Notes under the pieces: generated by a model
What the model saw: the letters and a program-made list of their open reading frames with translations, nothing else
What the model was told of the DNA's origin: nothing
The model's database searches: none
Made by a program: the position numbers and the translations under genes
Source of the DNA: a candidate division WOR-3 bacterium
GTDB taxonomy: Bacteria > Hydrothermota > Tepidihabitantia > SM23-42
Reading direction: 5' to 3'
DNA: 64,000 nt
NCBI GenBank assembly: GCA_020353055.1
Contig: CP070686.1
Coordinates: 1,056,625-1,120,624 of the forward strand
Shown here: positions 1-64,000 of the stretch, one piece after another
How the letters are laid out: every line of letters starts with the position of its first letter
How positions within the stretch are numbered: position 1 is the stretch's first letter

Positions 1-2150
1 ATCCGGAGCGCGATAACAAGTATCATGAGGCGTATTTGCGAGGCATACTGGGTGAGATCAGTTCATTGCTTGCAAGACCTATCAGCTCGAGCCACATCCA
101 CTTCAAAGAAGACGGGCTCCGCATCATCAAGAATATTATCTGTGCGCAAAAAACTGTATATGACATCGACAAGGTCAATGCCTGGCAAATATTCGGTGAT
201 TTACGTGAGAAGAATGCCGAAAGGCATCAGGCATATGACAATCTGGAGAGATCATTGACCTTTTTTGAAGTCTTCAGATATCTCTATCAGTTGCTTGTCA
301 CCCAGGATGAAGAAATCGAACTCGACTCTGCCACATTGAAGAATATCCGTGCTGTAGCAAGGACCATGGGATATCGAGACCTGGGAAAATGTCATGCCGA
401 AGAACACGTACTCGTTCACTACTATGAGCACATACAGAATGTGCGAAAAATTGTTCCCGCCCTGCTGGACGATCTCAAATCTCATCTCGAAGCGAGTTCA
501 ATCTTTGTCTCAATACTCGACCCTAAATATCCGGGTAATATCGCCCAGGATTTTCTGACCAAGTTCAAGTTCTTCCGTGGCACATCTTTCTGGGATGACA
601 TCCTGGATGATTTTGAAAGTGAACCGTTGTTGAACCGCTTCATTAAGGATCTGAACTCGTACCCCCCGGCGAAACGCAAGAAATACATCAGAGGATATAT
701 CGAGTGGGTCAAATATGATTTGTATTCTTCCATTAAATATTTGACGTCGCTCGGTAGAACCAAGGTCGGCCATCCTTTGTTCTTGGACTTGAACGACCAG
801 TTGCTGGAAATATTCGATAACATGCCTGACGTCGCCAGAAAAATTTCTTATGTCTTCAACCGTTTTCCAAAACTCATCAACGAATATTTCGCTCTCAACA
901 GTGACGGCAACTTGAAGATCTATCAGCGTCTGCTGGAAACCACAATCTACGAAAAGGAAATTGCTTCCATCATCGACCGCTTGAAGGCGTTGATCCAAAT
1001 ACATCTCTCGAGCAGCGTATTCTTCAAAAGATACCTTCTGAAGGTTGCGGACCGGTATCCCGAGACAATTCACCTGCTCGGCAATCCAATACTTCTGCAG
1101 GAATTCGGTGATGGCATATACAGTGATATTCAATCTATGCCGAGTACGCAAGAAAGGAAAGAAAAGCTGGGCGACTACTATGATTTCGAAATGATGCGTG
1201 CCGGGCTTGGAACATTGAACGGACTGCTGGCAGATGAAATAAACACCGAGTACATTGAATTTTCCGACAAATACATTCGCACGTTGTTCGAAATCTGCCG
1301 GCAAGAAGTTGATAACCAATACACAAAACGTATTATCACCGACGATCTGCTGGCTATTTTCGCCGCCGGAGGTCATGCCCGCGAACAAGCGTATGATGAC
1401 GATTACGACATGATCGTTCTTCTCAACTCGGATAGCCCGGAAATGCTTTCATACTGTAACAAAATAATCACCAAGATGAACAGCGAGATAATAAAACGGG
1501 GTACAATCCCTCATCACAGATTCGCCGATTATTATGGTAGGTACATTATTCTCCTCAAGGAAGTAGAGCAATTGTTGAACGAGAAACGGGATGATATCTT
1601 CATAGAAAAATCACAGATACTCGGTGCTCGCCTCGTCATCGGGTCACACCGTTTTGAAAAGGAATTCTTCGACCGCGTCATCAAACCTTATATTTTCGAT
1701 CAAAAGGAAGAGTATATTAAGCAAATGGCCGGAGAAATCAATTCACGGCATCAGACTACTGCTAAACAGCGGACAATCGTTAAGGATAACATAAAAGAGG
1801 GGTCCGGTGGGTTGAGGGATCTGGAGATGATTTTGCTAATGATCAAAGCGCAGTGTAATATGATGCACCCGGTAAATTCAGAGCTATTCAACGAAATCGC
1901 GGTCAATTATGAAGAACTGAGTGAGGACATCTCTCGCCTTTCAGGTGCATTCGTCTTTCTCAACAACATCAGAAACAGCTACCGTATTACTGTGGGAGCA
2001 ACTGATCTTCTCTCTGCAAAAATGCTCCACGCAGCTGCCCATCTTATGGGCTATCCGAATGGTCAAGCTCTTTATCGAGAGTTTAAGAAGACATGCAGTG
2101 AGGTCACGACTACGATCAAAAATATCATCAAGAAATTTCCCTGTCAGTAA
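1..2150 (+). CDS. GlnE/GlnD-type nucleotidyltransferase domain protein. The 5' end is truncated by the window edge; the reading frame is open back to position 3.
   Basis: Motif AAGGHAREQAYDDDYDMIVLLNSD resembles the GGxxRxExxxxSDxD nucleotidyltransferase signature of glutamine-synthetase adenylyltransferase / PII uridylyltransferase. The ORF stays open upstream of the first in-frame start at 36. Confidence 0.45.
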   Translation, partial: PERDNKYHEAYLRGILGEISSLLARPISSSHIHFKEDGLRIIKNIICAQKTVYDIDKVNAWQIFGDLREKNAERHQAYDNLERSLTFFEVFRYLYQLLVTQDEEIELDSATLKNIRAVARTMGYRDLGKCHAEEHVLVHYYEHIQNVRKIVPALLDDLKSHLEASSIFVSILDPKYPGNIAQDFLTKFKFFRGTSFWDDILDDFESEPLLNRFIKDLNSYPPAKRKKYIRGYIEWVKYDLYSSIKYLTSLGRTKVGHPLFLDLNDQLLEIFDNMPDVARKISYVFNRFPKLINEYFALNSDGNLKIYQRLLETTIYEKEIASIIDRLKALIQIHLSSSVFFKRYLLKVADRYPETIHLLGNPILLQEFGDGIYSDIQSMPSTQERKEKLGDYYDFEMMRAGLGTLNGLLADEINTEYIEFSDKYIRTLFEICRQEVDNQYTKRIITDDLLAIFAAGGHAREQAYDDDYDMIVLLNSDSPEMLSYCNKIITKMNSEIIKRGTIPHHRFADYYGRYIILLKEVEQLLNEKRDDIFIEKSQILGARLVIGSHRFEKEFFDRVIKPYIFDQKEEYIKQMAGEINSRHQTTAKQRTIVKDNIKEGSGGLRDLEMILLMIKAQCNMMHPVNSELFNEIAVNYEELSEDISRLSGAFVFLNNIRNSYRITVGATDLLSAKMLHAAAHLMGYPNGQALYREFKKTCSEVTTTIKNIIKKFPCQ

Positions 2151-2153
2151 ATT

Positions 2154-3863
2154 TCAGAATGCTTCGCCGATAGCGAAGTGTAGAACACCCGCCGATTCAT
2201 CTTCTTCCCGGGCAAGTTTGAAGCCATAGTCAAGCCTGATACTACCCAGGAAGGTTCTAACCCGCAATCCAACACCGACGCCCCACCTCAAATCGGTGCT
2301 TATCTCCTCGCGATTTTGCCAGATATTCCCTCCATCCAGGAACAGAACACCGCCCAGTAGTTTGTATATTGGAAAGCGCACTTCCGCTGAAACCTCACCG
2401 AGAAATCTGCCACCCAGTGGATTACCGTTCTCATCAACCGGACCGATCCCGCGCTCCGAATATCCGCGCACCGAAGATGTGCCACCACAGTAGAAACGCT
2501 TGTAGACTGGAATAATTGTTGTCGGCGCAACAGGCTTCACTAGACCAGCCTTCAGAGATGTGGCAATAACGAGGCCAGCATATGGTCTGTACAAACGAAA
2601 CTGCACGGTCGGTCTTAGATAATCGACGTCGGACGGTAACACGACACCGCTGATCTCCGCGTTTACCCCGGTGTAACTGCCTTTTGTTGTGTAGAAAGGA
2701 TTATCTCTTTTGTCTCTCAGCCAGCCAACTCCGAAGCCATGAAGCAGGTCAGTCTCGGTGCTGTCGTCGACCATGTAATACGTTTTTATCCGTTCGATTT
2801 CGTACTTAGCAGAGATCTCGCTTGCATCAAGCACGAATTTTGTCGTCACGTTACCACCCAGCGATAGCGTATGATACCCGATCTCCTCCAATCGCCTGAA
2901 GAAAAAAGCAAAACCAAAATCACCCGGCAAGAGGATGGATCTCGGGAAAGTCATTTGAGTCGTTGCACGTTGTTCGACAAAACTCAACTTACTGTCGATC
3001 TTTCCCTGCCACGCCCTCCCGAAGATATTGTTATGCATAACGCCGACGCCGAGCCTGACCAGATCCCGCGTACCATAGCCGACGCGGAAATTCATGCTGA
3101 TACGCTTTCTTTCACTAAGGATAAACTGTATATCCTTGTAATTTGCGGTTGATGCATTTTCAATCTGAGTTCGTATCGCGCTGAAAATCCCGAGTCTATA
3201 GAGCCTTCGTTCGCTCTCCAGGATCCGCGCGTAGCGGAATAGATCGTCGCTTTTGATCCTCAGTTCCCGGAGAACGACGGACCGCCGTGTTCGTTCCAAG
3301 CCAAGAATATCTATCTTACCAACGAATTGCTTCGAGCCCTCTCTCATGCTATGAAGCACAAATACTCCATCATTTTCCCGCCGATACCCGGATTCGACCT
3401 CTACGTCGGCGTATCCCAAATCGTCATATGAATAGCGAATTACATAATTATCGGCATCTACTTCCCGCGGGTCGAAAATTTCGCCGCGCTCCATCACAAG
3501 CAGTTTTTTCAATGATTCAGCTTCAAAGACTGTATTACCTTCGAATTCAATACTCCTCACAAAACTCTGTTTTCCTTCATTGATCCTTATCCTAAGTTCG
3601 ATCTCGCTATTAGCGCTATCATAATGCAACTCATTTTCGACCGCCACATCCAGAAACCCGTCATATGTGTAAAGATTTGCGATTGCATCCAGATCTCCTC
3701 TGAAAACATCCTCGTTAAAAACACCCTTTCGGAAAATGCTCTTCGTTTTGGTCAGCATGATTTTCTTTATCGCCGAGTCTTTGAAATATTCGTTGCCGCT
3801 GATATTGATCGCCGTTACGCGGAAGTCACCATTGCACAAAATGAAGAAAATTAGGCCGATCAT
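2154..3863 (-). CDS. Omp85-family outer-membrane protein (BamA/TamA-like) with POTRA repeats and a C-terminal beta-barrel
   Basis: Signal peptide (MIGLIFFILC), POTRA-like segments, and a C-terminal ...HFAIGEAF aromatic terminus typical of Omp85 barrels. Start chosen at the internal Met at 3863, which overlaps the stop of the upstream gene by 4 nt. Confidence 0.7.
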   Translation of the reverse strand: MIGLIFFILCNGDFRVTAINISGNEYFKDSAIKKIMLTKTKSIFRKGVFNEDVFRGDLDAIANLYTYDGFLDVAVENELHYDSANSEIELRIRINEGKQSFVRSIEFEGNTVFEAESLKKLLVMERGEIFDPREVDADNYVIRYSYDDLGYADVEVESGYRRENDGVFVLHSMREGSKQFVGKIDILGLERTRRSVVLRELRIKSDDLFRYARILESERRLYRLGIFSAIRTQIENASTANYKDIQFILSERKRISMNFRVGYGTRDLVRLGVGVMHNNIFGRAWQGKIDSKLSFVEQRATTQMTFPRSILLPGDFGFAFFFRRLEEIGYHTLSLGGNVTTKFVLDASEISAKYEIERIKTYYMVDDSTETDLLHGFGVGWLRDKRDNPFYTTKGSYTGVNAEISGVVLPSDVDYLRPTVQFRLYRPYAGLVIATSLKAGLVKPVAPTTIIPVYKRFYCGGTSSVRGYSERGIGPVDENGNPLGGRFLGEVSAEVRFPIYKLLGGVLFLDGGNIWQNREEISTDLRWGVGVGLRVRTFLGSIRLDYGFKLAREEDESAGVLHFAIGEAF

Positions 3864-6800
3864 TTTATCTTGAAGTGAAAATCCAGATCGACACTGGTGT
3901 TGAGGTTTTCCTGGTCGTACTGAGTAAATATAGAAATATGATCTGTAATATCGTAGCTGGCGCCTACCTGGTGCAACTCCCATGACTCAATACCGGTGCT
4001 GTAATACAGCGTAAAACCTCTGGTGATACGCTTCTCGATACCAACGCGCATTGTCGAAGGTTCATCCAGTTGTCCGGTTATCTGTAATTTATCCAGGCCC
4101 AGCAGTTGCTCACCTGATTTCTCAATTCCGTAACGAACTACGTCGAAAGCATAATCCTTTGCTTTGCCTTTGAGGTCGATTTCCTTGGCTGCACTGCCGA
4201 CTGCACCGGGCCGCCGCTGACCAATCAACAAGAGGCTCACTATATCTTGCTGAGGGAGTGGTGGATTTGAATTCAACTCAAGCTGCCATGTAGCAACCGT
4301 GCCATTGAGGACAAGGAATATTTCGTAATCACCATCGGCCGCCGCGATGGTCGAAGTGGCAACAAGGTCAATCACCGGGTCTATCTTGTACGGGTCATCA
4401 AACTGTATGACAGCAGTGACAATATTGAATTTCTTACCCAAATACTGAATCGTCCCCTGTCCGGTCGAGGTGATAGTGCCGTAGGCGTTCAGCCTTGAAA
4501 GATATCCTTTCAGCTGCAAGTCAGCCTTTGCCGAAAGATTGGCTACGTTGTTCGCAATTACTATACTGTCCGGCACCGAAATGCCAATATCACAGTAAAT
4601 CCTTTTCGAGATTTCGGGCTGCTGTGGTGCGGGCCGGTTCGCGGCGGTCAAAAGACCGACTATGTTCTGGAGCCGCATTGGAGCGTCATATACACCTTCG
4701 ATCAATATTATTTCACCACCGACACGCAGGGAATCCTTTCGGCTAGAAGCAAGTAGGGTTGCGTCGATCACAACGCGGCCGAAATCGTTATTGACATAAT
4801 CGACGTGGTCAACATCGACCTTGAGTAATACGGTGTCGAGCCGGCCACTTGCGAGATCGGCAAAACCATTTGCCCGGAATCGACCTTCATTTATCTTACC
4901 GTCAAGATCCTGGCAGGTAACTAAACCGTTTTTGAATACGAACGCACCGGACACCGAGTCGAATATCACATCCTTCATGGCATAACGCGCATTATGCAGC
5001 AAAAGGCTACCGTCAATATCGAGCCGTCGCGGTTTTCCCTGCACGCGAATATCAAATTTCAAATTACCGGTGACCGCTGGGTTTTTCGGCAAAAGATATG
5101 AAATATCAGCCAGTTGCAGGCTTGAGGATTTTGCCTTAATATCAAGGGATGCAGTTTCAAAATCGAGCGGTAGTACTCCCTCAACGTAGATAGTCTGGCC
5201 GGCTGCGGCAAATGCGCAAGATTGTATGTTGACCATTTCGTTTTCCAGATGCACGACCACCGGATCGACATTTTGTAGATTCTGACCTTCAAGCATCAAA
5301 TCGACCGCATGAATCCGAAGGGTAGCTTTCGTTTTAACGATTTCGGTAAGATATCCGACTGCCGAAAGATCAGCGGTCACGGCGCCGCTCGCTGGAGAAA
5401 TGAATTCATCGAGTACAAAGTTGTCGATTTCTGCATCGATACTAAAAGGGATGCGATCGTGCAGGAAGGCGTTGACATCGAACTTCACGTTCATGTCCTC
5501 ATTTGTCAACAGTAGCTGTAGTGCGGTATCACCAAGCGCGAATTTGAGATCATAGGTACCGAGTCGCATGGTGTCGTATACTACGTCCGCAAGTACAATC
5601 TCACCTTTGCCTTGCGGGTTGCGGATATCTCCTGAAAAAATGACGTCGAGGATTGCCGTGCCACCAAGCATGAGGGTATCGGCTCCAAATACCTCAGGCG
5701 AATCGAAGGCAAGCCGATCACTACGGAGTTCCAGCGTGAAATCGCGTTTTTTCAAATCATAGTACCCCGTAAGATTGACCAAGCCGCGACCACTCTGGAC
5801 GGTTCCCGAATCGAGACGAACCACCGTGTTGTTTATCGAAGCATGTAGTCTTGCGTTCGTAATGACTTCGCCGAAAGCCGTCGCATCCGAGAGCCCAAGG
5901 TCGGCCATCGCAACAGGATTCTCTGGTGAACCGGAAACCACCATGTCCAACCACAGTTCCCCAGAAATATTCTCCGCTGTCTCGACGATACTTTTCAGAA
6001 CATCCAGATTGCTGCAATACAAGGCAAGTCTCGTGTCGGTAATTTTTCTTGTCTTATTGTCGTACTGCAATCCTAGATCCATCGAAACTCTCCTGCTGGC
6101 GAGGTTGAAATGCGCAAGTTTCAGCTTACTATCGCCGTAGTATACTTGACCTTTGAATGAAGGTGTGAATCCCCTGTAATCGAATCGTCCAGCAACCGAA
6201 GCCTCGAATTCCGGCTCCGACACTTTACCCTTCAGTGTTCCGTCTGCCTGCATGTGTCCATAGCGGGACAGTATTTCAAGCGATAATCTCGTTCGCTCCA
6301 CCGCCGCCTTGACATCCCACGTGTCACGTCCTTCTATTCCCCTTTGCAATGTAGCCGTGGTTAATTTCATTGCGGCTTCGACATTCAGACCGTCGATCTT
6401 CGGCAGATGCCATGATGCATCTACCGAACCCTTAATTTCGTTGTCCACAAACCGTGCATCGACCTGACTTGCAGTACTTATCACCAGTGATGAGAACTCA
6501 CCCTGCACCGTACCCTTGCTGAGTAAACTACCCGACAGTTCACCAATACCCAGATCCTCGATCGCCAGGATGGCATCATAAACCACGTCAAGGACAACGC
6601 CCTTTCTCAGCGGGATCGATCCCCGCAAAAAAGCAGACGATTTTTCCGTAGATAAGTAAAGGCTGTCGACAACAAAAAGATCTTTCATCATCAGACCACG
6701 TGAAGCGAAATTTACACTCAACAAAGTCTGCCCGAGGTTAACGGTCAAACCGCCATCGACAATCGAATATGCTTCGATGCGTATGTTGACTGGTGATGAT

Positions 6801-7171
6801 TCTGACGGTACCGAATCTGCTTTTCGGGGAAGGTGAGTCAATGTCTCGATGAACCGGTTGATATCCAATTCAATGCCCTTTATCCGAACCGATCTTATTT
6901 CGATACGGCGGGAGAGCAACGCGAAAGGATTATAGAAAATCCTTATTTCATCTATGCGGCCTAACTCAGTTGACTCAATATCTCGAGCACGCAGCGAAAA
7001 GAAAAGATTGCCGTTCATGGAACCGATCGTAAATGGCATGCCCAGATTATCCGAAACAGCCTCTTCGACCTCATGTCTGACAAAATCAAGGACCAAAGGC
7101 GTGCTGGCCAACAGGAAGATTATGACCGGCAGCATGACGATAAATAGCGGCACCAGAAGCAGCTTCTTCAT
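3860..7171 (-). CDS. TamB/AsmA-family translocation-and-assembly-module protein. It is N-terminally anchored and about 1100 aa long.
   Basis: N-terminal TM helix (MKKLLLVPLFIVMLPVIIFLL), a very long beta-rich body, and position directly upstream of the Omp85 gene. Start chosen at Met77 of the ORF (7171); its reverse complement is atgaagaag. Confidence 0.5.
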   Translation of the reverse strand: MKKLLLVPLFIVMLPVIIFLLASTPLVLDFVRHEVEEAVSDNLGMPFTIGSMNGNLFFSLRARDIESTELGRIDEIRIFYNPFALLSRRIEIRSVRIKGIELDINRFIETLTHLPRKADSVPSESSPVNIRIEAYSIVDGGLTVNLGQTLLSVNFASRGLMMKDLFVVDSLYLSTEKSSAFLRGSIPLRKGVVLDVVYDAILAIEDLGIGELSGSLLSKGTVQGEFSSLVISTASQVDARFVDNEIKGSVDASWHLPKIDGLNVEAAMKLTTATLQRGIEGRDTWDVKAAVERTRLSLEILSRYGHMQADGTLKGKVSEPEFEASVAGRFDYRGFTPSFKGQVYYGDSKLKLAHFNLASRRVSMDLGLQYDNKTRKITDTRLALYCSNLDVLKSIVETAENISGELWLDMVVSGSPENPVAMADLGLSDATAFGEVITNARLHASINNTVVRLDSGTVQSGRGLVNLTGYYDLKKRDFTLELRSDRLAFDSPEVFGADTLMLGGTAILDVIFSGDIRNPQGKGEIVLADVVYDTMRLGTYDLKFALGDTALQLLLTNEDMNVKFDVNAFLHDRIPFSIDAEIDNFVLDEFISPASGAVTADLSAVGYLTEIVKTKATLRIHAVDLMLEGQNLQNVDPVVVHLENEMVNIQSCAFAAAGQTIYVEGVLPLDFETASLDIKAKSSSLQLADISYLLPKNPAVTGNLKFDIRVQGKPRRLDIDGSLLLHNARYAMKDVIFDSVSGAFVFKNGLVTCQDLDGKINEGRFRANGFADLASGRLDTVLLKVDVDHVDYVNNDFGRVVIDATLLASSRKDSLRVGGEIILIEGVYDAPMRLQNIVGLLTAANRPAPQQPEISKRIYCDIGISVPDSIVIANNVANLSAKADLQLKGYLSRLNAYGTITSTGQGTIQYLGKKFNIVTAVIQFDDPYKIDPVIDLVATSTIAAADGDYEIFLVLNGTVATWQLELNSNPPLPQQDIVSLLLIGQRRPGAVGSAAKEIDLKGKAKDYAFDVVRYGIEKSGEQLLGLDKLQITGQLDEPSTMRVGIEKRITRGFTLYYSTGIESWELHQVGASYDITDHISIFTQYDQENLNTSVDLDFHFKIK

Positions 7172-7208
7172 CAGAATGATTATAACGTATATCGGGTATT
7201 CGTCAATA

Positions 7209-7236
7209 TTGACACGGTTAAGTTTCTGCATATAAT
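7209..7236 (+). promoter_or_regulatory. sigma70-like promoter (TTGACA-N16-TATAAT) upstream of the ferredoxin gene
   Basis: ttgaca at 7209-7214 and tataat at 7231-7236 with a 16-nt spacer. AAGGAG RBS at 7243-7248. Confidence 0.4.
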
Positions 7237-7253
7237 TGCGCCAAGGAGATAAC

Positions 7254-7547
7254 ATGGGCCATTGGAGAAAACCTTTGGATAGCGATAAGATCAAGGTTAC
7301 GCACGGTGATATCCATATCATCAAGGAACGCTGCAAAGGCTGCGGGTTCTGCGTCGAGTATTGTCCAAAGGATGTTCTGGAAATGTCTGAAGAATACAAC
7401 CTGAAAGGTTACCATCCTCCGGTTGCCACGAATGCCGATGCATGTCTCGAGTGCCACCTGTGTGAGATGCTATGTCCTGAGTTTGCAATCTACATAACGC
7501 TCAAAGACGAGCAGGAAGTAGGAAGTTTAACCGAAAATAAAAGATAA
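7254..7547 (+). CDS. 2x[4Fe-4S] ferredoxin (possible delta-type subunit / electron carrier for the downstream oxidoreductases)
   Basis: Two CxxCxxCxxxCP motifs (CKGCGFCVEYCP, CLECHLCEMLCP). ATG at 7254 preceded by AAGGAG. Confidence 0.75.
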   Translation: MGHWRKPLDSDKIKVTHGDIHIIKERCKGCGFCVEYCPKDVLEMSEEYNLKGYHPPVATNADACLECHLCEMLCPEFAIYITLKDEQEVGSLTENKR

Positions 7548-7693
7548 GAAAGGTTTTTGATTAGCAAATTTTAAAATCATTGAAGAGATTATCGAGCATC
7601 CTTCGTTCACCTAACGCAAGCCATCGCATAACTTTCGGTTTCCAAATACGTCCGTTCTTACAGAAAGGGTTTTGCACAACATGAGTAACCATG

Positions 7694-7721
7694 TTGACAA
7701 TCATTTGGTTGTTGCTATAAT
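7694..7721 (+). promoter_or_regulatory. sigma70-like promoter (TTGACA-N16-TATAAT) ~240 nt upstream of hdrA; probable start of the long redox operon
   Basis: ttgaca 7694-7699, tataat 7716-7721. Confidence 0.45.
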
Positions 7722-7958
7722 ATTTCCAGCACTTTGCATTTTAGCAATAAACAGTCCCGTAGTAGAAAGAATTGCCCTATCACGTTCATTGGAAGTGCCG
7801 TATCGTGTCGTGAAGGGCGCTATTAAAGATATTAAGAGGAGCTTATTTGACATTTTTTGCAATTGAAGGAGCTAATTCATGACCAAATTTTCCGAATTAC
7901 GCAAAATCGGAAGACTTATTATAACGGAGATGTCCCACAAATCTCAAAGGAGTAAACC

Positions 7959-9908
7959 ATGAAGATCGGTGTATATGTCTGCCACTGCGGCGGGAACATA
8001 TCCGAAGTCGTCGACATCAAGCAATTAACATCATTTGCCGAGAAGCAGTCAGACGTCGCAATCGTTCGAGACAATGCACATATGTGTTCTGATGTCGGCC
8101 GAAATCTCGTGCTGGAAGACATCAAAAAACACAATCTTGATAGAATTGTGGTGGCTGCCTGTTCGCCTCAATTTCATGGAAAGACTTTCATGGATATCGT
8201 AAAGAAGGCCGGCCTTTCACCCTATTTGTTCGAGATGGCTAATATCCGCGAACAGTGTTCTTGGCCACACTTTGACGAGCCCGAACTGGCGACCAGGAAG
8301 GCGAAAGACCTGGTGAACGTCGGAATTGCCAAGGTCAAACTTGACGAATCGTTGGAACGAAAAAGCATGCCCATCGGGAAGAGAGTACTCGTGGTTGGCG
8401 CCGGTATTGCAGGCATCCAGGCAGCGCTGGATCTCGGTGATGCCGGTTTCGAGGTTTTTCTCGTAGAGAAGAAACCCACGATCGGCGGGAAAATGGCACA
8501 ACTATCAAGGACGTTTCCAACCGAAGACTGTGCAGCATGTATCCTCTCTCCAAAGATGGCTGATGTTCCGAGCAATCCCAATATTACTTTATTCACTAAT
8601 TCAGAAGTGGAAAAAGTCTCTGGTTTTATCGGCAATTTTGAAGTAACAATTAACAAAAAACCCAGATACGTGAATGACAATTGTGTCTCCTGCGGTATCT
8701 GTGAAGAGAAATGTCCGGTGAAATTACCCAATGAATTCGAACAGGGGTTAACAACCCGCCGGGCGATCTACGTTCCGTTCGAATTTGCGGTACCGTACAA
8801 ATACGTCATCGACGAACCCAACTGCATCTATTTTCAGAAAGGCAAGTGCGGTAACTGTAAGAAGGTCTGCCCGCACGATGCGGTAGACTTCGAACAGAAA
8901 CCCGAAAAAATTGAAATCAAGGTAGACACCATAATCGTCGCGTCTGGCTATGATATCTTTGATGCCAGTGAGAAAAAAGTGTACGGCTTCGGCACGAACG
9001 AAAACGTCATCACCTCCCTGGAAATGGAACGCATGATCGTCCACGAAGCCGAAGGCCGCCCGACGAGAAAGATAGGCAATAGAATAGCATTCATCCAGTG
9101 TGTTGGTTCCCGGGACGAGCAAATCGGAAATGAATACTGCTCGAGGATCTGCTGCATGTATGCAACGAAGCTCTCGCAGCTCCTGAAGAGAACCGACCCG
9201 AAAAGGGATGTCTATGTCTTCTATACAGATCTACGTGCTTACGGTAAGGGTTTTGAAGAATATTACAAAAGAGCAGCACGGACCGGTGTCAAGTTCATTC
9301 GAGGAAGGGTCGCCGAATTGATCGAAGATCCCGAGACCAAAAAAGTGACCGTCAAAGTCGAAGATACCCTGGCACGCCAGATAATAGAATCAGAATTCGA
9401 CCTCGTCGTACTATCGGTGGGCATGCAGCCTGGCGAAGGAACTGGGAAAATCGCCGAGGTTCTGAGGATGACGCGAAGCCCCGGTGGCTTTCTCCAGGAG
9501 GCGCACCCGAAATTCAAACCGGTCGACACCCTCAACGACGGCGTGTTCATATGTGGCTGTGCGCAGGGACCCAAAGATATCCCTGACACCGTAGCACAGG
9601 CGAGTGCTGCTGCGGCGAGGGCGATAAGGCTGATGAATAAAGGTGAATATGAGGTCGAACCAATCACCGCGGTTGTCGACGAGGACCTCTGCAGTGGATG
9701 TGCAACCTGTGTAAGTGTCTGCCCGTACGATGCGGTGAAGACGGAAGTCAAGGATGACAAAAGGGTCGCCAAAGTGAACGAATTTCTTTGTCAAGGCTGT
9801 GGTTCCTGCTCGGCGGCTTGTCCTTCTGGAGCCTCACAGCAGCATTGGTTCATGAGTAGTCAATTAAAGGCCATGGTTGGCGCAGCATTAGGAGAGGAGG
9901 AAGAATGA
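7959..9908 (+). CDS. hdrA: Heterodisulfide reductase subunit A (HdrA), Cys form
   Basis: N-terminal VCHCGGNIS Cys cluster, FAD fold VLVVGAGIAGIQAALDL, FPTEDCAACILSPKM, several CxxCxxCxxxCP ferredoxin motifs. RBS AAGGAG. Confidence 0.85.
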   Translation: MKIGVYVCHCGGNISEVVDIKQLTSFAEKQSDVAIVRDNAHMCSDVGRNLVLEDIKKHNLDRIVVAACSPQFHGKTFMDIVKKAGLSPYLFEMANIREQCSWPHFDEPELATRKAKDLVNVGIAKVKLDESLERKSMPIGKRVLVVGAGIAGIQAALDLGDAGFEVFLVEKKPTIGGKMAQLSRTFPTEDCAACILSPKMADVPSNPNITLFTNSEVEKVSGFIGNFEVTINKKPRYVNDNCVSCGICEEKCPVKLPNEFEQGLTTRRAIYVPFEFAVPYKYVIDEPNCIYFQKGKCGNCKKVCPHDAVDFEQKPEKIEIKVDTIIVASGYDIFDASEKKVYGFGTNENVITSLEMERMIVHEAEGRPTRKIGNRIAFIQCVGSRDEQIGNEYCSRICCMYATKLSQLLKRTDPKRDVYVFYTDLRAYGKGFEEYYKRAARTGVKFIRGRVAELIEDPETKKVTVKVEDTLARQIIESEFDLVVLSVGMQPGEGTGKIAEVLRMTRSPGGFLQEAHPKFKPVDTLNDGVFICGCAQGPKDIPDTVAQASAAAARAIRLMNKGEYEVEPITAVVDEDLCSGCATCVSVCPYDAVKTEVKDDKRVAKVNEFLCQGCGSCSAACPSGASQQHWFMSSQLKAMVGAALGEEEE

Positions 9909-10342
9909 AAAGCAACCCCGACCCAAAGATAATCGCATTTTGCTGTAACTGGTGTTCCTATGCTGGAGCCGACGCTGCCGGAACCTCGAGGCTCCAAATG
10001 AAACCGCATTTCAGAATTGTTCGAGCCATGTGTTCAAGCCGGATCGACCCGGAATTGATCCTCGATGCGTTGAAGAAAGGTGCCTGGGGTGTATTAGTGG
10101 CCGGTTGTCATCCGGGCGACTGTCATTATGTAACCGGTAATTATCGTACCCACAAAAGAATCGCATTGCTCAAGGACCTGCTAAAAGAACTGGGCATAGC
10201 ACCACAAAGGGTAAGGCTGGAGTGGATCTCGGCAAACGAAGGTGGCAAGTTCCAAAAAGTCGTCAACGAATTCATCGATGAAATGTCCGTACTGGGGCCA
10301 CTTGAATTGAAAGGACAGCCAGCCGCCAAGGAGGCATCATGA
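9905..10342 (+). CDS. mvhD: Methyl-viologen-reducing hydrogenase delta subunit homolog (MvhD)
   Basis: FCCNWCSYAGAD ... GCHPGDCHY signature of the MvhD family. Translationally coupled to its neighbours by ATGA overlaps. Confidence 0.85.
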   Translation: MKSNPDPKIIAFCCNWCSYAGADAAGTSRLQMKPHFRIVRAMCSSRIDPELILDALKKGAWGVLVAGCHPGDCHYVTGNYRTHKRIALLKDLLKELGIAPQRVRLEWISANEGGKFQKVVNEFIDEMSVLGPLELKGQPAAKEAS

Positions 10343-10743
10343 TCAAGAAGATCGAGATCTCACCCGAGAACGAGAAGTTCCTGAAAAAAGTCAATGAGCT
10401 CAGTGGGCAGGTCATCACTCTCTGCGAACAATGTGGTACTTGTTCGGGTGGTTGCCCCCTTGTCACTGAGATGGACATAACTCCGTCACAGATGATGAGA
10501 ATCGTCCAATTGGGTCAAAAAGAGGTTCTGGATTACAAGGCAATCTGGGTATGTGCTTCATGTTTCACCTGTACGGTCAGGTGCCCGCGCCAAATCGATG
10601 TATCCAAAGTGGCGGAAGCGCTGCGACAGATCATTCTGAGACAAGCCGTAGACCACATCGACATCAAAGCGATCCCTAAAGAGGAAATAGCCTGCCTTCC
10701 ACAAATCGCACTGGTAAGTGCGTGCCGTAAATTCACAGGATAG
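10339..10743 (+). CDS. hdrC: Heterodisulfide reductase subunit C (HdrC), two [4Fe-4S] clusters
   Basis: CEQCGTCSGGCP and CASCFTCTVRCP motifs; about 134 aa. Confidence 0.8.
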   Translation: MIKKIEISPENEKFLKKVNELSGQVITLCEQCGTCSGGCPLVTEMDITPSQMMRIVQLGQKEVLDYKAIWVCASCFTCTVRCPRQIDVSKVAEALRQIILRQAVDHIDIKAIPKEEIACLPQIALVSACRKFTG

Positions 10744-10753
10744 GAGGAAGAAT

Positions 10754-11695
10754 ATGAATACGACCAAAGAAACGAAATCAAAATCGGCGGAAAATATGAA
10801 ATTCCCCTACTACCCCGGATGTACACTAAAAACAACTGCCAAGAATTTCGAAACCTCAGCTATCGCCACGGCACGTGCACTCGGTGTGGAATTACTCGAG
10901 ATCCCGCGGTGGAACTGCTGCGGTACGGTATTCTCGCTTGCTCAAGACGATCTGATCCATCATGTGGCTTCGGTTCGGAATTTCATCAGGGTCCAGGAGA
11001 TGAATGACTATGGGTTGGTCAAGAACGAGAATCGTCTGGTGACTCTGTGTTCAATGTGCTTCAATACTCTGAAGAGCACAAATCGCCGCATGAAGGATAA
11101 TGCGGAAGATCTAAAAAAGATCAACGATCTCATGTATCGAGAGGAAGATTACAAGGGTAGTGTTGAAGTACTGCATTTCCTCGAACTCCTAAAATCGCTG
11201 GGCTACGACAAGATTCGGGATAAGGTAACCAAACCTCTGAAGGACCTGAAAATCGCGCCCTATTACGGCTGCATGATCTTGCGGCCCAAGGAGATAGCGA
11301 TAGACGACCCGGAAGATCCGACAATCCAAAAAGACCTTCTTGAAGCTCTCGGCGTGTCTGTCATTGATACACCGTATAAGAAGGTGTGTTGTGGAAGTTA
11401 TCAAACCGTCAAGGACAAGTATATAGTTGCTGAGTTGGCATATGACATACTCTCTCATGCGCGCAAAAAAGGCGCAGAGGCACTGACCACGGTCTGTCCC
11501 CTGTGCGCTTTCAATCTTGACCAACGCCAGCAGGCCGTAAAGGAAAAACATCCTGATTTCGAAGAAATGCCCGTCTTCTACATAACCCAATTAATGACCA
11601 TCGCCTTCGGTTTGAACAAAGAAGTATATGGTTTTGAACAGAATTACGTTGATCCAAAGCCGTTGCTCAAAAGCAAATCATTGATCGAAGATTAG
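10754..11695 (+). CDS. hdrB: Heterodisulfide reductase subunit B (HdrB), two CCG domains
   Basis: CCG-domain motifs (WNCCGTVF, KVCCGSY). AGGAGG RBS then ATG at 10754. Confidence 0.8.
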   Translation: MNTTKETKSKSAENMKFPYYPGCTLKTTAKNFETSAIATARALGVELLEIPRWNCCGTVFSLAQDDLIHHVASVRNFIRVQEMNDYGLVKNENRLVTLCSMCFNTLKSTNRRMKDNAEDLKKINDLMYREEDYKGSVEVLHFLELLKSLGYDKIRDKVTKPLKDLKIAPYYGCMILRPKEIAIDDPEDPTIQKDLLEALGVSVIDTPYKKVCCGSYQTVKDKYIVAELAYDILSHARKKGAEALTTVCPLCAFNLDQRQQAVKEKHPDFEEMPVFYITQLMTIAFGLNKEVYGFEQNYVDPKPLLKSKSLIED

Positions 11696-11706
11696 GAGAA
11701 CAAATA

Positions 11707-12465
11707 ATGGAAGATAATAAAAGCCCCATCATGGATAGAATTGCAGAGGCAAATAAGGCTGCGACGACAGGCATTGACGCGAAAGATATCAAGAACTGGA
11801 TCACGATTCACATCATGGGAAAAGCCTACAAGGTACCGGCCGACCTCACAATCCTGACGGCAATGGAGTATGCCGGCTACAAGTTTGTGAGAGGTGTTGG
11901 CTGCCGACAAGGCTTCTGCGGTGCCTGCGCTACTGTTTTCCGCAAGAAAGGAGATTACAAGCTGCAGACCGGCATGGCATGCCAGACCCGGGCCGAAGAC
12001 GGTATGTATCTTGTTCAAATACCTTTCACGCCTGCCGAAAAAGCAATTTATGACATAACGAAGGAACCTTACGAGGCCTCGATATTCATCAAATACTATC
12101 CGGAAGTAACAAGATGTGTATCATGCAATACCTGCACCAAAGCATGCCCGCAAGACCTGGAAGTCATGGATTACGTCCAAGCCGCAATACGCGGGGATTT
12201 CGACTCGCTGTCGGATGTTTCTTTTGACTGCATTCAGTGCGGCCTCTGTGCCATGCGGTGTCCTGCCGAGATTGTGCAATACCACGTCGCCCAACTTGGA
12301 AGAAGGATGTTCGGGCGTTACGGACAGGGAGTGCCGGACCACCTCAGGAAAAGGGTGAAAGAAATCACCGAGGGTAAATTCAACGAGGAAATGGATAAAA
12401 TTACCAGTTGCTCAACCGAGGAACTTCGAAAGATATACACCGAGCGCGAAAAAGAACCAGAATAA
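11707..12465 (+). CDS. Succinate dehydrogenase/fumarate reductase-type iron-sulfur subunit (SdhB/FrdB-like)
   Basis: Plant-type 2Fe-2S motif GCRQGFCGACA...C followed by CVSCNTCTKACP and CIQCGLCAMRCP. Confidence 0.7.
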   Translation: MEDNKSPIMDRIAEANKAATTGIDAKDIKNWITIHIMGKAYKVPADLTILTAMEYAGYKFVRGVGCRQGFCGACATVFRKKGDYKLQTGMACQTRAEDGMYLVQIPFTPAEKAIYDITKEPYEASIFIKYYPEVTRCVSCNTCTKACPQDLEVMDYVQAAIRGDFDSLSDVSFDCIQCGLCAMRCPAEIVQYHVAQLGRRMFGRYGQGVPDHLRKRVKEITEGKFNEEMDKITSCSTEELRKIYTEREKEPE

Positions 12466-12479
12466 GGAAGGAGCAAGAA

Positions 12480-14135
12480 ATGGCAGAATTAAAATATATT
12501 GAAGGCTACCCGGAAAATATCAGAAAAGAAATCGATAAGGTTGCCAAAACGCGCGATAAGAGAATTGATTACACTCCCCCTGCTATGACCATGAAAGAAC
12601 GCGACGAAGTCCTGCGAATTCACCCGGATTATGCCCCTGGAGGCAAGCGTGAAATTCAGGTCGGCCCTAACAAAGGTAACCTCGCGCCGAACGAAGTTGC
12701 CGATCTTCTTGAGGCATACCCTCTAATCGACCAGGATGAGGTGAATCTCTCCCAGGTTGATTACGACACTGATATTTTGATCATCGGCGGCGGCCTGGCT
12801 GGCACATCTGCAGCATTGTGGGCCAATGATAGTGGTATCGCTACCGAACGAATACTGTTGACGAACAAATTAAGACACGGTGATGCAAACTCGATAATGG
12901 CCGAAGGCGGCACGCAAGCGGCCGATCGTGAAGTCGATTCGATCACGAAACACTATATCGACACGATCGGTGGTGGACATTTCGAAAACAAACCCGATGT
13001 CGCCAGAGCATTGGTAGAAGATGCTCCGCTGATTATGAAATGGCTCTGCGAGTTGGGTGCAATCTTCGACCGTGAGGAAAACGGCGATCTTGCCGAAAAA
13101 CTCGCAGGCGGTATATCAGTGAAACGCATGCATTCGTGCCGTGACTACACGGGACTGGAAGAATTTAGAGTATTGAGGGATGAGTTCCGAACACGTGAAA
13201 TTCCTTATCTGGAACACTATCCGGCGATTGAGCTGCTAACCGACGGTGAACGTGTAACCGGCGCTGTCCTGTGGAATCTGGAAACCGGTGAGTACAAGAT
13301 AGTCAAAGCCAAGGCAACGATCATCGCCACCGGTGGTTATGGAAGATTACACATAAGAGGATTTCCCACAACAAATCACTACGGCGCAACTTTTGATGGC
13401 GTCGTTCTGTCTTATCGTGTGGGCGCCAAATTACGTGATATCGACGCAGTACAGTATCATCCAACCGGAGCTGCCTATCCAATCCAGATCGTAGGCTATC
13501 TGCTGACGGAAAAACTCCGAGGCAGCGGCGCGCAGCCGGTGAATGCAGACGGTGAAGCATTCGTTTACCCACTGGAGCCAAGAGATGTTGAAGCATCGGC
13601 GATTATCAGAGAATGCTATGTGCGTAACAAGGGTATCATCACGCCAACCGGGCTCCGCGGTGTCTGGCTCGATACACCCCTGATCGAAATCAAGAACGGC
13701 AAAGGATATATAGAGAAGGCTTTTCCTGGCATGATCAGAATGTACAAGCGGTACGACATCGACATACGCAAAGATCCTGTCTTGGTTTTCCCGACGCTTC
13801 ATTATCAGAACGGCGGTATCGAAACGGATCCCTCGGGCAGAACAAACGTCGACGGCCTGTGGGTCGCAGGTGAGGTATCAGGAGGTGTTCACGGTAAGAA
13901 CCGTTTGATGGGGAATTCCACTCTCGACTGTCTTGTATTCGGAAGACGCGCCGGCATGAGTACTGCAGAATACGTGAAATCGCATGGGGACGAGAGCAAG
14001 ATCAGTCTGGAACACGTGAAAAAATACGTCAAGAATCTTGAACAGGCTGGAGTGAAGCGTACCAGAAGAGCACCGATCATTCTACCTGATTATCGAGGCA
14101 AGGCAGCACTAGCTAGAATGATAGACGTATTCTGA
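12480..14135 (+). CDS. Sdh/Frd/L-aspartate-oxidase-family FAD flavoprotein (SdhA/FrdA-like). It has an N-terminal extension of about 110 aa.
   Basis: DILIIGGGLAGTSAA FAD fold, RHGDANSIMAEGG (His-Ser-x-AAQGG-like), YHPTG and LHYQNGG active-site-type motifs. GGAAGGAG RBS before ATG 12480. Confidence 0.7.
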   Translation: MAELKYIEGYPENIRKEIDKVAKTRDKRIDYTPPAMTMKERDEVLRIHPDYAPGGKREIQVGPNKGNLAPNEVADLLEAYPLIDQDEVNLSQVDYDTDILIIGGGLAGTSAALWANDSGIATERILLTNKLRHGDANSIMAEGGTQAADREVDSITKHYIDTIGGGHFENKPDVARALVEDAPLIMKWLCELGAIFDREENGDLAEKLAGGISVKRMHSCRDYTGLEEFRVLRDEFRTREIPYLEHYPAIELLTDGERVTGAVLWNLETGEYKIVKAKATIIATGGYGRLHIRGFPTTNHYGATFDGVVLSYRVGAKLRDIDAVQYHPTGAAYPIQIVGYLLTEKLRGSGAQPVNADGEAFVYPLEPRDVEASAIIRECYVRNKGIITPTGLRGVWLDTPLIEIKNGKGYIEKAFPGMIRMYKRYDIDIRKDPVLVFPTLHYQNGGIETDPSGRTNVDGLWVAGEVSGGVHGKNRLMGNSTLDCLVFGRRAGMSTAEYVKSHGDESKISLEHVKKYVKNLEQAGVKRTRRAPIILPDYRGKAALARMIDVF

Positions 14136-14224
14136 ACCCGGTATTATATAGAGAATCTTATTGGTCCCGGAAAAAACATTCCCAAATATACCAACGATGA
14201 CAAAGAGAATTAGAAAGGAGTCAG

Positions 14225-15430
14225 ATGAAAGCAGATAAGAGCGGCGTGTTAACCGGCTCTCATATTCTCAGCGGCAACGAGGCGTGCGCAGAAGGAGCCT
14301 TGGCAGCCGGCTGTCGTTTCTTGGGACTTTACCCTATTGTGCCTTCATTAGAGGTTTCGAAGAGATTCCTCCAGCGAGCGCCGGAAGTTGGCGCAACCTT
14401 TATCCAGATGGAAGATGAAGTGTCTGCCCTCGCTGCAGTTTTGGGCGCATCCTGGACCGGCAAAAAATCAATGACTGTAACATCAGGTCCGGGTTTCTCG
14501 CTCATGATGGAGCATCTCGGACTCGGCGTTATGTTGGAGACACCATGCGTGATCGTGGAAATCCAGATGGTCGGTCCGGGTCTTGGACTGCCGACCCGCC
14601 CCGCACAGGGAGATATCATGCAGTCCCGCTGGGGTTCTCATGGTGACTACGAGATAATCGCGTTCGCGCCTAGCTCGGCCCAGGAAATGTTTGACTTCAC
14701 TATCAAAGCATTCAATCTATCGGAACGTTATCGCGTTCCCGTCGCTCTCATGTCAGATGCATATGTCGCTCAACTAAAGGAAAAAGTCGCCATCCCTTCT
14801 GCCGACCAAATTAACATCGAACCGCGCCGATACTACGGTGGACCACGCGATAGTTACCTCCCATTCAAGAGGGATGAGGACTTTGTCCCGCCAATGGTGG
14901 ATATCGGGCAAGGCTACCGCTTTCACGTGACCGGTCTGACTCATGACGACCGGGGTTATCCAATCATGTTCGAAGAATGCCAGGAGTATAACGTTCACCC
15001 GCTGGTCAGAAAAATACGAGACTTCACTGACAAAATAATTGATATCGAGGAAAAGAATACCAATGATGCAGAAGTAGTTATTATTTCATACGGAGTGTCC
15101 TCGCGCGCTTCGCTCAAAGTGGTCGAACAGGCACGCAGCAAGGGACACAAGGTAGGCAGTCTAAAGCTGAACACGGTATGGCCATTCCCCGAAAAGAGAG
15201 TGGCCGAACTCGCAAGTCAGGTAAAGGCGTTTGTGGTCCCCGAGATGAACTTCGGTCAAGTAGTTCAAGAAGTGGAACGGAGCGCATATGGAAAAGCAAA
15301 TATCTTCTTTCTCACTCATGGCGATAACGGAGTTGAATATGCCGGAGATATCCTTGCCGCAGTTGAGGAAGCCTCTCAAATGAAAGAAACAAAATGTGGT
15401 ATCACTGAGTGGAAGAAACGGAGTGCATAA
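14225..15430 (+). CDS. korA: 2-oxoacid:ferredoxin oxidoreductase alpha subunit (KorA/PorA-like), copy 1
   Basis: Typical alpha-subunit sequence (GxYPIxPS ..., GPGFSLM, QSRWGSHGDYE). Note YPIVPS instead of the canonical YPITPS. Confidence 0.8.
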   Translation: MKADKSGVLTGSHILSGNEACAEGALAAGCRFLGLYPIVPSLEVSKRFLQRAPEVGATFIQMEDEVSALAAVLGASWTGKKSMTVTSGPGFSLMMEHLGLGVMLETPCVIVEIQMVGPGLGLPTRPAQGDIMQSRWGSHGDYEIIAFAPSSAQEMFDFTIKAFNLSERYRVPVALMSDAYVAQLKEKVAIPSADQINIEPRRYYGGPRDSYLPFKRDEDFVPPMVDIGQGYRFHVTGLTHDDRGYPIMFEECQEYNVHPLVRKIRDFTDKIIDIEEKNTNDAEVVIISYGVSSRASLKVVEQARSKGHKVGSLKLNTVWPFPEKRVAELASQVKAFVVPEMNFGQVVQEVERSAYGKANIFFLTHGDNGVEYAGDILAAVEEASQMKETKCGITEWKKRSA

Positions 15431-16308
15431 TGGCAACCCAGAAAGTTAATACAAACAAAGACATACATCCCATGGAAAACCTGCTCCGCATGGACCGGAT
15501 GCCACACATCTGGTGCCCGACCTGCGGAATCGGACTCGCCGTCACCGCATTCACCGCGGCTCTCGAAAAGGCAAATATCGATCCCAATATGGTGAGCATT
15601 GTCTCGGGAATTGGCTGCACTGGTAGAGTGGCTGGCTATGTGAAGGTCGATTCCTTTCACACGACACATGGCCGACCGATCGCTTTTGCCACGGGTATCA
15701 AAGTCGCAAATCCAAAGATGAAAGTCGTTGTGTTCTCGGGCGATGGTGACTTGATCGCGATCGGCGGAAATCATTTCATACATGCGGCGCGCCGCAATAT
15801 CGATATGCTGGTCGTCTGTGTTAACAACTTCATCTATGCAATGACCGGCGGTCAGGTGGCACCGACCACACCCCTGGCTGCCTATGCTACGACTTCACCG
15901 TACGGCTGTGTCGAACCACCCTTCAACATTCCTTATCTGGCTGACTCATCTGGCGCAGTATATGTAGCAAGATACACGGCATTGCACATCCGAAGGTTGA
16001 CCAATGCTTTGACTGAAGCCTTGAACAAAAAAGGATTTTCCGTCGTTGAGGTAATCTCACCGTGCGGCATGTATTATTCGCGAATCAACCGACTCGGCGA
16101 TGGACTCGAGATGATGAAATTCTATCATGATAATGTGGAAATAAAACACGGTGAAGACACGAAGAACCTGGAAATTGGATTTCAAAGCAAGATTATCTGC
16201 GGCAAGTTCGTTGACCGTGAAAGACCTTCCTACATGGAACGATACAATCAATGGCTTTCTGAAGTAAGAGCTTCAGCTAAGAATCCCGAAGGGAAAAAGG
16301 GAGCATAA
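15430..16308 (+). CDS. korB: 2-oxoacid:ferredoxin oxidoreductase beta subunit (KorB, TPP-binding), copy 1; canonical
   Basis: WCPTCGIG and GIGCTG Cys ligands, GDGD...NN TPP-Mg motif, TGGQ. TAATG overlap with the upstream gene. Confidence 0.8.
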   Translation: MATQKVNTNKDIHPMENLLRMDRMPHIWCPTCGIGLAVTAFTAALEKANIDPNMVSIVSGIGCTGRVAGYVKVDSFHTTHGRPIAFATGIKVANPKMKVVVFSGDGDLIAIGGNHFIHAARRNIDMLVVCVNNFIYAMTGGQVAPTTPLAAYATTSPYGCVEPPFNIPYLADSSGAVYVARYTALHIRRLTNALTEALNKKGFSVVEVISPCGMYYSRINRLGDGLEMMKFYHDNVEIKHGEDTKNLEIGFQSKIICGKFVDRERPSYMERYNQWLSEVRASAKNPEGKKGA

Positions 16309-16309
16309 C

Positions 16310-17551
16310 GTGAAAGCTGATCAAAAGAGCGTGCTGACCGGTGTCTACTACATAGATGGAGATGTTGCTGCGGGCTATGGTGCTCTGGCCGCGGGCTGTA
16401 AATTCGTGGCCGGTTATCCGATCACCCCATCAACGGAAGCATTTGAAGCAGTCTGCCACCGCGGACCAAAAGTCGGAACTGTGTTTATTCAGATGGAAGA
16501 TGAACTGGGTTCAATTTCGGCCATACTTGGCGCTGTGTGGTCAGGAGTCAAGACAATGACCATAACCTCTGGTCCCGGGTATTCGCTGATGCAAGAAGCA
16601 ATTGGCTTCGGAGCGATGCTCGAGACACCTTTTGTCCTGCTCAACATTCAGCGCGGCGGTCCCTCCACCGGTGTGCCGACCAAGACTGGTCAGGCAGACA
16701 TGATGCAGTCCCGGTGGGGCTCACACGGAGACTATGAGGTCATCGCCATTGCACCAGATTCGCCGCAGGAGATGTTCGATTATACGATCAAAGCGTTCAA
16801 TCTCGCCGAGAAGTACCGCTGCCCGGTCATGATAATGTCCGATGAATGCGTTGGTCATATGACCGAAAAAGTCGTTATCCCGGACGCTGACAAAATTTAC
16901 GTTGAACCAAGAAGATTCTATACCGGTCCGGCCGCGGATTACAGACCATACAAACCTGATCCAGACCTGGTGCCCAAAATGGCAAAGGCTGGCGAAGGGC
17001 TGAATCTGTACATAACCGGAATCGTTCATGACGAAAACGGATATCCAGTCAGTGATGAAAAATACAAGAGCATTTATGTAAAAAGATTAGTTGATAAGAT
17101 ACGGCTCAATAAAAACGAAATTATTGAATTGAAGGAAGAAGGAACAGACGGTGCAGATGTGATCGTTGTCTCCTATGGAATATCGTCGCGCGTCGCGGTC
17201 AAGGGTGTAGAAATGGCCAGACAAAAAGGTGTAAAGGTCGGAACGCTGCGGCTCGTTACGGTATGGCCATTTCCTGATGACCGAATCAATGAACTCGCGA
17301 AGAAAACAAAGGCCTTTGTCGTTCCGGAGATTAACTATGGACAAGTGGTTTACGACGTTGCCCGCTGCGCACACGGTCACGCCAGTGTTGTACTCGTTCC
17401 CCATGGAGGTGCTGGTGTACACAACCCCGATGACGTCGCCGATGCAATCGAATTCGCCGTCAAACAAGAGAAACCACTGGAAGGCGTTCATGAATTCAAA
17501 ACGAGGCTTGAGAAATCAGTGTTTGAGGGAGGGTTCAAATTAAAGGAATGA
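16310..17551 (+). CDS. 2-oxoacid:ferredoxin oxidoreductase alpha subunit, copy 2 (GTG start)
   Basis: Paralog of copy 1 with the canonical YPITPSTE motif. Confidence 0.8.
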   Translation: MKADQKSVLTGVYYIDGDVAAGYGALAAGCKFVAGYPITPSTEAFEAVCHRGPKVGTVFIQMEDELGSISAILGAVWSGVKTMTITSGPGYSLMQEAIGFGAMLETPFVLLNIQRGGPSTGVPTKTGQADMMQSRWGSHGDYEVIAIAPDSPQEMFDYTIKAFNLAEKYRCPVMIMSDECVGHMTEKVVIPDADKIYVEPRRFYTGPAADYRPYKPDPDLVPKMAKAGEGLNLYITGIVHDENGYPVSDEKYKSIYVKRLVDKIRLNKNEIIELKEEGTDGADVIVVSYGISSRVAVKGVEMARQKGVKVGTLRLVTVWPFPDDRINELAKKTKAFVVPEINYGQVVYDVARCAHGHASVVLVPHGGAGVHNPDDVADAIEFAVKQEKPLEGVHEFKTRLEKSVFEGGFKLKE

Positions 17552-18324
17552 ATTCAATAATCGAGGCAATTCATAAGGGCATTGAAAAATCCGGTGTCGA
17601 TCGGAAGAAAATCAGTATTCCATCCGACATACCTTTTGAGCCAGAGACGGTGAAATCGCTGGGAGTCGATTATTTCCAGGTACCACGCGGACGCGCAATA
17701 GCCTTTGGCTCAGGATTGAAATTAGGCAACCCGGATCTCAAAGTTATTCCGGTCGTCGGTGATCTCATGACACTCGGTGGAAATCATTTTGTACACGGAA
17801 CGAGAAGAAACATGGAACTCCTCGTTCTTTGTATCAATAATTTCGTCTACCATAAGATCGCCGGCAAATCAGTTTCAGTGGTGACTGAAGCATTCTCACC
17901 TTACTCTACGTTCGAAGAACCTTTCAATTTTCCCCACCTTGGTAATTCCTGCGGAGCAGTTTATACGGCACGATGGACGGCTTTGCACACAAGCGAACTC
18001 GCCGAGTCTATCGCCGAGGCGCTGCACAAACGTGGCATGTCGATGATCGAAATTCTGGCGCCCGGCCCCAGTTACTACAGATACATTACTCATCTCGACT
18101 CGGAACTGATGCAGTTCTATTTTGATAACTCAATTTTGAAGAACAACGAAGACCCTCGGAACGTGGCAATAACGGCAGACAAAAAAATAGTCGTCGGAAA
18201 ATTCACCGACAAGGAACGGCCAACCTTCATTGACTCATACAATACTCAACACAAGAAAATACTCGGTGATGAATTCACTCCTCATGGACCGGTTTTTGAC
18301 AAAGCAGGAGGTGGAAATGGCTGA
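17548..18324 (+). CDS. Degenerate beta-subunit paralog of 2-oxoacid:ferredoxin oxidoreductase. It lacks the Fe-S Cys ligands and the GDG TPP motif.
   Basis: Aligns to KorB copy 1 (GRAIAFGSGLKLGNPDLKV..LGGNHFVH..RRNMELLVLCINNFVY), but has VVGD for GDGD, no CxxC, KIAGKS for TGGQ, and APGPSYY for SPCGMYY. Confidence 0.65.
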   Translation: MNSIIEAIHKGIEKSGVDRKKISIPSDIPFEPETVKSLGVDYFQVPRGRAIAFGSGLKLGNPDLKVIPVVGDLMTLGGNHFVHGTRRNMELLVLCINNFVYHKIAGKSVSVVTEAFSPYSTFEEPFNFPHLGNSCGAVYTARWTALHTSELAESIAEALHKRGMSMIEILAPGPSYYRYITHLDSELMQFYFDNSILKNNEDPRNVAITADKKIVVGKFTDKERPTFIDSYNTQHKKILGDEFTPHGPVFDKAGGGNG

Positions 18325-18883
18325 AATTAGATTCGCCGGTTATGGGGGTCAAGGGATCATAAGATCCGGGATAATCGCCGGCAAAGCAGCGTCGATCTTC
18401 GATAGCAAGTATGCAACCATGAGTCAATCATTCGGGCCGGAAGCGCGTGGCGGTGCATGCAGCTCGCAGCTCGTCATATCCGAGAGCAAGGTCTTGTACC
18501 CGTACATCACAAATTCTGACGTCCTGATTGCCATGTCCCAGGCAGGGTATGATAAGTTTGAATCAGAAATGGGTGAAGAGGCAATGTTGTTGTACGATGA
18601 GGACCTCGTTAAACCCAAATCGTCACGCGGGAAAATCCTCGCCTACGCCATACCGGCAACACGGTTCGCTGAAGAATTGGGTATCAAGATCGTTGCGAAC
18701 GTTGTCATGCTTGGTTTTTTCACCGCCATTACCCATCTGGTCACCTATGAAAGCATGAAGAAGGCTCTGCCTGGCCTTGTCCCGGAGAAGGCATTGCCAC
18801 TGAACTTAAAAGCTTTCGAACGCGGTTATGAATATGGAAATGAGCTCTTAACCAAGAAACAATCAGATAAAGGAACGAAATAA
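18317..18883 (+). CDS. 2-oxoacid:ferredoxin oxidoreductase gamma subunit (KorC/PorG-like)
   Basis: MAEIRFAGYGGQGIIRSGIIAGKAA signature. AGGAGGTGG RBS before ATG 18317. Confidence 0.8.
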   Translation: MAEIRFAGYGGQGIIRSGIIAGKAASIFDSKYATMSQSFGPEARGGACSSQLVISESKVLYPYITNSDVLIAMSQAGYDKFESEMGEEAMLLYDEDLVKPKSSRGKILAYAIPATRFAEELGIKIVANVVMLGFFTAITHLVTYESMKKALPGLVPEKALPLNLKAFERGYEYGNELLTKKQSDKGTK

Positions 18884-18886
18884 ACT

Positions 18887-21800
18887 ATGCCAAAAGGAGC
18901 ACTCGTCATTGGTGGAGGTGTGGCTGGGGTTCAGTCCGCATTAGATTTGGCGAACGCTGGTTTCAAGGTTTTCCTTGTCGAGCGTGGCCCATGTTTGGGC
19001 GGTCGAACATCCCAGATTCACAAAATCTTCACCTCGATGGACTGTACGGGCTGAATCCTCGGCCCTAAACTAATGGATGTCGGTCGACATCCGAATATTG
19101 AGATTTTTGCCAACAGCGAAGTTGTTGGCGTCGAGGGTGAAGCACCGGATTTCAAAGTGAAGGTCAGGCGCAAATCCACATTTGTCGATTGGGACAAATG
19201 TACTGGCTGCGGGGAGTGTCCGACTGTCTGTCCGGTCCACATCAAAGATGAGTTTCAATTAGACCTTTCAAAACGAGAGGCAATTTATCGTCGGTATCCC
19301 CAAGCAGTGCCTAATAAATTTCTCATCGACAAAAGGGGCTCGCCGCCGTGTCGATACTCCTGTCCTGCAGGAGTCAATGCTCAGGGATATATCGCGCTCA
19401 TTTCACAGGGCAAATATAAAGAAGCTTTGGAACTTGAACGGAGAGACAACCCGTTCCCGGCGGTCTGCGGACGTGTCTGCACTCACCCTTGTGAATCAGA
19501 CTGCAAGCGAAAAGACGTGGACGAACCGCTGGCCATTGCCCAGCTCAAACGTTTCATTTCGGACAGTGAGCAGGAACTCTCAGCACCGAGCCCTGAATTG
19601 AACAAGGAGAAGGTTGCCGTCGTGGGCGCCGGCCCTGCAGGCCTTTCTGCCGCATATTTCCTTGCCAAGAGAGGATACTGCCCGACCGTCTTTGAAGCCA
19701 CTGACCATCCAGGCGGGCTGCTGTACTGGGCAATACCGAGATTCAGATTGCCGGAGATCGCGCTGCAGCGCGATCTGGATTACATAAAGAGTTGGGGTGT
19801 TGAGATCAAGACGGGTACTGCATTAGGCAAAGATCTTAGTATCAAAGACCTTCAACAGGATTACAAGGCGATCTTCCTCGGACTTGGCGCGGCCAAAGAA
19901 AAAACAATGGGCATAGAAGGCGAAGATCTGCAGGGCGTCTCTCTGTGTGTTGAATTTCTAAATAAGGCGGTCCACGATCCTGAGACGCCGGTAGGCAAAA
20001 GGGTCGCCGTGGTCGGCGGCGGTAATTCTGCAATAGATGCGGTGCGTACCGTGTTGCGTCTTGGCGCCGAAGAAGCATTCGTCGTATATCGCCGCTCACG
20101 CCAGGAGATGCCCGCAAACGAAGAAGAGATCGTCGAGGCGGAGAAAGAGGGAATCAAGATCCATTACCTGACCAATCCAACAAAGATATTTGGAGAAGAT
20201 GGCAAAATCAAGGGCATGGAATGCATCAAGATGAAACTGGGCGAACCTGATTCTTCAGGCCGAAGGAAACCAATACCCATCGAAGGTTCTGAATTCACCA
20301 TTAATCTGGATATGGTGATAATGGCGATCGGTCAGGCAGCCGATGTTTCATTCCTCACCAAAGAAGAAAAATTCGAGTTAACGCGCTGGGGAACCTTTGC
20401 CGTGGATCCAGACACCCTGCAAACGAACATCCCTGGTATCTTTGCCGGTGGTGATGCGGTGACCGGACCAGCCACAGTTATCGAGGCGATTGCTGCGGGG
20501 AAAGAAGCCGCAGAATCGATCGACCGCTTCATCAGAGGTGTCGATCTGAAAGCAGACAGAAAAAAGAAAGAAGATCGCGTCAAAGATGAAGATATCGAAA
20601 TCCCGGAAGAATTACAAACTGAGAAGAGAACGACGATGCCATTGCTGGATCTGGAAAAAGCGAAGAAGAGTTTCGAAGAAGTCGCCCAAGGATTCTCCGA
20701 AGAACAGGCTAAAAAAGAATCAGATCGATGCCTGAGCTGTGCAGGCTGCTCAGAATGTCTCGAATGCGTGAAGGTATGCGAACCAAATGCCATCGTGCAC
20801 GACATGGTGGACGAATTTGTGGACCTGGACGTGGGCTCGATCATCGTGACCACCGGTGTCGACTATCTCGATCCTAAAGAGGCAAGTGAATACGGATACA
20901 AACGCTTCAAGAATATCTATACATCTTTTGAAATTGAACGGATCATGAGCGAAGACGGCCCGAGTGCCGGCGAACTTCCCCTTGGCAAACAATTAAAGGA
21001 GCCGTTACGTTTCGCATTCATCCAATGCGTTGGATCGCGTAATATGCGCCATGACATCAACTATTGCAGCCGCATTTGTTGTATGAACACGATAAAAGAC
21101 AGTCTGGTCCTTAAAGAACACTACCCTGACGCAAATATTGTCGTATTCTATATTGACATTAGAGCCTTTGGAAAGGGATTTGAAGAATTTTATAATCGGT
21201 CCCTCGAAAAGGGTGTGAAATATATCAAGGGTAAACCATCAAAGGTGATTGAGGATGGCTCGGGAAATTTGGTTATTCATTATGAAAACGAACAGGGACA
21301 CTCAGGCCAAATGATATTCGATGCCGTATGTCTCTCTTCAGCGCTGATTCCGTCAAGGGGCTGCAGAGAATTGGCCGGCGTGCTCGGCGTCGATATCGAC
21401 GATGATGGTTTTTACAAAAACATGGAACCGGCAACCGCACCGCTTGAGTCAACGAAAAAAGGCGTTCTGGTATGCGGTTGCGCAACAGGTCCTAAGGACA
21501 TTACCGATTCGATCGCCGAGGCGAGCGGTGCCGCGGTTAAGGCAGCATGTTTCTTGGAGGGCCATGAACTGCCGGTCGAGAAAAAGGAAATCGAACAAGT
21601 CGATGTGTCCGGTCCACCGAGAGTCGGTGTCTTTGTCTGCCATTGCGGCCCGAATATTTCAAAGGTTGTCGATGTCAAAGGCGTAGTTGAATACGCGAAG
21701 ACTTTACCGGATGTGGTATTCGCCGAGGATTATACGTTCGCCTGTTCTGAAACAGCCCAACACCAGATTCAAGAGAGGATAGCCGAACACAAACTGAACA

Positions 21801-23284
21801 GGGTTGTTGTCGCCGCCTGTACACCCAAGACGCATGAAATGAGCTTTCAAGATTCATTAACTGCCGTCGGTCTCAATCCGTACCTCTTCGATATCGCGAA
21901 CATCAGGAATCAATGCTCCTGGGTACATCAGAAAGAACCAGAAAAGGCAACCGAGAAAGCAAAAGAATTAGTCAGGATGTCGGTGGCGCGTGTTCGAAAA
22001 CTAGGTCCGCTCTTCATGAAAGAACTGTCGGTTAACCGCGATGTCGCTGTCATCGGCGCTGGTATCACCGGCCTGCGATGCGGTATTGATTTGCTCCAGC
22101 GGGGCTTTAAGGTCAAAATAATTGAGAAAAAAGAATTATCAGGCGGTCTGGTACGGCATCTCTCCAGCATCTATCCCAGCTTCCGGAAAGGAAGGAATAT
22201 TGTCGAGAAACTTCTCGATGAATTCACCAGTGCGGGCGGCGAACTTCTGACTTCAACAGAACTTGTGGATGTCACCGGTTATGTAGGTAACTTCCAGGTT
22301 AAGGTGAAGAGTGCAAAAGGAGAGACCGAATTCACGGTGGGCGCTATCGTTCTCGCCACGGGGTCAGAACTCTATGATCCAGGCGAGCGCTTTGGCTACG
22401 GTAAATATCCCAATGTCATCACCAACATGGAATTAGAACAAAAACTAATATCGGGTGAAATCGACGATATAAAATCCGTTGCCTTTTTCCAGTGCGTCGG
22501 CTCGAGGGGTGACGACGGTAATCCCGGATGTTCTCGCTATTGCTGTCAGGCAGCAATAAAAGAAGCCATTCATTTAAGAGAAAAAGGGATCGATGTTGCT
22601 ATTCTCAACCGCGGTGTCAGGGTTTATTCAAAAGGCGCCGAGCGGATGTACCGCAAGGCAAGGGAACTCGGCGTCCTATTCTTACCGTACGATGGAGAAC
22701 CAGAGATCACCGGAGCCGATAAGGCGGAAGCGGTCACGATCCCGTCACCAGATATCGATGCCGACATTACCATCCCGGTTAACCTCGTTGTGCTTTCGGT
22801 AGGCATGGTCCCGGCTGCCGATTCAGGACATCTTTCAGAGTTATTTAAGGTCCCGCGTGGGCCTGATAAGTTCTTCCTGGAACGTCACTCGAAATTCGGT
22901 CCGGTAGAAACAACGGTTGAGGGCGTGTTCTTATGCGGTTGTTGTCAGTTCCCGCAGGATATCGGAGATTCGATATCCCAGGCTTCGGCTGTGGCATCGA
23001 AGGTTGCCGCGCTGCTTAGCCGTGACAAGATCACGCTGGCACCCATAACATCTACGGTCATCGAAGAATACTGCCGTGGCTGTGGCAGGTGCGCTGAAGT
23101 ATGCGAATTCCGCGCGATAGAATTGGTTGAGAAGGAAAACGGCGTTTTCGTTGCGCAAGTTAACGAAGCGCTGTGCAAAGGTTGCGGGACGTGCGTCGCG
23201 GCATGCCCAACCGGTGCCATCGACCTCAAACATTTCAGAAGTGAACAGATCGAGGCCCAATTGGAGGCGCTGTTTGAAGGATAA
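18887..23284 (+). CDS. HdrL-like giant heterodisulfide-reductase-A fusion (HdrA half with a GltD/NfnB-like NAD(P)H domain insert, plus a second complete HdrA). It contains an in-frame UGA at 19052-19054 read as selenocysteine. The ORF track splits it into 18887-19054 and 19073-23284.
   Basis: ATG 18887 is 3 nt after the korC stop. N-term [21 protein letters not shown]...[23 protein letters not shown] is colinear with HdrA FPTEDCAACILSPKM (the TGA sits at the second Cys). Both pieces are in the same frame. GltD-like CxxC clusters and [32 protein letters not shown](P)H folds; second [11 protein letters not shown] HdrA module. Confidence 0.75.
19075..19092 (+). promoter_or_regulatory. Putative bacterial SECIS hairpin (GGATGTCGGTCGACATCC) 21 nt downstream of the UGA
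   Basis: Perfect inverted repeat. Identical sequence at the same distance from the second UGA (27093-27110). Absent from the Cys-form hdrA. Confidence 0.5.
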
Positions 23285-23346
23285 ACGCATGGTCAACCAG
23301 ACGGATAATTTGATGATGCGTTCATCCATCACCGAACGGAGATTCA

Positions 23347-23853
23347 ATGAAACAATCGGTTAAGAAAATAAAAGAACGATCCGATCACTCAACGGTTCAA
23401 CGATCCAAGGAAACCTTCGAGCCTAAGATCGTTGCCTTCTGCTGCAACTGGTGCTCATACCCGGCAGCAGACGGTGCGGGCGTCTCCAGGCTGCAATACC
23501 CCACGAATATCAAGATCGTCAGGGTAATGTGCGGCGGCCGCGTGACGCCATCCTTCGTCCTGAAGGCTTTCGAGTTGGGTGCAGACGGCGTTCTGGTTGC
23601 CACCTGCCATTTCGAGGACTGCCACTACATGTTTGGAGCGCGGAAGGCTGCGGATGTGCACAAGGTAACTGAGAAACTCACCGAGATGCTCGGCATCGAG
23701 AAAGAACGTCTCAAACTCGACTGGATCTCATCGGCCGAAGCGTCGAAATTTGCCAGGGTTGCCCGGGAATTCACCGAAACGATTAGAAAACTCGGACCGT
23801 CTACTATAAAGAAGAAGTTGGACGCCCTCAACGAAAGCATTGAAGATGAATAG
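23347..23853 (+). CDS. mvhD: MvhD homolog, second copy
   Basis: FCCNWCSYPAADGAG ... TCHFEDCHY. Confidence 0.85.
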   Translation: MKQSVKKIKERSDHSTVQRSKETFEPKIVAFCCNWCSYPAADGAGVSRLQYPTNIKIVRVMCGGRVTPSFVLKAFELGADGVLVATCHFEDCHYMFGARKAADVHKVTEKLTEMLGIEKERLKLDWISSAEASKFARVAREFTETIRKLGPSTIKKKLDALNESIEDE

Positions 23854-24994
23854 CAAGATCGCCAAAGCCATCAAGGATTCGAAGGCATATTTATGCATGG
23901 AATGCGGTAAGTGCACTGGAACCTGTCCGGTCTCACGATATAACCATGGATATTCTCCACGCATCCTCGTGAACAAAGCGATAAGGAGTGGCGATCTTAA
24001 TTTATTGAAGGACAAAAATATCTGGGCGTGCCTGACCTGTAAATTGTGTGATGAACGTTGCCCTGCTGGCATCGAATACATCGATCTTACACTCACGACG
24101 CGTCTCGAAGCAAAGAAAATAGGAGAGCAAGCGCTCTGCTCTCATGGTGGCGCGGCGCAATCGCTGATGCGCATCATGACAACACCAGAGCTCGAGCAAA
24201 AACGACTCGATTGGATCGACCAAACTCTGAAAACAACACAAAATGGTGAAGTGCTATATTTTGTTGGCTGTCTCCCCTACTTCGACGTTCTGTTCAGCGA
24301 TATAAACGTCAACACCCTGCAAGCGGCAAAGGCGAGTATAAAGATTCTCAATCGGTTAGGTGTCACTCCGGTCGTACTGCCCCAGGAAAGATGTTGTGGG
24401 CATGATCTTCTCTGGAGCGGCGACATGGAGAACTTCGAGAAACTGGCACGGCACAATATCAGAGAAATAAAAAAATCCGGCGCCAAGAAGATCGTTTTTT
24501 CGTGTCCTGAAGGTTACCGGACATTCAAAATCGATTATCCAAAGTATTTCAATACTGATTTTGAGGTCGAACATATCACTGAAGTAATAAGTCGGGCCAT
24601 TTCCAACGGCGAGCTCAAATTAAAGAATCTGAAAAAGGTCGTTACGTTTCAGGATCCTTGCCGGCTCGGCAGGCACCTTGGAATCTACGATGAACCAAGG
24701 AAGGCCATTACCGCAATACCCGAAATACAATTGAACGAGATGGCGAGGAGCCGACAGCGTGCGATATGCTGCGGCGTTAGCGCATGGATGAACTGCTCGA
24801 CCTATTCAAAGAGCATTCAGCGAGCACGGCTTACAGAAGCAAAGGACACAAAGGCTGATCTGCTGGTTCTTTCCTGTCCTAAATGTGAAATTCATTTCCA
24901 GTGTGCTATGCATGACGAAAAAGCAGGCGAGCAAGCGAAAATTGAAACGGTCCAATTGGTCACTATGATTGCAGATGCACTGGAGGGTGAGTAA
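23840..24994 (+). CDS. HdrD-like fused HdrC/HdrB protein (N-terminal 2x[4Fe-4S], C-terminal CCG domains)
   Basis: CMECGKCTGTCP and CLTCKLCDERCP, then CCG motifs (ERCCGHD, AICCGVS). Confidence 0.75.
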   Translation: MKMNSKIAKAIKDSKAYLCMECGKCTGTCPVSRYNHGYSPRILVNKAIRSGDLNLLKDKNIWACLTCKLCDERCPAGIEYIDLTLTTRLEAKKIGEQALCSHGGAAQSLMRIMTTPELEQKRLDWIDQTLKTTQNGEVLYFVGCLPYFDVLFSDINVNTLQAAKASIKILNRLGVTPVVLPQERCCGHDLLWSGDMENFEKLARHNIREIKKSGAKKIVFSCPEGYRTFKIDYPKYFNTDFEVEHITEVISRAISNGELKLKNLKKVVTFQDPCRLGRHLGIYDEPRKAITAIPEIQLNEMARSRQRAICCGVSAWMNCSTYSKSIQRARLTEAKDTKADLLVLSCPKCEIHFQCAMHDEKAGEQAKIETVQLVTMIADALEGE

Positions 24995-25494
24995 TGGCTA
25001 AAGAAAAAATACAAGTTGATTTTCGGTTTCGCGATAAACTCAACAAAGTGCAGGGAGGCAAGCACCATAATTACTGCTACCAGTGCAGCGCGTGTGTTGC
25101 CGTCTGCCCCGCGGCACGATTCACCGAAGAATTCAATCCCCGCGTGATCTTACTGAAGGCACTGCTTGGTATGGAGGAAGCACTCACTGGAGAAGATTCA
25201 CCTATCTGGCTTTGCACAAACTGCTATTCATGTTACGAACGCTGTCCACAAGATGTGCGTCCCATCGAGGTAATTATCGCCTTGAAAAACATGGCCGTGC
25301 AGCGACAGAAAGCACCGGCAAGCCTCGCCAAACTCTCAGACAATATCGCCAAAACCGGAGTCAGCGTCACCGTGACTTCGGCAGTTAACAGACGAAGACA
25401 GGAGTTGGGTCTCCCTCCGATTAAGACAATACCGATCGAAGAGTTGAAAGAGATCCTGGAAGACCCGCAAGGAGCGGCAAAGGACAGTGAATAG
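24994..25494 (+). CDS. hdrC: HdrC-like iron-sulfur subunit, second copy
   Basis: CYQCSACVAVCP and CTNCYSCYERCP. TAATG coupling to the upstream gene. Confidence 0.75.
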   Translation: MAKEKIQVDFRFRDKLNKVQGGKHHNYCYQCSACVAVCPAARFTEEFNPRVILLKALLGMEEALTGEDSPIWLCTNCYSCYERCPQDVRPIEVIIALKNMAVQRQKAPASLAKLSDNIAKTGVSVTVTSAVNRRRQELGLPPIKTIPIEELKEILEDPQGAAKDSE

Positions 25495-25497
25495 ATT

Positions 25498-26382
25498 ATG
25501 AAAGTGATTCCTTTTTGGGGATGTATGATGCCCCTCAAATATCCACAGATGGAACTGGCGATCAGAAAGACTCTTCCTAATCTCGGTATCGAACTCGTGG
25601 ATATCGACGGTTTCACGTGCTGCCCCGATCCCATCTATTTCAAAGCCCGGGACAAGATCAAGTGGCTCACCATTGCCGCACGCAACCTGGCAATTGTCGA
25701 GGAAAAGGGTCTTGATGTCATCACCATGTGCTCGGGGTGTATTTCGACTTTAAAAGAAGCAAAATACACGCTCGACGAAGACCCCCAGGCGAAAGAAGAA
25801 GTAAACCGGCGGTTGAGAAAAGTGAATAGGGAATACAAGGGTACCGCAAAGATAAATCACGCGGTCGTTCTGATCAGAGACAGCCTCGGACTGGATGTCG
25901 TGAAGAAATCAATAAAACGGCCGCTCGAGGGCGTGACAGTTGCGATCCACTATGGTTGTCACATACTGAAACCGAGCCAGATCATGCACGTCGATGACGC
26001 CGATTATCCAAGCATCCTAGATGACTTCGTCTCCGCGATGGGCGCAACACCCCTTGACCATAAAGAAAAACTCCTGTGCTGTGGTAAGGGATGTATGGAC
26101 GAGGACCTCCCCCTCGAAATGACCGAGACTATTTTTGCGTCTATAGAAGAGAGTGGCGCCGATTGCATGGGGCTGGTGTGCCCGACGTGTTTCTCTTCAT
26201 TTGATTTAGGACAAATAATGATTTCCCGCAAAAAGGGGAAAACCTACAATATTCCCGTCATCTACCTGTTTCAACTCCTCGGCCTCGCACAGGGGCTGGA
26301 GCCTGAACAAGTAGGTCTCCACACTCATCGGGTAAAGGCAGATCGAGTGTTGGAAAAAATAAAAGGAAGTGCAAAAGTATGA
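25498..26382 (+). CDS. hdrB: HdrB-like CCG-domain subunit, second copy
   Basis: CCPDP and CCGKGC CCG-domain motifs. Confidence 0.8.
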   Translation: MKVIPFWGCMMPLKYPQMELAIRKTLPNLGIELVDIDGFTCCPDPIYFKARDKIKWLTIAARNLAIVEEKGLDVITMCSGCISTLKEAKYTLDEDPQAKEEVNRRLRKVNREYKGTAKINHAVVLIRDSLGLDVVKKSIKRPLEGVTVAIHYGCHILKPSQIMHVDDADYPSILDDFVSAMGATPLDHKEKLLCCGKGCMDEDLPLEMTETIFASIEESGADCMGLVCPTCFSSFDLGQIMISRKKGKTYNIPVIYLFQLLGLAQGLEPEQVGLHTHRVKADRVLEKIKGSAKV

Positions 26383-26475
26383 AACACTGTTTTGAAAATT
26401 CGAATTTTGGATTTGGATATTGTTTAGTATTTCGATATTCGATATTAGAATTTGAACAAAAAGGGGGTGATCAAG

Positions 26476-28935
26476 ATGCCGCAGGATGATTTGAAAATCG
26501 GCGTTTTTATTTGCGAATGTGGTACAAACATCGCTGGCTCAGTTGATGTCGACAGTGTCGTTGCGAACGCCAAGAAGACAGGTAATGTCGTGTACAGCAC
26601 GAAGAGCCGCTACATGTGTTCGGAACCCGGTCAGGCAGAAATAAAGAAGGCAATAAAAGAGGAGAAACTCGACAGGGTAATCATCGCAGCGTGTTCACCG
26701 CGTATGCACGAACCAACCTTCAGGGAATGTGTCGCCTCGGTCGGCATGAATCCATATCTGGTTGATATGGCAAATATCCGGGAGCAATGCTCATGGGTTC
26801 ATATGGGTAACCGTGAAGCAGCAACAAAGAAAGCTAAAGATATCATGAAGGCATACGTTGCGCGAGCACGATACCTGCAACCGCAGGAGGAAAAGGAAAT
26901 CCCGGTCGAAAGAGCAACATTGATAATCGGCGGTGGGATTGCTGGGATGCAGTCGGCACTCGACCTGGCCGACGCAGGTTACCAGGTATACCTCGTCGAG
27001 AAAGAACCGTCACTGGGTGGTTTGATGTCCAAACTGGCTAAGACATATCCTACCATGGATTGCGCGATATGAATACTCGGCCCGAAGATGATGGATGTCG
27101 GTCGACATCCCAATATCAAGCTTCTGACCAACAGCAAAGTCGAGGCGATAAAAGGCTATGTCGGCAACTTCGACGTTAAGGTACTCAAGAAGACGCGCTA
27201 TGTAGACGAAACTCAGTGTACCGCATGTGGTGATTGCGCCGAAGTGTGCCCGGTTGTCGTTCCGGATGCTTACCAGCAGGGGCTATCATCAAGAAAAGCT
27301 ATTTATATTCCATTCCCCCAGGCCGTGCCATCGGCATCTCTGATCGATATGGAAAGTTGTCTGGGCACCAATCCAATTGCCTGCGGCAAGTGCGCCGACA
27401 AGTGTGACAAGAAATGTATTGACTACGATGCAAAAGACGAAACGATCGAATTCAAGGTCGGTACCGTTATCGTGGCAACGGGTATGGATGTATTTGACCC
27501 GGTGATTCTGGAAGAATACGGTTATACAAAACACGAAAATGTTGTTACGAGCATGGAGTTTGAAAGATTGCTGTCTGCTGGAGGACCCTCTGACGGACAC
27601 TTCATCCGTCCGACCGACCGGCAGAGGCCAAAGACCGTCGGTTTTGTCCAATGCGTTGGTTCGCGCTGCGAAAAGATCGGCAAACCCTACTGTAGCAATA
27701 TCTGCTGCATGAACACGATCAAGGACACGCTACTATTGAAAGACCACTATCCCGACATACAGGCAAAGGTTTTCTACATCGACATCAGGGCTTTTGGTAA
27801 GGGTTTCGAGGATCTGTTCAAACGAAGCAAAGAGGCGGGTGTACAATACATCAGAGGTATTCCCGGAGAGATCACCGAAGACCCCAAGTCCCGTAATCTG
27901 AAGGTTATGGTCGAAGATACTACTTCTAACAAAATAGAAGAACATGAATTTGACATGATGGTTCTCTCTGTCGGAGTGACACCAAGATTAGATATGCCCG
28001 AGGTTCAACAATTACTGACGCTGTCAAAAACGCCCGACGGTTTCTTTATGGAAGCACACCCGAAACTCAAACCAGTGGATGCACCGTCTACCGGCATTTA
28101 TTTTGCAGGCTGTGCCGAGGCGCCGAAGGATGTTAAGGATTCGGTGACCCAGGCGAGCGCAGCAGCGGCCAGAGCCGAAACACTACTATCAGCAGGAAAG
28201 GTCAAATTGGAAGCGATCACGTCCACGCTGGACACTGCTCTATGCCGGTATTGTGCAACGTGTTCCAGGGTATGTCCTTATGGAGCCTTCACCGTTGACC
28301 CGAAAAAGAAAACGATTTCCTACATCGATGCCCTTTGCAAAGGTTGCGGCACATGTGCCGCCGAGTGCCGGTTTGGCGCACTGACAATGAAACACTTCAC
28401 CGATGAACAGATTGTAACTCAAATCGACGCCCATCTCGCCGAAGATCCTGGGGAAAAAGTAATCGTCTTTGCCTGTAACTGGTGTTCTTATGCAGGTGCC
28501 GATACCTGCGGTGGCGCACGGCTTCAGTATCCACCTAACCAGCGTTTGATCAGAACAATGTGTAGTGGCAGGGTAGATGAAAAATTCGTGCTGCATGCGT
28601 TCAGGAAAGGTGCCCCAATGGTTGTCGTATCCGGATGCCATTACGTCGACTGCCACTATATCGATGCGAACCGCTGGACCCAGAAGAGAGTCGAAAAACT
28701 TTGGGATAAATTCGAAAAATGGGGAATTAGACCCGAGAGATTGCTGCTCGAATGGATAAGTGCTGCAGAGGGACAACGGTTTCAAAAAACCATGCAGGAT
28801 ATCGAAGAACTGAGAAAGAAAGTAACAAAAGAAGAGATCGAACAAACAGTAAAGATCCTGACCGAAGAAGAAGAAAAAGATAAGGCAAAAGCTAAGAAGA
28901 AACAAGCTGACAGTCCAACAAAAAAGAAATCGTGA
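26476..28935 (+). CDS. hdrA: HdrA-MvhD fusion protein with an in-frame UGA (27070-27072) read as selenocysteine. The ORF track splits it into 26452-27072 and 27088-28935.
   Basis: GGGGGTGA RBS then ATG 26476. [51 protein letters not shown] (UGA at the Cys position of CAACIL). C-terminal FACNWCSYAGAD...GCHYVDCHY MvhD domain and a Lys-rich tail. Confidence 0.8.
27093..27110 (+). promoter_or_regulatory. Putative SECIS hairpin (GGATGTCGGTCGACATCC) 20 nt downstream of the UGA
   Basis: Identical to the hairpin after the HdrL UGA. Confidence 0.5.
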
Positions 28936-28987
28936 GGATACGGCTGTCAGATCATAGCGTTGTAAGAGGCTAAGCCCGGAGGTTTTC

Positions 28988-29158
28988 GTGCCCGAAACTG
29001 AAGAAAAAGATTTCAAATGTCTGAGATGTAGCGCCGAATTCAAATTGCCGTACACAAAAGGCGTCATGCAAGAAAGAACATGCCCAAAGTGCGGTTCAAA
29101 CAGCGTCCGGCTCGACAGGAAGAAAGAAAAAGGCGCCCCGGCAGGAGAAAAAAAATAG
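28988..29158 (+). CDS. Small zinc-ribbon protein (56 aa; CxxC...CxxC). Below the ORF-track size cutoff.
   Basis: GTG start; KCLRCS ... CPKCGS; Lys-rich tail. Weak support. Confidence 0.3.
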   Translation: MPETEEKDFKCLRCSAEFKLPYTKGVMQERTCPKCGSNSVRLDRKKEKGAPAGEKK

Positions 29159-29222
29159 ATTGTGCCACGTTATGGCGGCGTAATTAGGACGCCGTTACAG
29201 GTGCTTCTCTTCAATAACAACG

Positions 29223-29618
29223 ATGAGTAACCGCCACCGCCTCAGGGAAATTGCGGAAAAAGACGCGCGCTATCAAGTTGAAGCGTATATATTCGTACTC
29301 GAAGCCCTGCACTATACACGCCAGAATCTCAACATAAAAGGCCACGTCACGGGACGACAACTTCTGGATGGTATAAAAGAACTTGGTCTTGAACGTTACG
29401 GCGCCATGACGAAGATGGTATTCGAGCACTGGGGAGTAAAAAGTACCCTCGACTTTGGGAACATCGTCATCAACATGGTCAATGAGAAAATCCTCAGTAA
29501 GACACCCGAAGATAGCATCAATGATTTCAAAAATATCTATGACTTTGAAGAAGTTTTTGTCAGAAAATACCGACCTAACATAAAAAACGCACACCGCAAT
29601 CCGCGCAGAAAGAAATAA
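29223..29618 (+). CDS. Hypothetical protein (131 aa, basic C-terminus)
   Basis: Clean ORF; no recognisable motifs. Confidence 0.4.
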   Translation: MSNRHRLREIAEKDARYQVEAYIFVLEALHYTRQNLNIKGHVTGRQLLDGIKELGLERYGAMTKMVFEHWGVKSTLDFGNIVINMVNEKILSKTPEDSINDFKNIYDFEEVFVRKYRPNIKNAHRNPRRKK

Positions 29619-29713
29619 AAACAGACAAATCGACCACGGAATTGATTCAAGAACAAATTAATACTTGACAAATTTGAAATATTGTATAAAATTTACAGAA
29701 TTGAAAAGGAGGA

Positions 29714-30193
29714 ATGATGAAAAAGTTCATGATACTTGTCGTTTCGGTAATGATTTTTATGGCATGTGATTATGCAACAGAATCGTTGGAGTTAAAGCCG
29801 GACATTGAAATTACGTGGCTAGACCCGGTCGCGTGGTACATCTATCCATATGACACAACTTATTCCGCGCAAATCGCCGAAATCCACTTTGTTGCCGAAA
29901 ACTCAATCGACAGTTATCTAAGCGAATTCTTTATCGAATACTATACAAACGCTGATTCACTCGTCTTTACGACTGCCCCTGTTCCGGTCTACGGAAAGAT
30001 CGAAGGCATTGTCCAGGCTGGATGTTGCGATACGTTCATCCTCTACAACATAGTGGTACCCTTGGCTCCGGCGTATCAGTACCTCGGCCCCAACGAATCT
30101 ATGCAGACACTACTTCACTTTGTAGCCGTCGACGAGTATTTCGAGAACACCGATACCGCAGAAGTGTGGTTCGGGATCTGGATGCTGCCTTAG
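29714..30193 (+). CDS. Hypothetical lipoprotein
   Basis: Signal peptide with lipobox (VMIFMAC). AAGGAGG RBS. Possible promoter TTGACA...TAAAAT at ~29666-29693. Confidence 0.5.
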   Translation: MMKKFMILVVSVMIFMACDYATESLELKPDIEITWLDPVAWYIYPYDTTYSAQIAEIHFVAENSIDSYLSEFFIEYYTNADSLVFTTAPVPVYGKIEGIVQAGCCDTFILYNIVVPLAPAYQYLGPNESMQTLLHFVAVDEYFENTDTAEVWFGIWMLP

Positions 30194-30225
30194 GTGTAGA
30201 AAAAGAGAATTAAATAATTAAGAAA

Positions 30226-30254
30226 GAGGCCGCCCAAGAGGCGGCCTCTTTTCT
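30226..30254. terminator. Bidirectional rho-independent terminator (GAGGCCGCC-loop-GGCGGCCTC, T/A tracts on both sides)
   Basis: 9-bp GC-rich perfect stem between convergent genes. Confidence 0.6.
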
Positions 30255-31681
30255 CATATAGCTCTAAAAACCTTTTTCAGGACTCCCTCAAATATCTGAA
30301 GTCCCGCGTGTAGTTCGTTTTCATTGATGACAAGCGGTGGAATGAAACGTATGGTCGATTCACCAGCGCCCAGCAGCAGCAACCCCTGTTTGAATGCCTC
30401 GTAGACAACCGCATTGCGACGGTCTTTTACCGGCTCCTTGGTAATTGCGTCGCCCACCAGCTCGACGCCGATCATAAGCCCCTTGCCCCGTACATCTCCA
30501 ACAAACTCATAGCGATCTTTGAGCGCAGAGAGACGCGCAAGGGCGATTGCACCCAGCCTTGCCGCGTTCTCGACCAGACCGTTTTCCAGAAGTTCGATGG
30601 TCTTGAGGGCTGCAGCACAACTCACCGGGTTACCGGCAAATGTCGATGCGTGCGAACCAGGTTCCCAGTCCATAATCCCGGAACGGGCAACACACGCTCC
30701 AAGCGGCAGGCCTGAGGCGACACCCTTTGCTATACAGTAGATATCTGCTTTTGTATTGAAGTGTTCGATGGCGAACATCTTGCCAGTCCTGCCCATTCCC
30801 GACTGTACCTCATCGTCAACGAGCAGTATTTCATACTTGTCGCACAATGCCCTCAATGCAGGCATGAACTTCGGCGGCGGTACTATATAACCGCCCTCAC
30901 CCTGAATCGGCTCCACGAATACCGCAGCCACTTCCTCGGCAGGGACCACTTTCTTCAACAGCACATCCTCGATATGCCTAACGCAGGCCACGTCACAAGA
31001 AGGATACTGGAGGTTATAAGCACAGCGATAGCAGTACGCATAGGGCACATGGTTTATACCGGACAGAAGAGGTGCAAAGAACCTGCGTTGTGTTGCCTTC
31101 GATGCGGTCAATGATAATGCACCGAATGTGCGACCGTGAAATGCTCCGGTGAACGCAATGTATCTCGCTCTTCTTTTGTGATAGCGTGCCAATTTCATGG
31201 CACACTCTACTGCCTCGGCACCCGAATTGCCGAAGAAAACCTTCTTATTCTTTGCTCCGGGTACGATCTCGGCAAGTTTCTCAGCCAGATTCGCCTGATT
31301 AGGATAATAGAAATCAGTGCCCGACATATGCAGGAGTTTCCCTGCCTGTTCCCTTATCGTCTTGACGACCGCAGGATGGCAATGACCGGTAGAGACAACG
31401 CCGATGCCAGCAGAAAAATCGAGAAAGACATTGCCATCGACGTCGGTTACCCAGACACCCTTGCCACTTTCCACAACCGCCGGGTAAGAACGCGTGTATG
31501 ATGGCGAAACGAACTTGTGGTCTTTGTTCAATATCGCCTTTGCCCTTGGTCCTGGTAAATTTGTTGCAATCTTTGGTTTTTTCGTGTTATTCCTCTTCAC
31601 AGCATTCATTCGTCCGTTCCTGCGTACACTTTTCTTCGAATTGGTCATGATCATAGTTGCCTTTGCTTTTGTCAATCCCAT
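30254..31681 (-). CDS. Class-III PLP-dependent aminotransferase (GabT / omega-amino-acid aminotransferase family)
   Basis: Typical fold-type I class-III sequence (GNSGAEAVECAMKLAR ..., Lys-containing C-half). The true start is probably an internal Met (31654 or 31609), because the ORF overlaps the upstream gene by 10 nt. Confidence 0.8.
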   Translation of the reverse strand: MGLTKAKATMIMTNSKKSVRRNGRMNAVKRNNTKKPKIATNLPGPRAKAILNKDHKFVSPSYTRSYPAVVESGKGVWVTDVDGNVFLDFSAGIGVVSTGHCHPAVVKTIREQAGKLLHMSGTDFYYPNQANLAEKLAEIVPGAKNKKVFFGNSGAEAVECAMKLARYHKRRARYIAFTGAFHGRTFGALSLTASKATQRRFFAPLLSGINHVPYAYCYRCAYNLQYPSCDVACVRHIEDVLLKKVVPAEEVAAVFVEPIQGEGGYIVPPPKFMPALRALCDKYEILLVDDEVQSGMGRTGKMFAIEHFNTKADIYCIAKGVASGLPLGACVARSGIMDWEPGSHASTFAGNPVSCAAALKTIELLENGLVENAARLGAIALARLSALKDRYEFVGDVRGKGLMIGVELVGDAITKEPVKDRRNAVVYEAFKQGLLLLGAGESTIRFIPPLVINENELHAGLQIFEGVLKKVFRAI

Positions 31682-33159
31682 GTGTCGATCTGTGCCTTCT
31701 GCAATGTACTGGAATAATCGATATAGACTGTTTTTATCTCGGTGAATATCTCGTAAGCGGTCCAGCCGCCCTCACGGTGACCATTACCTGTGTTTTTCAT
31801 GCCACCAAACGGAAGATGACACTCGGCGCCGATCGTTGGCGCATTGATGTAGACGATCCCTGTTTCTGCAAGTTCTATCGCCTTGTGTGCAAGATTCAGA
31901 TCATTGGTGTAAACACTCGATGAAAGACCGTAAATCGTGCCATTGAGTATGTCCATTGCCTCGTTGAAATCCTTGGCTTTGATAACTGAAAGCACCGGTC
32001 CGAAAATTTCTTCCTGTGCGATTCGCATGTTCGGCAATACGTCTACGAATATCGTCGGTTTGTAGAACCATCCCTTTGCGCATTCTCCTTCTGTGTATGA
32101 TGCACCACCGGTTATCATCCTTGCACCCTCTTTCTTACCTATTTCCACGTAGGCGTGGACCGATTCTCGCTGCGATTCACTCACTGTAGGACCCACATCG
32201 ACGTCTTCATTCAGACCGTTTCCGAGCTTAAGCTTTTCAGTACGTGCTTTCAACATTTCGATGAATTTATCGTACACGGGTGCTTCAACTATCAACCTTG
32301 AAGTCGCGGTACATCTTTGACCCGTCGTGCCGAATGCGCCCCAGAGAACACCCTCGAGTGCCAGTTCAAGAATGGCATCCTTCAGCACAACCTGCCCGTT
32401 CTTGCCACCCAGTTCCAGGGAGCAGCGCTTCAGGGTCTTGCCACATACCTCACCTATCCGACTTCCGATATCCGAGGAACCGGTGAAGGATATACCGGCA
32501 ATATCCGGGTGATTCAACAATCCCTCACCAATCTCGCCACCACCACCGTATACAACATTAAGCACGCCATCCGGTAAACCTGCTTCCTTGAGAATCTGCG
32601 CCAATTCTCCAACACATGCAGGTGTGTACGTCGCAGGCTTTATCACCGCAGTATTCCCACTCAATAAACACGGGAATATTTTCCAGGAAGGTATGGCGAT
32701 TGGAAAATTCCACGGTGTGATCAAACCCCAGACCCCCATCGGATCGCGCCTGGTCATGCAGGATTTGTTCGGCAGTTCCGAAGGCAATGTGTATCCAAAG
32801 TATTTTCTGCCTTCGATACCGGCATACAATGCCGTATCGATGCCTTCCTGCATATCGCCTCTTGTTTCTTTTATTACCTTTCCCATCTCTCGTGTCATGA
32901 TTTGCGCCACGTGCTCCTTCTTTTCGATCATGATCTCGGCCGCGCGCCGCATGATCTCGGACCGTTTAGGCCAGGGCACTGCACGCCATTTCTTATAAGC
33001 CTTCTTTGCCGCGGCAATTGCCAGATTCAGATCTTCAACATTGGATTTCGGGAATACCCCAACGACTTCATCCCAGTTCGCGGGATTGTGGTTTTCAAAT
33101 GTACGACCCGATTTAGAGTCCATCAATTTGCCGTTAATTAGATTTTGGTACTTCTTCAT
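31672..33159 (-). CDS. NAD(P)+ aldehyde dehydrogenase (possibly a succinate/glutarate-semialdehyde dehydrogenase)
   Basis: ELGGKN, GQRCTATSR catalytic Cys, FTGSSDIG. Start MKKYQN with AGGAGG RBS at 33159. Confidence 0.85.
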   Translation of the reverse strand: MKKYQNLINGKLMDSKSGRTFENHNPANWDEVVGVFPKSNVEDLNLAIAAAKKAYKKWRAVPWPKRSEIMRRAAEIMIEKKEHVAQIMTREMGKVIKETRGDMQEGIDTALYAGIEGRKYFGYTLPSELPNKSCMTRRDPMGVWGLITPWNFPIAIPSWKIFPCLLSGNTAVIKPATYTPACVGELAQILKEAGLPDGVLNVVYGGGGEIGEGLLNHPDIAGISFTGSSDIGSRIGEVCGKTLKRCSLELGGKNGQVVLKDAILELALEGVLWGAFGTTGQRCTATSRLIVEAPVYDKFIEMLKARTEKLKLGNGLNEDVDVGPTVSESQRESVHAYVEIGKKEGARMITGGASYTEGECAKGWFYKPTIFVDVLPNMRIAQEEIFGPVLSVIKAKDFNEAMDILNGTIYGLSSSVYTNDLNLAHKAIELAETGIVYINAPTIGAECHLPFGGMKNTGNGHREGGWTAYEIFTEIKTVYIDYSSTLQKAQIDTWD

Positions 33160-33335
33160 AAATCCTCCTGTTTCTTGTATTTGTTTGTGGTCAAACAATC
33201 TGAAATTGTCCAAAAGAAGGGCCGCAAAATCTCCCCAGTATTCTATTATATACATTTCTCATGTAAAGTCAACACAGTTGACAACTTCTGGCCTGGTCTT
33301 ATACTGTTCCTTCGATAAGAAAGGGAGGAATCATC

Positions 33336-33923
33336 ATGAAGAAAATCATCTTGTTGATGCCGGCCGCGATCTTATTCATCAACTGCGGTGCCGAGGAAGA
33401 TATCGACGACTATCATCCACTGGCGGTAGGGCATCAGTGGGAGTATGCCGTAACCCAGACCGATACGACCGTCAACGACGGCGTACAAATTTCCACGATC
33501 ACTGCTGAGGTCTCTTCACCGCAAGGTTTGCTACATGAACAAGTCACATCAACCATCTGGGATGACACGTCGACGAGTGCCTGGCTTGATACCTCCTATC
33601 TTCAAGAAAAGGATGGCAATGTTCTGTTCTACAGTGACCTGAACGATCAGGAACCAGATACATTGTTAGTATTACCGCTGGCTCTCGGAAATACCTGGAC
33701 TGTACGCACCGAACCTTGGGGAGACATGACGGGCGAAGCAGTAGGCATAGAGGATGTCACCCTTTCTGCTGGCACATTCACCGAATGCTGGCACGTCGAG
33801 TACACAGGGTTGAATGCTACCGGCCACAGCTGGTTTGCGCCCAATGTCGGTCTTGTCAAACACCATTCGATCAGCACAACGAGCGAGTTCCTGAAGGAAT
33901 TGATGGATTTCAACCGACGGTAG
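33336..33923 (+). CDS. Hypothetical lipoprotein, paralog A
   Basis: Lipobox LFINCG. Promoter TTGACA-N16-TATACT at 33277-33304. Confidence 0.5.
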   Translation: MKKIILLMPAAILFINCGAEEDIDDYHPLAVGHQWEYAVTQTDTTVNDGVQISTITAEVSSPQGLLHEQVTSTIWDDTSTSAWLDTSYLQEKDGNVLFYSDLNDQEPDTLLVLPLALGNTWTVRTEPWGDMTGEAVGIEDVTLSAGTFTECWHVEYTGLNATGHSWFAPNVGLVKHHSISTTSEFLKELMDFNRR

Positions 33924-34063
33924 AACGTCATACAATCAAAGTAACACCTGAACAATACTACACCGAAGACCTACTACACTCCGAAGATTGCAAAGGCGAG
34001 TCTTGACTATCCTGCATTTTTCTATATAATCATCACTCACATACTACAATGAAAGGAGACAAT

Positions 34064-34681
34064 GTGAGAAAGCTGATCTGGTTACTGCCATTAGTGGCAT
34101 TGATAGTAAGCTGCAACGGCGAGAGTGACGGTGAAGATTACTTCCCGCTAGCGGTCGGCAATACATGGAACTATAACATCGTATACAGAATGATCATGAC
34201 TACTGACACAATTCAGTACACCGGCACGTCAACGACAGAGATTACGCGTGAAACGACCCTGAACAACAACGCCGATGTTCTGGAGCAGGTTACGACCACA
34301 CTCTGGGACGACACGACCATGACAAATCACGTTGACACAACCTACCTTCAATCGACTGAAGACCTTATGCTCATATATTACGACCTCGCGGATACAGACC
34401 CGGATACAGGTCTGGTCTTCCCTTTTGAAGAAGGCAGCACGTGGACCGTATACGCGGATACCACCGACACGCTTACGGCTGAAGTACTCGGACAGGATGA
34501 CATCACTGTTCCCGCTGGAACATACTCAGACTGCTGGGATGTCAGATTTACATCGCTCGGCCAGACCCAGGACAACTGGTTTGCCGAAGGAGTCGGCATT
34601 GTCAGGTATCACATGACCACGCCGACGCCGGCGATGACAACCGAACTCACCAAGGAATTGGTCACCAGCACTATTCAGTAG
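34064..34681 (+). CDS. Hypothetical lipoprotein, paralog B (GTG start; alternative ATG at 34049)
   Basis: Lipobox LIVSCNG. Shares the YFPLAVGxxWxY...TxWDDT...TxYLQ...GxTWTV...AGTxxxCWxV...WFAxxVG motifs with paralog A. Promoter TTGACT-N16-TATAAT at 34003-34030. Confidence 0.5.
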   Translation: MRKLIWLLPLVALIVSCNGESDGEDYFPLAVGNTWNYNIVYRMIMTTDTIQYTGTSTTEITRETTLNNNADVLEQVTTTLWDDTTMTNHVDTTYLQSTEDLMLIYYDLADTDPDTGLVFPFEEGSTWTVYADTTDTLTAEVLGQDDITVPAGTYSDCWDVRFTSLGQTQDNWFAEGVGIVRYHMTTPTPAMTTELTKELVTSTIQ

Positions 34682-34705
34682 AATTAGTAGTAGAGAGGAT
34701 TGCGC

Positions 34706-34736
34706 GGGGGCTGCCTTTGGCAGCCCCCTGCTTTTT
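34706..34736. terminator. Bidirectional rho-independent terminator (GGGGGCTGCC-TTT-GGCAGCCCCC-TGCTTTTT)
   Basis: 10-bp perfect stem plus T-tract between convergent genes. Confidence 0.65.
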
Positions 34737-34763
34737 GAATCTGCACAAACGAATGAAATGTTA

Positions 34764-36170
34764 TTACCGAACGAGGAACATACGTTTTACATTACTAAAA
34801 TCCTGTAGAGAGAATCCGCGCATCAAATAGAACACGGCAATGTATACGCACACACCGGCTGTTACCAATACGAAAAAGTGCCAATCGCGTATTAGATACA
34901 AAACAACAACCATCACCAGGGAAGCACCCAACGGTTTCATAGTGTAACGTAGACTCCTAAACCGAAAAACTCGTTTAAGTTCTCTTTGCATCAGAATAAT
35001 ACTGATTGATTCACTTATCAATAACGCAGTCGCTGCACCATAGAATCCGAATTTCAATCCGAGCAAGACTATCAACAATGCGCTGATCCCTGCCGTTATG
35101 GAGATGATCCTGAAGAAGTGCTTTTCTCTGTCTATCGCAATAAGACCATAGCCATAAATTGTATTGACCGGTACGATCATGAAATACAGGAGAAGAATAC
35201 GCAAGACGTTCGCCGCCGCGGAAAATGCTTGCCCGTAGATGATATGAATGATAGCGGGAGCGAGCACTAACCCCCCGATTGCGAGCGGAATGGTGAGCGC
35301 AAACAGAAATCTGGTCAGAACACTGAAGTTGCCTTTTAGTTTTTCCGGATTCTGAGCATACTGTCTGGAAAGCACCGGGAAGAAAACATAATAGAACACC
35401 CTTTCGATTATCAGCAAAGTGAAGACGATTTTATATCCTGCGCTGAAAATACCGACTTCGTAATTCGTCTTGAACAAACCGAGCACAATTGGCGGCAGGC
35501 TTACCGTCACTTGATTGAAAATAATAGCCAGACCGACGGGAATCGCCGCCGCCAAGATCACACGCCATCGGGAAAAAGAAAACCGGAGCCTGAAGGAACG
35601 ATATTTACCAATGTAGACGGCCAGCAGAAATGTTGCCGAAACGACATAGCCGATAACAAAGGAAAGGGGGACGACCAGAATATCACGAGTGCTCTTCAAA
35701 AACAGCAGTAGAACCAACAAATAGATGGAATACTGCAGGATGCGGCCGATACCGATATACCCCATCTCTTCCCTACCCTGAAATACGAACTCCAATAGCA
35801 GGGCAAACGGGAAGAGCGTCGCAGCATAAACAATGATGATTTGCTTCGTCGTGCTTTCACCCGGAATGAGGAATGTGCCGGCAAGGAATATAACAAAGAT
35901 AACAACTGCCAACACTAAGCGCAAGCCCAGCGTCTCTTCAACAAAACGCTGGTCATCTGAATTTTTTGCCACCTCGCGCGCACCGATGACGGTCAACCCT
36001 GGATTGGCGAATAGAAGCGCGTAACTGATGAACGCCAGACCAAAATTTATCTGACCAAAACCTTCGACTGCGAGCAATCGTGCTATGTATACTGTCGCCG
36101 CAAATCCAATGATGCGGGTCACGCCGTCACTAAAGAAAAGTGATAAAAAATTCCTCGATATCTTTTTCAT
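34764..36170 (-). CDS. Polysaccharide/oligosaccharide flippase (Wzx/MOP superfamily), ~12-14 TM helices
   Basis: N-terminus MKKISRNFLSLFFSDGVTRIIGFAATVYIARLL..GFGQ is typical of Wzx-like flippases. Highly hydrophobic throughout. Confidence 0.6.
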   Translation of the reverse strand: MKKISRNFLSLFFSDGVTRIIGFAATVYIARLLAVEGFGQINFGLAFISYALLFANPGLTVIGAREVAKNSDDQRFVEETLGLRLVLAVVIFVIFLAGTFLIPGESTTKQIIIVYAATLFPFALLLEFVFQGREEMGYIGIGRILQYSIYLLVLLLFLKSTRDILVVPLSFVIGYVVSATFLLAVYIGKYRSFRLRFSFSRWRVILAAAIPVGLAIIFNQVTVSLPPIVLGLFKTNYEVGIFSAGYKIVFTLLIIERVFYYVFFPVLSRQYAQNPEKLKGNFSVLTRFLFALTIPLAIGGLVLAPAIIHIIYGQAFSAAANVLRILLLYFMIVPVNTIYGYGLIAIDREKHFFRIISITAGISALLIVLLGLKFGFYGAATALLISESISIILMQRELKRVFRFRSLRYTMKPLGASLVMVVVLYLIRDWHFFVLVTAGVCVYIAVFYLMRGFSLQDFSNVKRMFLVR

Positions 36171-36369
36171 ATATATGTATGGATTCAGTATACTCTAAAT
36201 GCTTTGATAATCAATGGGGATAGGTTTATGCTTCTAACCGACTGTCCCGAATTTTCCTATTTTGTATTTGATTCAAAGTAATCAAACGATCCACGCACAG
36301 CGGGACATTCGTAACAGCGCAAGATTACGGTAATTGCCATACAGATGCCCATATAAATTAACGCCGACA

Positions 36370-37407
36370 TCACTGCAACAGATGAACATTACCCAGATGC
36401 GTATTCTTGATCCCGTGGTCTCTGGCAATGGATAATGCCATTTCGGCTTGCTCACGTGAGGTACACGGCAGATCATCAAAACGAAAATGCGGATGAAAAC
36501 CAAGAAAAGACCACGGTATGTCATCCCTTACCGAACTGATGAACCTCGCCATTGCACTGAGTTCTGCCTCGTCTATATATCCGGGTATCAACAGTGTGCT
36601 CACAACGAGAATTGGCGGTTTTTCTCTCCTCTCCATATACCGCGCGAGGAGTGTGATATTTTTCCTTGTATTCTTGTTCGATACTCCACAAAGCGCGATA
36701 TTAAGATTCTCGCTAAATGTCTTGAAATCGACCTTAATACAGCCGTCGCTCGTAAGTGCACGATCCGCCCACTTCTTCATCATGTCAGGAGAAACCGAAC
36801 CATTAGTCTCCCAGCATATTCTGATTTTCCTGCACTTTTCTCCCAGCTGCCGCGCGACTTCCAGACTATGCAACGCAAATGGCGTCGGGTCACCGCCAAA
36901 GAAGCATACACAGCCGGTTGTAGCATTGGCCGCTGTAACCATTTCCTCAGTCGAAGCCCTGCTCTTGCGGTCCCGAAAATGCCAGTTCTGACAGAAAAGA
37001 CAGTCGAACGTGCATGCTTCATAGAAGACCGCCAGGTTGGTGTAACCATGATCCCGGCTTCCTTTGCAAACCCAGTCGGCAACGCAATTAGTCGGCAAAG
37101 GATCATGGTACCAGTCGGCATAAGCCCAGTTCTTATCCGGACCGACGATTTTACCACCTACGTTCTGTCTGACTCCACAGTATCCGAATTCACCTTCCTT
37201 GATACTACAGTTGTTCATGCAAAGTTGACATCGGACTCCGCTTTCGTGCCGAGGTATCTTTCCCGACAAACCAAAAGATCTCCGTACTTCGGCATGGACC
37301 TCTGCGATGGAGGATTTTATCAACCCATATTTATCTCGAATACAATCAGGACAATAAGGCATTATCTTGGATAATATTCTTTTCTTTCCGCAGACCTTAC
37401 AGCGCAC
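36370..37407 (-). CDS. Radical SAM protein (PflA-like / AmmeMemoRadiSam-type activase family) with an N-terminal zinc ribbon
   Basis: CTFDCLFCQNW (Cx3Cx2C). N-terminal CKVCGK...CPDC and RCQLCMNNC...GYCGVR motifs. Confidence 0.65.
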   Translation of the reverse strand: MRCKVCGKKRILSKIMPYCPDCIRDKYGLIKSSIAEVHAEVRRSFGLSGKIPRHESGVRCQLCMNNCSIKEGEFGYCGVRQNVGGKIVGPDKNWAYADWYHDPLPTNCVADWVCKGSRDHGYTNLAVFYEACTFDCLFCQNWHFRDRKSRASTEEMVTAANATTGCVCFFGGDPTPFALHSLEVARQLGEKCRKIRICWETNGSVSPDMMKKWADRALTSDGCIKVDFKTFSENLNIALCGVSNKNTRKNITLLARYMERREKPPILVVSTLLIPGYIDEAELSAMARFISSVRDDIPWSFLGFHPHFRFDDLPCTSREQAEMALSIARDHGIKNTHLGNVHLLQ

Positions 37408-37592
37408 TCGAAATTATAGTATCAGAAAAAACGCACGTCAAGTCTCTGCAAGAATTGTATCTACCGGTGAAACATGAGGTCGCAGAACGCCTGACAGTTG
37501 ACTTTTCATTAATTCTGATTAGTATTCATCATTCCGTGAAAATAATCATACATTTTTGGTAATTAGTGTTGTTTAGATAAAAAGGAGAATCT

Positions 37593-39116
37593 ATGGCAAT
37601 CGTGTTGGATGGTGAACATTTGACAATCGAAAAGCTTGTCGATATTGCCCGAAACAACGAAGAGGTCCAGATCGCACCTGATTCATTGGGAAAAATCAAA
37701 GAATGCCGCGCCCTGATCGAGGAAAAGATCAAAGTCAAGGAGATAATGTACGGTATCAATACCGGTATAGGTGAACTTTCCGAGGTCGTGCTCAGCGATG
37801 AACAGGTCAAACAATTTCAGAGGTACTTGATATACAACCATGCCGCAGGTATAGGTGACCCGGCGCCAATTGAGCATGTGCGCGGCGCTATGGCCAGCCG
37901 CATAAATGTCATGAGTAAAGGCAAGTCCGGATGTCGACCCATAATACCCCTCACCTATGCCGAGATGTTGAACAAAGGCGTGACGCCCGTGGTCTGCCAG
38001 AAGGGCTCGGTCGGGGCATGTGGTGATCTGGCGCCAATGTCCCAGATTGCCCTGCTTTTGATGGGAGAAGGCGAGGCGTTTTATGAAGGAAAACGCTTAC
38101 CGGCCAGGGCGGCAATGGAAAAAGCAGGCATCGAGATCCCCGGATTACAGGCACGCGATGGTTTATCCTGCATAAACGGATCCAACCTGCTCACCGCGAT
38201 AAGTGCCCTGCAACTTTTCGATATCAACCGCTGGTTGAAACAAGCGGAAATCGCCTGTGCCATGACGCTCGAGGCGCTGATGGCGAACCTCAAACCGTAT
38301 GATACCAGGCTGCACGAGGCACGCGGGTTTGCCGGCGCAGTCAGAACAGCCCGTGCCATCATGAAATGCATAGAAGGCAGCGACCTGCAAACTGGTAAGC
38401 ATAAGATGAAGGTTCAAGATGCATATTCAATGCGCTCCTCACCCCAGGTTATCGGTGCCGCACACGATGCTGTCGCCCACGCAAGAAAGCAGGTCGAGAT
38501 CGAGCTCAACGGGGTCGGTGATAATCCAGTATTCTTCCCCGAATACAAACTTGCGATCACCGGCGCCAATTTTCAAGGAACACCGGTATCGCTGCCCATG
38601 GAAATGGTCGGCACGGCTGTGACCATGGTCTGCGTGCTATCGGAGAGGCGCTTGAATCGTATGACAAACCCCAACCTGAGTGTCGGCCTGCCCGCATTCC
38701 TAACCAGAGGAGCCGGGATGTTTTCGGGATTGATGCTGAGTCAATACACTGCAGACACGCTCATCGTCGAACAACGCATCCTTTCTGCTCCGGCGGCGAC
38801 GATGTCGATACCGGCGGCTGCCGACCAGGAAGACTTCGTTTCGATGGGTATGAACACGGCGCTCAAGAACCTCCAGATAATTGACAATGCATACGGAATT
38901 CTGGGGATCGAATTCATGGCTGCAGCGCAGGCCCTGGATTTCCGTGAATTCACACCGGGCAAAGGCGTCGTTACCGCGAAGAAGACGATACGTAAATACG
39001 TCGAGCATCTCGATGAAGACCGACCATTATATAATGACCACAATAAAATGAAAGAACTGGTCAAGTCGTGTGAAATACTCGACACGGTGGAGAATACAGT
39101 AGGCAGTCTGGGTTAA
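37593..39116 (+). CDS. hutH: Histidine ammonia-lyase family (MIO-dependent aromatic amino acid lyase)
   Basis: GSVGACGDLAPMS aligns to the HAL GSVGASGDLAPLS MIO motif. The rest is colinear with HAL (~507 aa). Confidence 0.8.
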   Translation: MAIVLDGEHLTIEKLVDIARNNEEVQIAPDSLGKIKECRALIEEKIKVKEIMYGINTGIGELSEVVLSDEQVKQFQRYLIYNHAAGIGDPAPIEHVRGAMASRINVMSKGKSGCRPIIPLTYAEMLNKGVTPVVCQKGSVGACGDLAPMSQIALLLMGEGEAFYEGKRLPARAAMEKAGIEIPGLQARDGLSCINGSNLLTAISALQLFDINRWLKQAEIACAMTLEALMANLKPYDTRLHEARGFAGAVRTARAIMKCIEGSDLQTGKHKMKVQDAYSMRSSPQVIGAAHDAVAHARKQVEIELNGVGDNPVFFPEYKLAITGANFQGTPVSLPMEMVGTAVTMVCVLSERRLNRMTNPNLSVGLPAFLTRGAGMFSGLMLSQYTADTLIVEQRILSAPAATMSIPAAADQEDFVSMGMNTALKNLQIIDNAYGILGIEFMAAAQALDFREFTPGKGVVTAKKTIRKYVEHLDEDRPLYNDHNKMKELVKSCEILDTVENTVGSLG

Positions 39117-39158
39117 TTAAGATTTGGCTGGATATAAGATGTTGGATACTCCGCATCT

Positions 39159-41006
39159 TTATTGGCAAAGTAATCTCAGCCGGCTTATTAATATCCGTAA
39201 GTCGAATATAGTCTGTTCAAAAATCGTATCATACAATGAACGTTCGACTACGTAGTTAACTTTACCGTTGGAAAAGACGTATGTGATTTTTCCATCACCA
39301 GGTTGCCTGTCGAAATAATGTTGTGAATACACCATCGTAAACTCCCCGAATCTTATTGCCAATTGTTCAGAAAAGAGTATTTCCAAATTACCGTATTTCA
39401 ATTCGAGAAAATTCAAATTTCCGGGACAGCGAATGAATTCGCGTTTCACCGGATAGCTTTTCGCCCGGGCAATTAGATAATCAAGAGTATCAATGCCTTC
39501 TTTATGCAAAAAAGCGCCTTGCTCGGCAGTTATTTCATCCGTCACATAGATATGTGTATTGTCCGGTGTTATGATGAGCAGTCCGCCGGATGTTGAGCAT
39601 ATGGTCAGACAACGAACTGATCCGGCAATCGAAAAGACAACAGCAAAAAACACAACGAGCCATAGCATGAGCTTTCTGACCCTCTTCCATACAAAAAGAT
39701 AAAACGGGAATATCATAGTTGGTGACATACTCAGGTTCAGTGTCGAAAAAGGCAATCTTGCGAAGAAATCTGACAGCGCCATCAACAAACCTATGAGTAT
39801 ACCCGTCGGTACTGCTATTATCCTTACAACCCCGAACCATACCCAGCCCACCGAGAAACACAAAAACAGCATGAATATTATCACCGAAGCGATCGGGATG
39901 ATCAAAAGATTAGCAACAACGGCATAGATTGGCAGCCTATTGAAATAGTACATTATTAAAGGCGCTACAAAAACCTGTGCAGAGAAAGACACTGCCATCA
40001 TTCTGAGTACGACCCTCAGAAAACGTTTTTGCACTTTCTTTATGAAATTATCCTCGAGTACAGGAAATAGGTAGAGGATACCATAGACAGCGACAAAAGA
40101 GAGTTGAGCGCCAACGTCAAATAACAACACTGGACTGGCCAGCAGGAACACCAGGGCACTCATGTTTACTACGTGCATGCTATCAACGTTTCGCTGCGAA
40201 ACCAGAGCCAGGCCAAAAAGAAATGACATTAGCACTGCACGGCAAACACTGGGACGAAATCCCGTAACACCAGCGTACATGAACAACCCACACATCACTA
40301 TAATGAACTTTACCCGGTGGTCCACCGGCACCAAAAGCAGCATAACGCCAAAGAATGCTCCGACAAAACCGACGTGCAAACCTGACACCGCAAGGACGTG
40401 TAATATTCCTGCGCGGCTGAATACCTCCTTCAATTCTTTGCTCAATCGGCCGCTGCCGCCAAGCGTCAGACCGCTGGCTACGCCGTATCGGTCGCCGTCG
40501 AAAGAATTCCTGAGCAGGTGATCAATATAACTCCTTATTGGCCTAAAGACGACACCAAAAACATGTTCGTGCTCTGCTGATCTGATAATCTTCCCGGCTA
40601 AAACAGCCGGTCTGTACGTGCGCTTGGCTGGTTTGATTCTACCTTTTATCGTGAGTCGCTTGCCGAGGAATGGACCCTTTTCATGAATATAGTAATCAAC
40701 CGGGAAAGAGCATGCTATTGTATCATTGGCAAACAGGATTTTGTCTACCTGAATACGCAGTCTTGCATGATATTCGTACGGCTCCTCGCCAAGTACAATA
40801 CCAGTACAAACCACAGCCCTCTCCCCAAAAGTCATTTCCTCCGGAAGATTGAGATCGAAATTGACCGCTGCCAGTATAAAGACCGCAAAATACAAAAAAC
40901 GGTATTGCCAGAGCGATATTATCAACACAACAGGCAGTATCAGGATATAAAACAACATCGGGAAGCCAAATAGCGTCCGGGAAATTATGCCGAGTGCTAC
41001 TGACAC
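39159..41006 (-). CDS. ComEC/Rec2-family DNA internalization-related competence protein (membrane)
   Basis: ILHVLAVSGLHVGFV competence-domain motif. Multiple TM helices. N-terminal DUF4131-like region. Confidence 0.7.
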   Translation of the reverse strand: MSVALGIISRTLFGFPMLFYILILPVVLIISLWQYRFLYFAVFILAAVNFDLNLPEEMTFGERAVVCTGIVLGEEPYEYHARLRIQVDKILFANDTIACSFPVDYYIHEKGPFLGKRLTIKGRIKPAKRTYRPAVLAGKIIRSAEHEHVFGVVFRPIRSYIDHLLRNSFDGDRYGVASGLTLGGSGRLSKELKEVFSRAGILHVLAVSGLHVGFVGAFFGVMLLLVPVDHRVKFIIVMCGLFMYAGVTGFRPSVCRAVLMSFLFGLALVSQRNVDSMHVVNMSALVFLLASPVLLFDVGAQLSFVAVYGILYLFPVLEDNFIKKVQKRFLRVVLRMMAVSFSAQVFVAPLIMYYFNRLPIYAVVANLLIIPIASVIIFMLFLCFSVGWVWFGVVRIIAVPTGILIGLLMALSDFFARLPFSTLNLSMSPTMIFPFYLFVWKRVRKLMLWLVVFFAVVFSIAGSVRCLTICSTSGGLLIITPDNTHIYVTDEITAEQGAFLHKEGIDTLDYLIARAKSYPVKREFIRCPGNLNFLELKYGNLEILFSEQLAIRFGEFTMVYSQHYFDRQPGDGKITYVFSNGKVNYVVERSLYDTIFEQTIFDLRILISRLRLLCQ

Positions 41007-41188
41007 AAGAAGACCAACAGCTAATTTCTTTACCTGTCCCTCCCCACTTCTTTGACTAAAGCAAGTCTCGCCAGGAGGTCAGATGCACACGCCGAAAGAT
41101 TCAGCATGCCCGTCCTCCAACGACAGACGATATCACTTCACTGGAAGTGTGTATGAGTCGTTATGTGCCGAAGTTTATACTCGGGTAA

Positions 41189-41566
41189 TTATTCTTCTTG
41201 ATAGATAAGACTATGGATTTTCTGCTTTGCTTTATTGAGTGCGATGCGCGCCGCACCTGGATTTGACCCTGTGGCTTTAAGACATGCATAGATGAAGTAA
41301 TCGGAGCCAATCGGTTGAATAATAAAATATGAATCTTCGGTAAGCCAGATGAGTTCGCGCGTGTCGCTAAGTTCCAGATTCTCCCTTACTTCTTTCGCCA
41401 CGAGCATTACAGAAGAGATCTCGGCATCATATGCACTAACATCGAAATTCGCCTGTATGATATGCTGAGCAACGGAAATTCCATCATAACCAACAATACT
41501 CGTATAGCGGCAACCAACAATCTTCTCCGCGATTCTTTTTATTTCTTCAAGTAGTTCATCAGCCAC
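41189..41566 (-). CDS. Roadblock/LC7 (MglB-like) domain protein
   Basis: Size and alpha/beta pattern resemble Roadblock/LC7; weak. Confidence 0.4.
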   Translation of the reverse strand: MADELLEEIKRIAEKIVGCRYTSIVGYDGISVAQHIIQANFDVSAYDAEISSVMLVAKEVRENLELSDTRELIWLTEDSYFIIQPIGSDYFIYACLKATGSNPGAARIALNKAKQKIHSLIYQEE

Positions 41567-41612
41567 AAGCCCTCCTTAATAAAAGCAGCAAGCCGACACC
41601 ATAATCCATATG

Positions 41613-42170
41613 CTACACACGTTCCACATATTGACCGGTCTCGGTATTCACCTTGATCACATCACCAACCACAACGAACGGCGGAACCTGGCAGACGTGT
41701 CCGCCTTCTAATTTTGCCGGCTTCGACTGCGCCTGTGCAGTCGCATCCTTCATGTAAGCCTGTGTTTCCAGCACTTTTAGCTTAACATATTTGGGTAATA
41801 CAATACCAAAAGGCTTCCCCTCATAGAACTCGACCCCGGCGCGTACATTGGGCTTCAGAAATTTGACCGCATCACCCAGCAGTTCTGCGTTGAGCGCGAG
41901 CTGCTCATAGGTTTCCAAATTCATGAAAAAATACTTATCATCGGTAAAATAGATATATTCCATTTCAACCTGTTCGATCTCTGCTTCTTCGACCCGGTCG
42001 CTAGACCTGAACCGCGTCTCGGTAGAAAGCCCGGTCTGCAAATTTCTCAAGTTACAGATGATCATCCCACGTTTGTTGCCAGGAGTTATATGCGTAACGC
42101 TCAAAACAACATGCGGATGATCGCCAATCTTCACAAGCATTCCCCTTCTGATCTGAGTAGCCTGTATCAT
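41613..42170 (-). CDS. efp: Translation elongation factor P
   Basis: Colinear with EF-P (KOW-like N-domain ... GGHVCQVPPFVVVGDVIKVNTETGQYVERV). Confidence 0.8.
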   Translation of the reverse strand: MIQATQIRRGMLVKIGDHPHVVLSVTHITPGNKRGMIICNLRNLQTGLSTETRFRSSDRVEEAEIEQVEMEYIYFTDDKYFFMNLETYEQLALNAELLGDAVKFLKPNVRAGVEFYEGKPFGIVLPKYVKLKVLETQAYMKDATAQAQSKPAKLEGGHVCQVPPFVVVGDVIKVNTETGQYVERV

Positions 42171-43654
42171 ACGGTTCCCGAGCGGAACGTACTGCCATCA
42201 CTAGTGTCATCGACGATTATATTGTTGTCAAGCAATCTTTGTCTTATATAATCGGCAAGTTCATAGTTCTTTTCATCCCTCAATTTCATTCTGATATCAA
42301 GCAATAGAGCTATGATTTGTGAGTAAAGTTCGTTGACATGTTTGATGTTTATAATTCTATCGTGAAAACCTGCGCAAATCTCCTTCAAGATTTCACTGCG
42401 CCCAGCGCTTTTCAATTTTTCTTCAACTTCTCTGACGACTTCCATGACATCCTTATAGGGCTCGATAACAGATTCGATTTCACGGGTAAAACCTAGAAGT
42501 GAATAGTAGTAGTTCACGCTGGCCGCGATTTTAAAATCGTCTTCTTTGTAACTTCTCTTAATCAATTCATAAATTACACTCAACGCCCTAGACGTGTTCA
42601 GATCGTCATTCATCGCTTCGGTGAATGTATCGAGCATCATCGGCTCTAAAATCTCCTCCATCTCCCCGTACTTGTTCGCGGCATTATCTATATACGTTCT
42701 TATCGTCATCAATGCTGCACGCGCTTCATCCAACCTCTCGTCATCGTATGCCAGTTGCTTGCGATAATGGGTTTTGAGCATGAACATGCGTATCACATTA
42801 GCCGAGTATTTTGCAAGCACATCCTTTATCGGAGAATAGTGCCCGGTCGATTTTGACATTTTTTCCCCGGTCAATGTGACCCATCCGTTGTGCAACCAGA
42901 ACCGGGCAAAAGGCTTGCCCGTTGCCGCCAGTGACTGTGCGAGTTCATTTTCATGATGGGGGAATATCAGGTCCTCACCGCCGGTATGAATGTCAAAGGT
43001 CTCACCCAGATATCGCATTGACATCGCCGAGCACTCGACGTGCCAGCCAGGCCTTCCCTTGCCCCATGGGCTGAGCCAATAGGGCTCGCCCGGTTTTGCC
43101 GCCTTCCATAATGCGAAATCCAGCGGGTCGTCCTTCGATTCGGTCGGTGCAATCCGTGCCCCTGACATCAAATCGTCAATGCTCTTCTTTGACAACTTTC
43201 CATATTCGGGAAATTTTCGGACCCGGAAATAAACATCTCCCTTTTTCTCGTAAGCAAATCCTTTGTCAATCAGCTGCACAACAAGGTTGATTATCTCTTC
43301 CATATGCTGAGACGCCCTCGGATAAAAGGTCGCCCTCATAATATTCAACTGATCGCACGCCCGCAGATATGTATCAATGTTATCCTGAGCAATCATGCGC
43401 CAGTCCTTGTTGTATTCCTTCTGTTTTTCGATTATCTTATCGTCGACATCAGTAAAATTCTCCAGAGCCACTACTCGATAGCCAAGATACCCCAGCCACC
43501 GCATCAATGTATCACGCACCATGGCGGCACGGATATGGCCAACATGGGGTTCACTCTGGACAGTCAAACCGCACGTGTAGATCTTCACCGTATCGCCCAG
43601 CGGAGTGAATTCTTCTGTCTTCCCACTCATTGTGTTATACAACCTTAGGCCCAT
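42167..43654 (-). CDS. cysS: Cysteine--tRNA ligase
   Basis: HVGH (HIGH) and KMSKS motifs, CysRS-like N-terminus (LYNTMSGKTEEF). ATGA overlap with efp. Confidence 0.9.
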   Translation of the reverse strand: MGLRLYNTMSGKTEEFTPLGDTVKIYTCGLTVQSEPHVGHIRAAMVRDTLMRWLGYLGYRVVALENFTDVDDKIIEKQKEYNKDWRMIAQDNIDTYLRACDQLNIMRATFYPRASQHMEEIINLVVQLIDKGFAYEKKGDVYFRVRKFPEYGKLSKKSIDDLMSGARIAPTESKDDPLDFALWKAAKPGEPYWLSPWGKGRPGWHVECSAMSMRYLGETFDIHTGGEDLIFPHHENELAQSLAATGKPFARFWLHNGWVTLTGEKMSKSTGHYSPIKDVLAKYSANVIRMFMLKTHYRKQLAYDDERLDEARAALMTIRTYIDNAANKYGEMEEILEPMMLDTFTEAMNDDLNTSRALSVIYELIKRSYKEDDFKIAASVNYYYSLLGFTREIESVIEPYKDVMEVVREVEEKLKSAGRSEILKEICAGFHDRIINIKHVNELYSQIIALLLDIRMKLRDEKNYELADYIRQRLLDNNIIVDDTSDGSTFRSGTV

Positions 43655-43655
43655 C

Positions 43656-44630
43656 TCAAATCCTCAAATATGCAGCTGCCGCGCTGATCCGCAGTAGAAC
43701 ATTCGATGAATCCATGAGTTCGACAAAATGTTTTCTCTGATTCTCAGCGTCGTGTTTAGCAAGTGCCTCTACTGCCTTCACCGCAACGTTAATATATTCA
43801 TCTACGGTAGCGACCTTGAGCACATCATACGATGACGGCACATCGTGTCGCTTAAGTACCTCGACGGTACGTATGCGCACGAACGGGTCTTTCGACCGCA
43901 GGGACCGCAGCAGTACCGGAACCCCTGATTCATCATTTAGAATCAAGAGTGCCTCTGCCGCATCCACGCGCAATTCCTCAGTACCCTCCTGCAATAACCT
44001 CATCAGAAGAGGAACAGCGGTGGTATCACCTAATTCTGCAAGGGCTTTTATGCCTCTGCCCCACAAATCGGGTTGGAATCTCTTCAGTTCGTCTCGTATG
44101 AACTCAGACATACCTTCTGCCCCTAATTTTCCGAGTGTCCTGGCAACGGCAATGCGTACCTGCGGTTCGGGATCCCGCAGGCCCTGGAGTAGTGCGTCCA
44201 TCTCCTCTAATCTGGCCAGGCCAGAATACGCAACCTCCCGCACCCGGGTATACTCATCATCTACGCCCTGCAGCAGAATCGTTCGCGCTTCCTGCGCATC
44301 ACTGGATGCAGCGATTCGGTATGCCGCCTCACGAACCTGTGTACTCGGGCTATTGCACAGACTGATTATCACCGGGTCGAGCTCTGTTTGTCCAGCCTCG
44401 TACAAAGCATTGAGTGCAGTAACCTGCATATCCGGCTCTCCATCTACGGCCATCTCTTTTAAAACCTCATTGCCCCGCGTATCGCCGAGTTCCATCAAAG
44501 ATTTTGCCGCACTAACGCGAATAATGGGCGATGCATCTGTCAATCCCCTATCCAGCACTCGCTTGGCTTTCGACTCAGGAGACACACAAGCTAATAACAG
44601 CAGAACAGTTAACGATAGAAATTTTTTCAT
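43656..44630 (-). CDS. HEAT/PBS-lyase-repeat lipoprotein
   Basis: Lipobox LLLACVSP. Repeated ~30-aa units of the form 'VR..A..AL..LGD' typical of PBS-lyase HEAT-like repeats. Confidence 0.55.
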   Translation of the reverse strand: MKKFLSLTVLLLLACVSPESKAKRVLDRGLTDASPIIRVSAAKSLMELGDTRGNEVLKEMAVDGEPDMQVTALNALYEAGQTELDPVIISLCNSPSTQVREAAYRIAASSDAQEARTILLQGVDDEYTRVREVAYSGLARLEEMDALLQGLRDPEPQVRIAVARTLGKLGAEGMSEFIRDELKRFQPDLWGRGIKALAELGDTTAVPLLMRLLQEGTEELRVDAAEALLILNDESGVPVLLRSLRSKDPFVRIRTVEVLKRHDVPSSYDVLKVATVDEYINVAVKAVEALAKHDAENQRKHFVELMDSSNVLLRISAAAAYLRI

Positions 44631-44697
44631 CCTGCGTATTATACATAATTTGCAGTATGAGTCAACAAGAGTTCGGCGATCGGTACAAGGCGGTCAA

Positions 44698-44726
44698 CTT
44701 GACAAATCGTTCTTTTTGGCATAGAA
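44698..44726 (+). promoter_or_regulatory. sigma70-like promoter (TTGACA-N17-TAGAAT) for hutU
   Basis: Followed by GAGGAGG RBS and ATG 44743. Confidence 0.4.
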
Positions 44727-44742
44727 TGACCGAGGAGGTCTC

Positions 44743-46425
44743 ATGAAGAAAACAAAGACCATCACCGATTACGCGTATAAACCTGTATCCGCACCACACG
44801 GAATCAAAATATCGTGCAAGAGCTGGCAACAGGAAGCTGCGCTTCGGATGCTCCAGAACAACCTTGACCCTGAGGTTGCCGAAAAACCAGAAGAATTAGT
44901 CGTCTACGGAGGAAGCGGTAGAGCCGCTCGTAACTGGGAATGCTACAATGCCATCGTTGATACACTCAAAAACCTCGAGAACGACGAGACACTGCTTGTT
45001 CAATCCGGTAAACCGGTCGGTGTTTTCCGCACCTTTGAGCACGCACCCCGGGTATTGATCGCCAACTCGCTGCTGGTGCCTCATTGGGCAAACTGGGACT
45101 ATTTTCGCAAACTGGAAGCCCTCGGATTGATAATGTACGGACAGATGACTGCGGGTTCCTGGATCTACATCGGCACTCAGGGAATTATTCAAGGAACCTA
45201 TGAGACCTTTGCCGCGAGCGCGCGGCAGCATTTTGGTGGAAGTCTAAAGGGGAAGTGGATCCTGACCGGGGGTATGGGTGGGATGAGCGGTGCCCAACCT
45301 CTGGCTGTTACCATGAATGAAGGAGTAATCCTCGATATCGAAATTGATCCGGCGCGTATCCAGAAGCGCGTCAACCAGGGTTTCTGTGATATCATGGTCG
45401 ACAACCTCGACAAAGCGCTTGCTCTGGTCTTCGAAGCAGTAAAGAAAAAACAACCCCTCTCGGTCGGATTGGTCGGCAACACCTCAGAAGTCGAACCTGA
45501 ACTACTGAAAAGGAAAATCATACCCGATATCCTGACCGATCAAACCTCGGCGCACGATGAGTTGAACGGATATGTCCCCGGAGGCATGAGCCTCGACGAT
45601 GCCAATGCACTTCGCGCACGAAAGCCGGATGAATACAAGAAACGTGCGCTCGAATCGATCGCTATACAGATGAAGGCGATGCTACAGATGCAGAAGGAAG
45701 GAGCAATAGCATTCGACTACGGCAATAACATCCGTGGACAGGCGAAAAAAGCCGGCGTGGAAAACCCTTTTGCAATCCCGGGTTTCGTGCCTGAATATAT
45801 CAGACCGCTATTCTGTCGTGGACGCGGTCCTTTCCGGTGGGCAGCTTTGTCGGGTGAAGAGAGTGATATCCACTATCTGGACGGCGTGGTTCTTAAAATG
45901 TTTGGCGATGACCCTTCGGTACGCCGCTGGATCCAGTTAGCGCAGAAAAAAATCCCTTTTCAAGGTTTACCGGCTCGAATTATGTGGCTCGGATACGGCG
46001 AGCGCGACCGGTTCGGTATGGAGATAAACCGCCTGGTCAGGGCAGGTAAGATCGCCGCGCCGATAGTGATCGGCCGAGATCACCTTGATACTGGTTCAGT
46101 GGCATCACCATACCGGGAGACCGAAGCGATGCTTGATGGCTCAGATGCAATTGCGGACTGGCCCATCCTGAATGGACTGCTGAATGCGGCTTCGGGTGCG
46201 TCGTGGGTTTCAGTACATCACGGCGGTGGAGTTGGCATCGGATACTCGATCCATGCAGGACAGGTGCTGGTCTGCGACGGTACTGATGATATGGACCAGC
46301 GGATCAATCGCGTACTGACCAATGACCCGGGAATCGGCATCGCCCGACACTCAGATGCCGGTTACGAAGAGGCCATCAGATTCGCTCGTGAGAAAAATCT
46401 AAAAATACCCATGGATAAGCCATGA
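44743..46425 (+). CDS. hutU: Urocanate hydratase
   Basis: 560 aa, colinear with urocanase ([13 protein letters not shown]-binding region). Confidence 0.85.
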
Positions 46426-46480
46426 CGATAGTATGCTTGACATTATCACGTGACTCGGTATAATTGACCGGAGACAAGGA

Positions 46481-47386
46481 TTGGACATAATTCTAATAAG
46501 CGGGAAGGGCAATAAAACCGCGAATCTTCGCATCAAAAAGAGATATTTGATACTCATCATCCTCGTATGCGTGGTGATAATCACGTCTTTTTTCTACAGC
46601 CTCACGAGTTATGCCAAAAAGGAAGTGGACCGTAGCCGGTTATCCCAGGTGCTGAATGAGAATCGTGTCGTGCAGCGAGAAATTGAAAGAATTGAAACCG
46701 AACTCTTAGGTTTACAGAATGTGATCGACAGCATCCAGGTCTACGACGGCAAACTCCGCAGCTACGCCCCGCTCAAACCGATCGACGATGAGTTACGTGA
46801 GATGGGAATCGGCGGCTTCACACCTGATTTCGCCCAGGAGGACCTGTCACCCGATGTCATGAAAAACCTTACTTACATTTCTGAAACACTCGATAATCTC
46901 GTGGGCCGCGCTCGTCTACAGAAATCGAGTTATGCAGAATTAGTGAATTACCTTCGCGAAAAGGCATTCCTGAGAGACCATACGCCGTCGATCATGCCGG
47001 TCCAGGGATGGATGATCAGGGGATACGGCTATCAGGTCGACCCCTTTACCGGGCAGGTGAAAATGCACGAAGGCATGGATATCGCCGCACCGACCGGAAC
47101 ACCTATTGTATCTCCAGCACATGGTACGATTAGATACGCAGGTAATAAGAGAGATTATGGCTTATGCGTCGAAATCGACCACGGGTACGGATTCATCACC
47201 ACGTACGCACATTGTCAACGCGTAAGGGTGAATTCCGGTATGCGCGTAAGACGTGGCGACATCATTGCCTACGTGGGGAATACAGGTAGAAGTACCGGAC
47301 CGCATCTCCATTATGAAGTACGCCTTTCTCATAGTGCAGTAAACCCGGTCAATTATATTCTGTCTGCTCAGACAATCGTCGATTAA
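46481..47386 (+). CDS. M23-family metallopeptidase (LytM domain) with N-terminal TM and coiled-coil
   Basis: HEGMDIAAP...HxH motif (HLHYEV). Confidence 0.8.
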   Translation: MDIILISGKGNKTANLRIKKRYLILIILVCVVIITSFFYSLTSYAKKEVDRSRLSQVLNENRVVQREIERIETELLGLQNVIDSIQVYDGKLRSYAPLKPIDDELREMGIGGFTPDFAQEDLSPDVMKNLTYISETLDNLVGRARLQKSSYAELVNYLREKAFLRDHTPSIMPVQGWMIRGYGYQVDPFTGQVKMHEGMDIAAPTGTPIVSPAHGTIRYAGNKRDYGLCVEIDHGYGFITTYAHCQRVRVNSGMRVRRGDIIAYVGNTGRSTGPHLHYEVRLSHSAVNPVNYILSAQTIVD

Positions 47387-47388
47387 AA

Positions 47389-48297
47389 TTGACACGCGAC
47401 ATCACCGAGCAAATCGCCAAGCTCAAAGAAGAAAAAAATGCAATGATTCTTGCGCATAATTACCAACTGCCCGAGATTCAAGACATCGCTGACTATGTGG
47501 GAGATTCACTCGAACTAGCCAGAATCTCACAGGGCATTGAGCAGAACACCATCTTGCTCTGCGGTGTATATTTCATGGCCGAGATCACGAAGATACTGAA
47601 TCCCGACAAGCTGGTCCTCATGCCTGACCAGCACGCCGGGTGCCCGATGGCGAATATGATCACGCCGGATCAACTATCCGTAGAGAAAAAAAGTCATCCT
47701 GAAGCTGCGGTCATGTGCTATGTAAACTCCAATGCAGACGTAAAGGCTCTCAGTGACGTATGTTGTACCTCGGCCAATGGCATGAAAGTTGCACAGGCCG
47801 TGAGCGAAGACGAGATCCTCTTCATTCCTGACCAGTACCTGGGGTCATATATTGCGAGCCGGCTGGCAAACAAGAAGTTCAATCTCTGGCCGGGCTATTG
47901 CCCGACCCACATGGTTTTTTCAAAGGAAGAACTCCTGAAGCTGAAAGGAAAATATCCGGGTGCGAAAATCATAGCCCATCCAGAATGTCGCCTCGACGTA
48001 CAGGATATCGCCGACAGAATCTGTTCTACCTCTCAGATGATCAAGTATGCTCAAGAGAACGAAGCAAAACAGTTCATCATATGCACTGAACTAGGCATGC
48101 TGCACAGACTCAAGAAAGAAAACCCCTCCAAGGAATTCATCCCGGGCAGTCCGAACGCGATCTGTCCGAACATGAAGCTCACGACGGTCGAGAAGATCAT
48201 GTGGTCACTTGAGCGTGATGAATACAAGATCGAAGTAGAGGAAGGCATTCGGAAACGGGCACTCAGGTCAATCGAGCGTATGCTCGAGATAAAATAG
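47389..48297 (+). CDS. nadA: Quinolinate synthase A (TTG start)
   Basis: Colinear with NadA (ILAHNYQ, three Cys ligands). Confidence 0.85.
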   Translation: MTRDITEQIAKLKEEKNAMILAHNYQLPEIQDIADYVGDSLELARISQGIEQNTILLCGVYFMAEITKILNPDKLVLMPDQHAGCPMANMITPDQLSVEKKSHPEAAVMCYVNSNADVKALSDVCCTSANGMKVAQAVSEDEILFIPDQYLGSYIASRLANKKFNLWPGYCPTHMVFSKEELLKLKGKYPGAKIIAHPECRLDVQDIADRICSTSQMIKYAQENEAKQFIICTELGMLHRLKKENPSKEFIPGSPNAICPNMKLTTVEKIMWSLERDEYKIEVEEGIRKRALRSIERMLEIK

Positions 48298-48301
48298 GGT
48301 A

Positions 48302-48329
48302 TTGACAAACGGTAAAATACAAGTATAAT
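48302..48329 (+). promoter_or_regulatory. sigma70 consensus promoter (TTGACA-N16-TATAAT) with a ~135-nt leader before rho
   Basis: ttgaca 48302-48307, tataat 48324-48329. Confidence 0.45.
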
Positions 48330-48464
48330 CTCATAGTTAAACGGTACTGAATCCATATAGTAGGCTATCAATTTAAGTTGCCCATAGGTCAGCATTGAAC
48401 AATATAAAACTGCATTTAGCAAAAATTATCAATACTTAAACTGACCACAAATGGAAGGTGATTA

Positions 48465-49721
48465 ATGGAAATAGATGATCTAAAAAAGAGGAAAGTAACA
48501 GAACTGCATGCTATTGCCAAGGACTTGGGTCTATCGAGTTTCACGGATCTCAAAAAACCTGATCTGATACATGCAATAATCGAAGCGGAAACGAAAAGAG
48601 CAGAGCTCGTACCGGTCGAGGGGGTATTGCAGATCCATCCCGAAGGCTACGGGTTCCTTCGATCGCCCAATTATAACTATTTGCAGAGTCAAGACGATAT
48701 CTACCTGTCGATCTCGCAGATACGAAAATTCAACCTAAAGGTCGGCGATCACATCAGGGGTCTTGCTCGACCGCCGCGCGAAGGCGAGCGCTATTTTGCC
48801 ATGATAAAAATCGAACACATAAACAACATACCACTTTCCGAATTCCGCGAACGAGTGCTCTTCGATAACCTCACCCCACTATACCCTAATGAACGCATTC
48901 ATCTGGAGATCGAAGGCAAGAATGACCGCTCAATGCGCATCGTTGACCTATTCACGCCTATTGGCAAAGGACAGCGTGGTTTGATCGTATCCCCGCCCAG
49001 AGCCGGTAAAACAGTACTGCTGCAGAAGATCGCAAACTCGATCACCACGAACCATCCCGAGATATATCTCATCGTGCTACTTATCGACGAAAGACCGGAA
49101 GAGGTGACCGATTTTGAACGATCGGTAGATGCAGAAGTTGTCTCTTCAACCTTTGATGAAACGCCGGAACGCCATACCGAGGTTGGCGAGATCATCCTTG
49201 AGCGCGCAAAACGTATGGTCGAGACAAAGAAGGATGTAGTCATACTACTTGATAGTCTTACACGACTGGCCCGTGCCCATAATGCGGTCGTGCCGCACTC
49301 TGGCAAGACCTTATCCGGAGGTCTCGATTCCACCGCACTGCAGAAACCAAAAAAATTCTTCGGAGCAGCCAGAAACATCGAAGAAGGTGGAAGTTTAACA
49401 ATAATTTCGACGGCCCTGATAGACACCGGATCAAGAATGGATGAAGTCATCTTTGAGGAATTCAAAGGCACAGGCAATCTCGAACTGATCCTCGATCGAA
49501 GGCTTTCGGATCGACGGATCTTCCCCTCGCTTGATCTATACAAATCAGGCACCAGGAAAGAAGAGCTATTATTAGCCGACTTCGAAATAAATCGCTTGTG
49601 GATTATGCGCAAACTACTTTCTGAAATGAATACGATAGAACAAATGGAATTCCTTTCTGAGAAGATGTCACGGACCAAAACAAACAAGGAATTCCTCGAA
49701 TCCATGAGCAACGATAGGTAA
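48465..49721 (+). CDS. rho: Transcription termination factor Rho
   Basis: N-terminal RNA-binding domain and RecA-type ATPase ([15 protein letters not shown]). Confidence 0.9.
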
Positions 49722-49733
49722 GGAGCATTTGTC

Positions 49734-49970
49734 ATGAAAAAGAAAATACACCCTAAATATATGCCCTGTATCGTAACCTGCGCATGCGGCAATCGGGTCG
49801 AAACGAGATCAACGGTCGAAAAGATCAGCGTTGACCTTTGTTCAAAATGCCATCCTTTTTTCACCGGACGTCAGAAGATCGTTGATTCGGCAGGCAGGGT
49901 AGAGAAATTCAAGAAGCGATATGCTGCTAAGAAAACAACGACGGCAAAAGCGCGTAAGCCGAAGGAGTAG
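49734..49970 (+). CDS. rpmE: 50S ribosomal protein L31 (zinc-binding type)
   Basis: MKKKIHPKY ... CxC ... [10 protein letters not shown]. Confidence 0.85.
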
Positions 49971-49973
49971 TTG

Positions 49974-51084
49974 GTGAACAAGCCGTCCGACACGAATGTC
50001 GTAACCATCGACGAGATAAAGAAACTCAAGACTAGATTCGATGGTCTGAAGGAGCATCTTTGACCTTCAGAAACTCGAACAAGAACTAAAGAAGCTACAG
50101 AAAAGAACCTCCAATCCGGAATTCTGGGCGAATAAAACCGAAGCCCAGAAGATAATGTCTGAAATAAACGAAAAACAATTCTGGCTTCAATCAGTAGAGA
50201 CAATAGGTTCTGACATCGAACTCCTTGCTGGTTTGATAGAATTGGAGGAAATAGACGACAAAATGCTTGCTGAAGCGACCCACGAAGCAAAGAAGGTCGA
50301 GGGGAAGTTGAGGGATATCGAGTTGAAATTACTACTGGGTAAAGAGGATGACATGAAGAACTGCATCCTGACGATTCACCCGGGTGCCGGAGGTACAGAA
50401 TCCTGCGATTGGGCTGAGATGTTAATGCGTATGTATATGCGATGGTTTCAGATGAAAGACTTCACCCACCGGATGCTTAATTTCCTGCCAGGGGATGTTG
50501 CCGGCATAAAGGATGCTACTATTGAAGTAGTGGGTAAATATGCGTACGGCTTACTGAAAGCAGAGGTGGGTATTCATCGGTTAGTACGAATATCACCCTT
50601 CGATTCGAACGCGCGGCGTCATACGTCCTTTGCCTCGGTATTTGTCTACCCTGAAGTCGAAGATGTCAGCGTTGAAATCAATGATGATGACCTGCGAATA
50701 GACACATACCGGGCGGGCGGCCACGGCGGACAGAATGTGAACAAAGTCTCTTCCGCAGTCAGGATCACACACATCCCGACTGGAATCACGGTTCAGTGCC
50801 AAAATGAACGCTCACAATTTCAAAATAAAAACAATGCGATGAAAATATTACGGTCTCGGCTTTACGATTACTATCAAAAACAAGAAGATGAGAAGCTTGC
50901 AAAATTAAACAAGCAGAAAACAGAGATCGCCTGGGGACATCAAATACGTTCCTATGTATTTCACCCGTACAAACTCGTCAAGGACCATCGTACAGACTAC
51001 GAAACATCCCAGGCCGACAAGGTCATGGATGGCGAAATAGATGATTTCATACATGCCTATCTCAGCATGAAGGCAGAAATCTAG
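49974..51084 (+). CDS. prfB: Peptide chain release factor 2, translated via programmed +1 frameshift at CTT-TGA-C (50058-50064). Frame 0 covers 49974-50060 and frame +1 covers 50062-51084.
   Basis: GAAGGAG RBS then GTG 49974. Short frame-0 ORF ending ...GLKEHL-TGA with an upstream SD-like AAGGAG. The downstream frame encodes SPF and GGQ motifs. Confidence 0.85.
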
Positions 51085-51103
51085 CCAATGACGTTGCGTG
51101 ATA

Positions 51104-52423
51104 CTACTTAAAAATCAAGGATACAACGAATAACCCGCAGATCACCGAAATAACGACGAGGATGATGGTCATGAACCGGTCGCGCTTCTTCTCCTTTGCC
51201 TCCTGATTGATCATGTATTTAGACAAAGAGTTAGACATCTCGCCGATCTCTTGTTTCATCTCAATCGTTGATTTCAACAATTTACCGCTAGCGTCTTTTG
51301 TGTCATCTAAACGATGGCACATTTCGTCGGTAGCCTCTCTGTAATTTTCCTGCACCGACTTCATCACGTTGAGTGAGTTGTCTGTCAATGTCTTGAAATT
51401 CACGTTCAGATTGGCTAAATTAGTATTGAGTTGTTGGGCAATATTTGCCTGATTCTTGCTCAAGCTGGCCAGCGCTTTACCCAGATTTTCAAGATCTGCA
51501 TGAAGGTCCTGCATGCTTTTGTCGGAATTCTGATACAGCGTCTTGACCGATTTCTCAATTTTTTCTAGATTGTCGGTGATCGACTGCTGCATACCAAGAA
51601 GTGCCTTTTTCTGCTCACCTGACAAAGCACCAAGGGAATTTTTCATTGAGGAGACCACTTCGTCAAAACGGACTGCCTCTTTTAGAGAAACCACTGCCCG
51701 CTCGACCTCCCTGACTGATACATCGAGCTGCCCGATATCCTTTTTCAATGCTCTCGCTCCATTAGACTCTTCAATGAGCGTTGCGATTTGTTCATTACTC
51801 ATCGCCCGTTTTTGAATCTGCGGTTCAACTTTTACTTTGGCTACAGGCTCGGCATGCTCCGTTTGCTCGGGTGCGATCTTTTTGGCAACAATGTCAGGCG
51901 CATGAATTTTATCCAATTCACCCTTCTGAACCAAAGCCTGGCACTCGGTGATCCTCTTCTGAAGCCTCTCGTCCCTGATTTCGAGACTCTTGAGGTAATC
52001 TATTGCATTCAGGATTTCATTCTTCTTGTTCTGATCAGCCTGCTTCTCAATATACTCAAAGATGTATTGCGCAGCATCTTGTTTTTCATCGAGTTCGGAA
52101 TGCAAATCGGCTATAGTGTAATACATATCAAATCCATCCGGCTCGTATCTTAGTATCTTCTTGCTCAAAGCAAGTGCGTTGCGCAGAAAATTATCCCTTC
52201 GAAAAGCATCGACGCCCTTGCGGAAGTTTACAATTGATTCTTCTTTCTCATCCAGTTTCATATAGAGATCGCCCAAACGGTTGTACAGATTACCGTCCTC
52301 CGGATTTAGGTCGACTGCTTTTTTGACTTCCGAGATTGCCTCAACAACCTTACCTTTGATCTCAAGATCGTTGGCATTCTTGAGTATCTTCCCAATAGCA
52401 TATTCCTTCCGTGGTGATATCAT
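51104..52423 (-). CDS. TPR-repeat / coiled-coil protein with a C-terminal transmembrane tail anchor
   Basis: N-terminal TPR-like repeats, a long heptad-rich middle, and C-terminal MTIILVVISVICGLFVVSLIF. Confidence 0.45.
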   Translation of the reverse strand: MISPRKEYAIGKILKNANDLEIKGKVVEAISEVKKAVDLNPEDGNLYNRLGDLYMKLDEKEESIVNFRKGVDAFRRDNFLRNALALSKKILRYEPDGFDMYYTIADLHSELDEKQDAAQYIFEYIEKQADQNKKNEILNAIDYLKSLEIRDERLQKRITECQALVQKGELDKIHAPDIVAKKIAPEQTEHAEPVAKVKVEPQIQKRAMSNEQIATLIEESNGARALKKDIGQLDVSVREVERAVVSLKEAVRFDEVVSSMKNSLGALSGEQKKALLGMQQSITDNLEKIEKSVKTLYQNSDKSMQDLHADLENLGKALASLSKNQANIAQQLNTNLANLNVNFKTLTDNSLNVMKSVQENYREATDEMCHRLDDTKDASGKLLKSTIEMKQEIGEMSNSLSKYMINQEAKEKKRDRFMTIILVVISVICGLFVVSLIFK

Positions 52424-52579
52424 TATGCGCTCCTTCTCACTTTATCCCCCTCATAAGTTCAAACCAACACCCATCTTAGACTTAAGTCTCCCACATTATA
52501 ACGAAAATTCAATTTTTGTCAACCCCCTTATGTCTTCGGTGATCGCACAGCCGCTTTATGCAGCAAATCAGATAAAGGA

Positions 52580-53689
52580 TCACCGTAGCTTCCTTATTCT
52601 TGTGCCGCGGTAGTAATGATAGAGTATATGCCTGTAGTTCTTGCCCTTATTTGCCATTTCGAGCGCCCCGAACTGACACATGCCTACACCATGGCCAAAA
52701 CCCCGGCCCCTGATCACAACTTCATCACTTTTCATGTTCACATAAACATAATTTGACTTCAACAGTCCTCCAGGATCACCCGGTTCTCCGAATAATGTCC
52801 TGATGCGGTAGTTCGGAATCTTGTATTCACTCTTGTTCGTCTTCAAGATCAGTTCTTTTATCCTATGACTGCGTTTGTTTCTTGTTATCCTGAAAGAATG
52901 GATCAACTCACCCCTTTCCAAAATAATGTTTATTCTGTTCAAACGATTTCTAATATGCCCAAAGAAATTATCTCGTGTCATTGTTTTTTGCCATTCATAG
53001 TGCGGGCTTTCCGTACAATAACGGCAAATCACACTGCGTAGATATGTTGGCGAGGTCCCGGACCAAGCATCGCTAAAATCAGCGGTCCTACCGCCGCATG
53101 TCGAGTGGTATTTCGCTTCGATCGGTTGATTGCGGTAGAAAAGTACCTCTCCTGCCGTGCTCTCTACTGCTTTATTCGTCAAAATCCTTTCACAAGGAAT
53201 TCCTTTGTAGACTTGATCTTGTACCGTCGCGTACAGGTCAAATCCTAATTCTGCGTATTGCCCAATATGGGCACGCGCGTATGTCCTTGCCGCCACTGCT
53301 TGAGCCTTCGCGGCCTCAAGTTGCCTCTCTGAGATCCCTCCTATCTCGCAGGGCACCACTCCTTTCAAGTATGACTCAAAATCAAGCACATTTATCACCC
53401 AGAGAGTGCCGTCGATCTTTCGCACTTCCAGGTTTCCACGGTAATCATGGCCATTAACTGTCACCTTGCCGTCTCTCGGACCGAAATGCATGGGAAAATT
53501 CCCAGCTTGGGTGATCCTATGATTATTGTAGTATTTATTCCCGTTAACACCGCTGATATTCACCTGGTCCACACCACACTCGATCGCAACCTTTACCAGT
53601 TTCCCTCTCCGGTCCTTGCTTACGTAAGGCATGCAATTCAAACACACGGCCGCAATCAGTGCCGCATTCAAAAAACCCGCCCTTGTCAT
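52580..53689 (-). CDS. SpoIID/LytB-domain protein (peptidoglycan lytic enzyme family)
   Basis: YHSTCGGRT and GRGFGHGVGMCQFGA motifs. Confidence 0.75.
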   Translation of the reverse strand: MTRAGFLNAALIAAVCLNCMPYVSKDRRGKLVKVAIECGVDQVNISGVNGNKYYNNHRITQAGNFPMHFGPRDGKVTVNGHDYRGNLEVRKIDGTLWVINVLDFESYLKGVVPCEIGGISERQLEAAKAQAVAARTYARAHIGQYAELGFDLYATVQDQVYKGIPCERILTNKAVESTAGEVLFYRNQPIEAKYHSTCGGRTADFSDAWSGTSPTYLRSVICRYCTESPHYEWQKTMTRDNFFGHIRNRLNRINIILERGELIHSFRITRNKRSHRIKELILKTNKSEYKIPNYRIRTLFGEPGDPGGLLKSNYVYVNMKSDEVVIRGRGFGHGVGMCQFGALEMANKGKNYRHILYHYYRGTRIRKLR

Positions 53690-54138
53690 CAGGTCTCCCC
53701 CAGAACCGCCTGCACCTCATGCATCATATTCTTATAATGACTCCCCTTCCAGTATATCCGCTCGCATTGCGGACACATCGCGTATTTACTAAAATGCTTA
53801 TACGTAAAATATGGCACCTTTCCTTTAACCGCTTCCCTCGTCACAGAAATCAACTTCTCATTGCAGACGATGCAGCGAGTAAAGGGCTTTATCTCTGACC
53901 ACAGGTTGTAGGCGTCCACTACCGTTTGGAGTTGTTGCTCGGGCTTTGTTTTATCCAAGAAGAAAACATCTTTTTTGCCGCGCAATCTGGTATTACGAGT
54001 GACTATGATACGATCTTCCTTGCGTGCGAGTAGCAGAATAGCCATACCTTCGTTGGAATACGCAGAATCGATCCCTACGATTCTCAACAATCTCGACAGT
54101 TTGCCCAACATTCCATTGCAGATGAATTTTTTCGCCAT
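53689..54138 (-). CDS. Mut7-C RNase-domain (DUF82) protein with a C-terminal zinc ribbon
   Basis: CIVCN...CPQCERIYWKGSH arrangement typical of the Mut7-C family. Confidence 0.4.
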   Translation of the reverse strand: MAKKFICNGMLGKLSRLLRIVGIDSAYSNEGMAILLLARKEDRIIVTRNTRLRGKKDVFFLDKTKPEQQLQTVVDAYNLWSEIKPFTRCIVCNEKLISVTREAVKGKVPYFTYKHFSKYAMCPQCERIYWKGSHYKNMMHEVQAVLGET

Positions 54139-54146
54139 GGCGAATA

Positions 54147-55094
54147 CTAAGGTAATCTCAGCAACACATTGAACAACTGTAGCAATTTGTTCGCATTACT
54201 CTCCAGTAAAATTATATTGTCATTCAGTAGTTTGATAGCATCTATCACCTTATCGGTGGTTACTCTCTTTGCTTTACTGGCGATCTCGCGATCATACCGC
54301 GTGCTGCCGACGATCTTCAATTTTCTGTACAGCACCAGGCGGTATAAAAGCAGCAAAGGATAATAAAGCTCTAGTACTCTTTTTCTCTCGTAATACTGTG
54401 CATGATCCGCCGCAGCCTTCAAAGTCATCGGGGTCTTTTTGAAGACATCGATGACATTATCGACTGCGCCACTCTCGCGAAACGAGAGTATCTCTCCGGC
54501 GCTACCCACAAGAAAATCATCCCGTCCGTCAAAGATAATCTTTTTAATCTGCTCTCCGCTCAAGTAGTTGAATGGAACAATACGACAGCGTGAGCGTATT
54601 GTTGGTAGTAAATATTCGGGCCTTGAACTGGTCAACGTAAAAATAGTATCCACAGGTGGTTCCTCAAGCGTTCTCAGGAGACAATTGGCTGCTTCATCGG
54701 TCATCTGATCTGCCTCAAGAATGAGGACAAAGCGTTTCGAGTCCATGCTGGGCATGTGTATCAAACGCCCCTCTAGATTTCTGATCTGCTGGATCAGTAT
54801 CGACACACGATCTTCCGTCGCGATAAGCGGGTTGTCGGGCAGGTATTTCTTCGTATATTCGTATATCTTATCGTTCTTTTCCTTTATTCTGGATGGAATG
54901 GGCGCGATGAGATGAAAATTCTGAGAATTGGGCGGACAGTTCAAGGTTTTTGCCAGGGCAAATCCCATGGACCGCTTGCCAACACCTCGCGGGCCGACAA
55001 AAAGCAGGTTGTAGAGGTTGTCTTTCTTTATTGCAGTTCTAATGAAGGTCTTCGCCGTCTCCTGTCCGACGACATCATCGAGGTAATCAGTCAC
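54147..55094 (-). CDS. holB: DNA polymerase III delta' subunit
   Basis: Walker A-like GPRGVGK, LLRTLEEPP, SRC motif. Confidence 0.8.
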   Translation of the reverse strand: MTDYLDDVVGQETAKTFIRTAIKKDNLYNLLFVGPRGVGKRSMGFALAKTLNCPPNSQNFHLIAPIPSRIKEKNDKIYEYTKKYLPDNPLIATEDRVSILIQQIRNLEGRLIHMPSMDSKRFVLILEADQMTDEAANCLLRTLEEPPVDTIFTLTSSRPEYLLPTIRSRCRIVPFNYLSGEQIKKIIFDGRDDFLVGSAGEILSFRESGAVDNVIDVFKKTPMTLKAAADHAQYYERKRVLELYYPLLLLYRLVLYRKLKIVGSTRYDREIASKAKRVTTDKVIDAIKLLNDNIILLESNANKLLQLFNVLLRLP

Positions 55095-55141
55095 CCGTTA
55101 TTATAACGGAATCCAGCACACGGTCAAGATAATAAACCACA

Positions 55142-56251
55142 TTACGACGTGAAAAAATGAGCGCGCAGTCTTTCTCTCAATGAATCAAGACCTGTATCCT
55201 TCACTGCCGAAACAAACATTGCCTCTGGAAATTTTCGTTGATACCTTTCTTTTTCTTCATCGAAGAGTCTGTCAATCTTGTTGAAAACCAAAACCCTCGG
55301 TTTCGCGTCAGCACTTATTTCCTCCAGCACATTGCATACGGTCACTATCTTCTCTTCCACATCCTCGGCTGTAGCATCAACAATATGCACCAATATATCG
55401 GCCTCCATCACTTCGGCCAGCGTCGCGTGAAAAGAGGCAATAAGATTATGTGGCAGGTTTTTTAAAAAACCAACGGTATCACTGATTAGCATCTTGTATT
55501 TAGGCGGCACAAAGAGCACTTTGGTATTTGAATCAAGCGTAGAAAACAACTGATCCGAGGTTGCGAGTTTGGAACGGGTGAGTGCATTAACGAGTGAGGA
55601 TTTACCGGCATTTGTATAACCAACGACCGCGATCTTCGGAATATCGGCTCTGCGTTTTCTCTGTACTTCTTTTGAGTGTTCGATCTTCTTCAGTATTCTT
55701 TTAAGCGTCGAAATCCGCTGTTTTATCCGCCTCCGGTCCACCTCCAATTTTTTCTCACCCGGGCCTCTCGTACCAATGCCACCACCGAGCCGGGAGAATT
55801 CCACACCCATACCGACTAATCGTGGCAAACGATACTCCAACTGGGCAAGCTCCACCTGCAGTTTGGCTTCCTTGGTCCTGGCATGTTTTGAAAAAATATC
55901 GAGTATCAGAGTCGTGCGGTCGATCACCCGGACATTTACGATATCCTCTATGTTTCTTATCTGTGCTGCCGAGAGTTCGGTATCGAATATCAGTAGATCG
56001 ATGGCGAGTTGCTTGCTTACCCCGGCCAGTTCTTGGGCTTTTCCAATGCCCAGCAGCGTGGCAGGGTCGAACCGACGCCTCACCTGCATCAGACTTTCAA
56101 TGACATTGCCTCCCGCAGTGCTGGTCAGGCTGGATAATTCCTCTAACGATTGCACAACGCGCCAGCGGTCGGTCCTGGAATCCACCACCGAAACAAGCAG
56201 CACCCGTTCCCTGCCGTCTTCAGTGCTCTCTAATATCCTCTCTCGATTCAA
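55142..56251 (-). CDS. hflX: GTPase HflX
   Basis: HflX N-domain plus G-domain (VVGYTNAGKSSL, DTVGF). Confidence 0.8.
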   Translation of the reverse strand: MNRERILESTEDGRERVLLVSVVDSRTDRWRVVQSLEELSSLTSTAGGNVIESLMQVRRRFDPATLLGIGKAQELAGVSKQLAIDLLIFDTELSAAQIRNIEDIVNVRVIDRTTLILDIFSKHARTKEAKLQVELAQLEYRLPRLVGMGVEFSRLGGGIGTRGPGEKKLEVDRRRIKQRISTLKRILKKIEHSKEVQRKRRADIPKIAVVGYTNAGKSSLVNALTRSKLATSDQLFSTLDSNTKVLFVPPKYKMLISDTVGFLKNLPHNLIASFHATLAEVMEADILVHIVDATAEDVEEKIVTVCNVLEEISADAKPRVLVFNKIDRLFDEEKERYQRKFPEAMFVSAVKDTGLDSLRERLRAHFFTS

Positions 56252-56847
56252 TCTTTAAAGGATCTCTTCTTTACAAAAACAATGCGTTGCAGTGTAGTCT
56301 GAATTGTTCCGACCGCAAGGATAATAATGACATAAGGCATAAAGCGTGGGCCCAGCACCGACCCTACAATGAGCAGAACGATTCTGGTGAACCTCTCGAA
56401 AATCCCGACCTGGGGAGAAATTCCCAGACCTTCTGCCCGCGCGCGGGTATAGCTCACCATCATTGAGCCAAAAATAGCGACAAGGATCCAGAACTGTATA
56501 TAACTCTCTTTATCGAAATAGTAGAAGTACAGACCGAAATAAATAATGAATTCATTGACACGATCAACTGTTGAATCGAGGAAGCTCCCGAGTTTTGACA
56601 TCAGATTTCTACGGCGTGCGATCTCACCGTCAAAACTGTCGAATACTCCGCACCAGAAAAGAAATATTGCCCCCGCCCAAAAAACTCCACCTTTGTAGAA
56701 AAAGAAAGCGATTATGGCCAATCCCAGACTGGCAACCGTGATCACGTTAGGATGAATCTTGAGTGCCATCAGCAAAGCCACGATTGGCCTTACAAAAAAT
56801 CTTCTGCCGATTTCTTTGATCTCAGTCATTGCTGCCTTCCAGGACAA
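56248..56847 (-). CDS. CDP-alcohol phosphatidyltransferase (PgsA/PssA-type)
   Basis: DSFDGEIARR...G...D...D motif; TM helices. Confidence 0.7.
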   Translation of the reverse strand: MSWKAAMTEIKEIGRRFFVRPIVALLMALKIHPNVITVASLGLAIIAFFFYKGGVFWAGAIFLFWCGVFDSFDGEIARRRNLMSKLGSFLDSTVDRVNEFIIYFGLYFYYFDKESYIQFWILVAIFGSMMVSYTRARAEGLGISPQVGIFERFTRIVLLIVGSVLGPRFMPYVIIILAVGTIQTTLQRIVFVKKRSFKD

Positions 56848-57487
56848 TCGTAAACTCGCCCTTTTTGGAACTCAACTTTTCAAACGCCGTGCTGACATGC
56901 CCGTGAATTACTTCTTCATGATACTTGGTCAATTCGCGGCATAATACGACCCTGCGGTCACCCATAACCTCGAGGATTTCTTTCAACAAGCGATCCAGCC
57001 GCTGTGGTGATTCGAATATAACCATCGTACGCTTCTCCGTTTTCAATTGCTCTAAAACTCGCCTGCGCTGCCCACTTCTCTTCGTCAAAAAACCTTCAAA
57101 TACAAATCTGTTTGTCGGTAAACCTGAAACCGTAAGTGCCGCCGTTATCGCGGACGGACCTGGTATTGAATGGATCTGGATTCCCTGCCGGACTGCCTCT
57201 CTGACCAATAAATAGCCAGGGTCGGACAATAATGGTGTTCCAGCATTGGTGATCAAAGCCATTTTAATCCCCTGCTTCAACATAGTAACCAGTTGAGGAA
57301 CCCTCCTCCTCTCATTTTCTTCATAATAAGAGACCAGCTTTTTCTTCAAATTGTATTTTTTCAACAAGACGCCTGCGCGCCGGGTGTCCTCACACGCAAC
57401 CACTTCGACATCCCGCAGTGTATCAATTGCCCTTTGGGTCATGTCATTCATATTTCCGATCGGTGTAGTAATTATGAAAAGAGGCAT
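56822..57487 (-). CDS. rsmI: 16S rRNA (cytidine1402-2'-O)-methyltransferase
   Basis: Tetrapyrrole-methylase fold; CEDTRR, GTPLLSDPG motifs. Confidence 0.8.
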   Translation of the reverse strand: MPLFIITTPIGNMNDMTQRAIDTLRDVEVVACEDTRRAGVLLKKYNLKKKLVSYYEENERRRVPQLVTMLKQGIKMALITNAGTPLLSDPGYLLVREAVRQGIQIHSIPGPSAITAALTVSGLPTNRFVFEGFLTKRSGQRRRVLEQLKTEKRTMVIFESPQRLDRLLKEILEVMGDRRVVLCRELTKYHEEVIHGHVSTAFEKLSSKKGEFTIVLEGSND

Positions 57488-58437
57488 TAAATCTTCAGTT
57501 TCGTGTAGTCAAAGAATCGCATGGTCTTCAGGGCAAAACGGTAGTCTGTCAATATTTTCCGCGCTATCAACTCGCTTTCTTTACCCAAGAAAGTCGAAAA
57601 GGATTCGTAGATAAGGTCAAACATACGGGCCATGCCCTGAGCGAATGATTTTGGCTCAACAACGACCTCACCCCGGAAACTGAGGTCGGATTCAACCTCG
57701 AATTTCTCTATGAAGGGAAATTCCTTCTGGGCGGTGGTTTTCGATGCCAGGGCGCTGCGCAGAACCAAAGATTGACCCAGCGGATGGGCATAGGCCTTTA
57801 GCAATGCCGTGAAGATCTTGCAGAACATATCAACCTGTGCCGGGGTCGCCTGCTCGGCAACGGCTTTTTCCACGCGGTCGAAAACTGCGACCCTGGTTTC
57901 TGGTTTCAAGAGAATCGGGTAGATCTCCTCTTCTGACGCGATTTCCTGATGCCCGGCAATATAACAACCAGGTACGACGCCGTTTTCAAAGTATGCGAAT
58001 GATTCCTCCAAACCCACTTTCATCCAGATGAAACCATTGAACTTCGTGTTCTTCAATTTTTCGAGAAATATCTTGGGCTGAATTCTTGTCAAATCCACGG
58101 AACTCTTGAGCGGTTGTAACGTAATGGATGAAATGATCAACTTGAGGAGTATTTCATCGGTCGCGTATTCGCTCAACGTACCTGATGTTGCTTTCTTAGC
58201 CTTCTCTACTATTTCGCCAATGGGCACAATCTCCCGTGTGTCTGGTCCGATTCTCGCCGCATTAAATGGTTCACCCTGGTTCAAGAAAATTAGCTCCGAT
58301 ATATCGTGGTATAATATCGCTATATAGCCCACGATACGATGTGCCCTCTCTCTTTTAGATGCCGAAAGCACATTGCTGAGATTGATGAACTCGAGCCTTG
58401 TGTTTTCTATGATCGGGCGACCTAACGGAAACCTCAT
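57487..58437 (-). CDS. Hypothetical protein
   Basis: Clean 316-aa ORF; no recognised motifs. Confidence 0.4.
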   Translation of the reverse strand: MRFPLGRPIIENTRLEFINLSNVLSASKRERAHRIVGYIAILYHDISELIFLNQGEPFNAARIGPDTREIVPIGEIVEKAKKATSGTLSEYATDEILLKLIISSITLQPLKSSVDLTRIQPKIFLEKLKNTKFNGFIWMKVGLEESFAYFENGVVPGCYIAGHQEIASEEEIYPILLKPETRVAVFDRVEKAVAEQATPAQVDMFCKIFTALLKAYAHPLGQSLVLRSALASKTTAQKEFPFIEKFEVESDLSFRGEVVVEPKSFAQGMARMFDLIYESFSTFLGKESELIARKILTDYRFALKTMRFFDYTKLKI

Positions 58438-58520
58438 CGAGTATATTATATGAAAAATAATAAGAAGTCAATACGAATGCACTTGACTACGTTTGCCTTT
58501 TACGCTAATATGGAAATCCA

Positions 58521-59579
58521 GTGAAGAAAGATACTACGATAAACGAGAAAACCCGCATCCTCGTCGCTCTGAGTGGCGGGGTCGATTCTTCAATCGCGGC
58601 CGCTCTGCTCAAAGAAGCCGGAAACCTTATTGAAGGTGCGATCATGGTATTTGAAGGAGTCAAACAAGAAAATATCGAACTTGCTGCCGGCGTTGCCCGG
58701 TGTCTTGGCATTCCGTTCCATTGCGTCGATCTCGAGAAGGAATTCAAGGAGCTGATCGTGAGTAATTTTGCCGCCGAGTATGGACGTGGTAGGACTCCAA
58801 ATCCTTGTGTGCTCTGTAATAAGTTACTGAAATTCGACTTACTGCTGAAGAAAACCGAATTGAAGAACATCGGCAGATTCGCCACCGGCCATTACGCGCA
58901 TATCGAAGAAAAACATGACCGCTATCTCGTGAAAAGAGGCAGGGACAAGAACGAACAATCCTATTTTCTATACCGGCTTTCACAGGAACAGTTATCCAAA
59001 ACAATACTCCCGCTCGGAGAATTCACCAAGGAAGAAGTACGCAAAATGGCGCGCAGACATGGTCTACCGACCGCCAAACGCAAGAAGAGTCAGGATGCGT
59101 GCTTTATCCGTGAAGGCGATTATGCCTCCTTCTTGAGAAAATTGCTGCCCGAAAAACCAGGTCCTATAGTCAACGAGGAAGGCAAAACTGTAGGTCACCA
59201 TAAAGGAATCATTTATTATACCATAGGCCAGCGCCACGGCCTCGGCATAAGTCATAAGTATCCGTACTACGTCACACACATCGATGCTGCGACCAATACG
59301 ATACATGTTGGTGAGAGGAAAGAGGTTTTCAAACGTCAATTAATCGCGTCTGACCTCAATTTTATACCATTCAATACCCTGGAGCGAAGTCTTGAGGTAA
59401 CCGCAAAAGTACGCTATTTTTCACCATTGAGTGCGGCGACTATTGAACCACTCGATAAAAATGGAGTTAGGGTTATTTTCGAAAAACCGCAGTGGGCGAT
59501 AACGCCCGGCCAGTCGATTGTGTTCTACCAGGACGATCTGGTGATCGGCGGCGGGACAATCGAAAAGTCGCTAGATTAA
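58521..59579 (+). CDS. mnmA: tRNA 2-thiouridine(34) synthase MnmA
   Basis: PP-loop SGGVDSS; catalytic Cys pair. Confidence 0.85.
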   Translation: MKKDTTINEKTRILVALSGGVDSSIAAALLKEAGNLIEGAIMVFEGVKQENIELAAGVARCLGIPFHCVDLEKEFKELIVSNFAAEYGRGRTPNPCVLCNKLLKFDLLLKKTELKNIGRFATGHYAHIEEKHDRYLVKRGRDKNEQSYFLYRLSQEQLSKTILPLGEFTKEEVRKMARRHGLPTAKRKKSQDACFIREGDYASFLRKLLPEKPGPIVNEEGKTVGHHKGIIYYTIGQRHGLGISHKYPYYVTHIDAATNTIHVGERKEVFKRQLIASDLNFIPFNTLERSLEVTAKVRYFSPLSAATIEPLDKNGVRVIFEKPQWAITPGQSIVFYQDDLVIGGGTIEKSLD

Positions 59580-59587
59580 ACACTGAC

Positions 59588-61318
59588 TTACCTTACTACA
59601 ACAAACTTCTCCACCTGCTGACTAGATTCGGTTTGCAGCACGGCAAAGTAAGTGCCGTTGGTAAGATATTCTATAGGCAATTTCATTATGAATCTTCCCT
59701 CGCCACAATGACCGTCCAAAACATCCTCAACTAATCGTCCGGTCACATCGTATATGCGAAGCGAGACATGTGTTGCAGAAGATGTCTTGAATCTGACTAT
59801 GCCGTCATTTGCGACGATCGTCGGCATTATTCCAAATTCCATGCCATCAATGGACAATCTACCCGCCTCCTGAACTGATGTTGGCCAGTCCAGTAGCCAA
59901 CCGAGCGTCTCGCTCTCAAAGTATAATTCACCCGCTTCAGTCGCTTGATCCTCCAGTACCCAGATCGAGTAGTTTCTGCTTGTCATATTTCCGGTGTTTT
60001 CCATCAAATCGGCCGTCTCCGTTGCATTCCAGTCAAACCATCCGATTTCTCCGGTATTAACGGTTGAAAGCGGACCAGTAATACGCCAGGTATTACCGCC
60101 GTCCCATGAGTACACGCCCTGAATGTGCGCACCATCCAACACAGCCCAGTTGACAGTATTACCAATATAGCAATAGGATTTACAGCTTGCAAGGACTCTG
60201 CCGAGCACAGGGTCGTAAGACAATGAGGGATATTGGCCAGGCCAGCAGTAGAAAAGCGTGTCGCCAACCCACGTCGAGTCAAAGCCTATCGAATCCTGAT
60301 GCCAAATATCCCATGTCCAGTTACCTGGTGACCCGGTGCCCTTGACGATATGCGGACCGCCTGTACCGCCGTAGCCTAGATCGTTATGAATAACCCACGG
60401 TTCATTGTCGACAACAATACAATCGAATTCAGACCACCAATACTGGGAATATGTATTGGCCGGGAAGACAGTGATAGGCGCTTCCTCGCTCCAGGTGTAA
60501 CCGCCGTCGGTTGATTCAGTATAGTACGGATAGAGAGTGGAATCAGTACCGCTGAAATTGTAGTACTCAAGATAGGTATAGAATAGGTACTCATCTGTTC
60601 CTTCAGCCAGAGCACCGGCTGAACCGCCTGCGCTGATGCATAACATGGGTATGGTATCACTCCATCCACATCCCGCATCATAAGATACCCAGCAGTATGC
60701 CCATCCATTGCCGTTGGCAAGATAACTCCAGGCCGTCAGCACGAGATGCGCGGGGTCGTCCCGCATCACTACCATGCTCGGCTCCCATGGATAGGTAGCC
60801 GGTGCCTGTCCATTAGGGGGAATTATCGGCACCGTAAACGATGGCGCCGACGGCAGGTTCTCTTCCCTCATAACGTTCACGCTGACATCACTGTAACCCT
60901 GCGTACAGGATTGGAAGGCAAACCAGAGCTCACCGGTATTAGCATGAAAATTCGGAGTGTAAGCAAGATCGCTGTAGATTCTTCGGCTGTCCCCTGTAAA
61001 CGGCCCATATGTATTCCACGAGACACCACCATTGATTGAATAGGCGATCTTCACGAGCATAGGATTATATGGGTCACCGCTCGGCGCACCGTAGATCACG
61101 GCAATCGCATCACCGCCGCCAGACACCGCAATGCTCTTGCCCTGGCTGCCGAGAATCGCCCTGATGTTGCCCACAGAATCGATAATTACGCGGTCGAAGA
61201 ATGTCTCTCTAGACCGTAATACACTCGGCGCGCCATCATGAACCGCATCATCAATATTGAGCGGGGTATGGGCAAAGACGAATGCATAACATATACAGAA
61301 TACAATCAAGGTCTTCAT
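59588..61318 (-). CDS. Secreted BNR/Asp-box repeat protein with a T9SS-type C-terminal sorting domain (paralog 1)
   Basis: Signal peptide; S-x-D-G-G-x-T-W Asp-boxes (STDGGYTWS, SWDGGNTWR, SINGGVSWN). C-terminus ...LTNGTYFAVLQTESSQQVEKFVVVR. Confidence 0.6.
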   Translation of the reverse strand: MKTLIVFCICYAFVFAHTPLNIDDAVHDGAPSVLRSRETFFDRVIIDSVGNIRAILGSQGKSIAVSGGGDAIAVIYGAPSGDPYNPMLVKIAYSINGGVSWNTYGPFTGDSRRIYSDLAYTPNFHANTGELWFAFQSCTQGYSDVSVNVMREENLPSAPSFTVPIIPPNGQAPATYPWEPSMVVMRDDPAHLVLTAWSYLANGNGWAYCWVSYDAGCGWSDTIPMLCISAGGSAGALAEGTDEYLFYTYLEYYNFSGTDSTLYPYYTESTDGGYTWSEEAPITVFPANTYSQYWWSEFDCIVVDNEPWVIHNDLGYGGTGGPHIVKGTGSPGNWTWDIWHQDSIGFDSTWVGDTLFYCWPGQYPSLSYDPVLGRVLASCKSYCYIGNTVNWAVLDGAHIQGVYSWDGGNTWRITGPLSTVNTGEIGWFDWNATETADLMENTGNMTSRNYSIWVLEDQATEAGELYFESETLGWLLDWPTSVQEAGRLSIDGMEFGIMPTIVANDGIVRFKTSSATHVSLRIYDVTGRLVEDVLDGHCGEGRFIMKLPIEYLTNGTYFAVLQTESSQQVEKFVVVR

Positions 61319-61339
61319 ATGAACTCTAAAACCAATTAC

Positions 61340-63058
61340 TTATCTTACTACAATAAACTTTTCCACCTGCTGACCTGATTCGGTTTGTAGCACGGCAAAG
61401 TAAGTGCCGTTCGTGAGACGGTCTGTGTGAAGGTCTATTCTGTGAGTTCCCTTATGAACCGGTCCGCTATAAACATCATCGACTAACCGACCACTGACGT
61501 CATATACCCGAAGCGAAATATCTGCGGCAGCCCGTACATTGAATGTCATTCTGCATGCGTTCATTACGATTGAAGGGGTAATCCGAAATTCAAGATCCGT
61601 AATCGAGCTATTCCCTGCTTCTTCAACACCTGGATCCCACCAGTAGACCATACCCTGCTCGAAGTACAACACACAGGACGTGTCAGAATGTACCCATATC
61701 GAATATACGTACGGGTGATTGCCGTTTGCGCCCAGGAGGTCAGCGGTCTCGGTCGCCTTCCAGTCATCCCATGCTATCTCACCGGCATTCGGTGCAGATA
61801 GAGGAAAAAGATATATACCCGAAATCCAATAACTGCCACCATCATAGCTGCAGATCCCATGAATATGAGGTCCGTCATAGGCTGCCCAGGTAAGGGTATT
61901 ACCGACATACATATAAGCTTTGTAACTCACTAGTACCGCGCCGATCGACGGTTCGTAGGATAATGATGGCTGCCCACCTGGCCGAACATAAAAGAGCGTA
62001 TCCCCGCGCCAGATAGAATCAAAACCGATTGCACCCGCATCCCACATTGTCCAGGTCCAGTTGCCTGGTGAACCGGTCGCCTTTGCCACGTGGGGCCCGC
62101 CCGTACCGCCGATGCCAATATCGTTGAATACGACCCACGGCTCATTATCCATGACCAGGCAGTCGAACTCGTGCCACATGTACTGAGAGGATGTGTTGGC
62201 CGGAAAGACCGAGATCGGTGTCTCTGCGCTCCATGTATAGCCGCCGTCGGTCGATTCCATGTAATGTGGATACGGGGTAGAATCACTACCGTTGAAAGTG
62301 TAGTAATCCACATATGCATAGAAAATATGACCACCGGTTCCCGCTGATATCGCACCGGGTGCGCCGCCAGCATTAATGTACGCCATCGGTATCGTATCGG
62401 TCCAGCTATAACCGCCATCAGTGGAGATCCAGCAATATGCCCACTCATTGCCGTTCACAAGATAACTCCACGCCGTAGCAACGAGGTAAGTCGGGTCATC
62501 AATGGCCACGACAATACTCGGCTCCCAGGGATAGATGGCAGGAGCAGAAGCATTCGTAGGCACGATCGGTACCGAGAACGAAGGCGCCGACGGCAGATTC
62601 TCCTCCATCATTACGTTGATCTGGCCATCTGTGTAGCCCAGTGTGTTCTCCTGGAAGCAGAAGAACAATTCACCAGGGTTCGCGTCGAAATCAGGCGTTG
62701 CCGCGATATCATTGTATATCCTGCGCGACGCACCGGTGAATGGCCCGTATGTTGTCCAGGATGAACCACCGTTCAATGAATAGGCGACCTTTGCCAACAT
62801 TGAATTGCTCGGATCGCCACTTGGCATGCCATAGAAAACGGCAACTGCTTCACCGCCGCCAGACACCGCAATGCTCTTGCCCTGGCTGCCAAGAACTGAT
62901 CGGACATCGCCGAGTTGAGCGATAATTACACGGTCGGAGCAAATATCCTCCGAGTATCCTCTATTGAATACACGATTATAGACAACATCACCCACACTGA
63001 CTGTGGTACGGGCAAAAATGTATGCATAACATATACACAATACGAGTAAGGCTTTCAT
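61340..63058 (-). CDS. Secreted BNR/Asp-box repeat protein with a T9SS-type C-terminal domain (paralog 2)
   Basis: Colinear with paralog 1, including identical nucleotide stretches. Confidence 0.6.
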   Translation of the reverse strand: MKALLVLCICYAYIFARTTVSVGDVVYNRVFNRGYSEDICSDRVIIAQLGDVRSVLGSQGKSIAVSGGGEAVAVFYGMPSGDPSNSMLAKVAYSLNGGSSWTTYGPFTGASRRIYNDIAATPDFDANPGELFFCFQENTLGYTDGQINVMMEENLPSAPSFSVPIVPTNASAPAIYPWEPSIVVAIDDPTYLVATAWSYLVNGNEWAYCWISTDGGYSWTDTIPMAYINAGGAPGAISAGTGGHIFYAYVDYYTFNGSDSTPYPHYMESTDGGYTWSAETPISVFPANTSSQYMWHEFDCLVMDNEPWVVFNDIGIGGTGGPHVAKATGSPGNWTWTMWDAGAIGFDSIWRGDTLFYVRPGGQPSLSYEPSIGAVLVSYKAYMYVGNTLTWAAYDGPHIHGICSYDGGSYWISGIYLFPLSAPNAGEIAWDDWKATETADLLGANGNHPYVYSIWVHSDTSCVLYFEQGMVYWWDPGVEEAGNSSITDLEFRITPSIVMNACRMTFNVRAAADISLRVYDVSGRLVDDVYSGPVHKGTHRIDLHTDRLTNGTYFAVLQTESGQQVEKFIVVR

Positions 63059-63076
63059 AGGAACTCCAGAAACGGA

Positions 63077-64000
63077 CTATTTTACTACAATAAACTTCTC
63101 CACCTGCTGACCGTATTCGGTCTGCAGCACGGCAAAGTAGGTGCCGTTGGACAGATGATTCGTGTGCAAATTCATCGTGTGAGTTCCGATATCGAGATAC
63201 CCATTGAACACATCCTGTATGATTCTGCCGCTCACGTCATACACAGACATCCAGATCTGACCGGCAATTTGCATAGTGAATCTCACTGCGCCGGTGTGCG
63301 TGACGACCGATGGGAATATCACAAGATCAAGGATGTGCGCGGGCAAATCACCTGTCTCCTCAATACCGGGCATCGACCAGCTTTCAAAATAGAGTTCTCC
63401 TGCTTCCGTAGCCGGGTCTTCGAGCACCCATATCGAATAATTCTTTGGATACGGGCCCGAATACCTAAGCCAGTCGGCGGTTTCAGTGACATTCCAGTCA
63501 TCCCATATTATTTCACCAGTATTCGGTGTCGAGAGGGGATCGGTAATATGCCAAGTACTGCCTCCGTCATCGGTATATACGCCCTGAATATGCGCCCCGT
63601 CGTACATTACCCAGTTGATTGTATTACCGACATACACGTTAGACTTGCAACTCGCCAAGACCCTGCCAATCACCGGATCGTAGGACAGAGACGGATACTG
63701 GCTGGGCGCACAATAGAAAAGTGTATCGCCAACCCATGTCGAGTCAAAGCCGATCGTATCCTGATGCCAGATAGCCCATGTCCAGTTGCCTGGCGAACCA
63801 GTTGCTTTTGCAATATGCGGTCCGCCGGTGCCGCCAGCGCCGATATCGTTATACACGACCCAGGGTTCGTTATCGACGACAATGCAATCGAATTCATGCC
63901 ACCAGTACGATGATAACATATTCGCTGGAAAAATTGTTATTGGAACTCCCTCGCTCCACGTATAGCCGCCGTCGGTTGATTCAATATAGTGCGGATACGG
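63077..64000 (-). CDS. Secreted BNR/Asp-box repeat protein with a T9SS-type C-terminal domain (paralog 3; N-terminus lies beyond the window)
   Basis: The reading frame stays open to the window edge (…PYPHYIESTDGGYTWSEGVPITIFPANMLSSYWW…). Confidence 0.55.
   Translation of the reverse strand, partial: PYPHYIESTDGGYTWSEGVPITIFPANMLSSYWWHEFDCIVVDNEPWVVYNDIGAGGTGGPHIAKATGSPGNWTWAIWHQDTIGFDSTWVGDTLFYCAPSQYPSLSYDPVIGRVLASCKSNVYVGNTINWVMYDGAHIQGVYTDDGGSTWHITDPLSTPNTGEIIWDDWNVTETADWLRYSGPYPKNYSIWVLEDPATEAGELYFESWSMPGIEETGDLPAHILDLVIFPSVVTHTGAVRFTMQIAGQIWMSVYDVSGRIIQDVFNGYLDIGTHTMNLHTNHLSNGTYFAVLQTEYGQQVEKFIVVK

Follow-up and report, generated by a model that had tools for sequence, protein, structure and literature searches.

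The locus considered here raises the question of whether seventeen redox genes (G1–G17), read in one direction in the genome of a candidate division WOR-3 bacterium, encode a single electron-bifurcating machine and, if so, between which donors and acceptors electrons would move. An earlier note had seen in them one dedicated system for electron bifurcation or confurcation. From the window, i.e., the whole 64,000-nucleotide stretch of DNA that was analysed, and about 60 related loci, a bifurcating system that couples NAD(P)H and fumarate with ferredoxin/OFOR emerges as the most coherent reading, the proposed modules being confirmed and their linkage recurrent. In its specific form, a fumarate reductase that bifurcates electrons at a flavin and is connected to a 2-oxoglutarate:ferredoxin oxidoreductase, this reading has in our estimate about an even chance. 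Judged by its gene order, the cluster is a composite operon in which two otherwise separate units, A and B, are arranged around a shared 2-oxoglutarate-type OFOR.

Layout and transcription signals of the gene run

The open reading frame listing and translation place all seventeen genes on the + strand, tightly packed between positions 7959 and 28935 (Table 1), with overlaps of 1–8 nt or gaps of 1–14 nt at all junctions but three (89, 62 and 93 nt). A GGAGG-like ribosome-binding site precedes every gene, and all 17 proteins are predicted to be free of transmembrane helices. The co-directional run with overlaps or gaps below 100 nt (93 nt at most) thus stands as first described, and so does its lack of internal terminators: the 25 terminator-like hits on its + strand are all intragenic and not in excess of the 20.3 ± 4.5 expected from shuffled sequences. 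The claim of one consensus promoter holds in that a perfect match precedes the run, its GTTGACA...TATAAT being kept in five related loci (L004, L006, L008, L009 and L011), but a second perfect match further 5′ serves the ferredoxin/OFOR-delta gene. Likewise, the seventeen genes are part of a larger unit, which also takes in this ferredoxin gene and a Zn-ribbon ORF. The first strong terminator 3′ of the cluster lies beyond two small conserved ORFs, in which Cys motifs are absent. The leader 5′ of G1 has no Rfam match; the candidate upstream ORF at its end is found in the window's subclade and missing from the L004 type.

Table 1. Features of the locus by position in the window.
Feature	Position	Strand	Characteristics
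Perfect sigma-70 promoter 5′ of ferredoxin/OFOR-delta gene	7209-7236	+	TTGACA-16-TATAAT, 12/12
OFOR-delta (OorD-like) 2x[4Fe-4S] ferredoxin	7254-7547	+	Pfam Fer4/Fer4_7
Sigma-70 promoter of 17-gene run, extended -10	7694-7721	+	TTGACA-16-(TG)TATAAT, 12/12
Candidate 27-codon upstream ORF	7879-7962	+	Own Shine-Dalgarno; stop overlaps G1 ATG (ATGA)
G1, full-length HdrA, Cys at Sec/Cys site	7959-9908	+	5odc_A HdrA E = 3.9e-229, residues 2-638
G2, MvhD/FlxD-type [2Fe-2S] protein	9905-10342	+	PF02662 E = 3e-54
G3, HdrC-like 2x[4Fe-4S] subunit	10339-10743	+	Fer4_17/Fer4_8; TIGR03290 72 bits, under cut-off
G4, HdrB/SdhE-like	10754-11695	+	PF02754 x2; two complete CCG motifs
G5, FrdB/TfrB-like Fe-S subunit	11707-12465	+	Fer2 + Fer4; weak TfrB match
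G6, soluble fumarate-reductase-like flavoprotein	12480-14135	+	PF00890 (FAD_binding_2) E = 4e-64
Promoter-like site 5′ of G7	14118-14147		9/12
G7, OFOR alpha1	14225-15430	+	POR_N, PFOR_II (G7/G8 matches); YPIVPS variant of YPITP motif
G8, OFOR beta1, catalytic type	15430-16308	+	TPP_enzyme_C; CxxC, C, C and GDGD...NN
G9, OFOR alpha2	16310-17551	+	Canonical YPITPS
G10, degenerate OFOR beta2	17548-18324	+	N-terminally truncated; lacks 4/4 cluster cysteines; GDG motif lost
G11, OFOR gamma	18317-18883	+	PF01558 E = 5e-32
G12, HdrL, 1465 aa incl. Sec	18887-23284	+	HdrA core + inserted NfnB/GltD-like NAD(P)H-FAD module (Fer4_20+Pyr_redox_2)
UGA(Sec) of G12 + SECIS-like hairpin	19052-19092	+	Hairpin 19075-19092, GGUC loop
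G13, MvhD	23347-23853	+	PF02662 E = 2e-50
G14, HdrD-like: HdrC-like dicluster fused to two CCG domains	23846-24994	+	First CCG: CPEG replaces CxxC
G15, HdrC-like	24994-25494	+	Profile search, sequence
G16, HdrB-like	25498-26382	+	Two complete CCG motifs
Promoter-like site 5′ of G17	26392-26421		9/12
G17, HdrA-MvhD fusion, 819 aa incl. Sec	26476-28935	+	HdrA domains + FlpD at residues 662-778
UGA(Sec) of G17 + SECIS-like hairpin	27070-27110	+	Hairpin 27093-27110
Zn-ribbon ORF, 56 aa	28988-29158	+	CxxC...CxxC; PF09723 24.8 bits, under cut-off
Intrinsic terminator, palindromic/bidirectional	30223-30251	.	13-bp stem, 8 GC pairs
nadA	47389-48297		

Unit A and its fumarate-reductase-like pair

Searches with Pfam and NCBIfam profiles confirmed the module assignments (HdrA, FlpD/MvhD, CCG, POR_N/TPP_enzyme_C/POR, GltD/NfnB-like and FAD_binding_2), with changes in the inventory. 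Three MvhD domains are present (G2, G13 and the C-terminus of G17) where two had been counted, and the three HdrA proteins reported before hold four HdrA-like modules, as G12 carries two. The curated NCBIfam cut-offs for HdrA, HdrB, HdrC and TfrA are reached by none of the proteins, which are thus to be read as homologues and not as equivalogs.

Unit A comprises an HdrA-MvhD-HdrC-HdrB set and a soluble fumarate-reductase-like pair (G1–G6), accompanied by OFOR. G1 scores 859 bits against the NCBIfam HdrA2 model, under its cut-off of 1100. G4 matches HdrB (TIGR03288, 165 bits) and MFR SdhE (153 bits) nearly equally, and HdrB chains of the PDB at E = 1e-34 to 1e-42. The TfrB of methanogens naturally unites an SdhB-like and an HdrB-like part in one protein, which together with the near-equal scores of G4 makes physical contact between G4 and G5 plausible. 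G5 carries a [2Fe-2S] motif and a pair of four-Cys [4Fe-4S] motifs but lacks one for a 3Fe cluster, a set that resembles those of TfrB and type-E SdhB. The best NCBIfam match of the flavoprotein G6 is TfrA (309 bits, under the cut-off), with NadB models scoring nearly as high as TfrA/SdhA; it has a family-specific N-terminal extension of ~95 amino acids, lacks the Succ_DH_flav_C domain, and its AlphaFold model (pLDDT 48) is too low for use. Alignment to FrdA/SdhA shows that G6 retains all residues with which FrdA binds dicarboxylates and carries out catalysis (H232, T244/E245/R248, R287, H355 and R390) and has Asn in place of the His that binds FAD covalently. Mutants of His44 in E. coli FrdA have established that the covalent linkage is required for succinate oxidation, and the Asn of G6 therefore favours fumarate reduction. 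The earlier suggestion that 2-oxoacid oxidation feeds fumarate reduction accordingly gives way to a likelier arrangement, in which fumarate would be reduced with ferredoxin/OFOR as the low-potential acceptor.

G5 and G6 could have another role, which we consider improbable: the pair might oxidise succinate in a confurcating reaction that, together with reduced ferredoxin, yields H2 or NAD(P)H, or it might act on something other than fumarate, e.g., L-aspartate or a different enoate. The mean potential of succinate and reduced ferredoxin is too positive for the reduction of protons or NAD+ under ordinary conditions, and the missing FAD-binding His, the sucCD and OFOR context and the dedicated 2Fe-2S/2x4Fe-4S partner of G6, absent from NadB, speak against such roles. 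What would fit them are the NadB scores, the missed cut-offs, the domain architecture of G6, the nadA gene in the window and the succinate-linked Hdr complexes suggested for Culexarchaeia (PMC9723716).

Unit B and the duplicated OFOR

Unit B consists of ferredoxin, an OFOR that is duplicated and whose second beta subunit is degenerate, HdrL(Sec), MvhD, HdrD, HdrC, HdrB and HdrA/MvhD(Sec). The closest solved chain to G8 is the beta subunit of a 2-oxoglutarate:ferredoxin oxidoreductase (8ys5_C, E = 5e-59), and the losses of beta2 recur in 7 of 7 members of its family. In the window, the Hdr-Frd cassette parts the OFOR delta gene from that of OFOR alpha, whereas in loci with Unit B alone the delta ferredoxin lies directly 5′ of alpha1; the window's delta gene shares 67% identity with its L002 counterpart, which lies within the OFOR operon, and 78% with the L004 ferredoxin gene. 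The HdrA core of HdrL lacks the N-terminal and C-terminal ferredoxin domains and is followed by the second HdrA copy, without the inserted ferredoxin domain. The module inserted in HdrL aligns with NfnB-type chains of bifurcating NADPH modules (9n5u, 8oh5 and 5jca) at E = 1e-99 to 1e-129, which makes Unit B a candidate point of NAD(P)H entry. G17 is 45% identical to G1, and the in-frame TGA codons of G12 and G17 occupy the position of Cys in G1 (DCxxC/U-ILxPK). The hairpin GGAUGUC-GGUC-GACAUCC follows either codon at 23 nt, and a SECIS-like hairpin is found at 33 of 33 TGA sites of related loci. The Zn-ribbon ORF trails HdrA/MvhD both here and in loci with Unit B alone, and L023 and L024 likewise have small ORFs at this place.

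This outfit of Hdr subunits also recalls the two-enzyme thiol shuttle of methanogens. G3–G6 would then be a split thiol:fumarate reductase that oxidises a dithiol at HdrB, and HdrL/HdrD/HdrBC/HdrA of Unit B would use NAD(P)H to turn the disulfide back into the dithiol and, by bifurcation, to reduce ferredoxin/OFOR. Instead of direct wiring, a thiol that is free to diffuse or bound to a protein (DsrC-like, lipoyl or thioredoxin-like) would couple the two. We regard such a shuttle as rather unlikely, since the window holds no candidate gene for a thiol carrier, Unit A's own HdrA and MvhD would be superfluous for a simple Tfr, and the thiol cofactors CoM/CoB would not be expected in a bacterium. 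In its favour, three complete HdrB-type active-site modules (G4, G14 and G16) exceed the need of a single electron path, the Tfr resemblance extends beyond G6 to TfrB matches in G3, G4 and G5, and Unit B alone needs some high-potential acceptor. Furthermore, an HdrL cluster in L025 adjoins the lipoyl protein gene GcvH, a glutaredoxin/thioredoxin-like gene lies directly 5′ of G1 in L013, and a DsrC-like carrier is also allowed by Mitchell 2024 (PMC11636981).

Donor modules in relatives and the proposed coupling of the two units

Metagenome-assembled genomes of WOR-3, Aminicenantes, Thermoplasmata, Heimdallarchaeota and others show linkage, and even interleaving, of Hdr, Frd-like and OFOR genes, whose co-localisation is thus not accidental. 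HdrA, MvhD and HdrB lie near G6 in 15 of the 16 G6-bearing loci with enough flank, and OFOR in about 13; in L012, G5/G6 have no adjoining Hdr genes. In the window and L004, the six genes of the cassette interrupt the OFOR set between delta and alpha; in L017 and L021, OFOR is flanked by hdrB and hdrA; and in L002, sucCD separates G6 from OFOR, which fits a reductive path from fumarate via succinate and succinyl-CoA to 2-oxoglutarate. The idea of one indivisible seventeen-gene system does not survive this comparison, as Units A and B each stand alone in relatives and come together in the window's subclade alone. At Unit A, the hydrogenase genes MvhG and MvhA are present in L002, L014, L016, L018 and L022, and an FlxABC-like trio takes the matching position in L017 and L021; such donors at a matching place further point to fumarate reduction. 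Neither MvhGA nor FlxABC genes are found at Unit A in the window's clade, and L004-type genomes have no donor module near Unit A. Since Unit A occurs without a donor and Unit B without Unit A, the link between the two is not obligatory.

In the bifurcating fumarate reductase that we infer, in its substrate, direction, bifurcation and physical association, electron pairs would enter via MvhD and reach the HdrA flavin. The downhill electron would pass through HdrC, the non-cubane clusters of HdrB and the three clusters of G5 to the non-covalent FAD of G6, which would reduce fumarate to succinate, and the uphill electron would pass through the ferredoxin domains of HdrA to the OFOR-delta-type ferredoxin. 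Once reduced, this ferredoxin may drive OFOR (succinyl-CoA + CO2 to 2-oxoglutarate) or enter the ferredoxin pool. In relatives, MvhD would be fed by the MvhGA [NiFe] hydrogenase or the FlxABC NAD(P)H dehydrogenase; in the window's clade, adjoining Unit B is the candidate, and in Units A and B together NAD(P)H probably reduces fumarate while low-potential electrons are supplied to the 2-oxoglutarate enzyme.

The design is not undescribed, as had been supposed. Kor + Tfr + Flx-Hdr clusters of tubeworm symbionts were already proposed in 2019 to form bifurcating complexes (PMC6315080), a model also put forward by Mitchell 2024 (PMC11636981) and independently reached here, and the same one exists for the 'succinate operon' of Pseudoclostridium thermosuccinogenes (PMC7282089), where a 2019 preprint is cited for such a Kor + Tfr + Flx-Hdr proposal. 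The literature searched contains no biochemically demonstrated bifurcating fumarate reductase from any organism. The cluster is a new variant of this proposed design, with the HdrL unit as candidate donor.

That Units A and B occur apart would also suit a set of loosely coupled catabolic neighbours, i.e., co-located redox housekeeping and not one machine. OFOR, working oxidatively, would form succinyl-CoA and reduced ferredoxin from the 2-oxoglutarate that fermentation of glutamate or histidine yields, Hdr/HdrL would pass electrons of reduced ferredoxin and another donor to NAD(P)H in an Nfn-like manner, and the Frd-like pair would be one electron sink. The transhydrogenase-type family of the HdrL module, the promoter-like sites 5′ of G7 and G17 and, nearby, hutH, hutU and an aminotransferase and aldehyde dehydrogenase pair agree with it. 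However, chance adjacency does not predict the interleaving of OFOR and Hdr genes in several phyla, the Mvh and Flx modules of relatives indicate electron input rather than output, and confurcation from two donors, each with a potential far below that of fumarate, would be energetically senseless, which together make loose neighbours quite unlikely. Compared with these, the bifurcating fumarate reductase remains our preferred reading.

The histidine degradation encoded by hutH and hutU in the window leads to glutamate and 2-oxoglutarate, which would suit an oxidative OFOR and runs against that preference.

Gene organization and signals

The seventeen genes G1 to G17 run in one direction from 7959 to 28935 of the window, as established by ORF listing and translation, with junctions that are either overlaps of 1–8 nt or gaps of 1–14 nt and only three wider spacers, of 89 nt (G6/G7), 62 nt (G12/G13) and 93 nt (G16/G17). 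A GGAGG-like ribosome-binding site is found at each of the 17 start codons, and transmembrane helices are predicted in none of the 17 proteins, whose sequences contain no hydrophobic 19-mer above 1.9. The ORF coordinates and junction lengths thus bear out the co-directional, tightly packed run described in an earlier note made from the sequence alone, and profile searches with Pfam and NCBIfam uphold all the domains named there. As for internal terminators, the terminator-like matches on the + strand all lie within genes, at a frequency not above that of shuffled sequence. The single consensus promoter that had been proposed exists as a 12/12 site upstream of G1, but the ferredoxin gene has a separate 12/12 promoter, and both this gene and a Zn-ribbon ORF belong to the unit although they lie outside the bounds first assigned to it. 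Three MvhD domains are present rather than two (PF02662, in G2, G13 and G17), and the three HdrA homologs, correct as a count of proteins, amount to four HdrA-like modules because G12 holds two HdrA-like halves. With these minor corrections the observation is confirmed, and its interpretation as a dedicated supercomplex encoded by one transcription unit finds partial support. The cluster is real and conserved and makes functional sense as a redox unit, yet it is a composite of two modules.

Signals and additional genes of the cluster, with positions in the window
Feature	Position	Strand	Remark
Promoter of the ferredoxin gene, 12/12	7209-7236	+	
2x[4Fe-4S] ferredoxin gene (OFOR delta)	7254-7547	+	Shares 67% identity with delta of the related locus L002, where delta lies within the OFOR operon
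Perfect extended -10 promoter TTGACA-16-TG-TATAAT	7694-7721	+	Kept in five related loci
Zn-ribbon ORF, 56 aa	28988-29158	+	Follows G17
First strong terminator	30223-30251	palindrome	Beyond the gene run

The ferredoxin gene promoter is part of a back-to-back pair at 7179–7236 (12/12 on the + strand and 11/12 on the - strand, towards a TamB-like gene) and, counting the 12/12 promoter at 7694, three near-perfect sigma-70 sites lie within ~550 nt. The ~230-nt leader contains a 27-codon upstream ORF (MTKFSELRKIGRLIITEMSHKSQRSKP, 7879–7962) with a GAAGGAG ribosome-binding site and a stop codon that overlaps the G1 start (ATGA), which is found in the subclade of the window and not in the related loci L004 or L011. 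Rfam gave no match in the window, nor in the 5' leader even at relaxed thresholds, and no tRNA gene is present in the 64-kb window. Two small ORFs without a Pfam match lie between the cluster and the terminator (29223–29618 and 29714–30193), the second with a lipoprotein-type signal peptide. Both have counterparts in the corresponding position of L004 (63% and 44% identity), a locus without Unit B (ferredoxin, duplicated OFOR and G12–G17). A thiol-carrier role for them was rejected because they have neither a Cys motif nor a Pfam match. Convergent to the cluster on the - strand, and with the same synteny as in L004, is a GABA-shunt-like pair of class-III aminotransferase and aldehyde dehydrogenase genes (30254–33255), and genes for histidine ammonia-lyase (hutH, 37593–39116) and urocanase (hutU, 44743–46425) occur farther along the window; all of these tie to glutamate, 2-oxoglutarate and succinate metabolism.

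Hdr modules and selenocysteine

G1 aligns end to end with the solved HdrA 5odc_A (residues 2–638, E = 3.9e-229) and has the full-length HdrA architecture of N-terminal cluster domain, FAD domain and two ferredoxin domains, one inserted and one C-terminal; G17, an HdrA-MvhD fusion, shares 45% identity with it. G4 can be aligned with solved HdrB, and G4 and G16 each contain two PF02754 domains with complete C...CC...CxxC motifs. An HdrB with two CCG motifs, an HdrC dicluster protein and the MvhD [2Fe-2S] protein are components of the HdrABC-MvhD type (HdrABC-MvhAGD structures 5odc and 8rvu), and all are encoded here, with HdrA, HdrB and HdrC at scores below the equivalog level (HdrA2, 859 bits vs a cut-off of 1100; HdrB, 165 vs 345; HdrC, 72 vs 160).

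G12 is built as HdrA ~136–291, an NfnB/GltD-like module, HdrA ~296–567 and a second HdrA copy, the latter comprising residues 2–231 and 319–642 and thus without the inserted ferredoxin domain. The insert matches NfnB-type NADPH/FAD modules with E = 1e-99 to 1e-129. This HdrA-GltD/NfnB fusion, with Sec at DCxxU and the mvhD gene G13 62 nt downstream, has the features of HdrL, and we infer that it is a single-chain asymmetric HdrA dimer with NAD(P)H entry built in. In Desulfobacterium autotrophicum HRM2, where it was originally described, HdrL is a fusion of HdrA and the glutamate synthase small subunit that contains Sec in some copies, is always encoded next to mvhD and has been proposed to be an NADH-linked Hdr (Strittmatter 2009, PMC2702500). 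The window shares with these loci the large fusion, the selenocysteine and the succeeding mvhD gene; however, the HRM2 neighbors are dsr, fdh and hdrD genes and not OFOR (2-oxoacid:ferredoxin oxidoreductase) genes, whereas in the window HdrL is preceded by OFOR and followed, after MvhD, by HdrD, HdrC, HdrB and HdrA/MvhD.

Selenocysteine is indicated by one in-frame TGA each in G12 (19052) and G17 (27070), which occupies the position of a Cys in G1 (motif DCxxC/U-ILxPK) and has the hairpin GGAUGUC-GGUC-GACAUCC 23 nt further downstream. Both elements of a bacterial selenoprotein gene, a UGA at a conserved Cys position and a downstream SECIS hairpin, are therefore present. At all TGA sites of the related loci (33/33) a SECIS-like hairpin (GGAUGUC-GGUC-GRCAUCC) is found 23 nt after the UGA, its only common variation being A/G at a pairing-compatible position, and synonymous codon positions within it are frozen. 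The Cys versions do not have this hairpin, and the mean MFE is -11.5 kcal/mol for TGA versions vs -6.5 kcal/mol for Cys versions. In public annotation, HdrL is a protein of 1403 aa that starts at the first ATG past the UGA (window 19073–23284), and HdrA/MvhD is split at the UGA into 198 and 609 aa (window 27088–28935; locus L023, 17351–19792). Because gene callers truncate or split these genes at the UGA, the WOR-3 selenoproteins are invisible in current annotations. Selenoprotein HdrA and HdrL genes are now documented for WOR-3; a 2025 survey of 181 WOR-3 MAGs names only mvhADG-hdrABC, in 34 of them, and is silent on the cluster of the window and on selenoproteins or selenocysteine (PMC12542636).

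The fumarate reductase-like pair and the duplicated OFOR

G6 is a member of the FrdA/SdhA/NadB superfamily (PF00890, E = 4e-64). When it is aligned with E. coli FrdA and M. smegmatis SdhA, H232 (QYHPTG), T244/E245/R248, R287 (PRD), H355 and R390 are seen to be kept, while the covalent-FAD histidine (His44) is replaced by Asn. Among 15 family members, down to 55% identity, these residues do not vary. By alignment, G6 thus has the fumarate-binding His/Arg set and the non-covalent FAD of the TfrAB flavoprotein. Its best NCBIfam match is TfrA (309 bits vs a cut-off of 718), no curated cut-off is reached, and TfrB matches are of 25–48 bits vs a cut-off of 385. The single-chain TfrB fusion is also absent, its parts being split over G5 (clusters), G4 (CCG) and G3. 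In G5 a [2Fe-2S] motif of the plant type is joined by two [4Fe-4S] motifs of four Cys each, with no 3Fe motif, a set that resembles those of TfrB and type-E SdhB; the scores of G4 as HdrB and as SdhE, the CCG subunit of type-E fumarate reductases, are nearly the same. The pair differs from classical membrane-bound SQR/QFR, since anchors, covalent 8-alpha-histidyl FAD, a [3Fe-4S] motif in the B subunit and Succ_DH_flav_C are all missing. G6 has no SdhA C-terminal domain (no PF02910 match) and has a conserved N-terminal extension of ~95 residues. In E. coli FrdA, His44 mutants that lack the covalent flavin link are unable to oxidize succinate but still reduce fumarate. Given the Asn at this position of G6, G5/G6 can be read as a one-way soluble fumarate reductase that would be fed electrons by the HdrC/HdrB clusters. 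An AlphaFold model of G6 built from a 15-sequence alignment was unusable (mean pLDDT 48).

The OFOR genes encode the delta-alpha-beta-gamma set of OorDABC/KorABCD (PDB 8ys5; NCBIfam PRK09628, PRK08659), with G7 and G9 as alpha, G8 as beta1, G11 as gamma and the ferredoxin as delta. Beta1 retains the full set of four [4Fe-4S] cysteines together with the GDGD...NN TPP motif, and its nearest solved chain is the 2-oxoglutarate:ferredoxin oxidoreductase beta 8ys5_C (E = 5e-59). The alpha subunits reach the cut-off of the generic 2-oxoacid model PRK08659 alone, and the Kor/Oor equivalogs stay below theirs. The window differs from OorDABC/KorABCD in two respects. In effect, the six-gene Hdr-Frd cassette (G1–G6) and its promoter sit between an oorD-like delta and an oorA-like alpha. 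There is also an additional alpha2/beta2 pair (G9/G10), of which beta2 (G10, 17548–18324) does not have the [4Fe-4S] ligands and GDG: it begins past the CxxC, lacks a cysteine at ligand positions three and four, has lost GDG through a two-residue deletion and has KI(A/G)G(K/Q) instead of MTGGQ. The same losses occur in all seven family members examined (50–95% identity), and beta2 is thus an old, conserved and presumably non-catalytic subunit. This family is present in many WOR-3 contigs (e.g., L002 19392–20156, L023 8454–9239, L024 8082–8846). The losses in beta2 point to an OFOR in which one alpha/beta pair is catalytic and the other is not. Both alpha paralogs are well conserved; alpha1 has YPIVPS where alpha2 has the canonical YPITPS, and of the ancestral invariant positions alpha1 has lost 14, including both Thr of YPITP, and alpha2 eight.

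Among the related loci recovered with G10 or HdrL as query, the HdrL-centered Hdr system is almost always encoded with the dead-beta OFOR, and the duplicated OFOR precedes HdrL in nearly every one of them. An exception is L025 (1–1383, 8924–19851), whose distant HdrL homolog (47% identity) is arranged as HdrB-HdrL-MvhD-FlxCBA-HdrC and adjoins GcvH and a CODH/ACS subunit gene with two intein and LAGLIDADG insertions. No description of an OFOR with such a dead beta was found in the literature searched.

Related loci, donor exchange and the proposed reaction

Mapping of the window proteins onto ~60 related loci revealed two units that also exist separately. The best 120 G6 homologs (74–100% identity) are almost all from WOR-3, and one WOR-3 protein is 100% identical to G6, on which ground a Desulfobacterales origin, considered because of HdrL and Sec, was rejected. 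The order of the window (ferredoxin, G1–G6, G7–G11, G12–G17) is restricted to its closest subclade (L006–L009, L013, L026, L027, L039, L043). Unit A alone is found in the WOR-3 loci L004, L005, L010 and L011 (G6 identity 81–82%) as ferredoxin, HdrA, MvhD, HdrC, HdrB, G5, G6 and only one OFOR alpha, beta, gamma set, with the flanks of the window (TamB upstream; two small ORFs and the aminotransferase downstream). Unit B occurs without G1–G6 in many WOR-3 contigs (L023, L031, L038, L041, L055 and others) in the order ferredoxin, OFOR alpha1, beta1, alpha2, beta2 and gamma, HdrL(Sec), MvhD, HdrD, HdrC, HdrB, HdrA/MvhD(Sec) and Zn-ribbon. Since each unit is found alone in relatives, the window is a junction of Unit A and Unit B around a shared OFOR. 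Aligning the G6-G7 spacer with those that separate ferredoxin and alpha1 gave no information on an insertion scar at the seam between the units.

In other lineages, G5/G6 are again encoded with HdrA, MvhD, HdrC/B and OFOR, and the genes placed between MvhD and HdrC or G5 vary. An MvhG and MvhA [NiFe] hydrogenase pair occupies this position in L002 (WOR-3), L014 (Thermoplasmata), L016 (Heimdallarchaeota), L018 and L022 (Planctomycetota), and an FlxABC-like trio in L017 and L021 (Aminicenantes). In L002, sucCD lies between G6 and OFOR, thus adjoining the latter, and rnfC is next door; in L012, G5/G6 are present without adjacent Hdr genes. The conserved neighborhood that the earlier note wished to see in relatives is therefore found, as the linkage of Hdr, Frd-like and OFOR genes recurs across several phyla. 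This shows that Hdr, soluble Frd and OFOR form a widespread cassette with a swappable donor, present in WOR-3, Aminicenantes, Thermoplasmata, Heimdallarchaeota and Planctomycetota MAGs. The hdrABC, flxD/mvhD and two-gene soluble frd/tfr genes of proposed Flx-Hdr clusters, together with kor, are present in G1–G11 and in 13–15 of 16 related loci; the FlxABC NADH dehydrogenase donor of these clusters is absent, no Flx or Mvh donor homolog being found in the 64-kb window.

The gene order had not been recognized as a described system, which holds only in part: the core concept, fumarate reduction coupled to ferredoxin and the 2-oxoglutarate-type OFOR (OGOR) via Hdr, has already been proposed and is not new, while the HdrL unit with its half-dead OFOR appears undescribed. 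In tubeworm symbionts (Ca. Endoriftia and the Escarpia symbiont) and in Thioflavicoccus mobilis, korABCD and tfrAB are interspersed with flxABCD-hdrABC in rTCA clusters proposed to encode a bifurcating complex (Rubin-Blum 2019, PMC6315080; PMC11636981). Co-expression has been reported for the Endoriftia cluster only (Mitchell 2024, PMC11636981), and the same model is repeated in a 2026 rTCA survey (PMC13147460). Gene content in these clusters and in the window is alike (OGOR-type genes, a soluble two-subunit Tfr/Frd and interleaved HdrABC and MvhD/FlxD), and in both, bifurcation to fumarate reductase and OGOR is a proposal. In contrast, FlxABC is absent from the window, which also shows neither ATP-citrate lyase nor further rTCA genes nearby, contains a second Hdr set with the selenoprotein HdrL and a duplicated OFOR with a dead beta, and comes from WOR-3, a phylum predicted to be mostly fermentative or hydrogenotrophic. 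The 'succinate operon' of Pseudoclostridium thermosuccinogenes, as summarized in PMC7282089 from a 2019 preprint by Koendjbiharie & van Kranenburg, comprises fumarase, Flx-Hdr and a two-gene fumarate reductase and has been proposed to link succinate formation to ferredoxin reduction. Its layout of soluble two-gene fumarate reductase, full Hdr and Flx/MvhD is that of L017 and L021; unlike the window, the operon in that summary has no OFOR genes, uses Flx and not HdrL as donor and is catabolic (succinate fermentation). As a sequence bridge to the P. thermosuccinogenes fumarate reductase, the 'Eubacteriales' locus L017 was rejected: the top matches of its G6 homolog are all from Aminicenantes or Acidobacteriota, and L017 is thus probably mis-binned and related to Aminicenantes. 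A full-text literature search found no biochemical demonstration of a 'bifurcating fumarate reductase' for any member, and the fumarate passages of the 2018 Buckel-Thauer review describe none.

The window also resembles the methanogen Tfr (Heim 1998, as cited in PMC6315080) and Mvh-Hdr enzymes in its TfrA-like flavoprotein, SdhB-like clusters, HdrB CCG domains, HdrA, HdrC and MvhD, and in its biosynthetic logic. In methanogens, TfrAB and HdrABC-MvhAGD are two separate enzymes joined by CoM-SH/CoB-SH, TfrB is one fused polypeptide, and Kor, in the reductive branch to 2-oxoglutarate, depends on reduced ferredoxin. In the window, however, the parts are split (G3, G4, G5) and encoded beside their own HdrA/MvhD, and the TfrA, TfrB, HdrA, HdrB and HdrC cut-offs are missed. 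The extra subunits of the Hydrogenobacter enzyme studied by Miura in 2008 are reportedly HdrB/C-like and GltD-like, a point on which no argument here rests. This NADH-dependent fumarate reductase is a soluble five-subunit ABCDE enzyme (PMC13147460).

In the reaction proposed for the cassette, electrons from a mid-potential donor would pass through MvhD to the HdrA flavin. In relatives this donor would be H2, entering through MvhGA, or NAD(P)H, entering through Flx; in the clade of the window it is probably NAD(P)H, with HdrL as the entry. The high-potential electron would then flow through HdrC, HdrB and G5 to the FAD of G6 and fumarate, and the low-potential electron to the delta-type ferredoxin and OFOR. 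Standard potentials are about +30 mV for fumarate (E0'), -320 mV for NAD(P)H and near -480 mV for ferredoxin. From these standard values we calculate a mean acceptor potential of about -225 mV against -320 mV for the donor, and the proposed reaction would thus be exergonic. One reduced ferredoxin would be produced per succinate formed, exactly what the conversion of succinyl-CoA to 2-oxoglutarate would use, and this stoichiometry fits the sucCD genes of L002; alternatively, the reduced ferredoxin from the same enzyme could be delivered to Rnf for energy conservation. On a rival, Tfr-plus-Hdr reading, a thiol/disulfide carrier may connect the three HdrB-type sites, and in vivo the OFOR may work in the oxidative direction instead. 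The energy released by NADH- or H2-driven fumarate reduction is large enough to merit conservation, and no route is known by which quinone-free anaerobes capture it.

A more extreme arrangement, a single wired megacomplex that would be the bacterial counterpart of methanogen Hdr-Vhu-Fwd, is improbable in our estimate. OFOR-delta would sit on the low-potential arm of HdrA/HdrL and the Frd-like pair on HdrB, and the pseudo-symmetric OFOR would consist of a live protomer and a dead alpha/beta protomer serving as docking scaffold. The dual-flavin HdrL would unite NfnB-type and HdrA-type bifurcating flavins in one selenoprotein chain mimicking an asymmetric HdrA dimer, and NAD(P)H would drive both fumarate reduction and reductive carboxylation of succinyl-CoA without need of free ferredoxin.

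For the proposed bifurcating fumarate reductase itself, the widespread Hdr-Frd-OFOR cassette constitutes comparative support, and its loci supply many candidate enzymes for purification, which represents a strong lead towards a demonstration. If the proposed reaction is right, the cassette explains how the hosts run the reductive branch to 2-oxoglutarate and would bear on the energetics of rTCA-type carbon fixation. To this, the variant in the window adds two elements that appear undescribed, the OFOR with a conserved dead second beta and the HdrL-centered Hdr system.

Several related loci carry local changes. Small genes for PF05635 four-helix proteins (23S_rRNA_IVP, bAvd-like) are inserted at differing sites of homologous Hdr/OFOR clusters (HdrA|MvhD, MvhD|HdrD, G5|G6, beta2|gamma), among them L002 (2947–3351), L024 (14300–14728), L018 (9572–9919), L031, L046 and L047, and look like a mobile or selfish small gene. 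In CP070795.1 (WOR-3 bin1428; L015 and L020) a break in mid-G6 divides the cluster, with G1–G5 and G6 residues 1–167 at 1.87–1.89 Mb and G6 residues 205–551 and G7–G9 at 0.58–0.60 Mb, through either rearrangement or misassembly. Finally, in the closest relative (CP070802.1, L013, with G6 96% identical) a gene for a 478-aa glutaredoxin/thioredoxin-like protein and a 149-aa ORF stand at 3612–5760 in place of the ferredoxin gene, its neighboring promoter and the initial ~88 codons of G1, a replacement that may point to a thiol partner or be an assembly artefact.

Follow-up and report, generated by a model that had tools for sequence, protein, structure and literature searches.

A soluble fumarate reductase-like gene pair adjoining Hdr genes in a WOR-3 bacterium

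The 64,000-nucleotide stretch of DNA analyzed here (the window), from a candidate division WOR-3 bacterium, carries an FeS-flavoprotein gene pair directly behind a set of Hdr genes. We believe this pair probably encodes a soluble, anchor-less fumarate reductase that acts as the high-potential acceptor arm of an HdrA-MvhD-HdrC-HdrB bifurcating complex. An earlier note on this DNA had suggested an Hdr-driven soluble reductase of fumarate or another enoate, and that suggestion draws support from active-site residues, the tree, Hdr synteny, metabolic neighbors and the lack of anchor genes nearby. The gene anatomy, the conservation of residues, the synteny across both domains and the metabolic neighbors are established. 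The idea of an Hdr-linked bifurcating fumarate reductase is already published, for tubeworm symbionts and, as a preprint is cited by others, for Pseudoclostridium thermosuccinogenes; the pair in the window is best read as a putative member of this proposed kind.

The gene cluster and its Hdr proteins

The cluster runs hdrA-mvhD-hdrC-hdrB, FeS, flavoprotein and then the genes of a 2-oxoacid:ferredoxin oxidoreductase (OFOR), all on the forward strand (Table 1). As the earlier note had it, the pair stands between hdrB and the OFOR genes, with 11 nt separating hdrB from the FeS gene and 89 nt separating the flavoprotein gene from OFOR alpha. Two starts differ from a first listing or deserve comment: HdrB was listed from GTG 10718 and its likely start is ATG 10754, which follows TAGGAGGAAG, and ATG 18317 after AGGAGGTGGAA is the likely start of OFOR gamma.

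Table 1. Features of the cluster in the window
Feature	Coordinates	Strand	Remarks
2x[4Fe-4S] ferredoxin-like small ORF	7236..7547	+	Putative start; resembles OFOR delta subunit
HdrA, FAD + FeS subunit	7959..9908	+	NCBIfam HdrA2; Pfam Pyr_redox_2, several Fer4
MvhD/FlxD-type [2Fe-2S] adaptor	9905..10342	+	Pfam FlpD E = 3e-54; start overlaps hdrA stop
HdrC, 2x[4Fe-4S]	10339..10743	+	NCBIfam CoB_CoM_SS_C E = 6e-20; Pfam Fer4_17, Fer4_8
HdrB	10754..11695	+	Pfam CCG x2
FeS subunit, 252 aa	11707..12465	+	N-terminal [2Fe-2S] domain, HdrC-like 2x[4Fe-4S] domain, conserved helical tail
Flavoprotein, 551 aa, presumed catalytic subunit	12480..14135	+	FrdA/SdhA/NadB superfamily, non-covalent FAD
OFOR alpha (14225-15430) + beta (15409-16308), Kor-like	14225..16308	+	Pfam POR_N, PFOR_II, TPP_enzyme_C
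Second OFOR alpha/beta pair	16310..18324	+	beta2 = 17548-18324, degenerate
OFOR gamma	18317..18883	+	Pfam POR E = 8e-32
HdrL-like giant protein	18887..23284	+	NfnB/GltD-like NAD(P)H module fused to HdrA-like modules

The domain set of HdrA, MvhD, HdrC and HdrB is complete in the window, with intact CCG motifs (Pfam, NCBIfam). The methanogen equivalog scores of these proteins all fall below their cut-offs, as expected outside the methanogens. HdrA reaches 859 bits on NCBIfam HdrA2, where the equivalog cut-off is 1100. HdrB scores 165 bits on the NCBIfam HdrB model and 153 on SdhE (MFR anchor). Upstream, the ferredoxin-like ORF may be a ferredoxin partner or KorD: the OFOR delta subunit of locus L004 matches it at 65% identity over 7254-7511 (tblastn), and in L005 the same gene sits upstream of hdrA. 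A perfect sigma-70-like site lies at this ORF (7209-7236) and another, with an extended -10, before hdrA (7694-7721). A terminator scan returned 14 sites where 13.0 are expected by chance, and the candidates within the cluster are weak.

The FeS subunit and the flavoprotein family

Homologues were scored in such numbers, 4554 for the FeS protein and at least 8000 for the flavoprotein, that both genes must be real and conserved. The description of the FeS protein in the earlier note, one 2Fe-2S and two complete CxxCxxCxxxCP motifs, is borne out: the first is C66/C71/C74/C92, the others are C137/C140/C143/C147-P148 and C175/C178/C181/C185-P186, and none of the 12 cysteines varies among 24 homologues taken from different phyla. 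In Pfam the protein matches Fer2 and several 4Fe-4S dicluster families. Its domain order is like that of SdhB/FrdB, whose pattern is 2Fe-2S, 4Fe-4S, 3Fe-4S, but the last motif has its full four cysteines, which speaks for another 4Fe-4S cluster in place of the 3Fe-4S one. The protein fails the curated score of the SdhB/FrdB model TIGR00384 (22.8, cut-off 88), and its family profile matches the FrdB of W. succinogenes at only E = 3.5e-5. It is not TfrB either, since the CCG domains belong to another polypeptide, HdrB, and the protein aligns to positions 19-83 only of the TfrB model (36.6 bits, cut-off 385).

The flavoprotein ORF was listed from TTG 12408, but its real start is ATG 12480, because AAGGAAGGAG precedes this codon and it yields 551 amino acids, as in more than 100 database homologues. 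Residue 95 aligns with residue 4 of FrdA, so the conserved N-terminal extension is about 95 amino acids long when counted from this ATG, shorter than the roughly 110 first proposed. The assignment to the FrdA/SdhA/NadB type stands, with RHGDANSIMAEGG, YHPTG and HYQNGG all present and FAD_binding_2 (PF00890) matched over model positions 1-413 of 414 (Pfam E = 4.4e-64, 217.6 bits, cut-off 20.4). A PDB alignment pairs E. coli FrdA H232, T244, E245, R287, H355 and R390 with H327, T343, E344, R368, H441 and R475 of the flavoprotein, and these six dicarboxylate-binding or catalytic residues are invariant, with T or S at 343, in 13 subfamily members down to 37% identity. The covalent-FAD histidine H44 of FrdA is replaced by Asn137 (RHGDANSIMAEGG against YPMRSHTVAAEGG), which is invariant across the subfamily. 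The flavoprotein has no Pfam match to the C-terminal helical domain Succ_DH_flav_C (PF02910). Structure prediction from an alignment of close homologues only gave models too poor for conclusions on docking or on the extension, with a mean pLDDT of 54 for the FeS protein and 49 for the flavoprotein.

The flavoprotein subfamily is a clade of its own, apart from NadB, TfrA and FrdA/SdhA. Together with relatives of about 400 amino acids it forms a clade in 200 of 200 bootstraps. The TfrA model NF004900 gives its top NCBIfam score, 308.5 bits, but the cut-off is 718, and the flavoprotein joins the TfrA/PRK07803 set, excluding the relatives of about 400 amino acids, in 0 of 200 bootstraps. Score and tree thus rule out a true TfrA (the true TfrA is P0178). 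On the SdhA/FrdA model TIGR01812 the score is 275.5 against a cut-off of 567.3, with positions 1-427 of 568 aligned. We reject canonical complex II because the covalent-FAD histidine, the C-terminal domain and nearby anchors are lacking and the SdhB score is below its cut-off. As for the anchors, each of the 19 ORFs from 7.2 to 28.9 kb of the window has at most one hydrophobic 19-residue segment, so there is no multi-pass membrane protein among them, in agreement with the earlier claim that SdhC/D-like subunits are missing. No SdhC/D-sized membrane protein is a conserved neighbor in related loci, where a multi-TM ORF lies nearby in only 3 of 86.

One objection to a fumarate reductase is that the flavoprotein might use another substrate, L-aspartate in the manner of NadB or a 2-enoate such as mesaconate or urocanate. 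Every NCBIfam equivalog score is indeed below its cut-off, the subfamily is a separate clade, and the catalytic residues are common to NadB. However, the grouping with L-aspartate oxidases that the earlier note had named beforehand as contrary to its reading is absent (0 of 200 bootstraps with seven bona fide NadB proteins), and the score on the L-aspartate oxidase model TIGR00551 is 265 where 452.75 is the cut-off. The flavoprotein has an FeS partner, which NadB has not, and its neighbors in related loci encode fumarase, malic enzyme, SucCD and C4-dicarboxylate transporters. Tree and gene context lead us to reject an L-aspartate oxidase, and we find any other substrate than fumarate hardly credible.

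The pair in related loci

We surveyed the pair in 80 loci, each representing a species, from many phyla of bacteria and archaea. Hdr genes stand beside the pair in 67 of the 80, with HdrB/C in 57, HdrA/HdrL in 53 and MvhAG in 21, and Flx-like genes occur in 22-27 of the related loci. The FeS gene is immediately 5' of the flavoprotein gene in nearly all 80, and in P0123 the two are fused into one protein. The pair typically makes up the final two genes, right behind hdrB or flxA. The electron-input genes vary with lineage and may be MvhAG hydrogenase, FlxABCD or HdrL; in L029, L033 and L070 HdrL takes the place of HdrA directly before the pair. Among 58 HdrB proteins of the surveyed loci, conservation is 97-100% at each of the ten CCG cysteines.

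The bacterial hosts include WOR-3, Aminicenantes, Acetothermia, Chloroflexota, Bacillota, Deltaproteobacteria and Cloacimonadota, and the archaeal hosts include Thermoplasmata and Bathy-, Heimdall- and Thorarchaeota. Deltaproteobacterial loci have an extra canonical copy besides the subfamily member, and these second copies group with E. coli FrdA. Among the metabolic neighbors are OFOR (40 of 80 loci), SucCD (16), malic enzyme (13) and fumarase (alpha in 10, beta in 11), and genes for Kor-type OFOR and C4-dicarboxylate transporters recur beside the pair. The order in Clostridium estertheticum is hdrBCA-flxDCBA-FeS-flavoprotein-fumAB-DASS transporter. In Cetobacterium a divergent DcuC gene lies upstream. 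In the Aminicenantes locus L088 kor genes lie between hdrCB and hdrA. An apparent absence of HdrBC from some Aminicenantes-type loci was dropped when a wider view of L088 showed hdrC-hdrB upstream of kor.

In the close relatives L001-L003, L009, L010 and L012 the pair is present with no Hdr gene within about 9 kb, so it can be encoded apart from Hdr. One could argue from this for a stand-alone fumarate reductase that depends on ferredoxin or another donor and is co-regulated with Hdr and Kor without forming a complex, and its ferredoxin-like FeS clusters could take electrons from soluble ferredoxin. We consider this very unlikely. The pair sits right behind hdrB or flxA with very short gaps, in both domains and with three different input modules, and co-regulation explains such a conserved position poorly. 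Passing electrons directly from ferredoxin to fumarate would also waste about 480 mV.

Mechanism and direction

The window shares with the proposed Hdr-linked bifurcating type, that of P. thermosuccinogenes and Endoriftia, a two-gene anchor-less reductase adjoining co-oriented Hdr genes. In characterized Hdr complexes the bifurcating flavin resides on HdrA. Here a mid-potential donor would pass electron pairs to that flavin; in relatives the donor would be H2 via MvhAG or NADH via FlxABCD, and in the WOR-3 window possibly NAD(P)H via the downstream HdrL. A tblastn search of the window found no MvhAG or Flx input module, and the HdrL-like protein is a candidate NAD(P)H input to the upstream module, to which its link is presumed. 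One electron would go uphill to ferredoxin. The other would run downhill, first over HdrC and HdrB, then over the FeS subunit with its 2Fe-2S and 4Fe-4S clusters, to the non-covalent FAD of the flavoprotein, where it would serve to reduce fumarate to succinate at the conserved His/Thr/Glu/Arg site. The reduced ferredoxin could be used by the co-encoded Kor-type OFOR (succinyl-CoA + CO2 to 2-oxoglutarate) or by Rnf. We infer the physical complex, the electron path, the bifurcation and the donor in the WOR-3 organism; in the literature we found no purified or assayed enzyme of the flavoprotein subfamily.

The potential of ferredoxin is about -450 mV and that of H+/H2 about -414 mV. Fumarate/succinate stands at +33 mV and NAD(P)H at -320 mV (PMC5861303), energetics that resemble those of crotonyl-CoA in the bifurcating Bcd-Etf system. 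We think it rather probable that the direction is the reduction of fumarate. The opposite direction would make the complex a confurcating succinate dehydrogenase, in which electrons from both succinate and reduced ferredoxin go to NAD(P)+ or protons. Amino-acid fermenters could in this way oxidize succinate without quinones, the hosts mostly ferment peptides or amino acids, and the conserved active-site residues suit both directions. The authors of a paper on the Culexarchaeia drew an oxidative path from 2-oxoglutarate through succinyl-CoA, succinate, fumarate and malate to pyruvate (PMC9723716). The window also has a gene for histidine ammonia-lyase and a pair like that of the GABA shunt, an aminotransferase and an aldehyde dehydrogenase. 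But the mean of succinate and ferredoxin, about -210 mV, is far above NAD+ (-320 mV) or H+/H2, and the reverse mode would probably work at extreme metabolite ratios only. The flux is toward succinate in P. thermosuccinogenes, the sole physiologically studied carrier, and the symbiont cluster is part of a reductive TCA cycle. We regard reversal as distinctly unlikely.

The earlier note likened the arrangement to thiol:fumarate reductase, which is right in that the CCG domains are found, on a separate HdrB, and wrong in so far as score and tree show the flavoprotein to be no true TfrA. The likeness raises the question of a methanogen-like, thiol-mediated route in two steps: HdrABC would bifurcate onto a low-molecular or protein-bound disulfide, and HdrB, the FeS protein and the flavoprotein would form a split thiol:fumarate reductase that re-oxidizes the dithiol. 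HdrB keeps all ten CCG cysteines, and with all disulfide-site cysteines it fits a thiol intermediate as well as a direct wire. The domains of HdrC, HdrB and the FeS protein sum to a fused TfrB, each matching a different part of the TfrB model, and two papers on the symbionts list the route as an alternative (PMC6315080; PMC11636981). A GcvH-like lipoyl-carrier gene lies directly behind the flavoprotein gene in Culexarchaeum, but it is found in only 4 of the 80 loci and no thiol-carrier or cofactor-biosynthesis gene is among the conserved neighbors. Since most clusters have a single HdrB, reduction and oxidation of the thiol would both fall to one and the same site, and synthesis of CoM or CoB is not known from the hosts (PMC9723716, for Culexarchaeia). 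We judge the thiol route quite improbable.

Known systems and wider meaning

One of the closest parallels to a direct Hdr-linked fumarate reductase is in P. thermosuccinogenes, for which a Flx-Hdr-linked 'novel fumarate reductase' has been proposed (Koendjbiharie & van Kranenburg 2019 preprint, via PMC7282089), an enzyme that, as cited there, would couple the reduction of fumarate and ferredoxin. Its 'succinate operon' is up about 4-fold under CO2 limitation, and addition of H2 abolishes succinate formation (PMC7282089). The likeness is one of gene layout, a soluble two-gene fumarate reductase directly behind Hdr-type genes; C. estertheticum, Sporomusa rhizae and Cetobacterium relatives likewise have Hdr-Flx genes and then the pair, in C. 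estertheticum with fumarase and transporter genes directly behind it. The window differs in having neither flxABCD nor an adjacent fumarase, and in having Kor genes and a downstream HdrL cluster. P. thermosuccinogenes itself was not among the best 120 matches listed in a search seeded with a clostridial member, although other cultured hosts were. No paper came up under the exact phrase 'bifurcating fumarate reductase'.

Tubeworm symbionts and Thioflavicoccus mobilis have a tfrAB-flxABCD-hdrABC-korABCD cluster, for which the symbiont authors proposed one bifurcating complex feeding both fumarate reductase and Kor (PMC6315080; PMC11636981). Most of its genes, tfrAB excepted, are co-expressed as in an operon (PMC11636981). 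In gene content it resembles the window: Hdr and Kor genes are interspersed on a single strand with those of an anchor-less, two-subunit fumarate reductase, and the kor insertion in L088 recalls the same interspersed arrangement. However, the symbiont clusters lie within a cluster for the reductive TCA cycle and ATP-citrate-lyase and use Flx, and the window has neither. TfrAB of Methanothermobacter is also soluble and anchor-less, with one 2Fe-2S and two 4Fe-4S clusters and CCG domains in its FeS subunit, and serves the reductive branch to 2-oxoglutarate; in the window CCG is on a separate HdrB, and the flavoprotein lacks the C-terminal domain and has the N-terminal extension.

Hydrogenobacter thermophilus has a five-subunit soluble NADH-dependent fumarate reductase that was purified and assayed (Miura et al. 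2008, via PMC13147460). By this description it too is a soluble, multi-subunit enzyme of the reductive TCA cycle with a pyridine nucleotide and not quinol as donor. Its genes are reportedly scattered in the genome. In type E succinate:quinone oxidoreductase, or MFR (SdhABE), the HdrB-like CCG protein SdhE partners an SdhAB-type pair, but that enzyme is membrane-associated and quinone-linked and has canonical SdhA and SdhB.

If the proposed function is true, fumarate would join crotonyl-CoA, caffeyl-CoA and heterodisulfide among the high-potential acceptors of flavin-based electron bifurcation. Anaerobes that lack quinones could then, with no membrane enzyme at all, conserve energy by reducing fumarate or else make reduced ferredoxin for 2-oxoglutarate synthesis. 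It is important to realize that the module reaches well beyond one clostridium and a few symbionts into very many uncultured anaerobic lineages, among them Asgard, Bathyarchaeota, Thermoplasmata, WOR-3, Aminicenantes, Cloacimonadota and Chloroflexota. In such genomes 'MvhADG-HdrABC' is routinely assigned an unknown heterodisulfide as substrate, and in many of these genomes the missing acceptor may be fumarate. Cultured carriers, including C. estertheticum, S. rhizae, Marinisporobacter balticus and Acetoanaerobium pronyense, make the hypothesis directly testable.

A bolder form, which we think unlikely, is that HdrABC-MvhD, the pair and the Kor-type OFOR form one cytoplasmic supercomplex in bacteria and archaea, with the high-potential electron going to fumarate and the low-potential electron going directly, without free ferredoxin, to the reductive carboxylation of succinyl-CoA. 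A single bifurcation event would then serve two steps of the C4-to-C5 branch, and in reverse quinone-less syntrophs could oxidize succinate. The first OFOR pair of the window scores 502 bits on NCBIfam PRK08659 (cut-off 411), and the 2-oxoglutarate-specific models score below their own cut-offs. In beta2 of the second pair the N-terminal CxxC segment, the other cysteines of the cluster and half of the GDGD motif are missing. The HdrL-like protein that follows matches Fer4_20 and Pyr_redox_2 (Pfam) and resembles HdrA with an upstream extension (tblastn), and its ORF has an in-frame TGA at 19052 and a SECIS-like hairpin.

The pair and its subfamily

The FeS protein and the flavoprotein belong to a proposed, hitherto uncharacterised class of Hdr-linked enzymes, here in a new phylum and a minimal arrangement. 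We believe the biology of this pair is important and testable, though the core idea is already in print as a genomic hypothesis.

The flavoprotein matches the entire Pfam model FAD_binding_2 (E = 4e-64) and has no Pfam match to the Succ_DH_flav_C domain. All of its scores against the NCBIfam equivalogs fall below the cut-offs: 308 against 718 for TfrA, 275 against 567 for SdhA/FrdA and 265 against 453 for NadB. Among solved structures, the best matches are Mycobacterium Sdh1 SdhA (E = 3e-61) and the E. coli proteins FrdA and NadB. Alignments to these show that every residue with which FrdA binds and reduces fumarate is kept (H232, T244, E245, R287, H355, R390), and that an asparagine stands at the position of the covalent-FAD histidine (FrdA H44). 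The true start is the ATG at 12480, preceded by a strong ribosome-binding site, which gives 551 aa, the length of the homologues. The earlier note put the N-terminal extension at about 110 aa; it is about 95 aa, and the description was otherwise correct. H48 and P49 of the extension's 'HPDY' motif are invariant across the subfamily, by which we mean the flavoproteins that share this extension.

Across 1.84 billion representative proteins, the search yielded a small set of 50%-identity clusters whose alignment begins within the extension, with scores between 714 and 296 bits. For generic relatives of the SdhA, NadB and TfrA types the score is at most 271 bits and the alignment starts only at residue 95. 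We built a neighbour-joining tree (401 columns, 200 bootstraps) with outgroups labelled by NCBIfam. The subfamily and some relatives of about 400 aa form a clade in 200/200 bootstraps, and the subfamily is separate from bona fide TfrA and from FrdA/SdhA. A grouping with the L-aspartate oxidases had been named beforehand as refuting the fumarate-reductase reading of the flavoprotein; the subfamily joined NadB in 0/200 bootstraps. The relatives of about 400 aa (P0148, P0157, P0162 and P0165) are the sister group of the subfamily and consist of the FAD-binding and capping region only.

The FeS protein contains a 2Fe-2S motif of the plant type along with two complete CxxCxxCxxxCP motifs, and none of the 12 motif cysteines varies across phyla. 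It is no close relative of SdhB: the family profile finds W. succinogenes FrdB at E = 3.5e-5 at best. Its dicluster domain is most like those of HdrC, RnfC or polyferredoxins. A natural fusion of the two proteins in one homologue (P0123) confirms that they act as a unit. Together they form a subfamily of their own and are not TfrAB. What defines it is the asparagine in place of the covalent-FAD histidine, the N-terminal extension, the loss of the C-terminal domain and the second 4Fe-4S motif.

Linkage to Hdr genes

Genes of the redox region in the window (OFOR, 2-oxoacid:ferredoxin oxidoreductase)
Feature	Position	Strand
KorD-like ferredoxin ORF	7236-7547	+
hdrA	7959-9908	+
mvhD	9905-10342	+
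hdrC	10339-10743	+
hdrB	likely 10754-11695	+
FeS gene	11707-12465	+
flavoprotein gene	12480-14135	+
OFOR alpha, beta, alpha2, beta2, gamma	14225-18883	+
second Hdr-type cluster	up to 28935	+

From hdrA to the flavoprotein gene, neighbouring genes are 0-14 nt apart, and 89 nt separate the latter from the OFOR genes. At 7209-7236 and at 7694-7721 there are perfect sigma-70-like sites. The terminator scan gave no more matches than chance, with just weak candidates inside the cluster.

With the subfamily alignment as query, a scan of GTDB genomes, one for each species, gave more than 587 loci. All ORFs were labelled by BLAST against reference proteins, and recurrent unlabelled neighbours were checked with Pfam. 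Bacterial hosts include WOR-3, Stahlbacteria, Aminicenantes, Fermentibacteria, Spirochaetota and Acetothermia, as well as Thermotogae, Chloroflexota, Cloacimonadota, Fibrobacterota, Bacillota and Deltaproteobacteria. The archaeal ones include Thermoplasmata, Theionarchaea, Culexarchaeia, Bathy-, Heimdall-, Thor- and Borrarchaeota and Desulfurococcales.

The best 80 of these loci match nearly end to end, at 51-90% identity. Among these 80, the FeS gene lies directly 5' of the flavoprotein gene in nearly all, and Hdr-type genes are present in 67, the exceptions being mostly short contigs. HdrB/C occur in 57, HdrA/HdrL in 53, FlxB/C-like genes in 27, FlxA-like in 22, MvhAG in 21 and HdrL in 12. 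The pair usually supplies the final two genes, after hdrB or flxA. Close relatives without adjacent Hdr genes suggest a stand-alone enzyme that needs no Hdr complex, but this would leave the conserved gene position unexplained. The tight linkage of the pair to Hdr spans both domains of life. It is kept across very many bacterial and archaeal lineages while the input modules are interchangeable: MvhAG hydrogenase, FlxABCD or HdrL, besides minimal forms like that of the window.

The window's operon has no input module. Speculatively, the best candidate for electron input is the HdrL-like protein downstream, which carries an NAD(P)H domain of the NfnB/GltD type; in some relatives, HdrL stands directly in the place of HdrA. 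The earlier note's view that membrane subunits are absent near the pair is borne out, since each ORF of the 22-kb redox region has at most one hydrophobic segment. Among the related loci there is no SdhC/D-sized membrane ORF near the pair, and a multi-TM ORF of any kind occurs in only 3 of 86.

In four deltaproteobacterial loci (L059, L065, L075 and L079, about 16.2-18 kb) the pair is followed, a few genes downstream, by a second flavoprotein gene of the canonical FrdA-like kind. Its product groups with E. coli FrdA, so both enzyme types coexist there; in three of the four, HdrD/HdrB-like CCG genes adjoin this second gene.

Proposed fumarate reduction and its rivals

The conserved dicarboxylate site, the metabolic neighbours and the Hdr linkage agree, and together they make fumarate/succinate the predicted substrate pair and Hdr the predicted redox partner. 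The neighbours in question are fumarase, malic enzyme, succinyl-CoA synthetase, Kor-type OFOR and C4-dicarboxylate transporters. Of the best 80 loci, 40 have OFOR genes, 16 SucCD and 13 malic enzyme; class I fumarase alpha is found in 10 and its beta counterpart in 11. In Clostridium estertheticum the order is hdrB-hdrC-hdrA-flxD-flxC-flxB-flxA-FeS-flavoprotein-fumA-fumB-DASS transporter, accompanied by a LysR regulator gene in divergent orientation. The Cetobacterium locus has a divergent gene for the C4-dicarboxylate carrier DcuC upstream. In Aminicenantes (L088/L089, 3316-12434) four kor genes lie between hdrC-hdrB and hdrA-mvhD-FeS-flavoprotein, all on one strand, and glycine-cleavage genes including gcvH are found downstream on the opposite strand. 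A substrate other than fumarate or succinate is unlikely because both the tree and the neighbour genes disfavour it.

The fumarate/succinate couple lies at +33 mV and NAD(P)H at -320 mV (PMC5861303). Known bifurcating enzymes use a high-potential couple of this sort to drive the reduction of ferredoxin. Given this gap, together with the conserved site, the neighbours and the Hdr linkage, we interpret the pair as the arm of an Hdr bifurcating complex on which fumarate is reduced; what we infer is the electron path, the complex itself and the direction. The co-encoded Kor-type enzyme or Rnf could then draw on the reduced ferredoxin. The Hdr-driven soluble fumarate reductase suggested in the earlier note is thus supported.

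The reverse mode, a confurcating succinate dehydrogenase, would fit the amino-acid fermentation by which many of the hosts live. However, this direction is thermodynamically hard and is contradicted by the sole physiological data, those from P. thermosuccinogenes (PMC7282089). In that organism a 'succinate operon' combines genes for fumarate hydratase and a seven-gene Flx-Hdr complex with those for a two-gene fumarate reductase and a putative transporter. When CO2 is limiting the operon goes up about 4-fold, and no succinate is produced once H2 is added (PMC7282089).

A thiol-mediated route, with a split Tfr working with HdrABC, is a possible though less likely alternative. The active-site cysteines of HdrB are retained (in the HdrB proteins from these loci, conservation of the ten CCG cysteines is 97-100%), and a GcvH-like lipoyl-carrier gene occurs in four loci, directly after the flavoprotein gene in one (L020, 4041-4442) and within the cluster in three others. 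Its product might serve HdrB as a protein-bound dithiol partner, but no thiol carrier is conserved among the loci.

An Hdr-linked fumarate reductase has been proposed for P. thermosuccinogenes and for tubeworm symbionts (PMC6315080 for the latter). In these symbionts, Mitchell et al. report operon-like co-expression for most of the cluster, the tfrAB genes excepted (PMC11636981), and a 2026 survey restates the proposal (PMC13147460). Metagenomic papers on Culexarchaeia (PMC9723716) and on Thiomargarita noted SdhA/TfrA genes beside Hdr genes and did not follow them up. A recent WOR-3 study makes no mention of a link between the pair and Hdr, and our literature search found no purification, assay or structure of the Hdr-linked enzyme. 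The minimal arrangement in the window is both Flx-less and Mvh-less.

Neighbouring redox genes

Two HdrA-type genes of the window are interrupted by an in-frame TGA, and ORF callers split or truncate them. One (18887-23284, TGA at 19052) encodes the HdrL-like protein of about 1465 aa, the other (26452-28935, TGA at 27070) an HdrA-MvhD fusion of about 827 aa. Both TGAs fall exactly at the second Cys of the HdrA1 'DCAAC' motif, and an identical hairpin, GGAUGUC-GGUC-GACAUCC, follows each after about 20 nt and resembles a bacterial SECIS element. The products are probably HdrA and HdrL proteins that contain selenocysteine.

The alpha and beta genes of OFOR occur twice, a doubling also seen in three relatives (L004, L006 and L008). 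In the beta2 subunit the CxxC segment at the N-terminus and the other cluster cysteines are missing, and the GDGD thiamine-diphosphate motif is reduced to 'GD--'. The alpha2-beta2 pair is probably non-catalytic. After HdrL, a second redox cluster (23347-26382) encodes MvhD, a 384-aa HdrD-like protein in which an HdrC-type domain is fused to a CCG domain, HdrC and HdrB, and is followed by the selenocysteine-type HdrA-MvhD fusion gene. This cluster may supply the upstream module or compete with it. On the minus strand (30254-33255), a class III aminotransferase gene adjoins an aldehyde dehydrogenase gene, a GABA-shunt-like pair that would yield succinate; it keeps its place beside the Hdr-fumarate reductase cluster in a related locus (L005, 15416-18384).

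Follow-up and report, generated by a model that had tools for sequence, protein, structure and literature searches.

2-Oxoacid:ferredoxin oxidoreductases (OFORs) are among the oldest redox enzymes and drive the reductive TCA cycle as well as anaerobic fermentations; to our knowledge, all OFORs characterised to date are symmetric dimers whose two active sites are equivalent. The solved enzymes of two to four subunits that belong to the same subunit families as the one described here, namely StOFOR1 and StOFOR2 of Sulfolobus tokodaii (5B46-5B48), the OGOR of Magnetococcus marinus (6N2N), and OorDABC of H. pylori (8YS5), share with it domains I and II in alpha, domain VI in beta, and domain III in gamma. 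The dimer interface of H. pylori OorDABC is built from its alpha and beta subunits (PMC12307629). OFOR active sites are completed by elements of the opposite protomer. In StOFOR1, for instance, Thr256a and Arg344a are essential and bind the substrate carboxylate, Asp468a' is donated by the other protomer and is required for 2-oxoglutarate turnover, and the beta C-terminus reaches over the other protomer (PMC5020499). The solved OFORs consist of symmetric, identical protomers with two cofactor sites, whereas the locus reported here contains two alpha and two beta genes, one of each being degenerate.

Five-gene OFOR operons are likewise known from the Aquificae, as in the five-subunit OGOR/POR enzymes (ForDABGE) of Hydrogenobacter and Aquifex (PMC10052474); however, their extra subunits are a CODH-epsilon-like delta and a ferredoxin-like epsilon, not dead alpha/beta paralogues. 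The proximity of an OFOR to Tfr and HdrA genes also has a precedent in the rTCA clusters of tubeworm symbionts and Thioflavicoccus mobilis, in which korABCD, tfrAB, and flxABCD-hdrABC are interspersed and for which a complex passing electrons directly to OGOR and Tfr has been proposed (Rubin-Blum et al. 2019, PMC6315080). The OGOR of these clusters is a canonical four-subunit KorABCD, whereas a putative pseudo-protomer and no delta subunit are encoded here, in one operon with a probable selenocysteine-containing GltD/HdrA fusion. The kor-tfr-hdr context is thus already known in other bacteria, and the pseudo-protomer is undescribed in the literature and structures searched. Prozyme heteromers, such as the PRMT1 ENZ-PRO tetramer of T. 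brucei and the metformin hydrolase MetCaCb, resemble the present case in having a dead paralogue under selection in a presumed obligate complex; however, they belong to other enzyme families, and here alpha' and beta' jointly would make up a whole dead protomer, for which the evidence of trans-completion is evolutionary only.

The window, i.e., the whole stretch of 64,000 nucleotides of a candidate division WOR-3 bacterium that was analysed, carries at 14225-18883 five tightly coupled OFOR genes on the + strand. The first gene (14225..15430, 401 aa) encodes alpha', the degenerate copy 1 of alpha with intact domains I and II, followed by the catalytic beta, copy 1 (15430..16308), the catalytic alpha, copy 2 (16310..17551, 413 aa), the degenerate beta', copy 2 (17548..18324, 258 aa), and a gamma subunit comprising domain III (18317..18883). 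A longer ORF of beta begins with GTG at 15409, and the residue numbers of beta follow this GTG ORF. The beta ATG overlaps the alpha' stop codon (TAATG), the gamma start overlaps the beta' end by 8 nt, and start and stop codons overlap or abut all along the operon; the genes are translationally coupled. The gamma gene is present in one copy, and the operon contains no delta ferredoxin gene.

Membership in the OFOR family is supported by profile matches of all five products. Both alphas match Pfam POR_N (E 2.6e-56 for copy 1 and 2.1e-64 for copy 2) and PFOR_II (E 4.9e-21 and 5.4e-20, respectively), both betas match TPP_enzyme_C (E 1.6e-32 for copy 1 and 2.5e-14 for copy 2), and gamma matches Pfam POR (E 7.9e-32). 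On NCBIfam NF006412 the alphas score 501.7 and 507.9 bits, above the cutoff of 411, and gamma reaches 188.7 bits on NF006323, under the cutoff of 235. The 2-oxoglutarate equivalogs were not passed, with 250.2 bits for beta copy 1 on NF007207 (cutoff 364) and 336 and 340 bits for the alphas on NF007206 (cutoff 579); 2-oxoglutarate is regarded as the probable substrate by inference from genomic context only. The two alphas share 53% identity without any gap, and the two betas share 40%. Among the hallmarks of the OFOR superfamily, the substrate-binding Thr and Arg are present in alpha copy 2 and missing from alpha copy 1, and the GDG...NN motif and four cluster Cys are present in beta copy 1, whereas beta copy 2 has neither a complete GDG...NN motif nor any of these Cys. 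The nearest folds to an AlphaFold2 monomer model of beta' are OFOR betas; this model is of low confidence (mean pLDDT 69), and its conserved segments 74-84 and 116-147 fall below pLDDT 50.

Beta copy 1 retains the full catalytic equipment, in that Cys36, Cys39, Cys70, and Cys219 align with the cluster ligands Cys19, Cys22, Cys53, and Cys202 of H. pylori OorB, i.e., the four Cys of a [4Fe-4S] cluster, and GDGD, NN, and TGGQ are all present. In beta', approximately 40 N-terminal residues bearing the CxxC are missing, DIPF stands in place of GIGC, IAGK replaces TGGQ, APGP replaces SPCG, and GDGD is reduced to GD by a two-residue deletion that recurs in all 120 beta' homologues. As a result, none of the four cluster Cys remains, and these losses are invariant across the 120 homologues retrieved; one Gly-Asp and the NN pair are kept. 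A mere shift of the motifs in beta' was ruled out by BLASTP, by phmmer against four solved OFOR betas, and by a MAFFT alignment of 122 sequences. The TGGQ region and its flanking loop form the most variable part of beta', and its C-terminal tail (K.LGDxFTP.G...GG.NG) is conserved, more so than the tail of beta. The argument from this tail has no canonical control family, the canonical beta tails being highly variable. In a neighbour-joining tree of the betas, beta' groups with other degenerate betas; this grouping is likely a product of long-branch attraction, and no conclusion on ancestry is drawn from it. The best profile match of beta' is the clade that resembles beta copy 1.

In the alpha pair, the degeneration lies in copy 1. 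Alpha copy 2 carries YPITPS and QRGGPSTG in common with the solved enzymes, and alpha' has YPIVPS and QMVGPGLG at these positions; the substrate-binding Thr is replaced by Val39 (nt 14339-14341) and the Arg by Met115 (nt 14567-14569; QM.GPGLG). Of the 117 alpha' homologues in which the motif could be located, 116 have another residue instead of the YPITP Thr (V, M, Q, E, A, I, R, K, or P), and the substrate Arg is retained in fewer than half of the homologues. So many different substitutes of the Thr point to relaxed constraint and not to a new specificity. In the orthologues of alpha copy 2, the substrate Thr and Arg are invariant, as are YPITPST and QRGGPSTGVPTKTGQ as a whole, and in alpha' the QMEDE motif with the cofactor-activating Glu is invariant. 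The alpha and alpha' sequences are each monophyletic, are mutual sisters, and have a similar internal topology, which fits a single duplication. As a separate observation, Cys21, Cys108, and Cys252 are invariant in alpha' and not in alpha; for Cys21 and Cys108, packing in the domain core is more likely than a new metal site, which is not claimed.

Most claims of an earlier sequence-only reading were borne out by these comparisons. A duplicated five-gene OFOR at 14225-18883 had been claimed, and all ORFs were confirmed at their positions; likewise, the hallmarks ascribed to beta copy 1 (Cys, GDGD, NN, and TGGQ), the absence of the Fe-S Cys, GDGD, and TGGQ from beta copy 2, which proved to be true losses, and the contrast of YPIVPS in alpha copy 1 with YPITPS in alpha copy 2 all held, although the loss of the Arg in copy 1 had been missed. 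Its own check, that the Cys and GDG positions might be merely shifted, yielded no refutation, as they are absent in the window and in all 120 beta' homologues. The proposed order alpha-beta-alpha'-beta'-gamma failed on its labels, the deviant alpha being copy 1; the corrected order is alpha'-beta-alpha-beta'-gamma, and the dead protomer would consist of alpha copy 1 and beta copy 2 instead of the adjacent second pair.

The degenerate copies are maintained by strong purifying selection, with dN/dS of 0.063 for alpha' and 0.055 for beta'; all five genes fall between 0.03 and 0.06, and beta is the most conserved among them (0.030). The nonsynonymous rate of alpha' and beta' is approximately 1.6-2 times that of their catalytic paralogues. 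The five-gene order with intact ORFs is found in 39 of 49 related genome loci, and these 39 species-level genomes are WOR-3, Stahlbacteria, KSB1, Cloacimonadota, and other bins. Among the remaining loci, seven are truncated at contig ends, one is truncated by a scaffold gap, and one (L038), in which beta' is split, is the sole locus with a disrupted beta'. Locus L007 has no alpha' and beta upstream, but a 100-N scaffold gap lies within its alpha, and the absence is taken as an assembly problem. In the 39 complete loci, alpha' and beta' never occur apart from alpha and beta. The sequences sampled belong to related MAGs and do not constitute independent samples. Having lost catalytic and cofactor residues while remaining under purifying selection, alpha' and beta' meet the criteria of pseudoenzymes; their complex with the active paralogue and their need for activity are inferred, with reciprocal conservation alone as indirect support.

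This reciprocal pattern was obtained by comparing relative entropies with those of a control family of canonical OFOR alphas (n = 107). In the cis loop 36-46, the relative entropy is 1.23 in alpha', 0.18 in alpha, and 0.17 in the control, and in the cis loop 112-130 it is 1.25, 0.30, and 0.46, respectively; in the trans segment 231-244, the order is reversed, alpha' having the lowest value (0.26), the control an intermediate one (0.61), and alpha the highest (1.43). Over the entire segment 231-260 of alpha' (YRFHVTGLTHDDRGYPIMFEECQEYNVHPL, 14915..15004, + strand), which aligns to the region of StOFOR1 around Asp468a', the mean entropy amounts to 0.30 bits in alpha', as against 1.27 bits in alpha copy 2 and 0.85 bits in the control family. 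The control consensus over 231-244, YRFHVTGLAHDSKG, is close to alpha', and alpha copy 2 has diverged there. Relaxation of the loops that work inside their own protomer is confined to alpha' and beta'; in alpha', the segment extending into the active site of the partner is hyper-conserved, and in alpha it has decayed. Such a reciprocal pattern is what would be expected if the core were an obligate (alpha-beta)(alpha'-beta') assembly in which a single site is live, although this step is inferred from sequence alone; it argues against pseudogenes, against two separate enzymes, and against an (alpha-beta)2 homodimer.

The genes that flank the OFOR suggest possible electron partners. A GltD/HdrA2-like fusion flavoprotein of approximately 1465 aa (18887..23284, + strand) is co-operonic and begins 4 nt past the gamma stop codon; its in-frame TGA at 19052-19054, within a DCTG-U-ILGPK motif, is likely a selenocysteine codon. 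The gene after gamma is HdrA-like or HdrB-like in 30 of the 37 related loci with sufficient downstream sequence. Upstream (10718..14135, + strand), an HdrB/SdhE-like CCG protein, an Fe-S protein, and a TfrA-like flavoprotein are encoded, which together resemble a module of the thiol:fumarate reductase type; such a module lies upstream in 11 of 33 related loci. Other degenerate beta-like proteins, without any alpha gene, adjoin HdrA, MvhD, or ferredoxin genes.

The reading that is favoured, with moderate confidence, is that the five genes encode one OFOR with a dimeric core of two unlike protomers; the assembly is inferred, and no physical evidence for it exists. The heteromeric (alpha-beta)(alpha'-beta') enzyme with a non-catalytic protomer that had been put forward by the sequence-only reading is supported by reciprocal conservation, its stoichiometry being inferred from sequence evolution, as is the number of gamma subunits. 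In this enzyme, a live protomer of alpha copy 2 and beta copy 1, which share the cofactor motifs of the solved OFORs and would be expected to build the dimeric core likewise, would carry thiamine diphosphate, one [4Fe-4S] cluster, and the substrate Thr and Arg, and a dead protomer of alpha copy 1 and beta copy 2 would keep the fold and the dimer interface without binding a cluster. The cofactor-Mg site and the substrate site of the dead protomer are almost certainly lost; residual cofactor binding cannot be excluded, because alpha' keeps QMEDE and beta' keeps Gly-Asp and NN. It is proposed that the dead protomer is still required because OFOR active sites need elements of the opposite protomer, in which case alpha' 231-260 and probably also the beta' C-terminal tail would supply these trans elements to the single live site. 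The arrangement would most likely have originated from one tandem alpha-beta duplication, followed by complementary losses that locked the pairs together, and electrons would probably exit via the one remaining cluster to ferredoxin or to the co-transcribed HdrA-like flavoprotein.

Among the alternatives, the one that survives best, though it remains unlikely, involves two particles, i.e., a homodimeric (alpha copy 2, beta copy 1, gamma)2 enzyme and a non-catalytic alpha'-beta' scaffold or adaptor, for example for an HdrA-like complex. In its favour, the degenerate beta-like proteins that lack an alpha elsewhere suggest that an OFOR-derived module is viable without a catalytic OFOR, and the HdrA-like gene lies only 4 nt past gamma. 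However, a homodimer should conserve the trans segment of alpha copy 2, as the control does, whereas this segment is diverged and relaxed and its canonical sequence is kept by alpha'; moreover, none of the complete loci has alpha' and beta' without alpha and beta. In a bolder reading, also unlikely, the co-transcribed selenocysteine GltD/HdrA-type flavoprotein, together with its MvhD and HdrBC partners, would dock onto the dead protomer, and the OFOR would form an arm of a supercomplex for flavin-based electron bifurcation that is independent of ferredoxin. If true, electrons from NAD(P)H would pass in part downhill to thiol:fumarate reductase and in part uphill to the single OFOR cluster, where they would drive 2-oxoglutarate synthesis, or the reverse; an asymmetric wiring with only one exit would have been gained at the cost of an active site and a cluster, and the alpha-less OFOR-beta-derived proteins beside HdrA would be reduced forms of the same adaptor.

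It is very unlikely that the pseudo-protomer binds thiamine diphosphate and serves a regulatory role or a cluster-independent, non-oxidative decarboxylation. The cofactor-activating Glu in alpha', the Gly-Asp and NN in beta', and the non-oxidative decarboxylation by StOFOR1 without the four Cys (Yan et al. 2014, cited in PMC5020499) speak for it; however, the two-residue GDG deletion occurs in every beta' homologue, TGGQ and its flanking loop are the most variable region of beta', and in alpha' the positions of the substrate Thr and Arg are hypervariable, with no new residue fixed there. Pairing by adjacency, in which alpha copy 1 and beta copy 1 form an OFOR of new specificity and alpha copy 2 and beta copy 2 something else, is less likely still; gene order is its sole support, together with the precedent of oxalate oxidoreductase (YPIRP), which functions with the YPITP Thr replaced, whereas in alpha copy 1 the replacement is not fixed and the essential Arg is gone in most members, and alpha copy 2 would have no use for its intact substrate site if paired with a beta that lacks a cofactor site. 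Finally, that alpha copy 1 and beta copy 2 are functionless, decaying duplicates, as their faster nonsynonymous evolution and the split beta' of L038 might suggest and as the sequence-only reading had itself named as a possible refutation, is all but excluded and effectively refuted by dN/dS of approximately 0.06, intact ORFs in 39 genomes over several phyla, translational coupling, and the conservation of alpha' 231-260 beyond alpha and the control and of the beta' tail beyond beta.

No description of a duplicated, degenerate OFOR protomer was found in the full-text literature searched, and a PDB sequence search with all four alpha and beta chains returned canonical OFORs only; within these limits, the earlier claim that the arrangement is undescribed for OFORs held. 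If the asymmetric OFOR of one live and one dead protomer is real, it would provide a natural test of communication between thiamine-diphosphate sites (half-of-the-sites or alternating-sites reactivity, the "proton wire") and a clear bacterial case in which complementary losses have turned a duplicated enzyme into an obligate heteromer, and its tight linkage to a selenoprotein HdrA-type gene would offer a testable route for low-potential electrons to or from an OFOR. In the source records, alpha' and beta' are annotated as ordinary korA and korB, the 2-oxoglutarate labels being automatic; therefore, reconstructions of WOR-3, Stahlbacteria, KSB1, and Cloacimonadota may count two enzymes for one. 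Besides the Tfr-like genes upstream, the context available for the substrate comprises two features: ATP-citrate lyase adjoins the nearest canonical relative, and genes of histidine-to-glutamate catabolism are present in the window.

The region at 14225–18883 contains five ORFs on the + strand, arranged as alpha copy 1 (401 aa), beta copy 1 (ORF 15409–16308), alpha copy 2 (413 aa), beta copy 2 (258 aa) and, as the fifth, gamma. Gene junctions are tight across this 2-oxoacid:ferredoxin oxidoreductase (OFOR) operon: the alpha copy 1 stop overlaps the beta copy 1 ATG (TAATG at 15430), the GTG of alpha copy 2 comes 2 nt behind the stop of beta copy 1, alpha copy 2 overlaps beta copy 2 in ATGA, and beta copy 2 shares 8 nt with gamma. 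Based on Pfam and NCBIfam families, the alphas are OFOR alpha (POR_N + PFOR_II), the betas are beta (TPP_enzyme_C) and gamma is POR. The paralogues are 53% (alphas) and 40% (betas) identical, and beta copy 2 shows 100% identity to a protein encoded on a 2.69-Mb contig of a candidate division WOR-3 MAG.

In full-length alignment to H. pylori OorB, StOFOR1/2 beta and M. marinus OGOR (MmOGOR) beta, beta copy 1 retains all four cluster cysteines, GDGD, NN and TGGQ; its cysteines correspond to OorB Cys19/22/53/202, the proximal cluster ligands in the cryo-EM structure (PMC12307629). Beta copy 2, alignable to the same solved chains, starts about 40 residues later and therefore has no CxxC; its GIGC is changed to DIPF, SPCG to APGP and TGGQ to IAGK, and its GDGD has a two-residue deletion. 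In alpha copy 1, the Thr of YPITP is replaced by Val and the Arg of QR.GPSTG by Met, at the positions of StOFOR1 Thr256a and Arg344a, which hold the substrate carboxylate and whose single mutants have no activity or a strongly decreased kcat (PMC5020499). Alpha copy 2, beta copy 1 and gamma (hereafter alpha, beta and gamma) satisfy every sequence criterion for an OFOR, and alpha copy 1 (alpha') and beta copy 2 (beta') fail the catalytic ones. Because the degenerate alpha is the first copy and the degenerate beta the second, the gene order is alpha'-beta-alpha-beta'-gamma. The sequence-only reading had noted a degenerate beta copy 2 and a deviating YPITP motif in alpha copy 1, both of which held, but the two are not an adjacent pair; the Arg-to-Met change had been missed.

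As a separate observation, alpha' Cys21, Cys108 and Cys252 (14285–14287, 14546–14548 and 14978–14980) are invariant among alpha' orthologues, their alpha counterparts being Ala/Ser, Phe and Tyr/Phe/Glu, respectively; Cys252 sits within a hyper-conserved, alpha'-specific loop, EECQEYNVH.

The possibility that alpha' and beta' are merely a decayed remnant is ruled out by homologue-wide losses, synteny and low dN/dS. A beta' query returned 264 proteins at E <= 1e-10, and the 120 retrieved are 62–100% identical and 218–274 aa long; the four Cys are missing, and the identical GDGD-to-GD deletion is present, in every one of these aligned at those columns. Among the 120 best alpha' homologues, the Thr is missing in 116 of the 117 in which the motif was found (replaced by V, M, Q, E, A, I, R, K or P), and the Arg is kept in fewer than half. 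A locus scan limited to one genome per species gave 49 loci from WOR-3, Stahlbacteria, KSB1, Cloacimonadota and a few other bins, and all five genes occur in the same order in 39 of them; contig ends cut seven, one has a scaffold gap, in one (L038) beta' is split and the upstream genes are absent, and one (L049) is an unrelated canonical operon. Relative to the closest relative, dN/dS is 0.063 for alpha', 0.030 for beta, 0.039 for alpha, 0.055 for beta' and 0.034 for gamma. The losses with their conservation, the synteny, operon structure and selection, and the reciprocal constraint described below are shown by the data, and the check raised by the sequence-only reading, namely that the second pair might be a pseudogenised remnant in relatives, was run and the remnant reading failed. 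In a profile search of 1.84 billion representatives, the beta' family forms a single tight cluster at 480 bits, the next match, at 264 bits, being a canonical beta that resembles beta copy 1. Neighbour-joining trees recover alpha and alpha' as two sister groups, each monophyletic, which is consistent with a single ancestral duplication.

Two irregular loci deserve a separate description. At L038 (2467–4288, a Stahlbacteria MAG), beta' is in two ORFs; alpha', beta and alpha are absent upstream, where small unrelated, unidentified ORFs are found, and gamma and a delta-like 2x[4Fe-4S] ferredoxin lie downstream. The arrangement reflects either decay of the copy or an artefact of assembly. At L007, in a MAG submitted to the database as a complete chromosome (CP070795.1), a 100-N scaffold gap (9304–9403) lies inside the alpha copy 2 gene and alpha' and beta are missing upstream, for which reasons a misjoin is likely.

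The evidence for a mixed core, i.e., (alpha-beta)(alpha'-beta') with one live site, comes from reciprocal constraint on cis elements (loops acting inside their own protomer) and trans elements (reaching the active site of the other protomer). Column entropies were compared over 42 loci carrying both copies, relative to each family's own mean and in alpha numbering, with a canonical alpha family of 107 sequences of similar divergence, taken from the ordinary alpha-beta-gamma operon upstream in Cloacimonadota, as the control. For alpha', alpha and control, respectively, the values are 1.23, 0.18 and 0.17 at cis element 36–46 (YPITPST), 1.25, 0.30 and 0.46 at cis element 112–130 (QRGGPSTGVPTKTGQ), and 0.26, 1.43 and 0.61 at trans element 231–244, which is aligned to the StOFOR1 stretch with Asp468a'. 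In this last segment, the control consensus YRFHVTGLAHDSKG is in essence the alpha' sequence YRFHVTGLTHDDRG, and alpha has drifted to LNLYITGIVHDENG; the 16 residues that follow in alpha' (YPIMFEECQEYNVHPL) score 0.44 versus 1.52 in the control and 2.65 in alpha. A chain that works in a homodimer has to preserve elements of either type, and the control alpha does so. Here they are divided between alpha and alpha', the pattern that one live site would yield if alpha and beta supplied its cis parts and alpha' its trans part.

The betas provide a weaker line of evidence, since it has no control family behind it. Beta' shows relaxed constraint in the cluster, TGGQ and post-SPC loops, and its C-terminal tail (K.LGDxFTP.G) is more conserved than that of beta; the StOFOR beta C-terminus reaches over the other protomer. 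A similar LGDxYxP tail in the nearest canonical betas (P0121 and P0122) is replaced in beta copy 1. Domain II segments 288–301 and 359–373 are also relaxed in alpha'. This region contributes to CoA binding in other OFORs; if that applies here, the dead protomer may have lost its CoA site too, a possibility inferred from sequence alone.

The mixed-core model as a whole remains an inference, favoured with moderate confidence. In this model, cofactor site and [4Fe-4S] exit would each exist only once, formed by alpha copy 2 and beta copy 1; alpha' and beta' would fold into a pseudo-protomer that upholds the obligatory dimer and, acting in trans, completes the live pocket; and gamma would serve at least the live protomer. 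The origin is best accounted for by a single tandem duplication with complementary degeneration afterwards; the resulting asymmetry may be adaptive (e.g., one-exit wiring to an HdrA-type partner) or neutral. Such an enzyme differs from StOFOR, OOR and OorDABC, which are dimers of like protomers according to their sources, and from MmOGOR, which is likewise such a dimer; unlike its paralogous alpha' and beta', the extra subunits of the five-subunit Aquificae enzymes are unrelated proteins. Functionally, it is akin to the prozyme-type heteromers seen in different enzyme families. No description of a duplicated degenerate OFOR protomer turned up among papers or structures, in a search without most subscription journals; within that scope, the mixed-core OFOR appears undescribed. 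The curated cutoffs of 2-oxoglutarate-specific models are not reached, and the substrate is therefore a context-based guess.

The operon continues past gamma with an ATG at 18887, 4 nt beyond the gamma stop, in a frame to 23284 that encodes HdrA2-like domains in fusion with a GltD-like NAD(P)H module and has an in-frame TGA at 19052–19054 in the motif DCTG-U-ILGPK (DCTG-U-ILGPKL). A second HdrA-like gene (26452–28935), an MvhD fusion, has an in-frame TGA at 27070–27072 (DCAI-U-ILGPKM) that is kept in 11 related loci and has a stable hairpin 3' of it. HdrA proteins have a Cys in a DCxxC-ILxPK motif, to which the TGA position would correspond. Both genes are inferred to be likely selenoproteins, which ORF callers split or truncate. 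MvhD, HdrC-like and HdrB-like genes lie between them, and upstream of the OFOR operon lie an HdrA2-like gene and genes for a CCG protein, an Fe-S protein and a TfrA-like flavoprotein. Gamma is followed by an HdrA-like or HdrB-like gene in 30 of the 37 related loci with enough sequence. An interspersed arrangement of kor, tfr and flx-hdr genes is on record for tubeworm symbionts and Thioflavicoccus, where a complex that shuttles electrons directly was proposed (PMC6315080); the present gene context is thus of a known kind.

P0122, the closest canonical relative of beta copy 1, bears a Lys/Ala-rich C-terminal extension of ~120 residues and also has HdrA-MvhD genes and ATP-citrate lyase downstream: its locus (L057, 705–8925) consists of an alpha-beta-gamma operon, then HdrA, MvhD, two Fer4 proteins, an NAD_binding_1 protein and ATP-citrate lyase. 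OFOR-HdrA linkage therefore exists without duplication too, and by gene content this context resembles the reductive TCA cycle. In Cloacimonadota, an ordinary alpha-beta-gamma OFOR (33–45% identical) lies directly upstream of the alpha'-beta-alpha-beta'-gamma operon (L026, 3001–5589; L027, 2601–5189; L030, 1–2019; L031, 2971–5577). Histidine-to-glutamate catabolic genes also occur in the window, where class-III aminotransferase, aldehyde dehydrogenase, histidine ammonia-lyase-type and urocanase genes are located at 30254–33255, 37593–39116 and 44743–46425; their content hints at amino-acid catabolism feeding glutamate and 2-oxoglutarate, which bears on the physiological direction of the OFOR.

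Elsewhere, alpha-less degenerate OFOR-beta-like proteins are encoded directly beside HdrA, MvhD (FlpD) and small ferredoxin genes (L050, 6001–6858; L051, 4389–5966, a tandem pair of beta-like genes; L053, 1487–2712; L055, 6001–6870). Of these proteins, P0124, P0130 and P0202 have lost both Cys and GDG, and P0224, P0148, P0200, P0208 and P0252 keep the four Cys and have lost GDG and TGGQ. These proteins suggest repeated recruitment of OFOR beta into Hdr-type complexes as a non-thiamine module.
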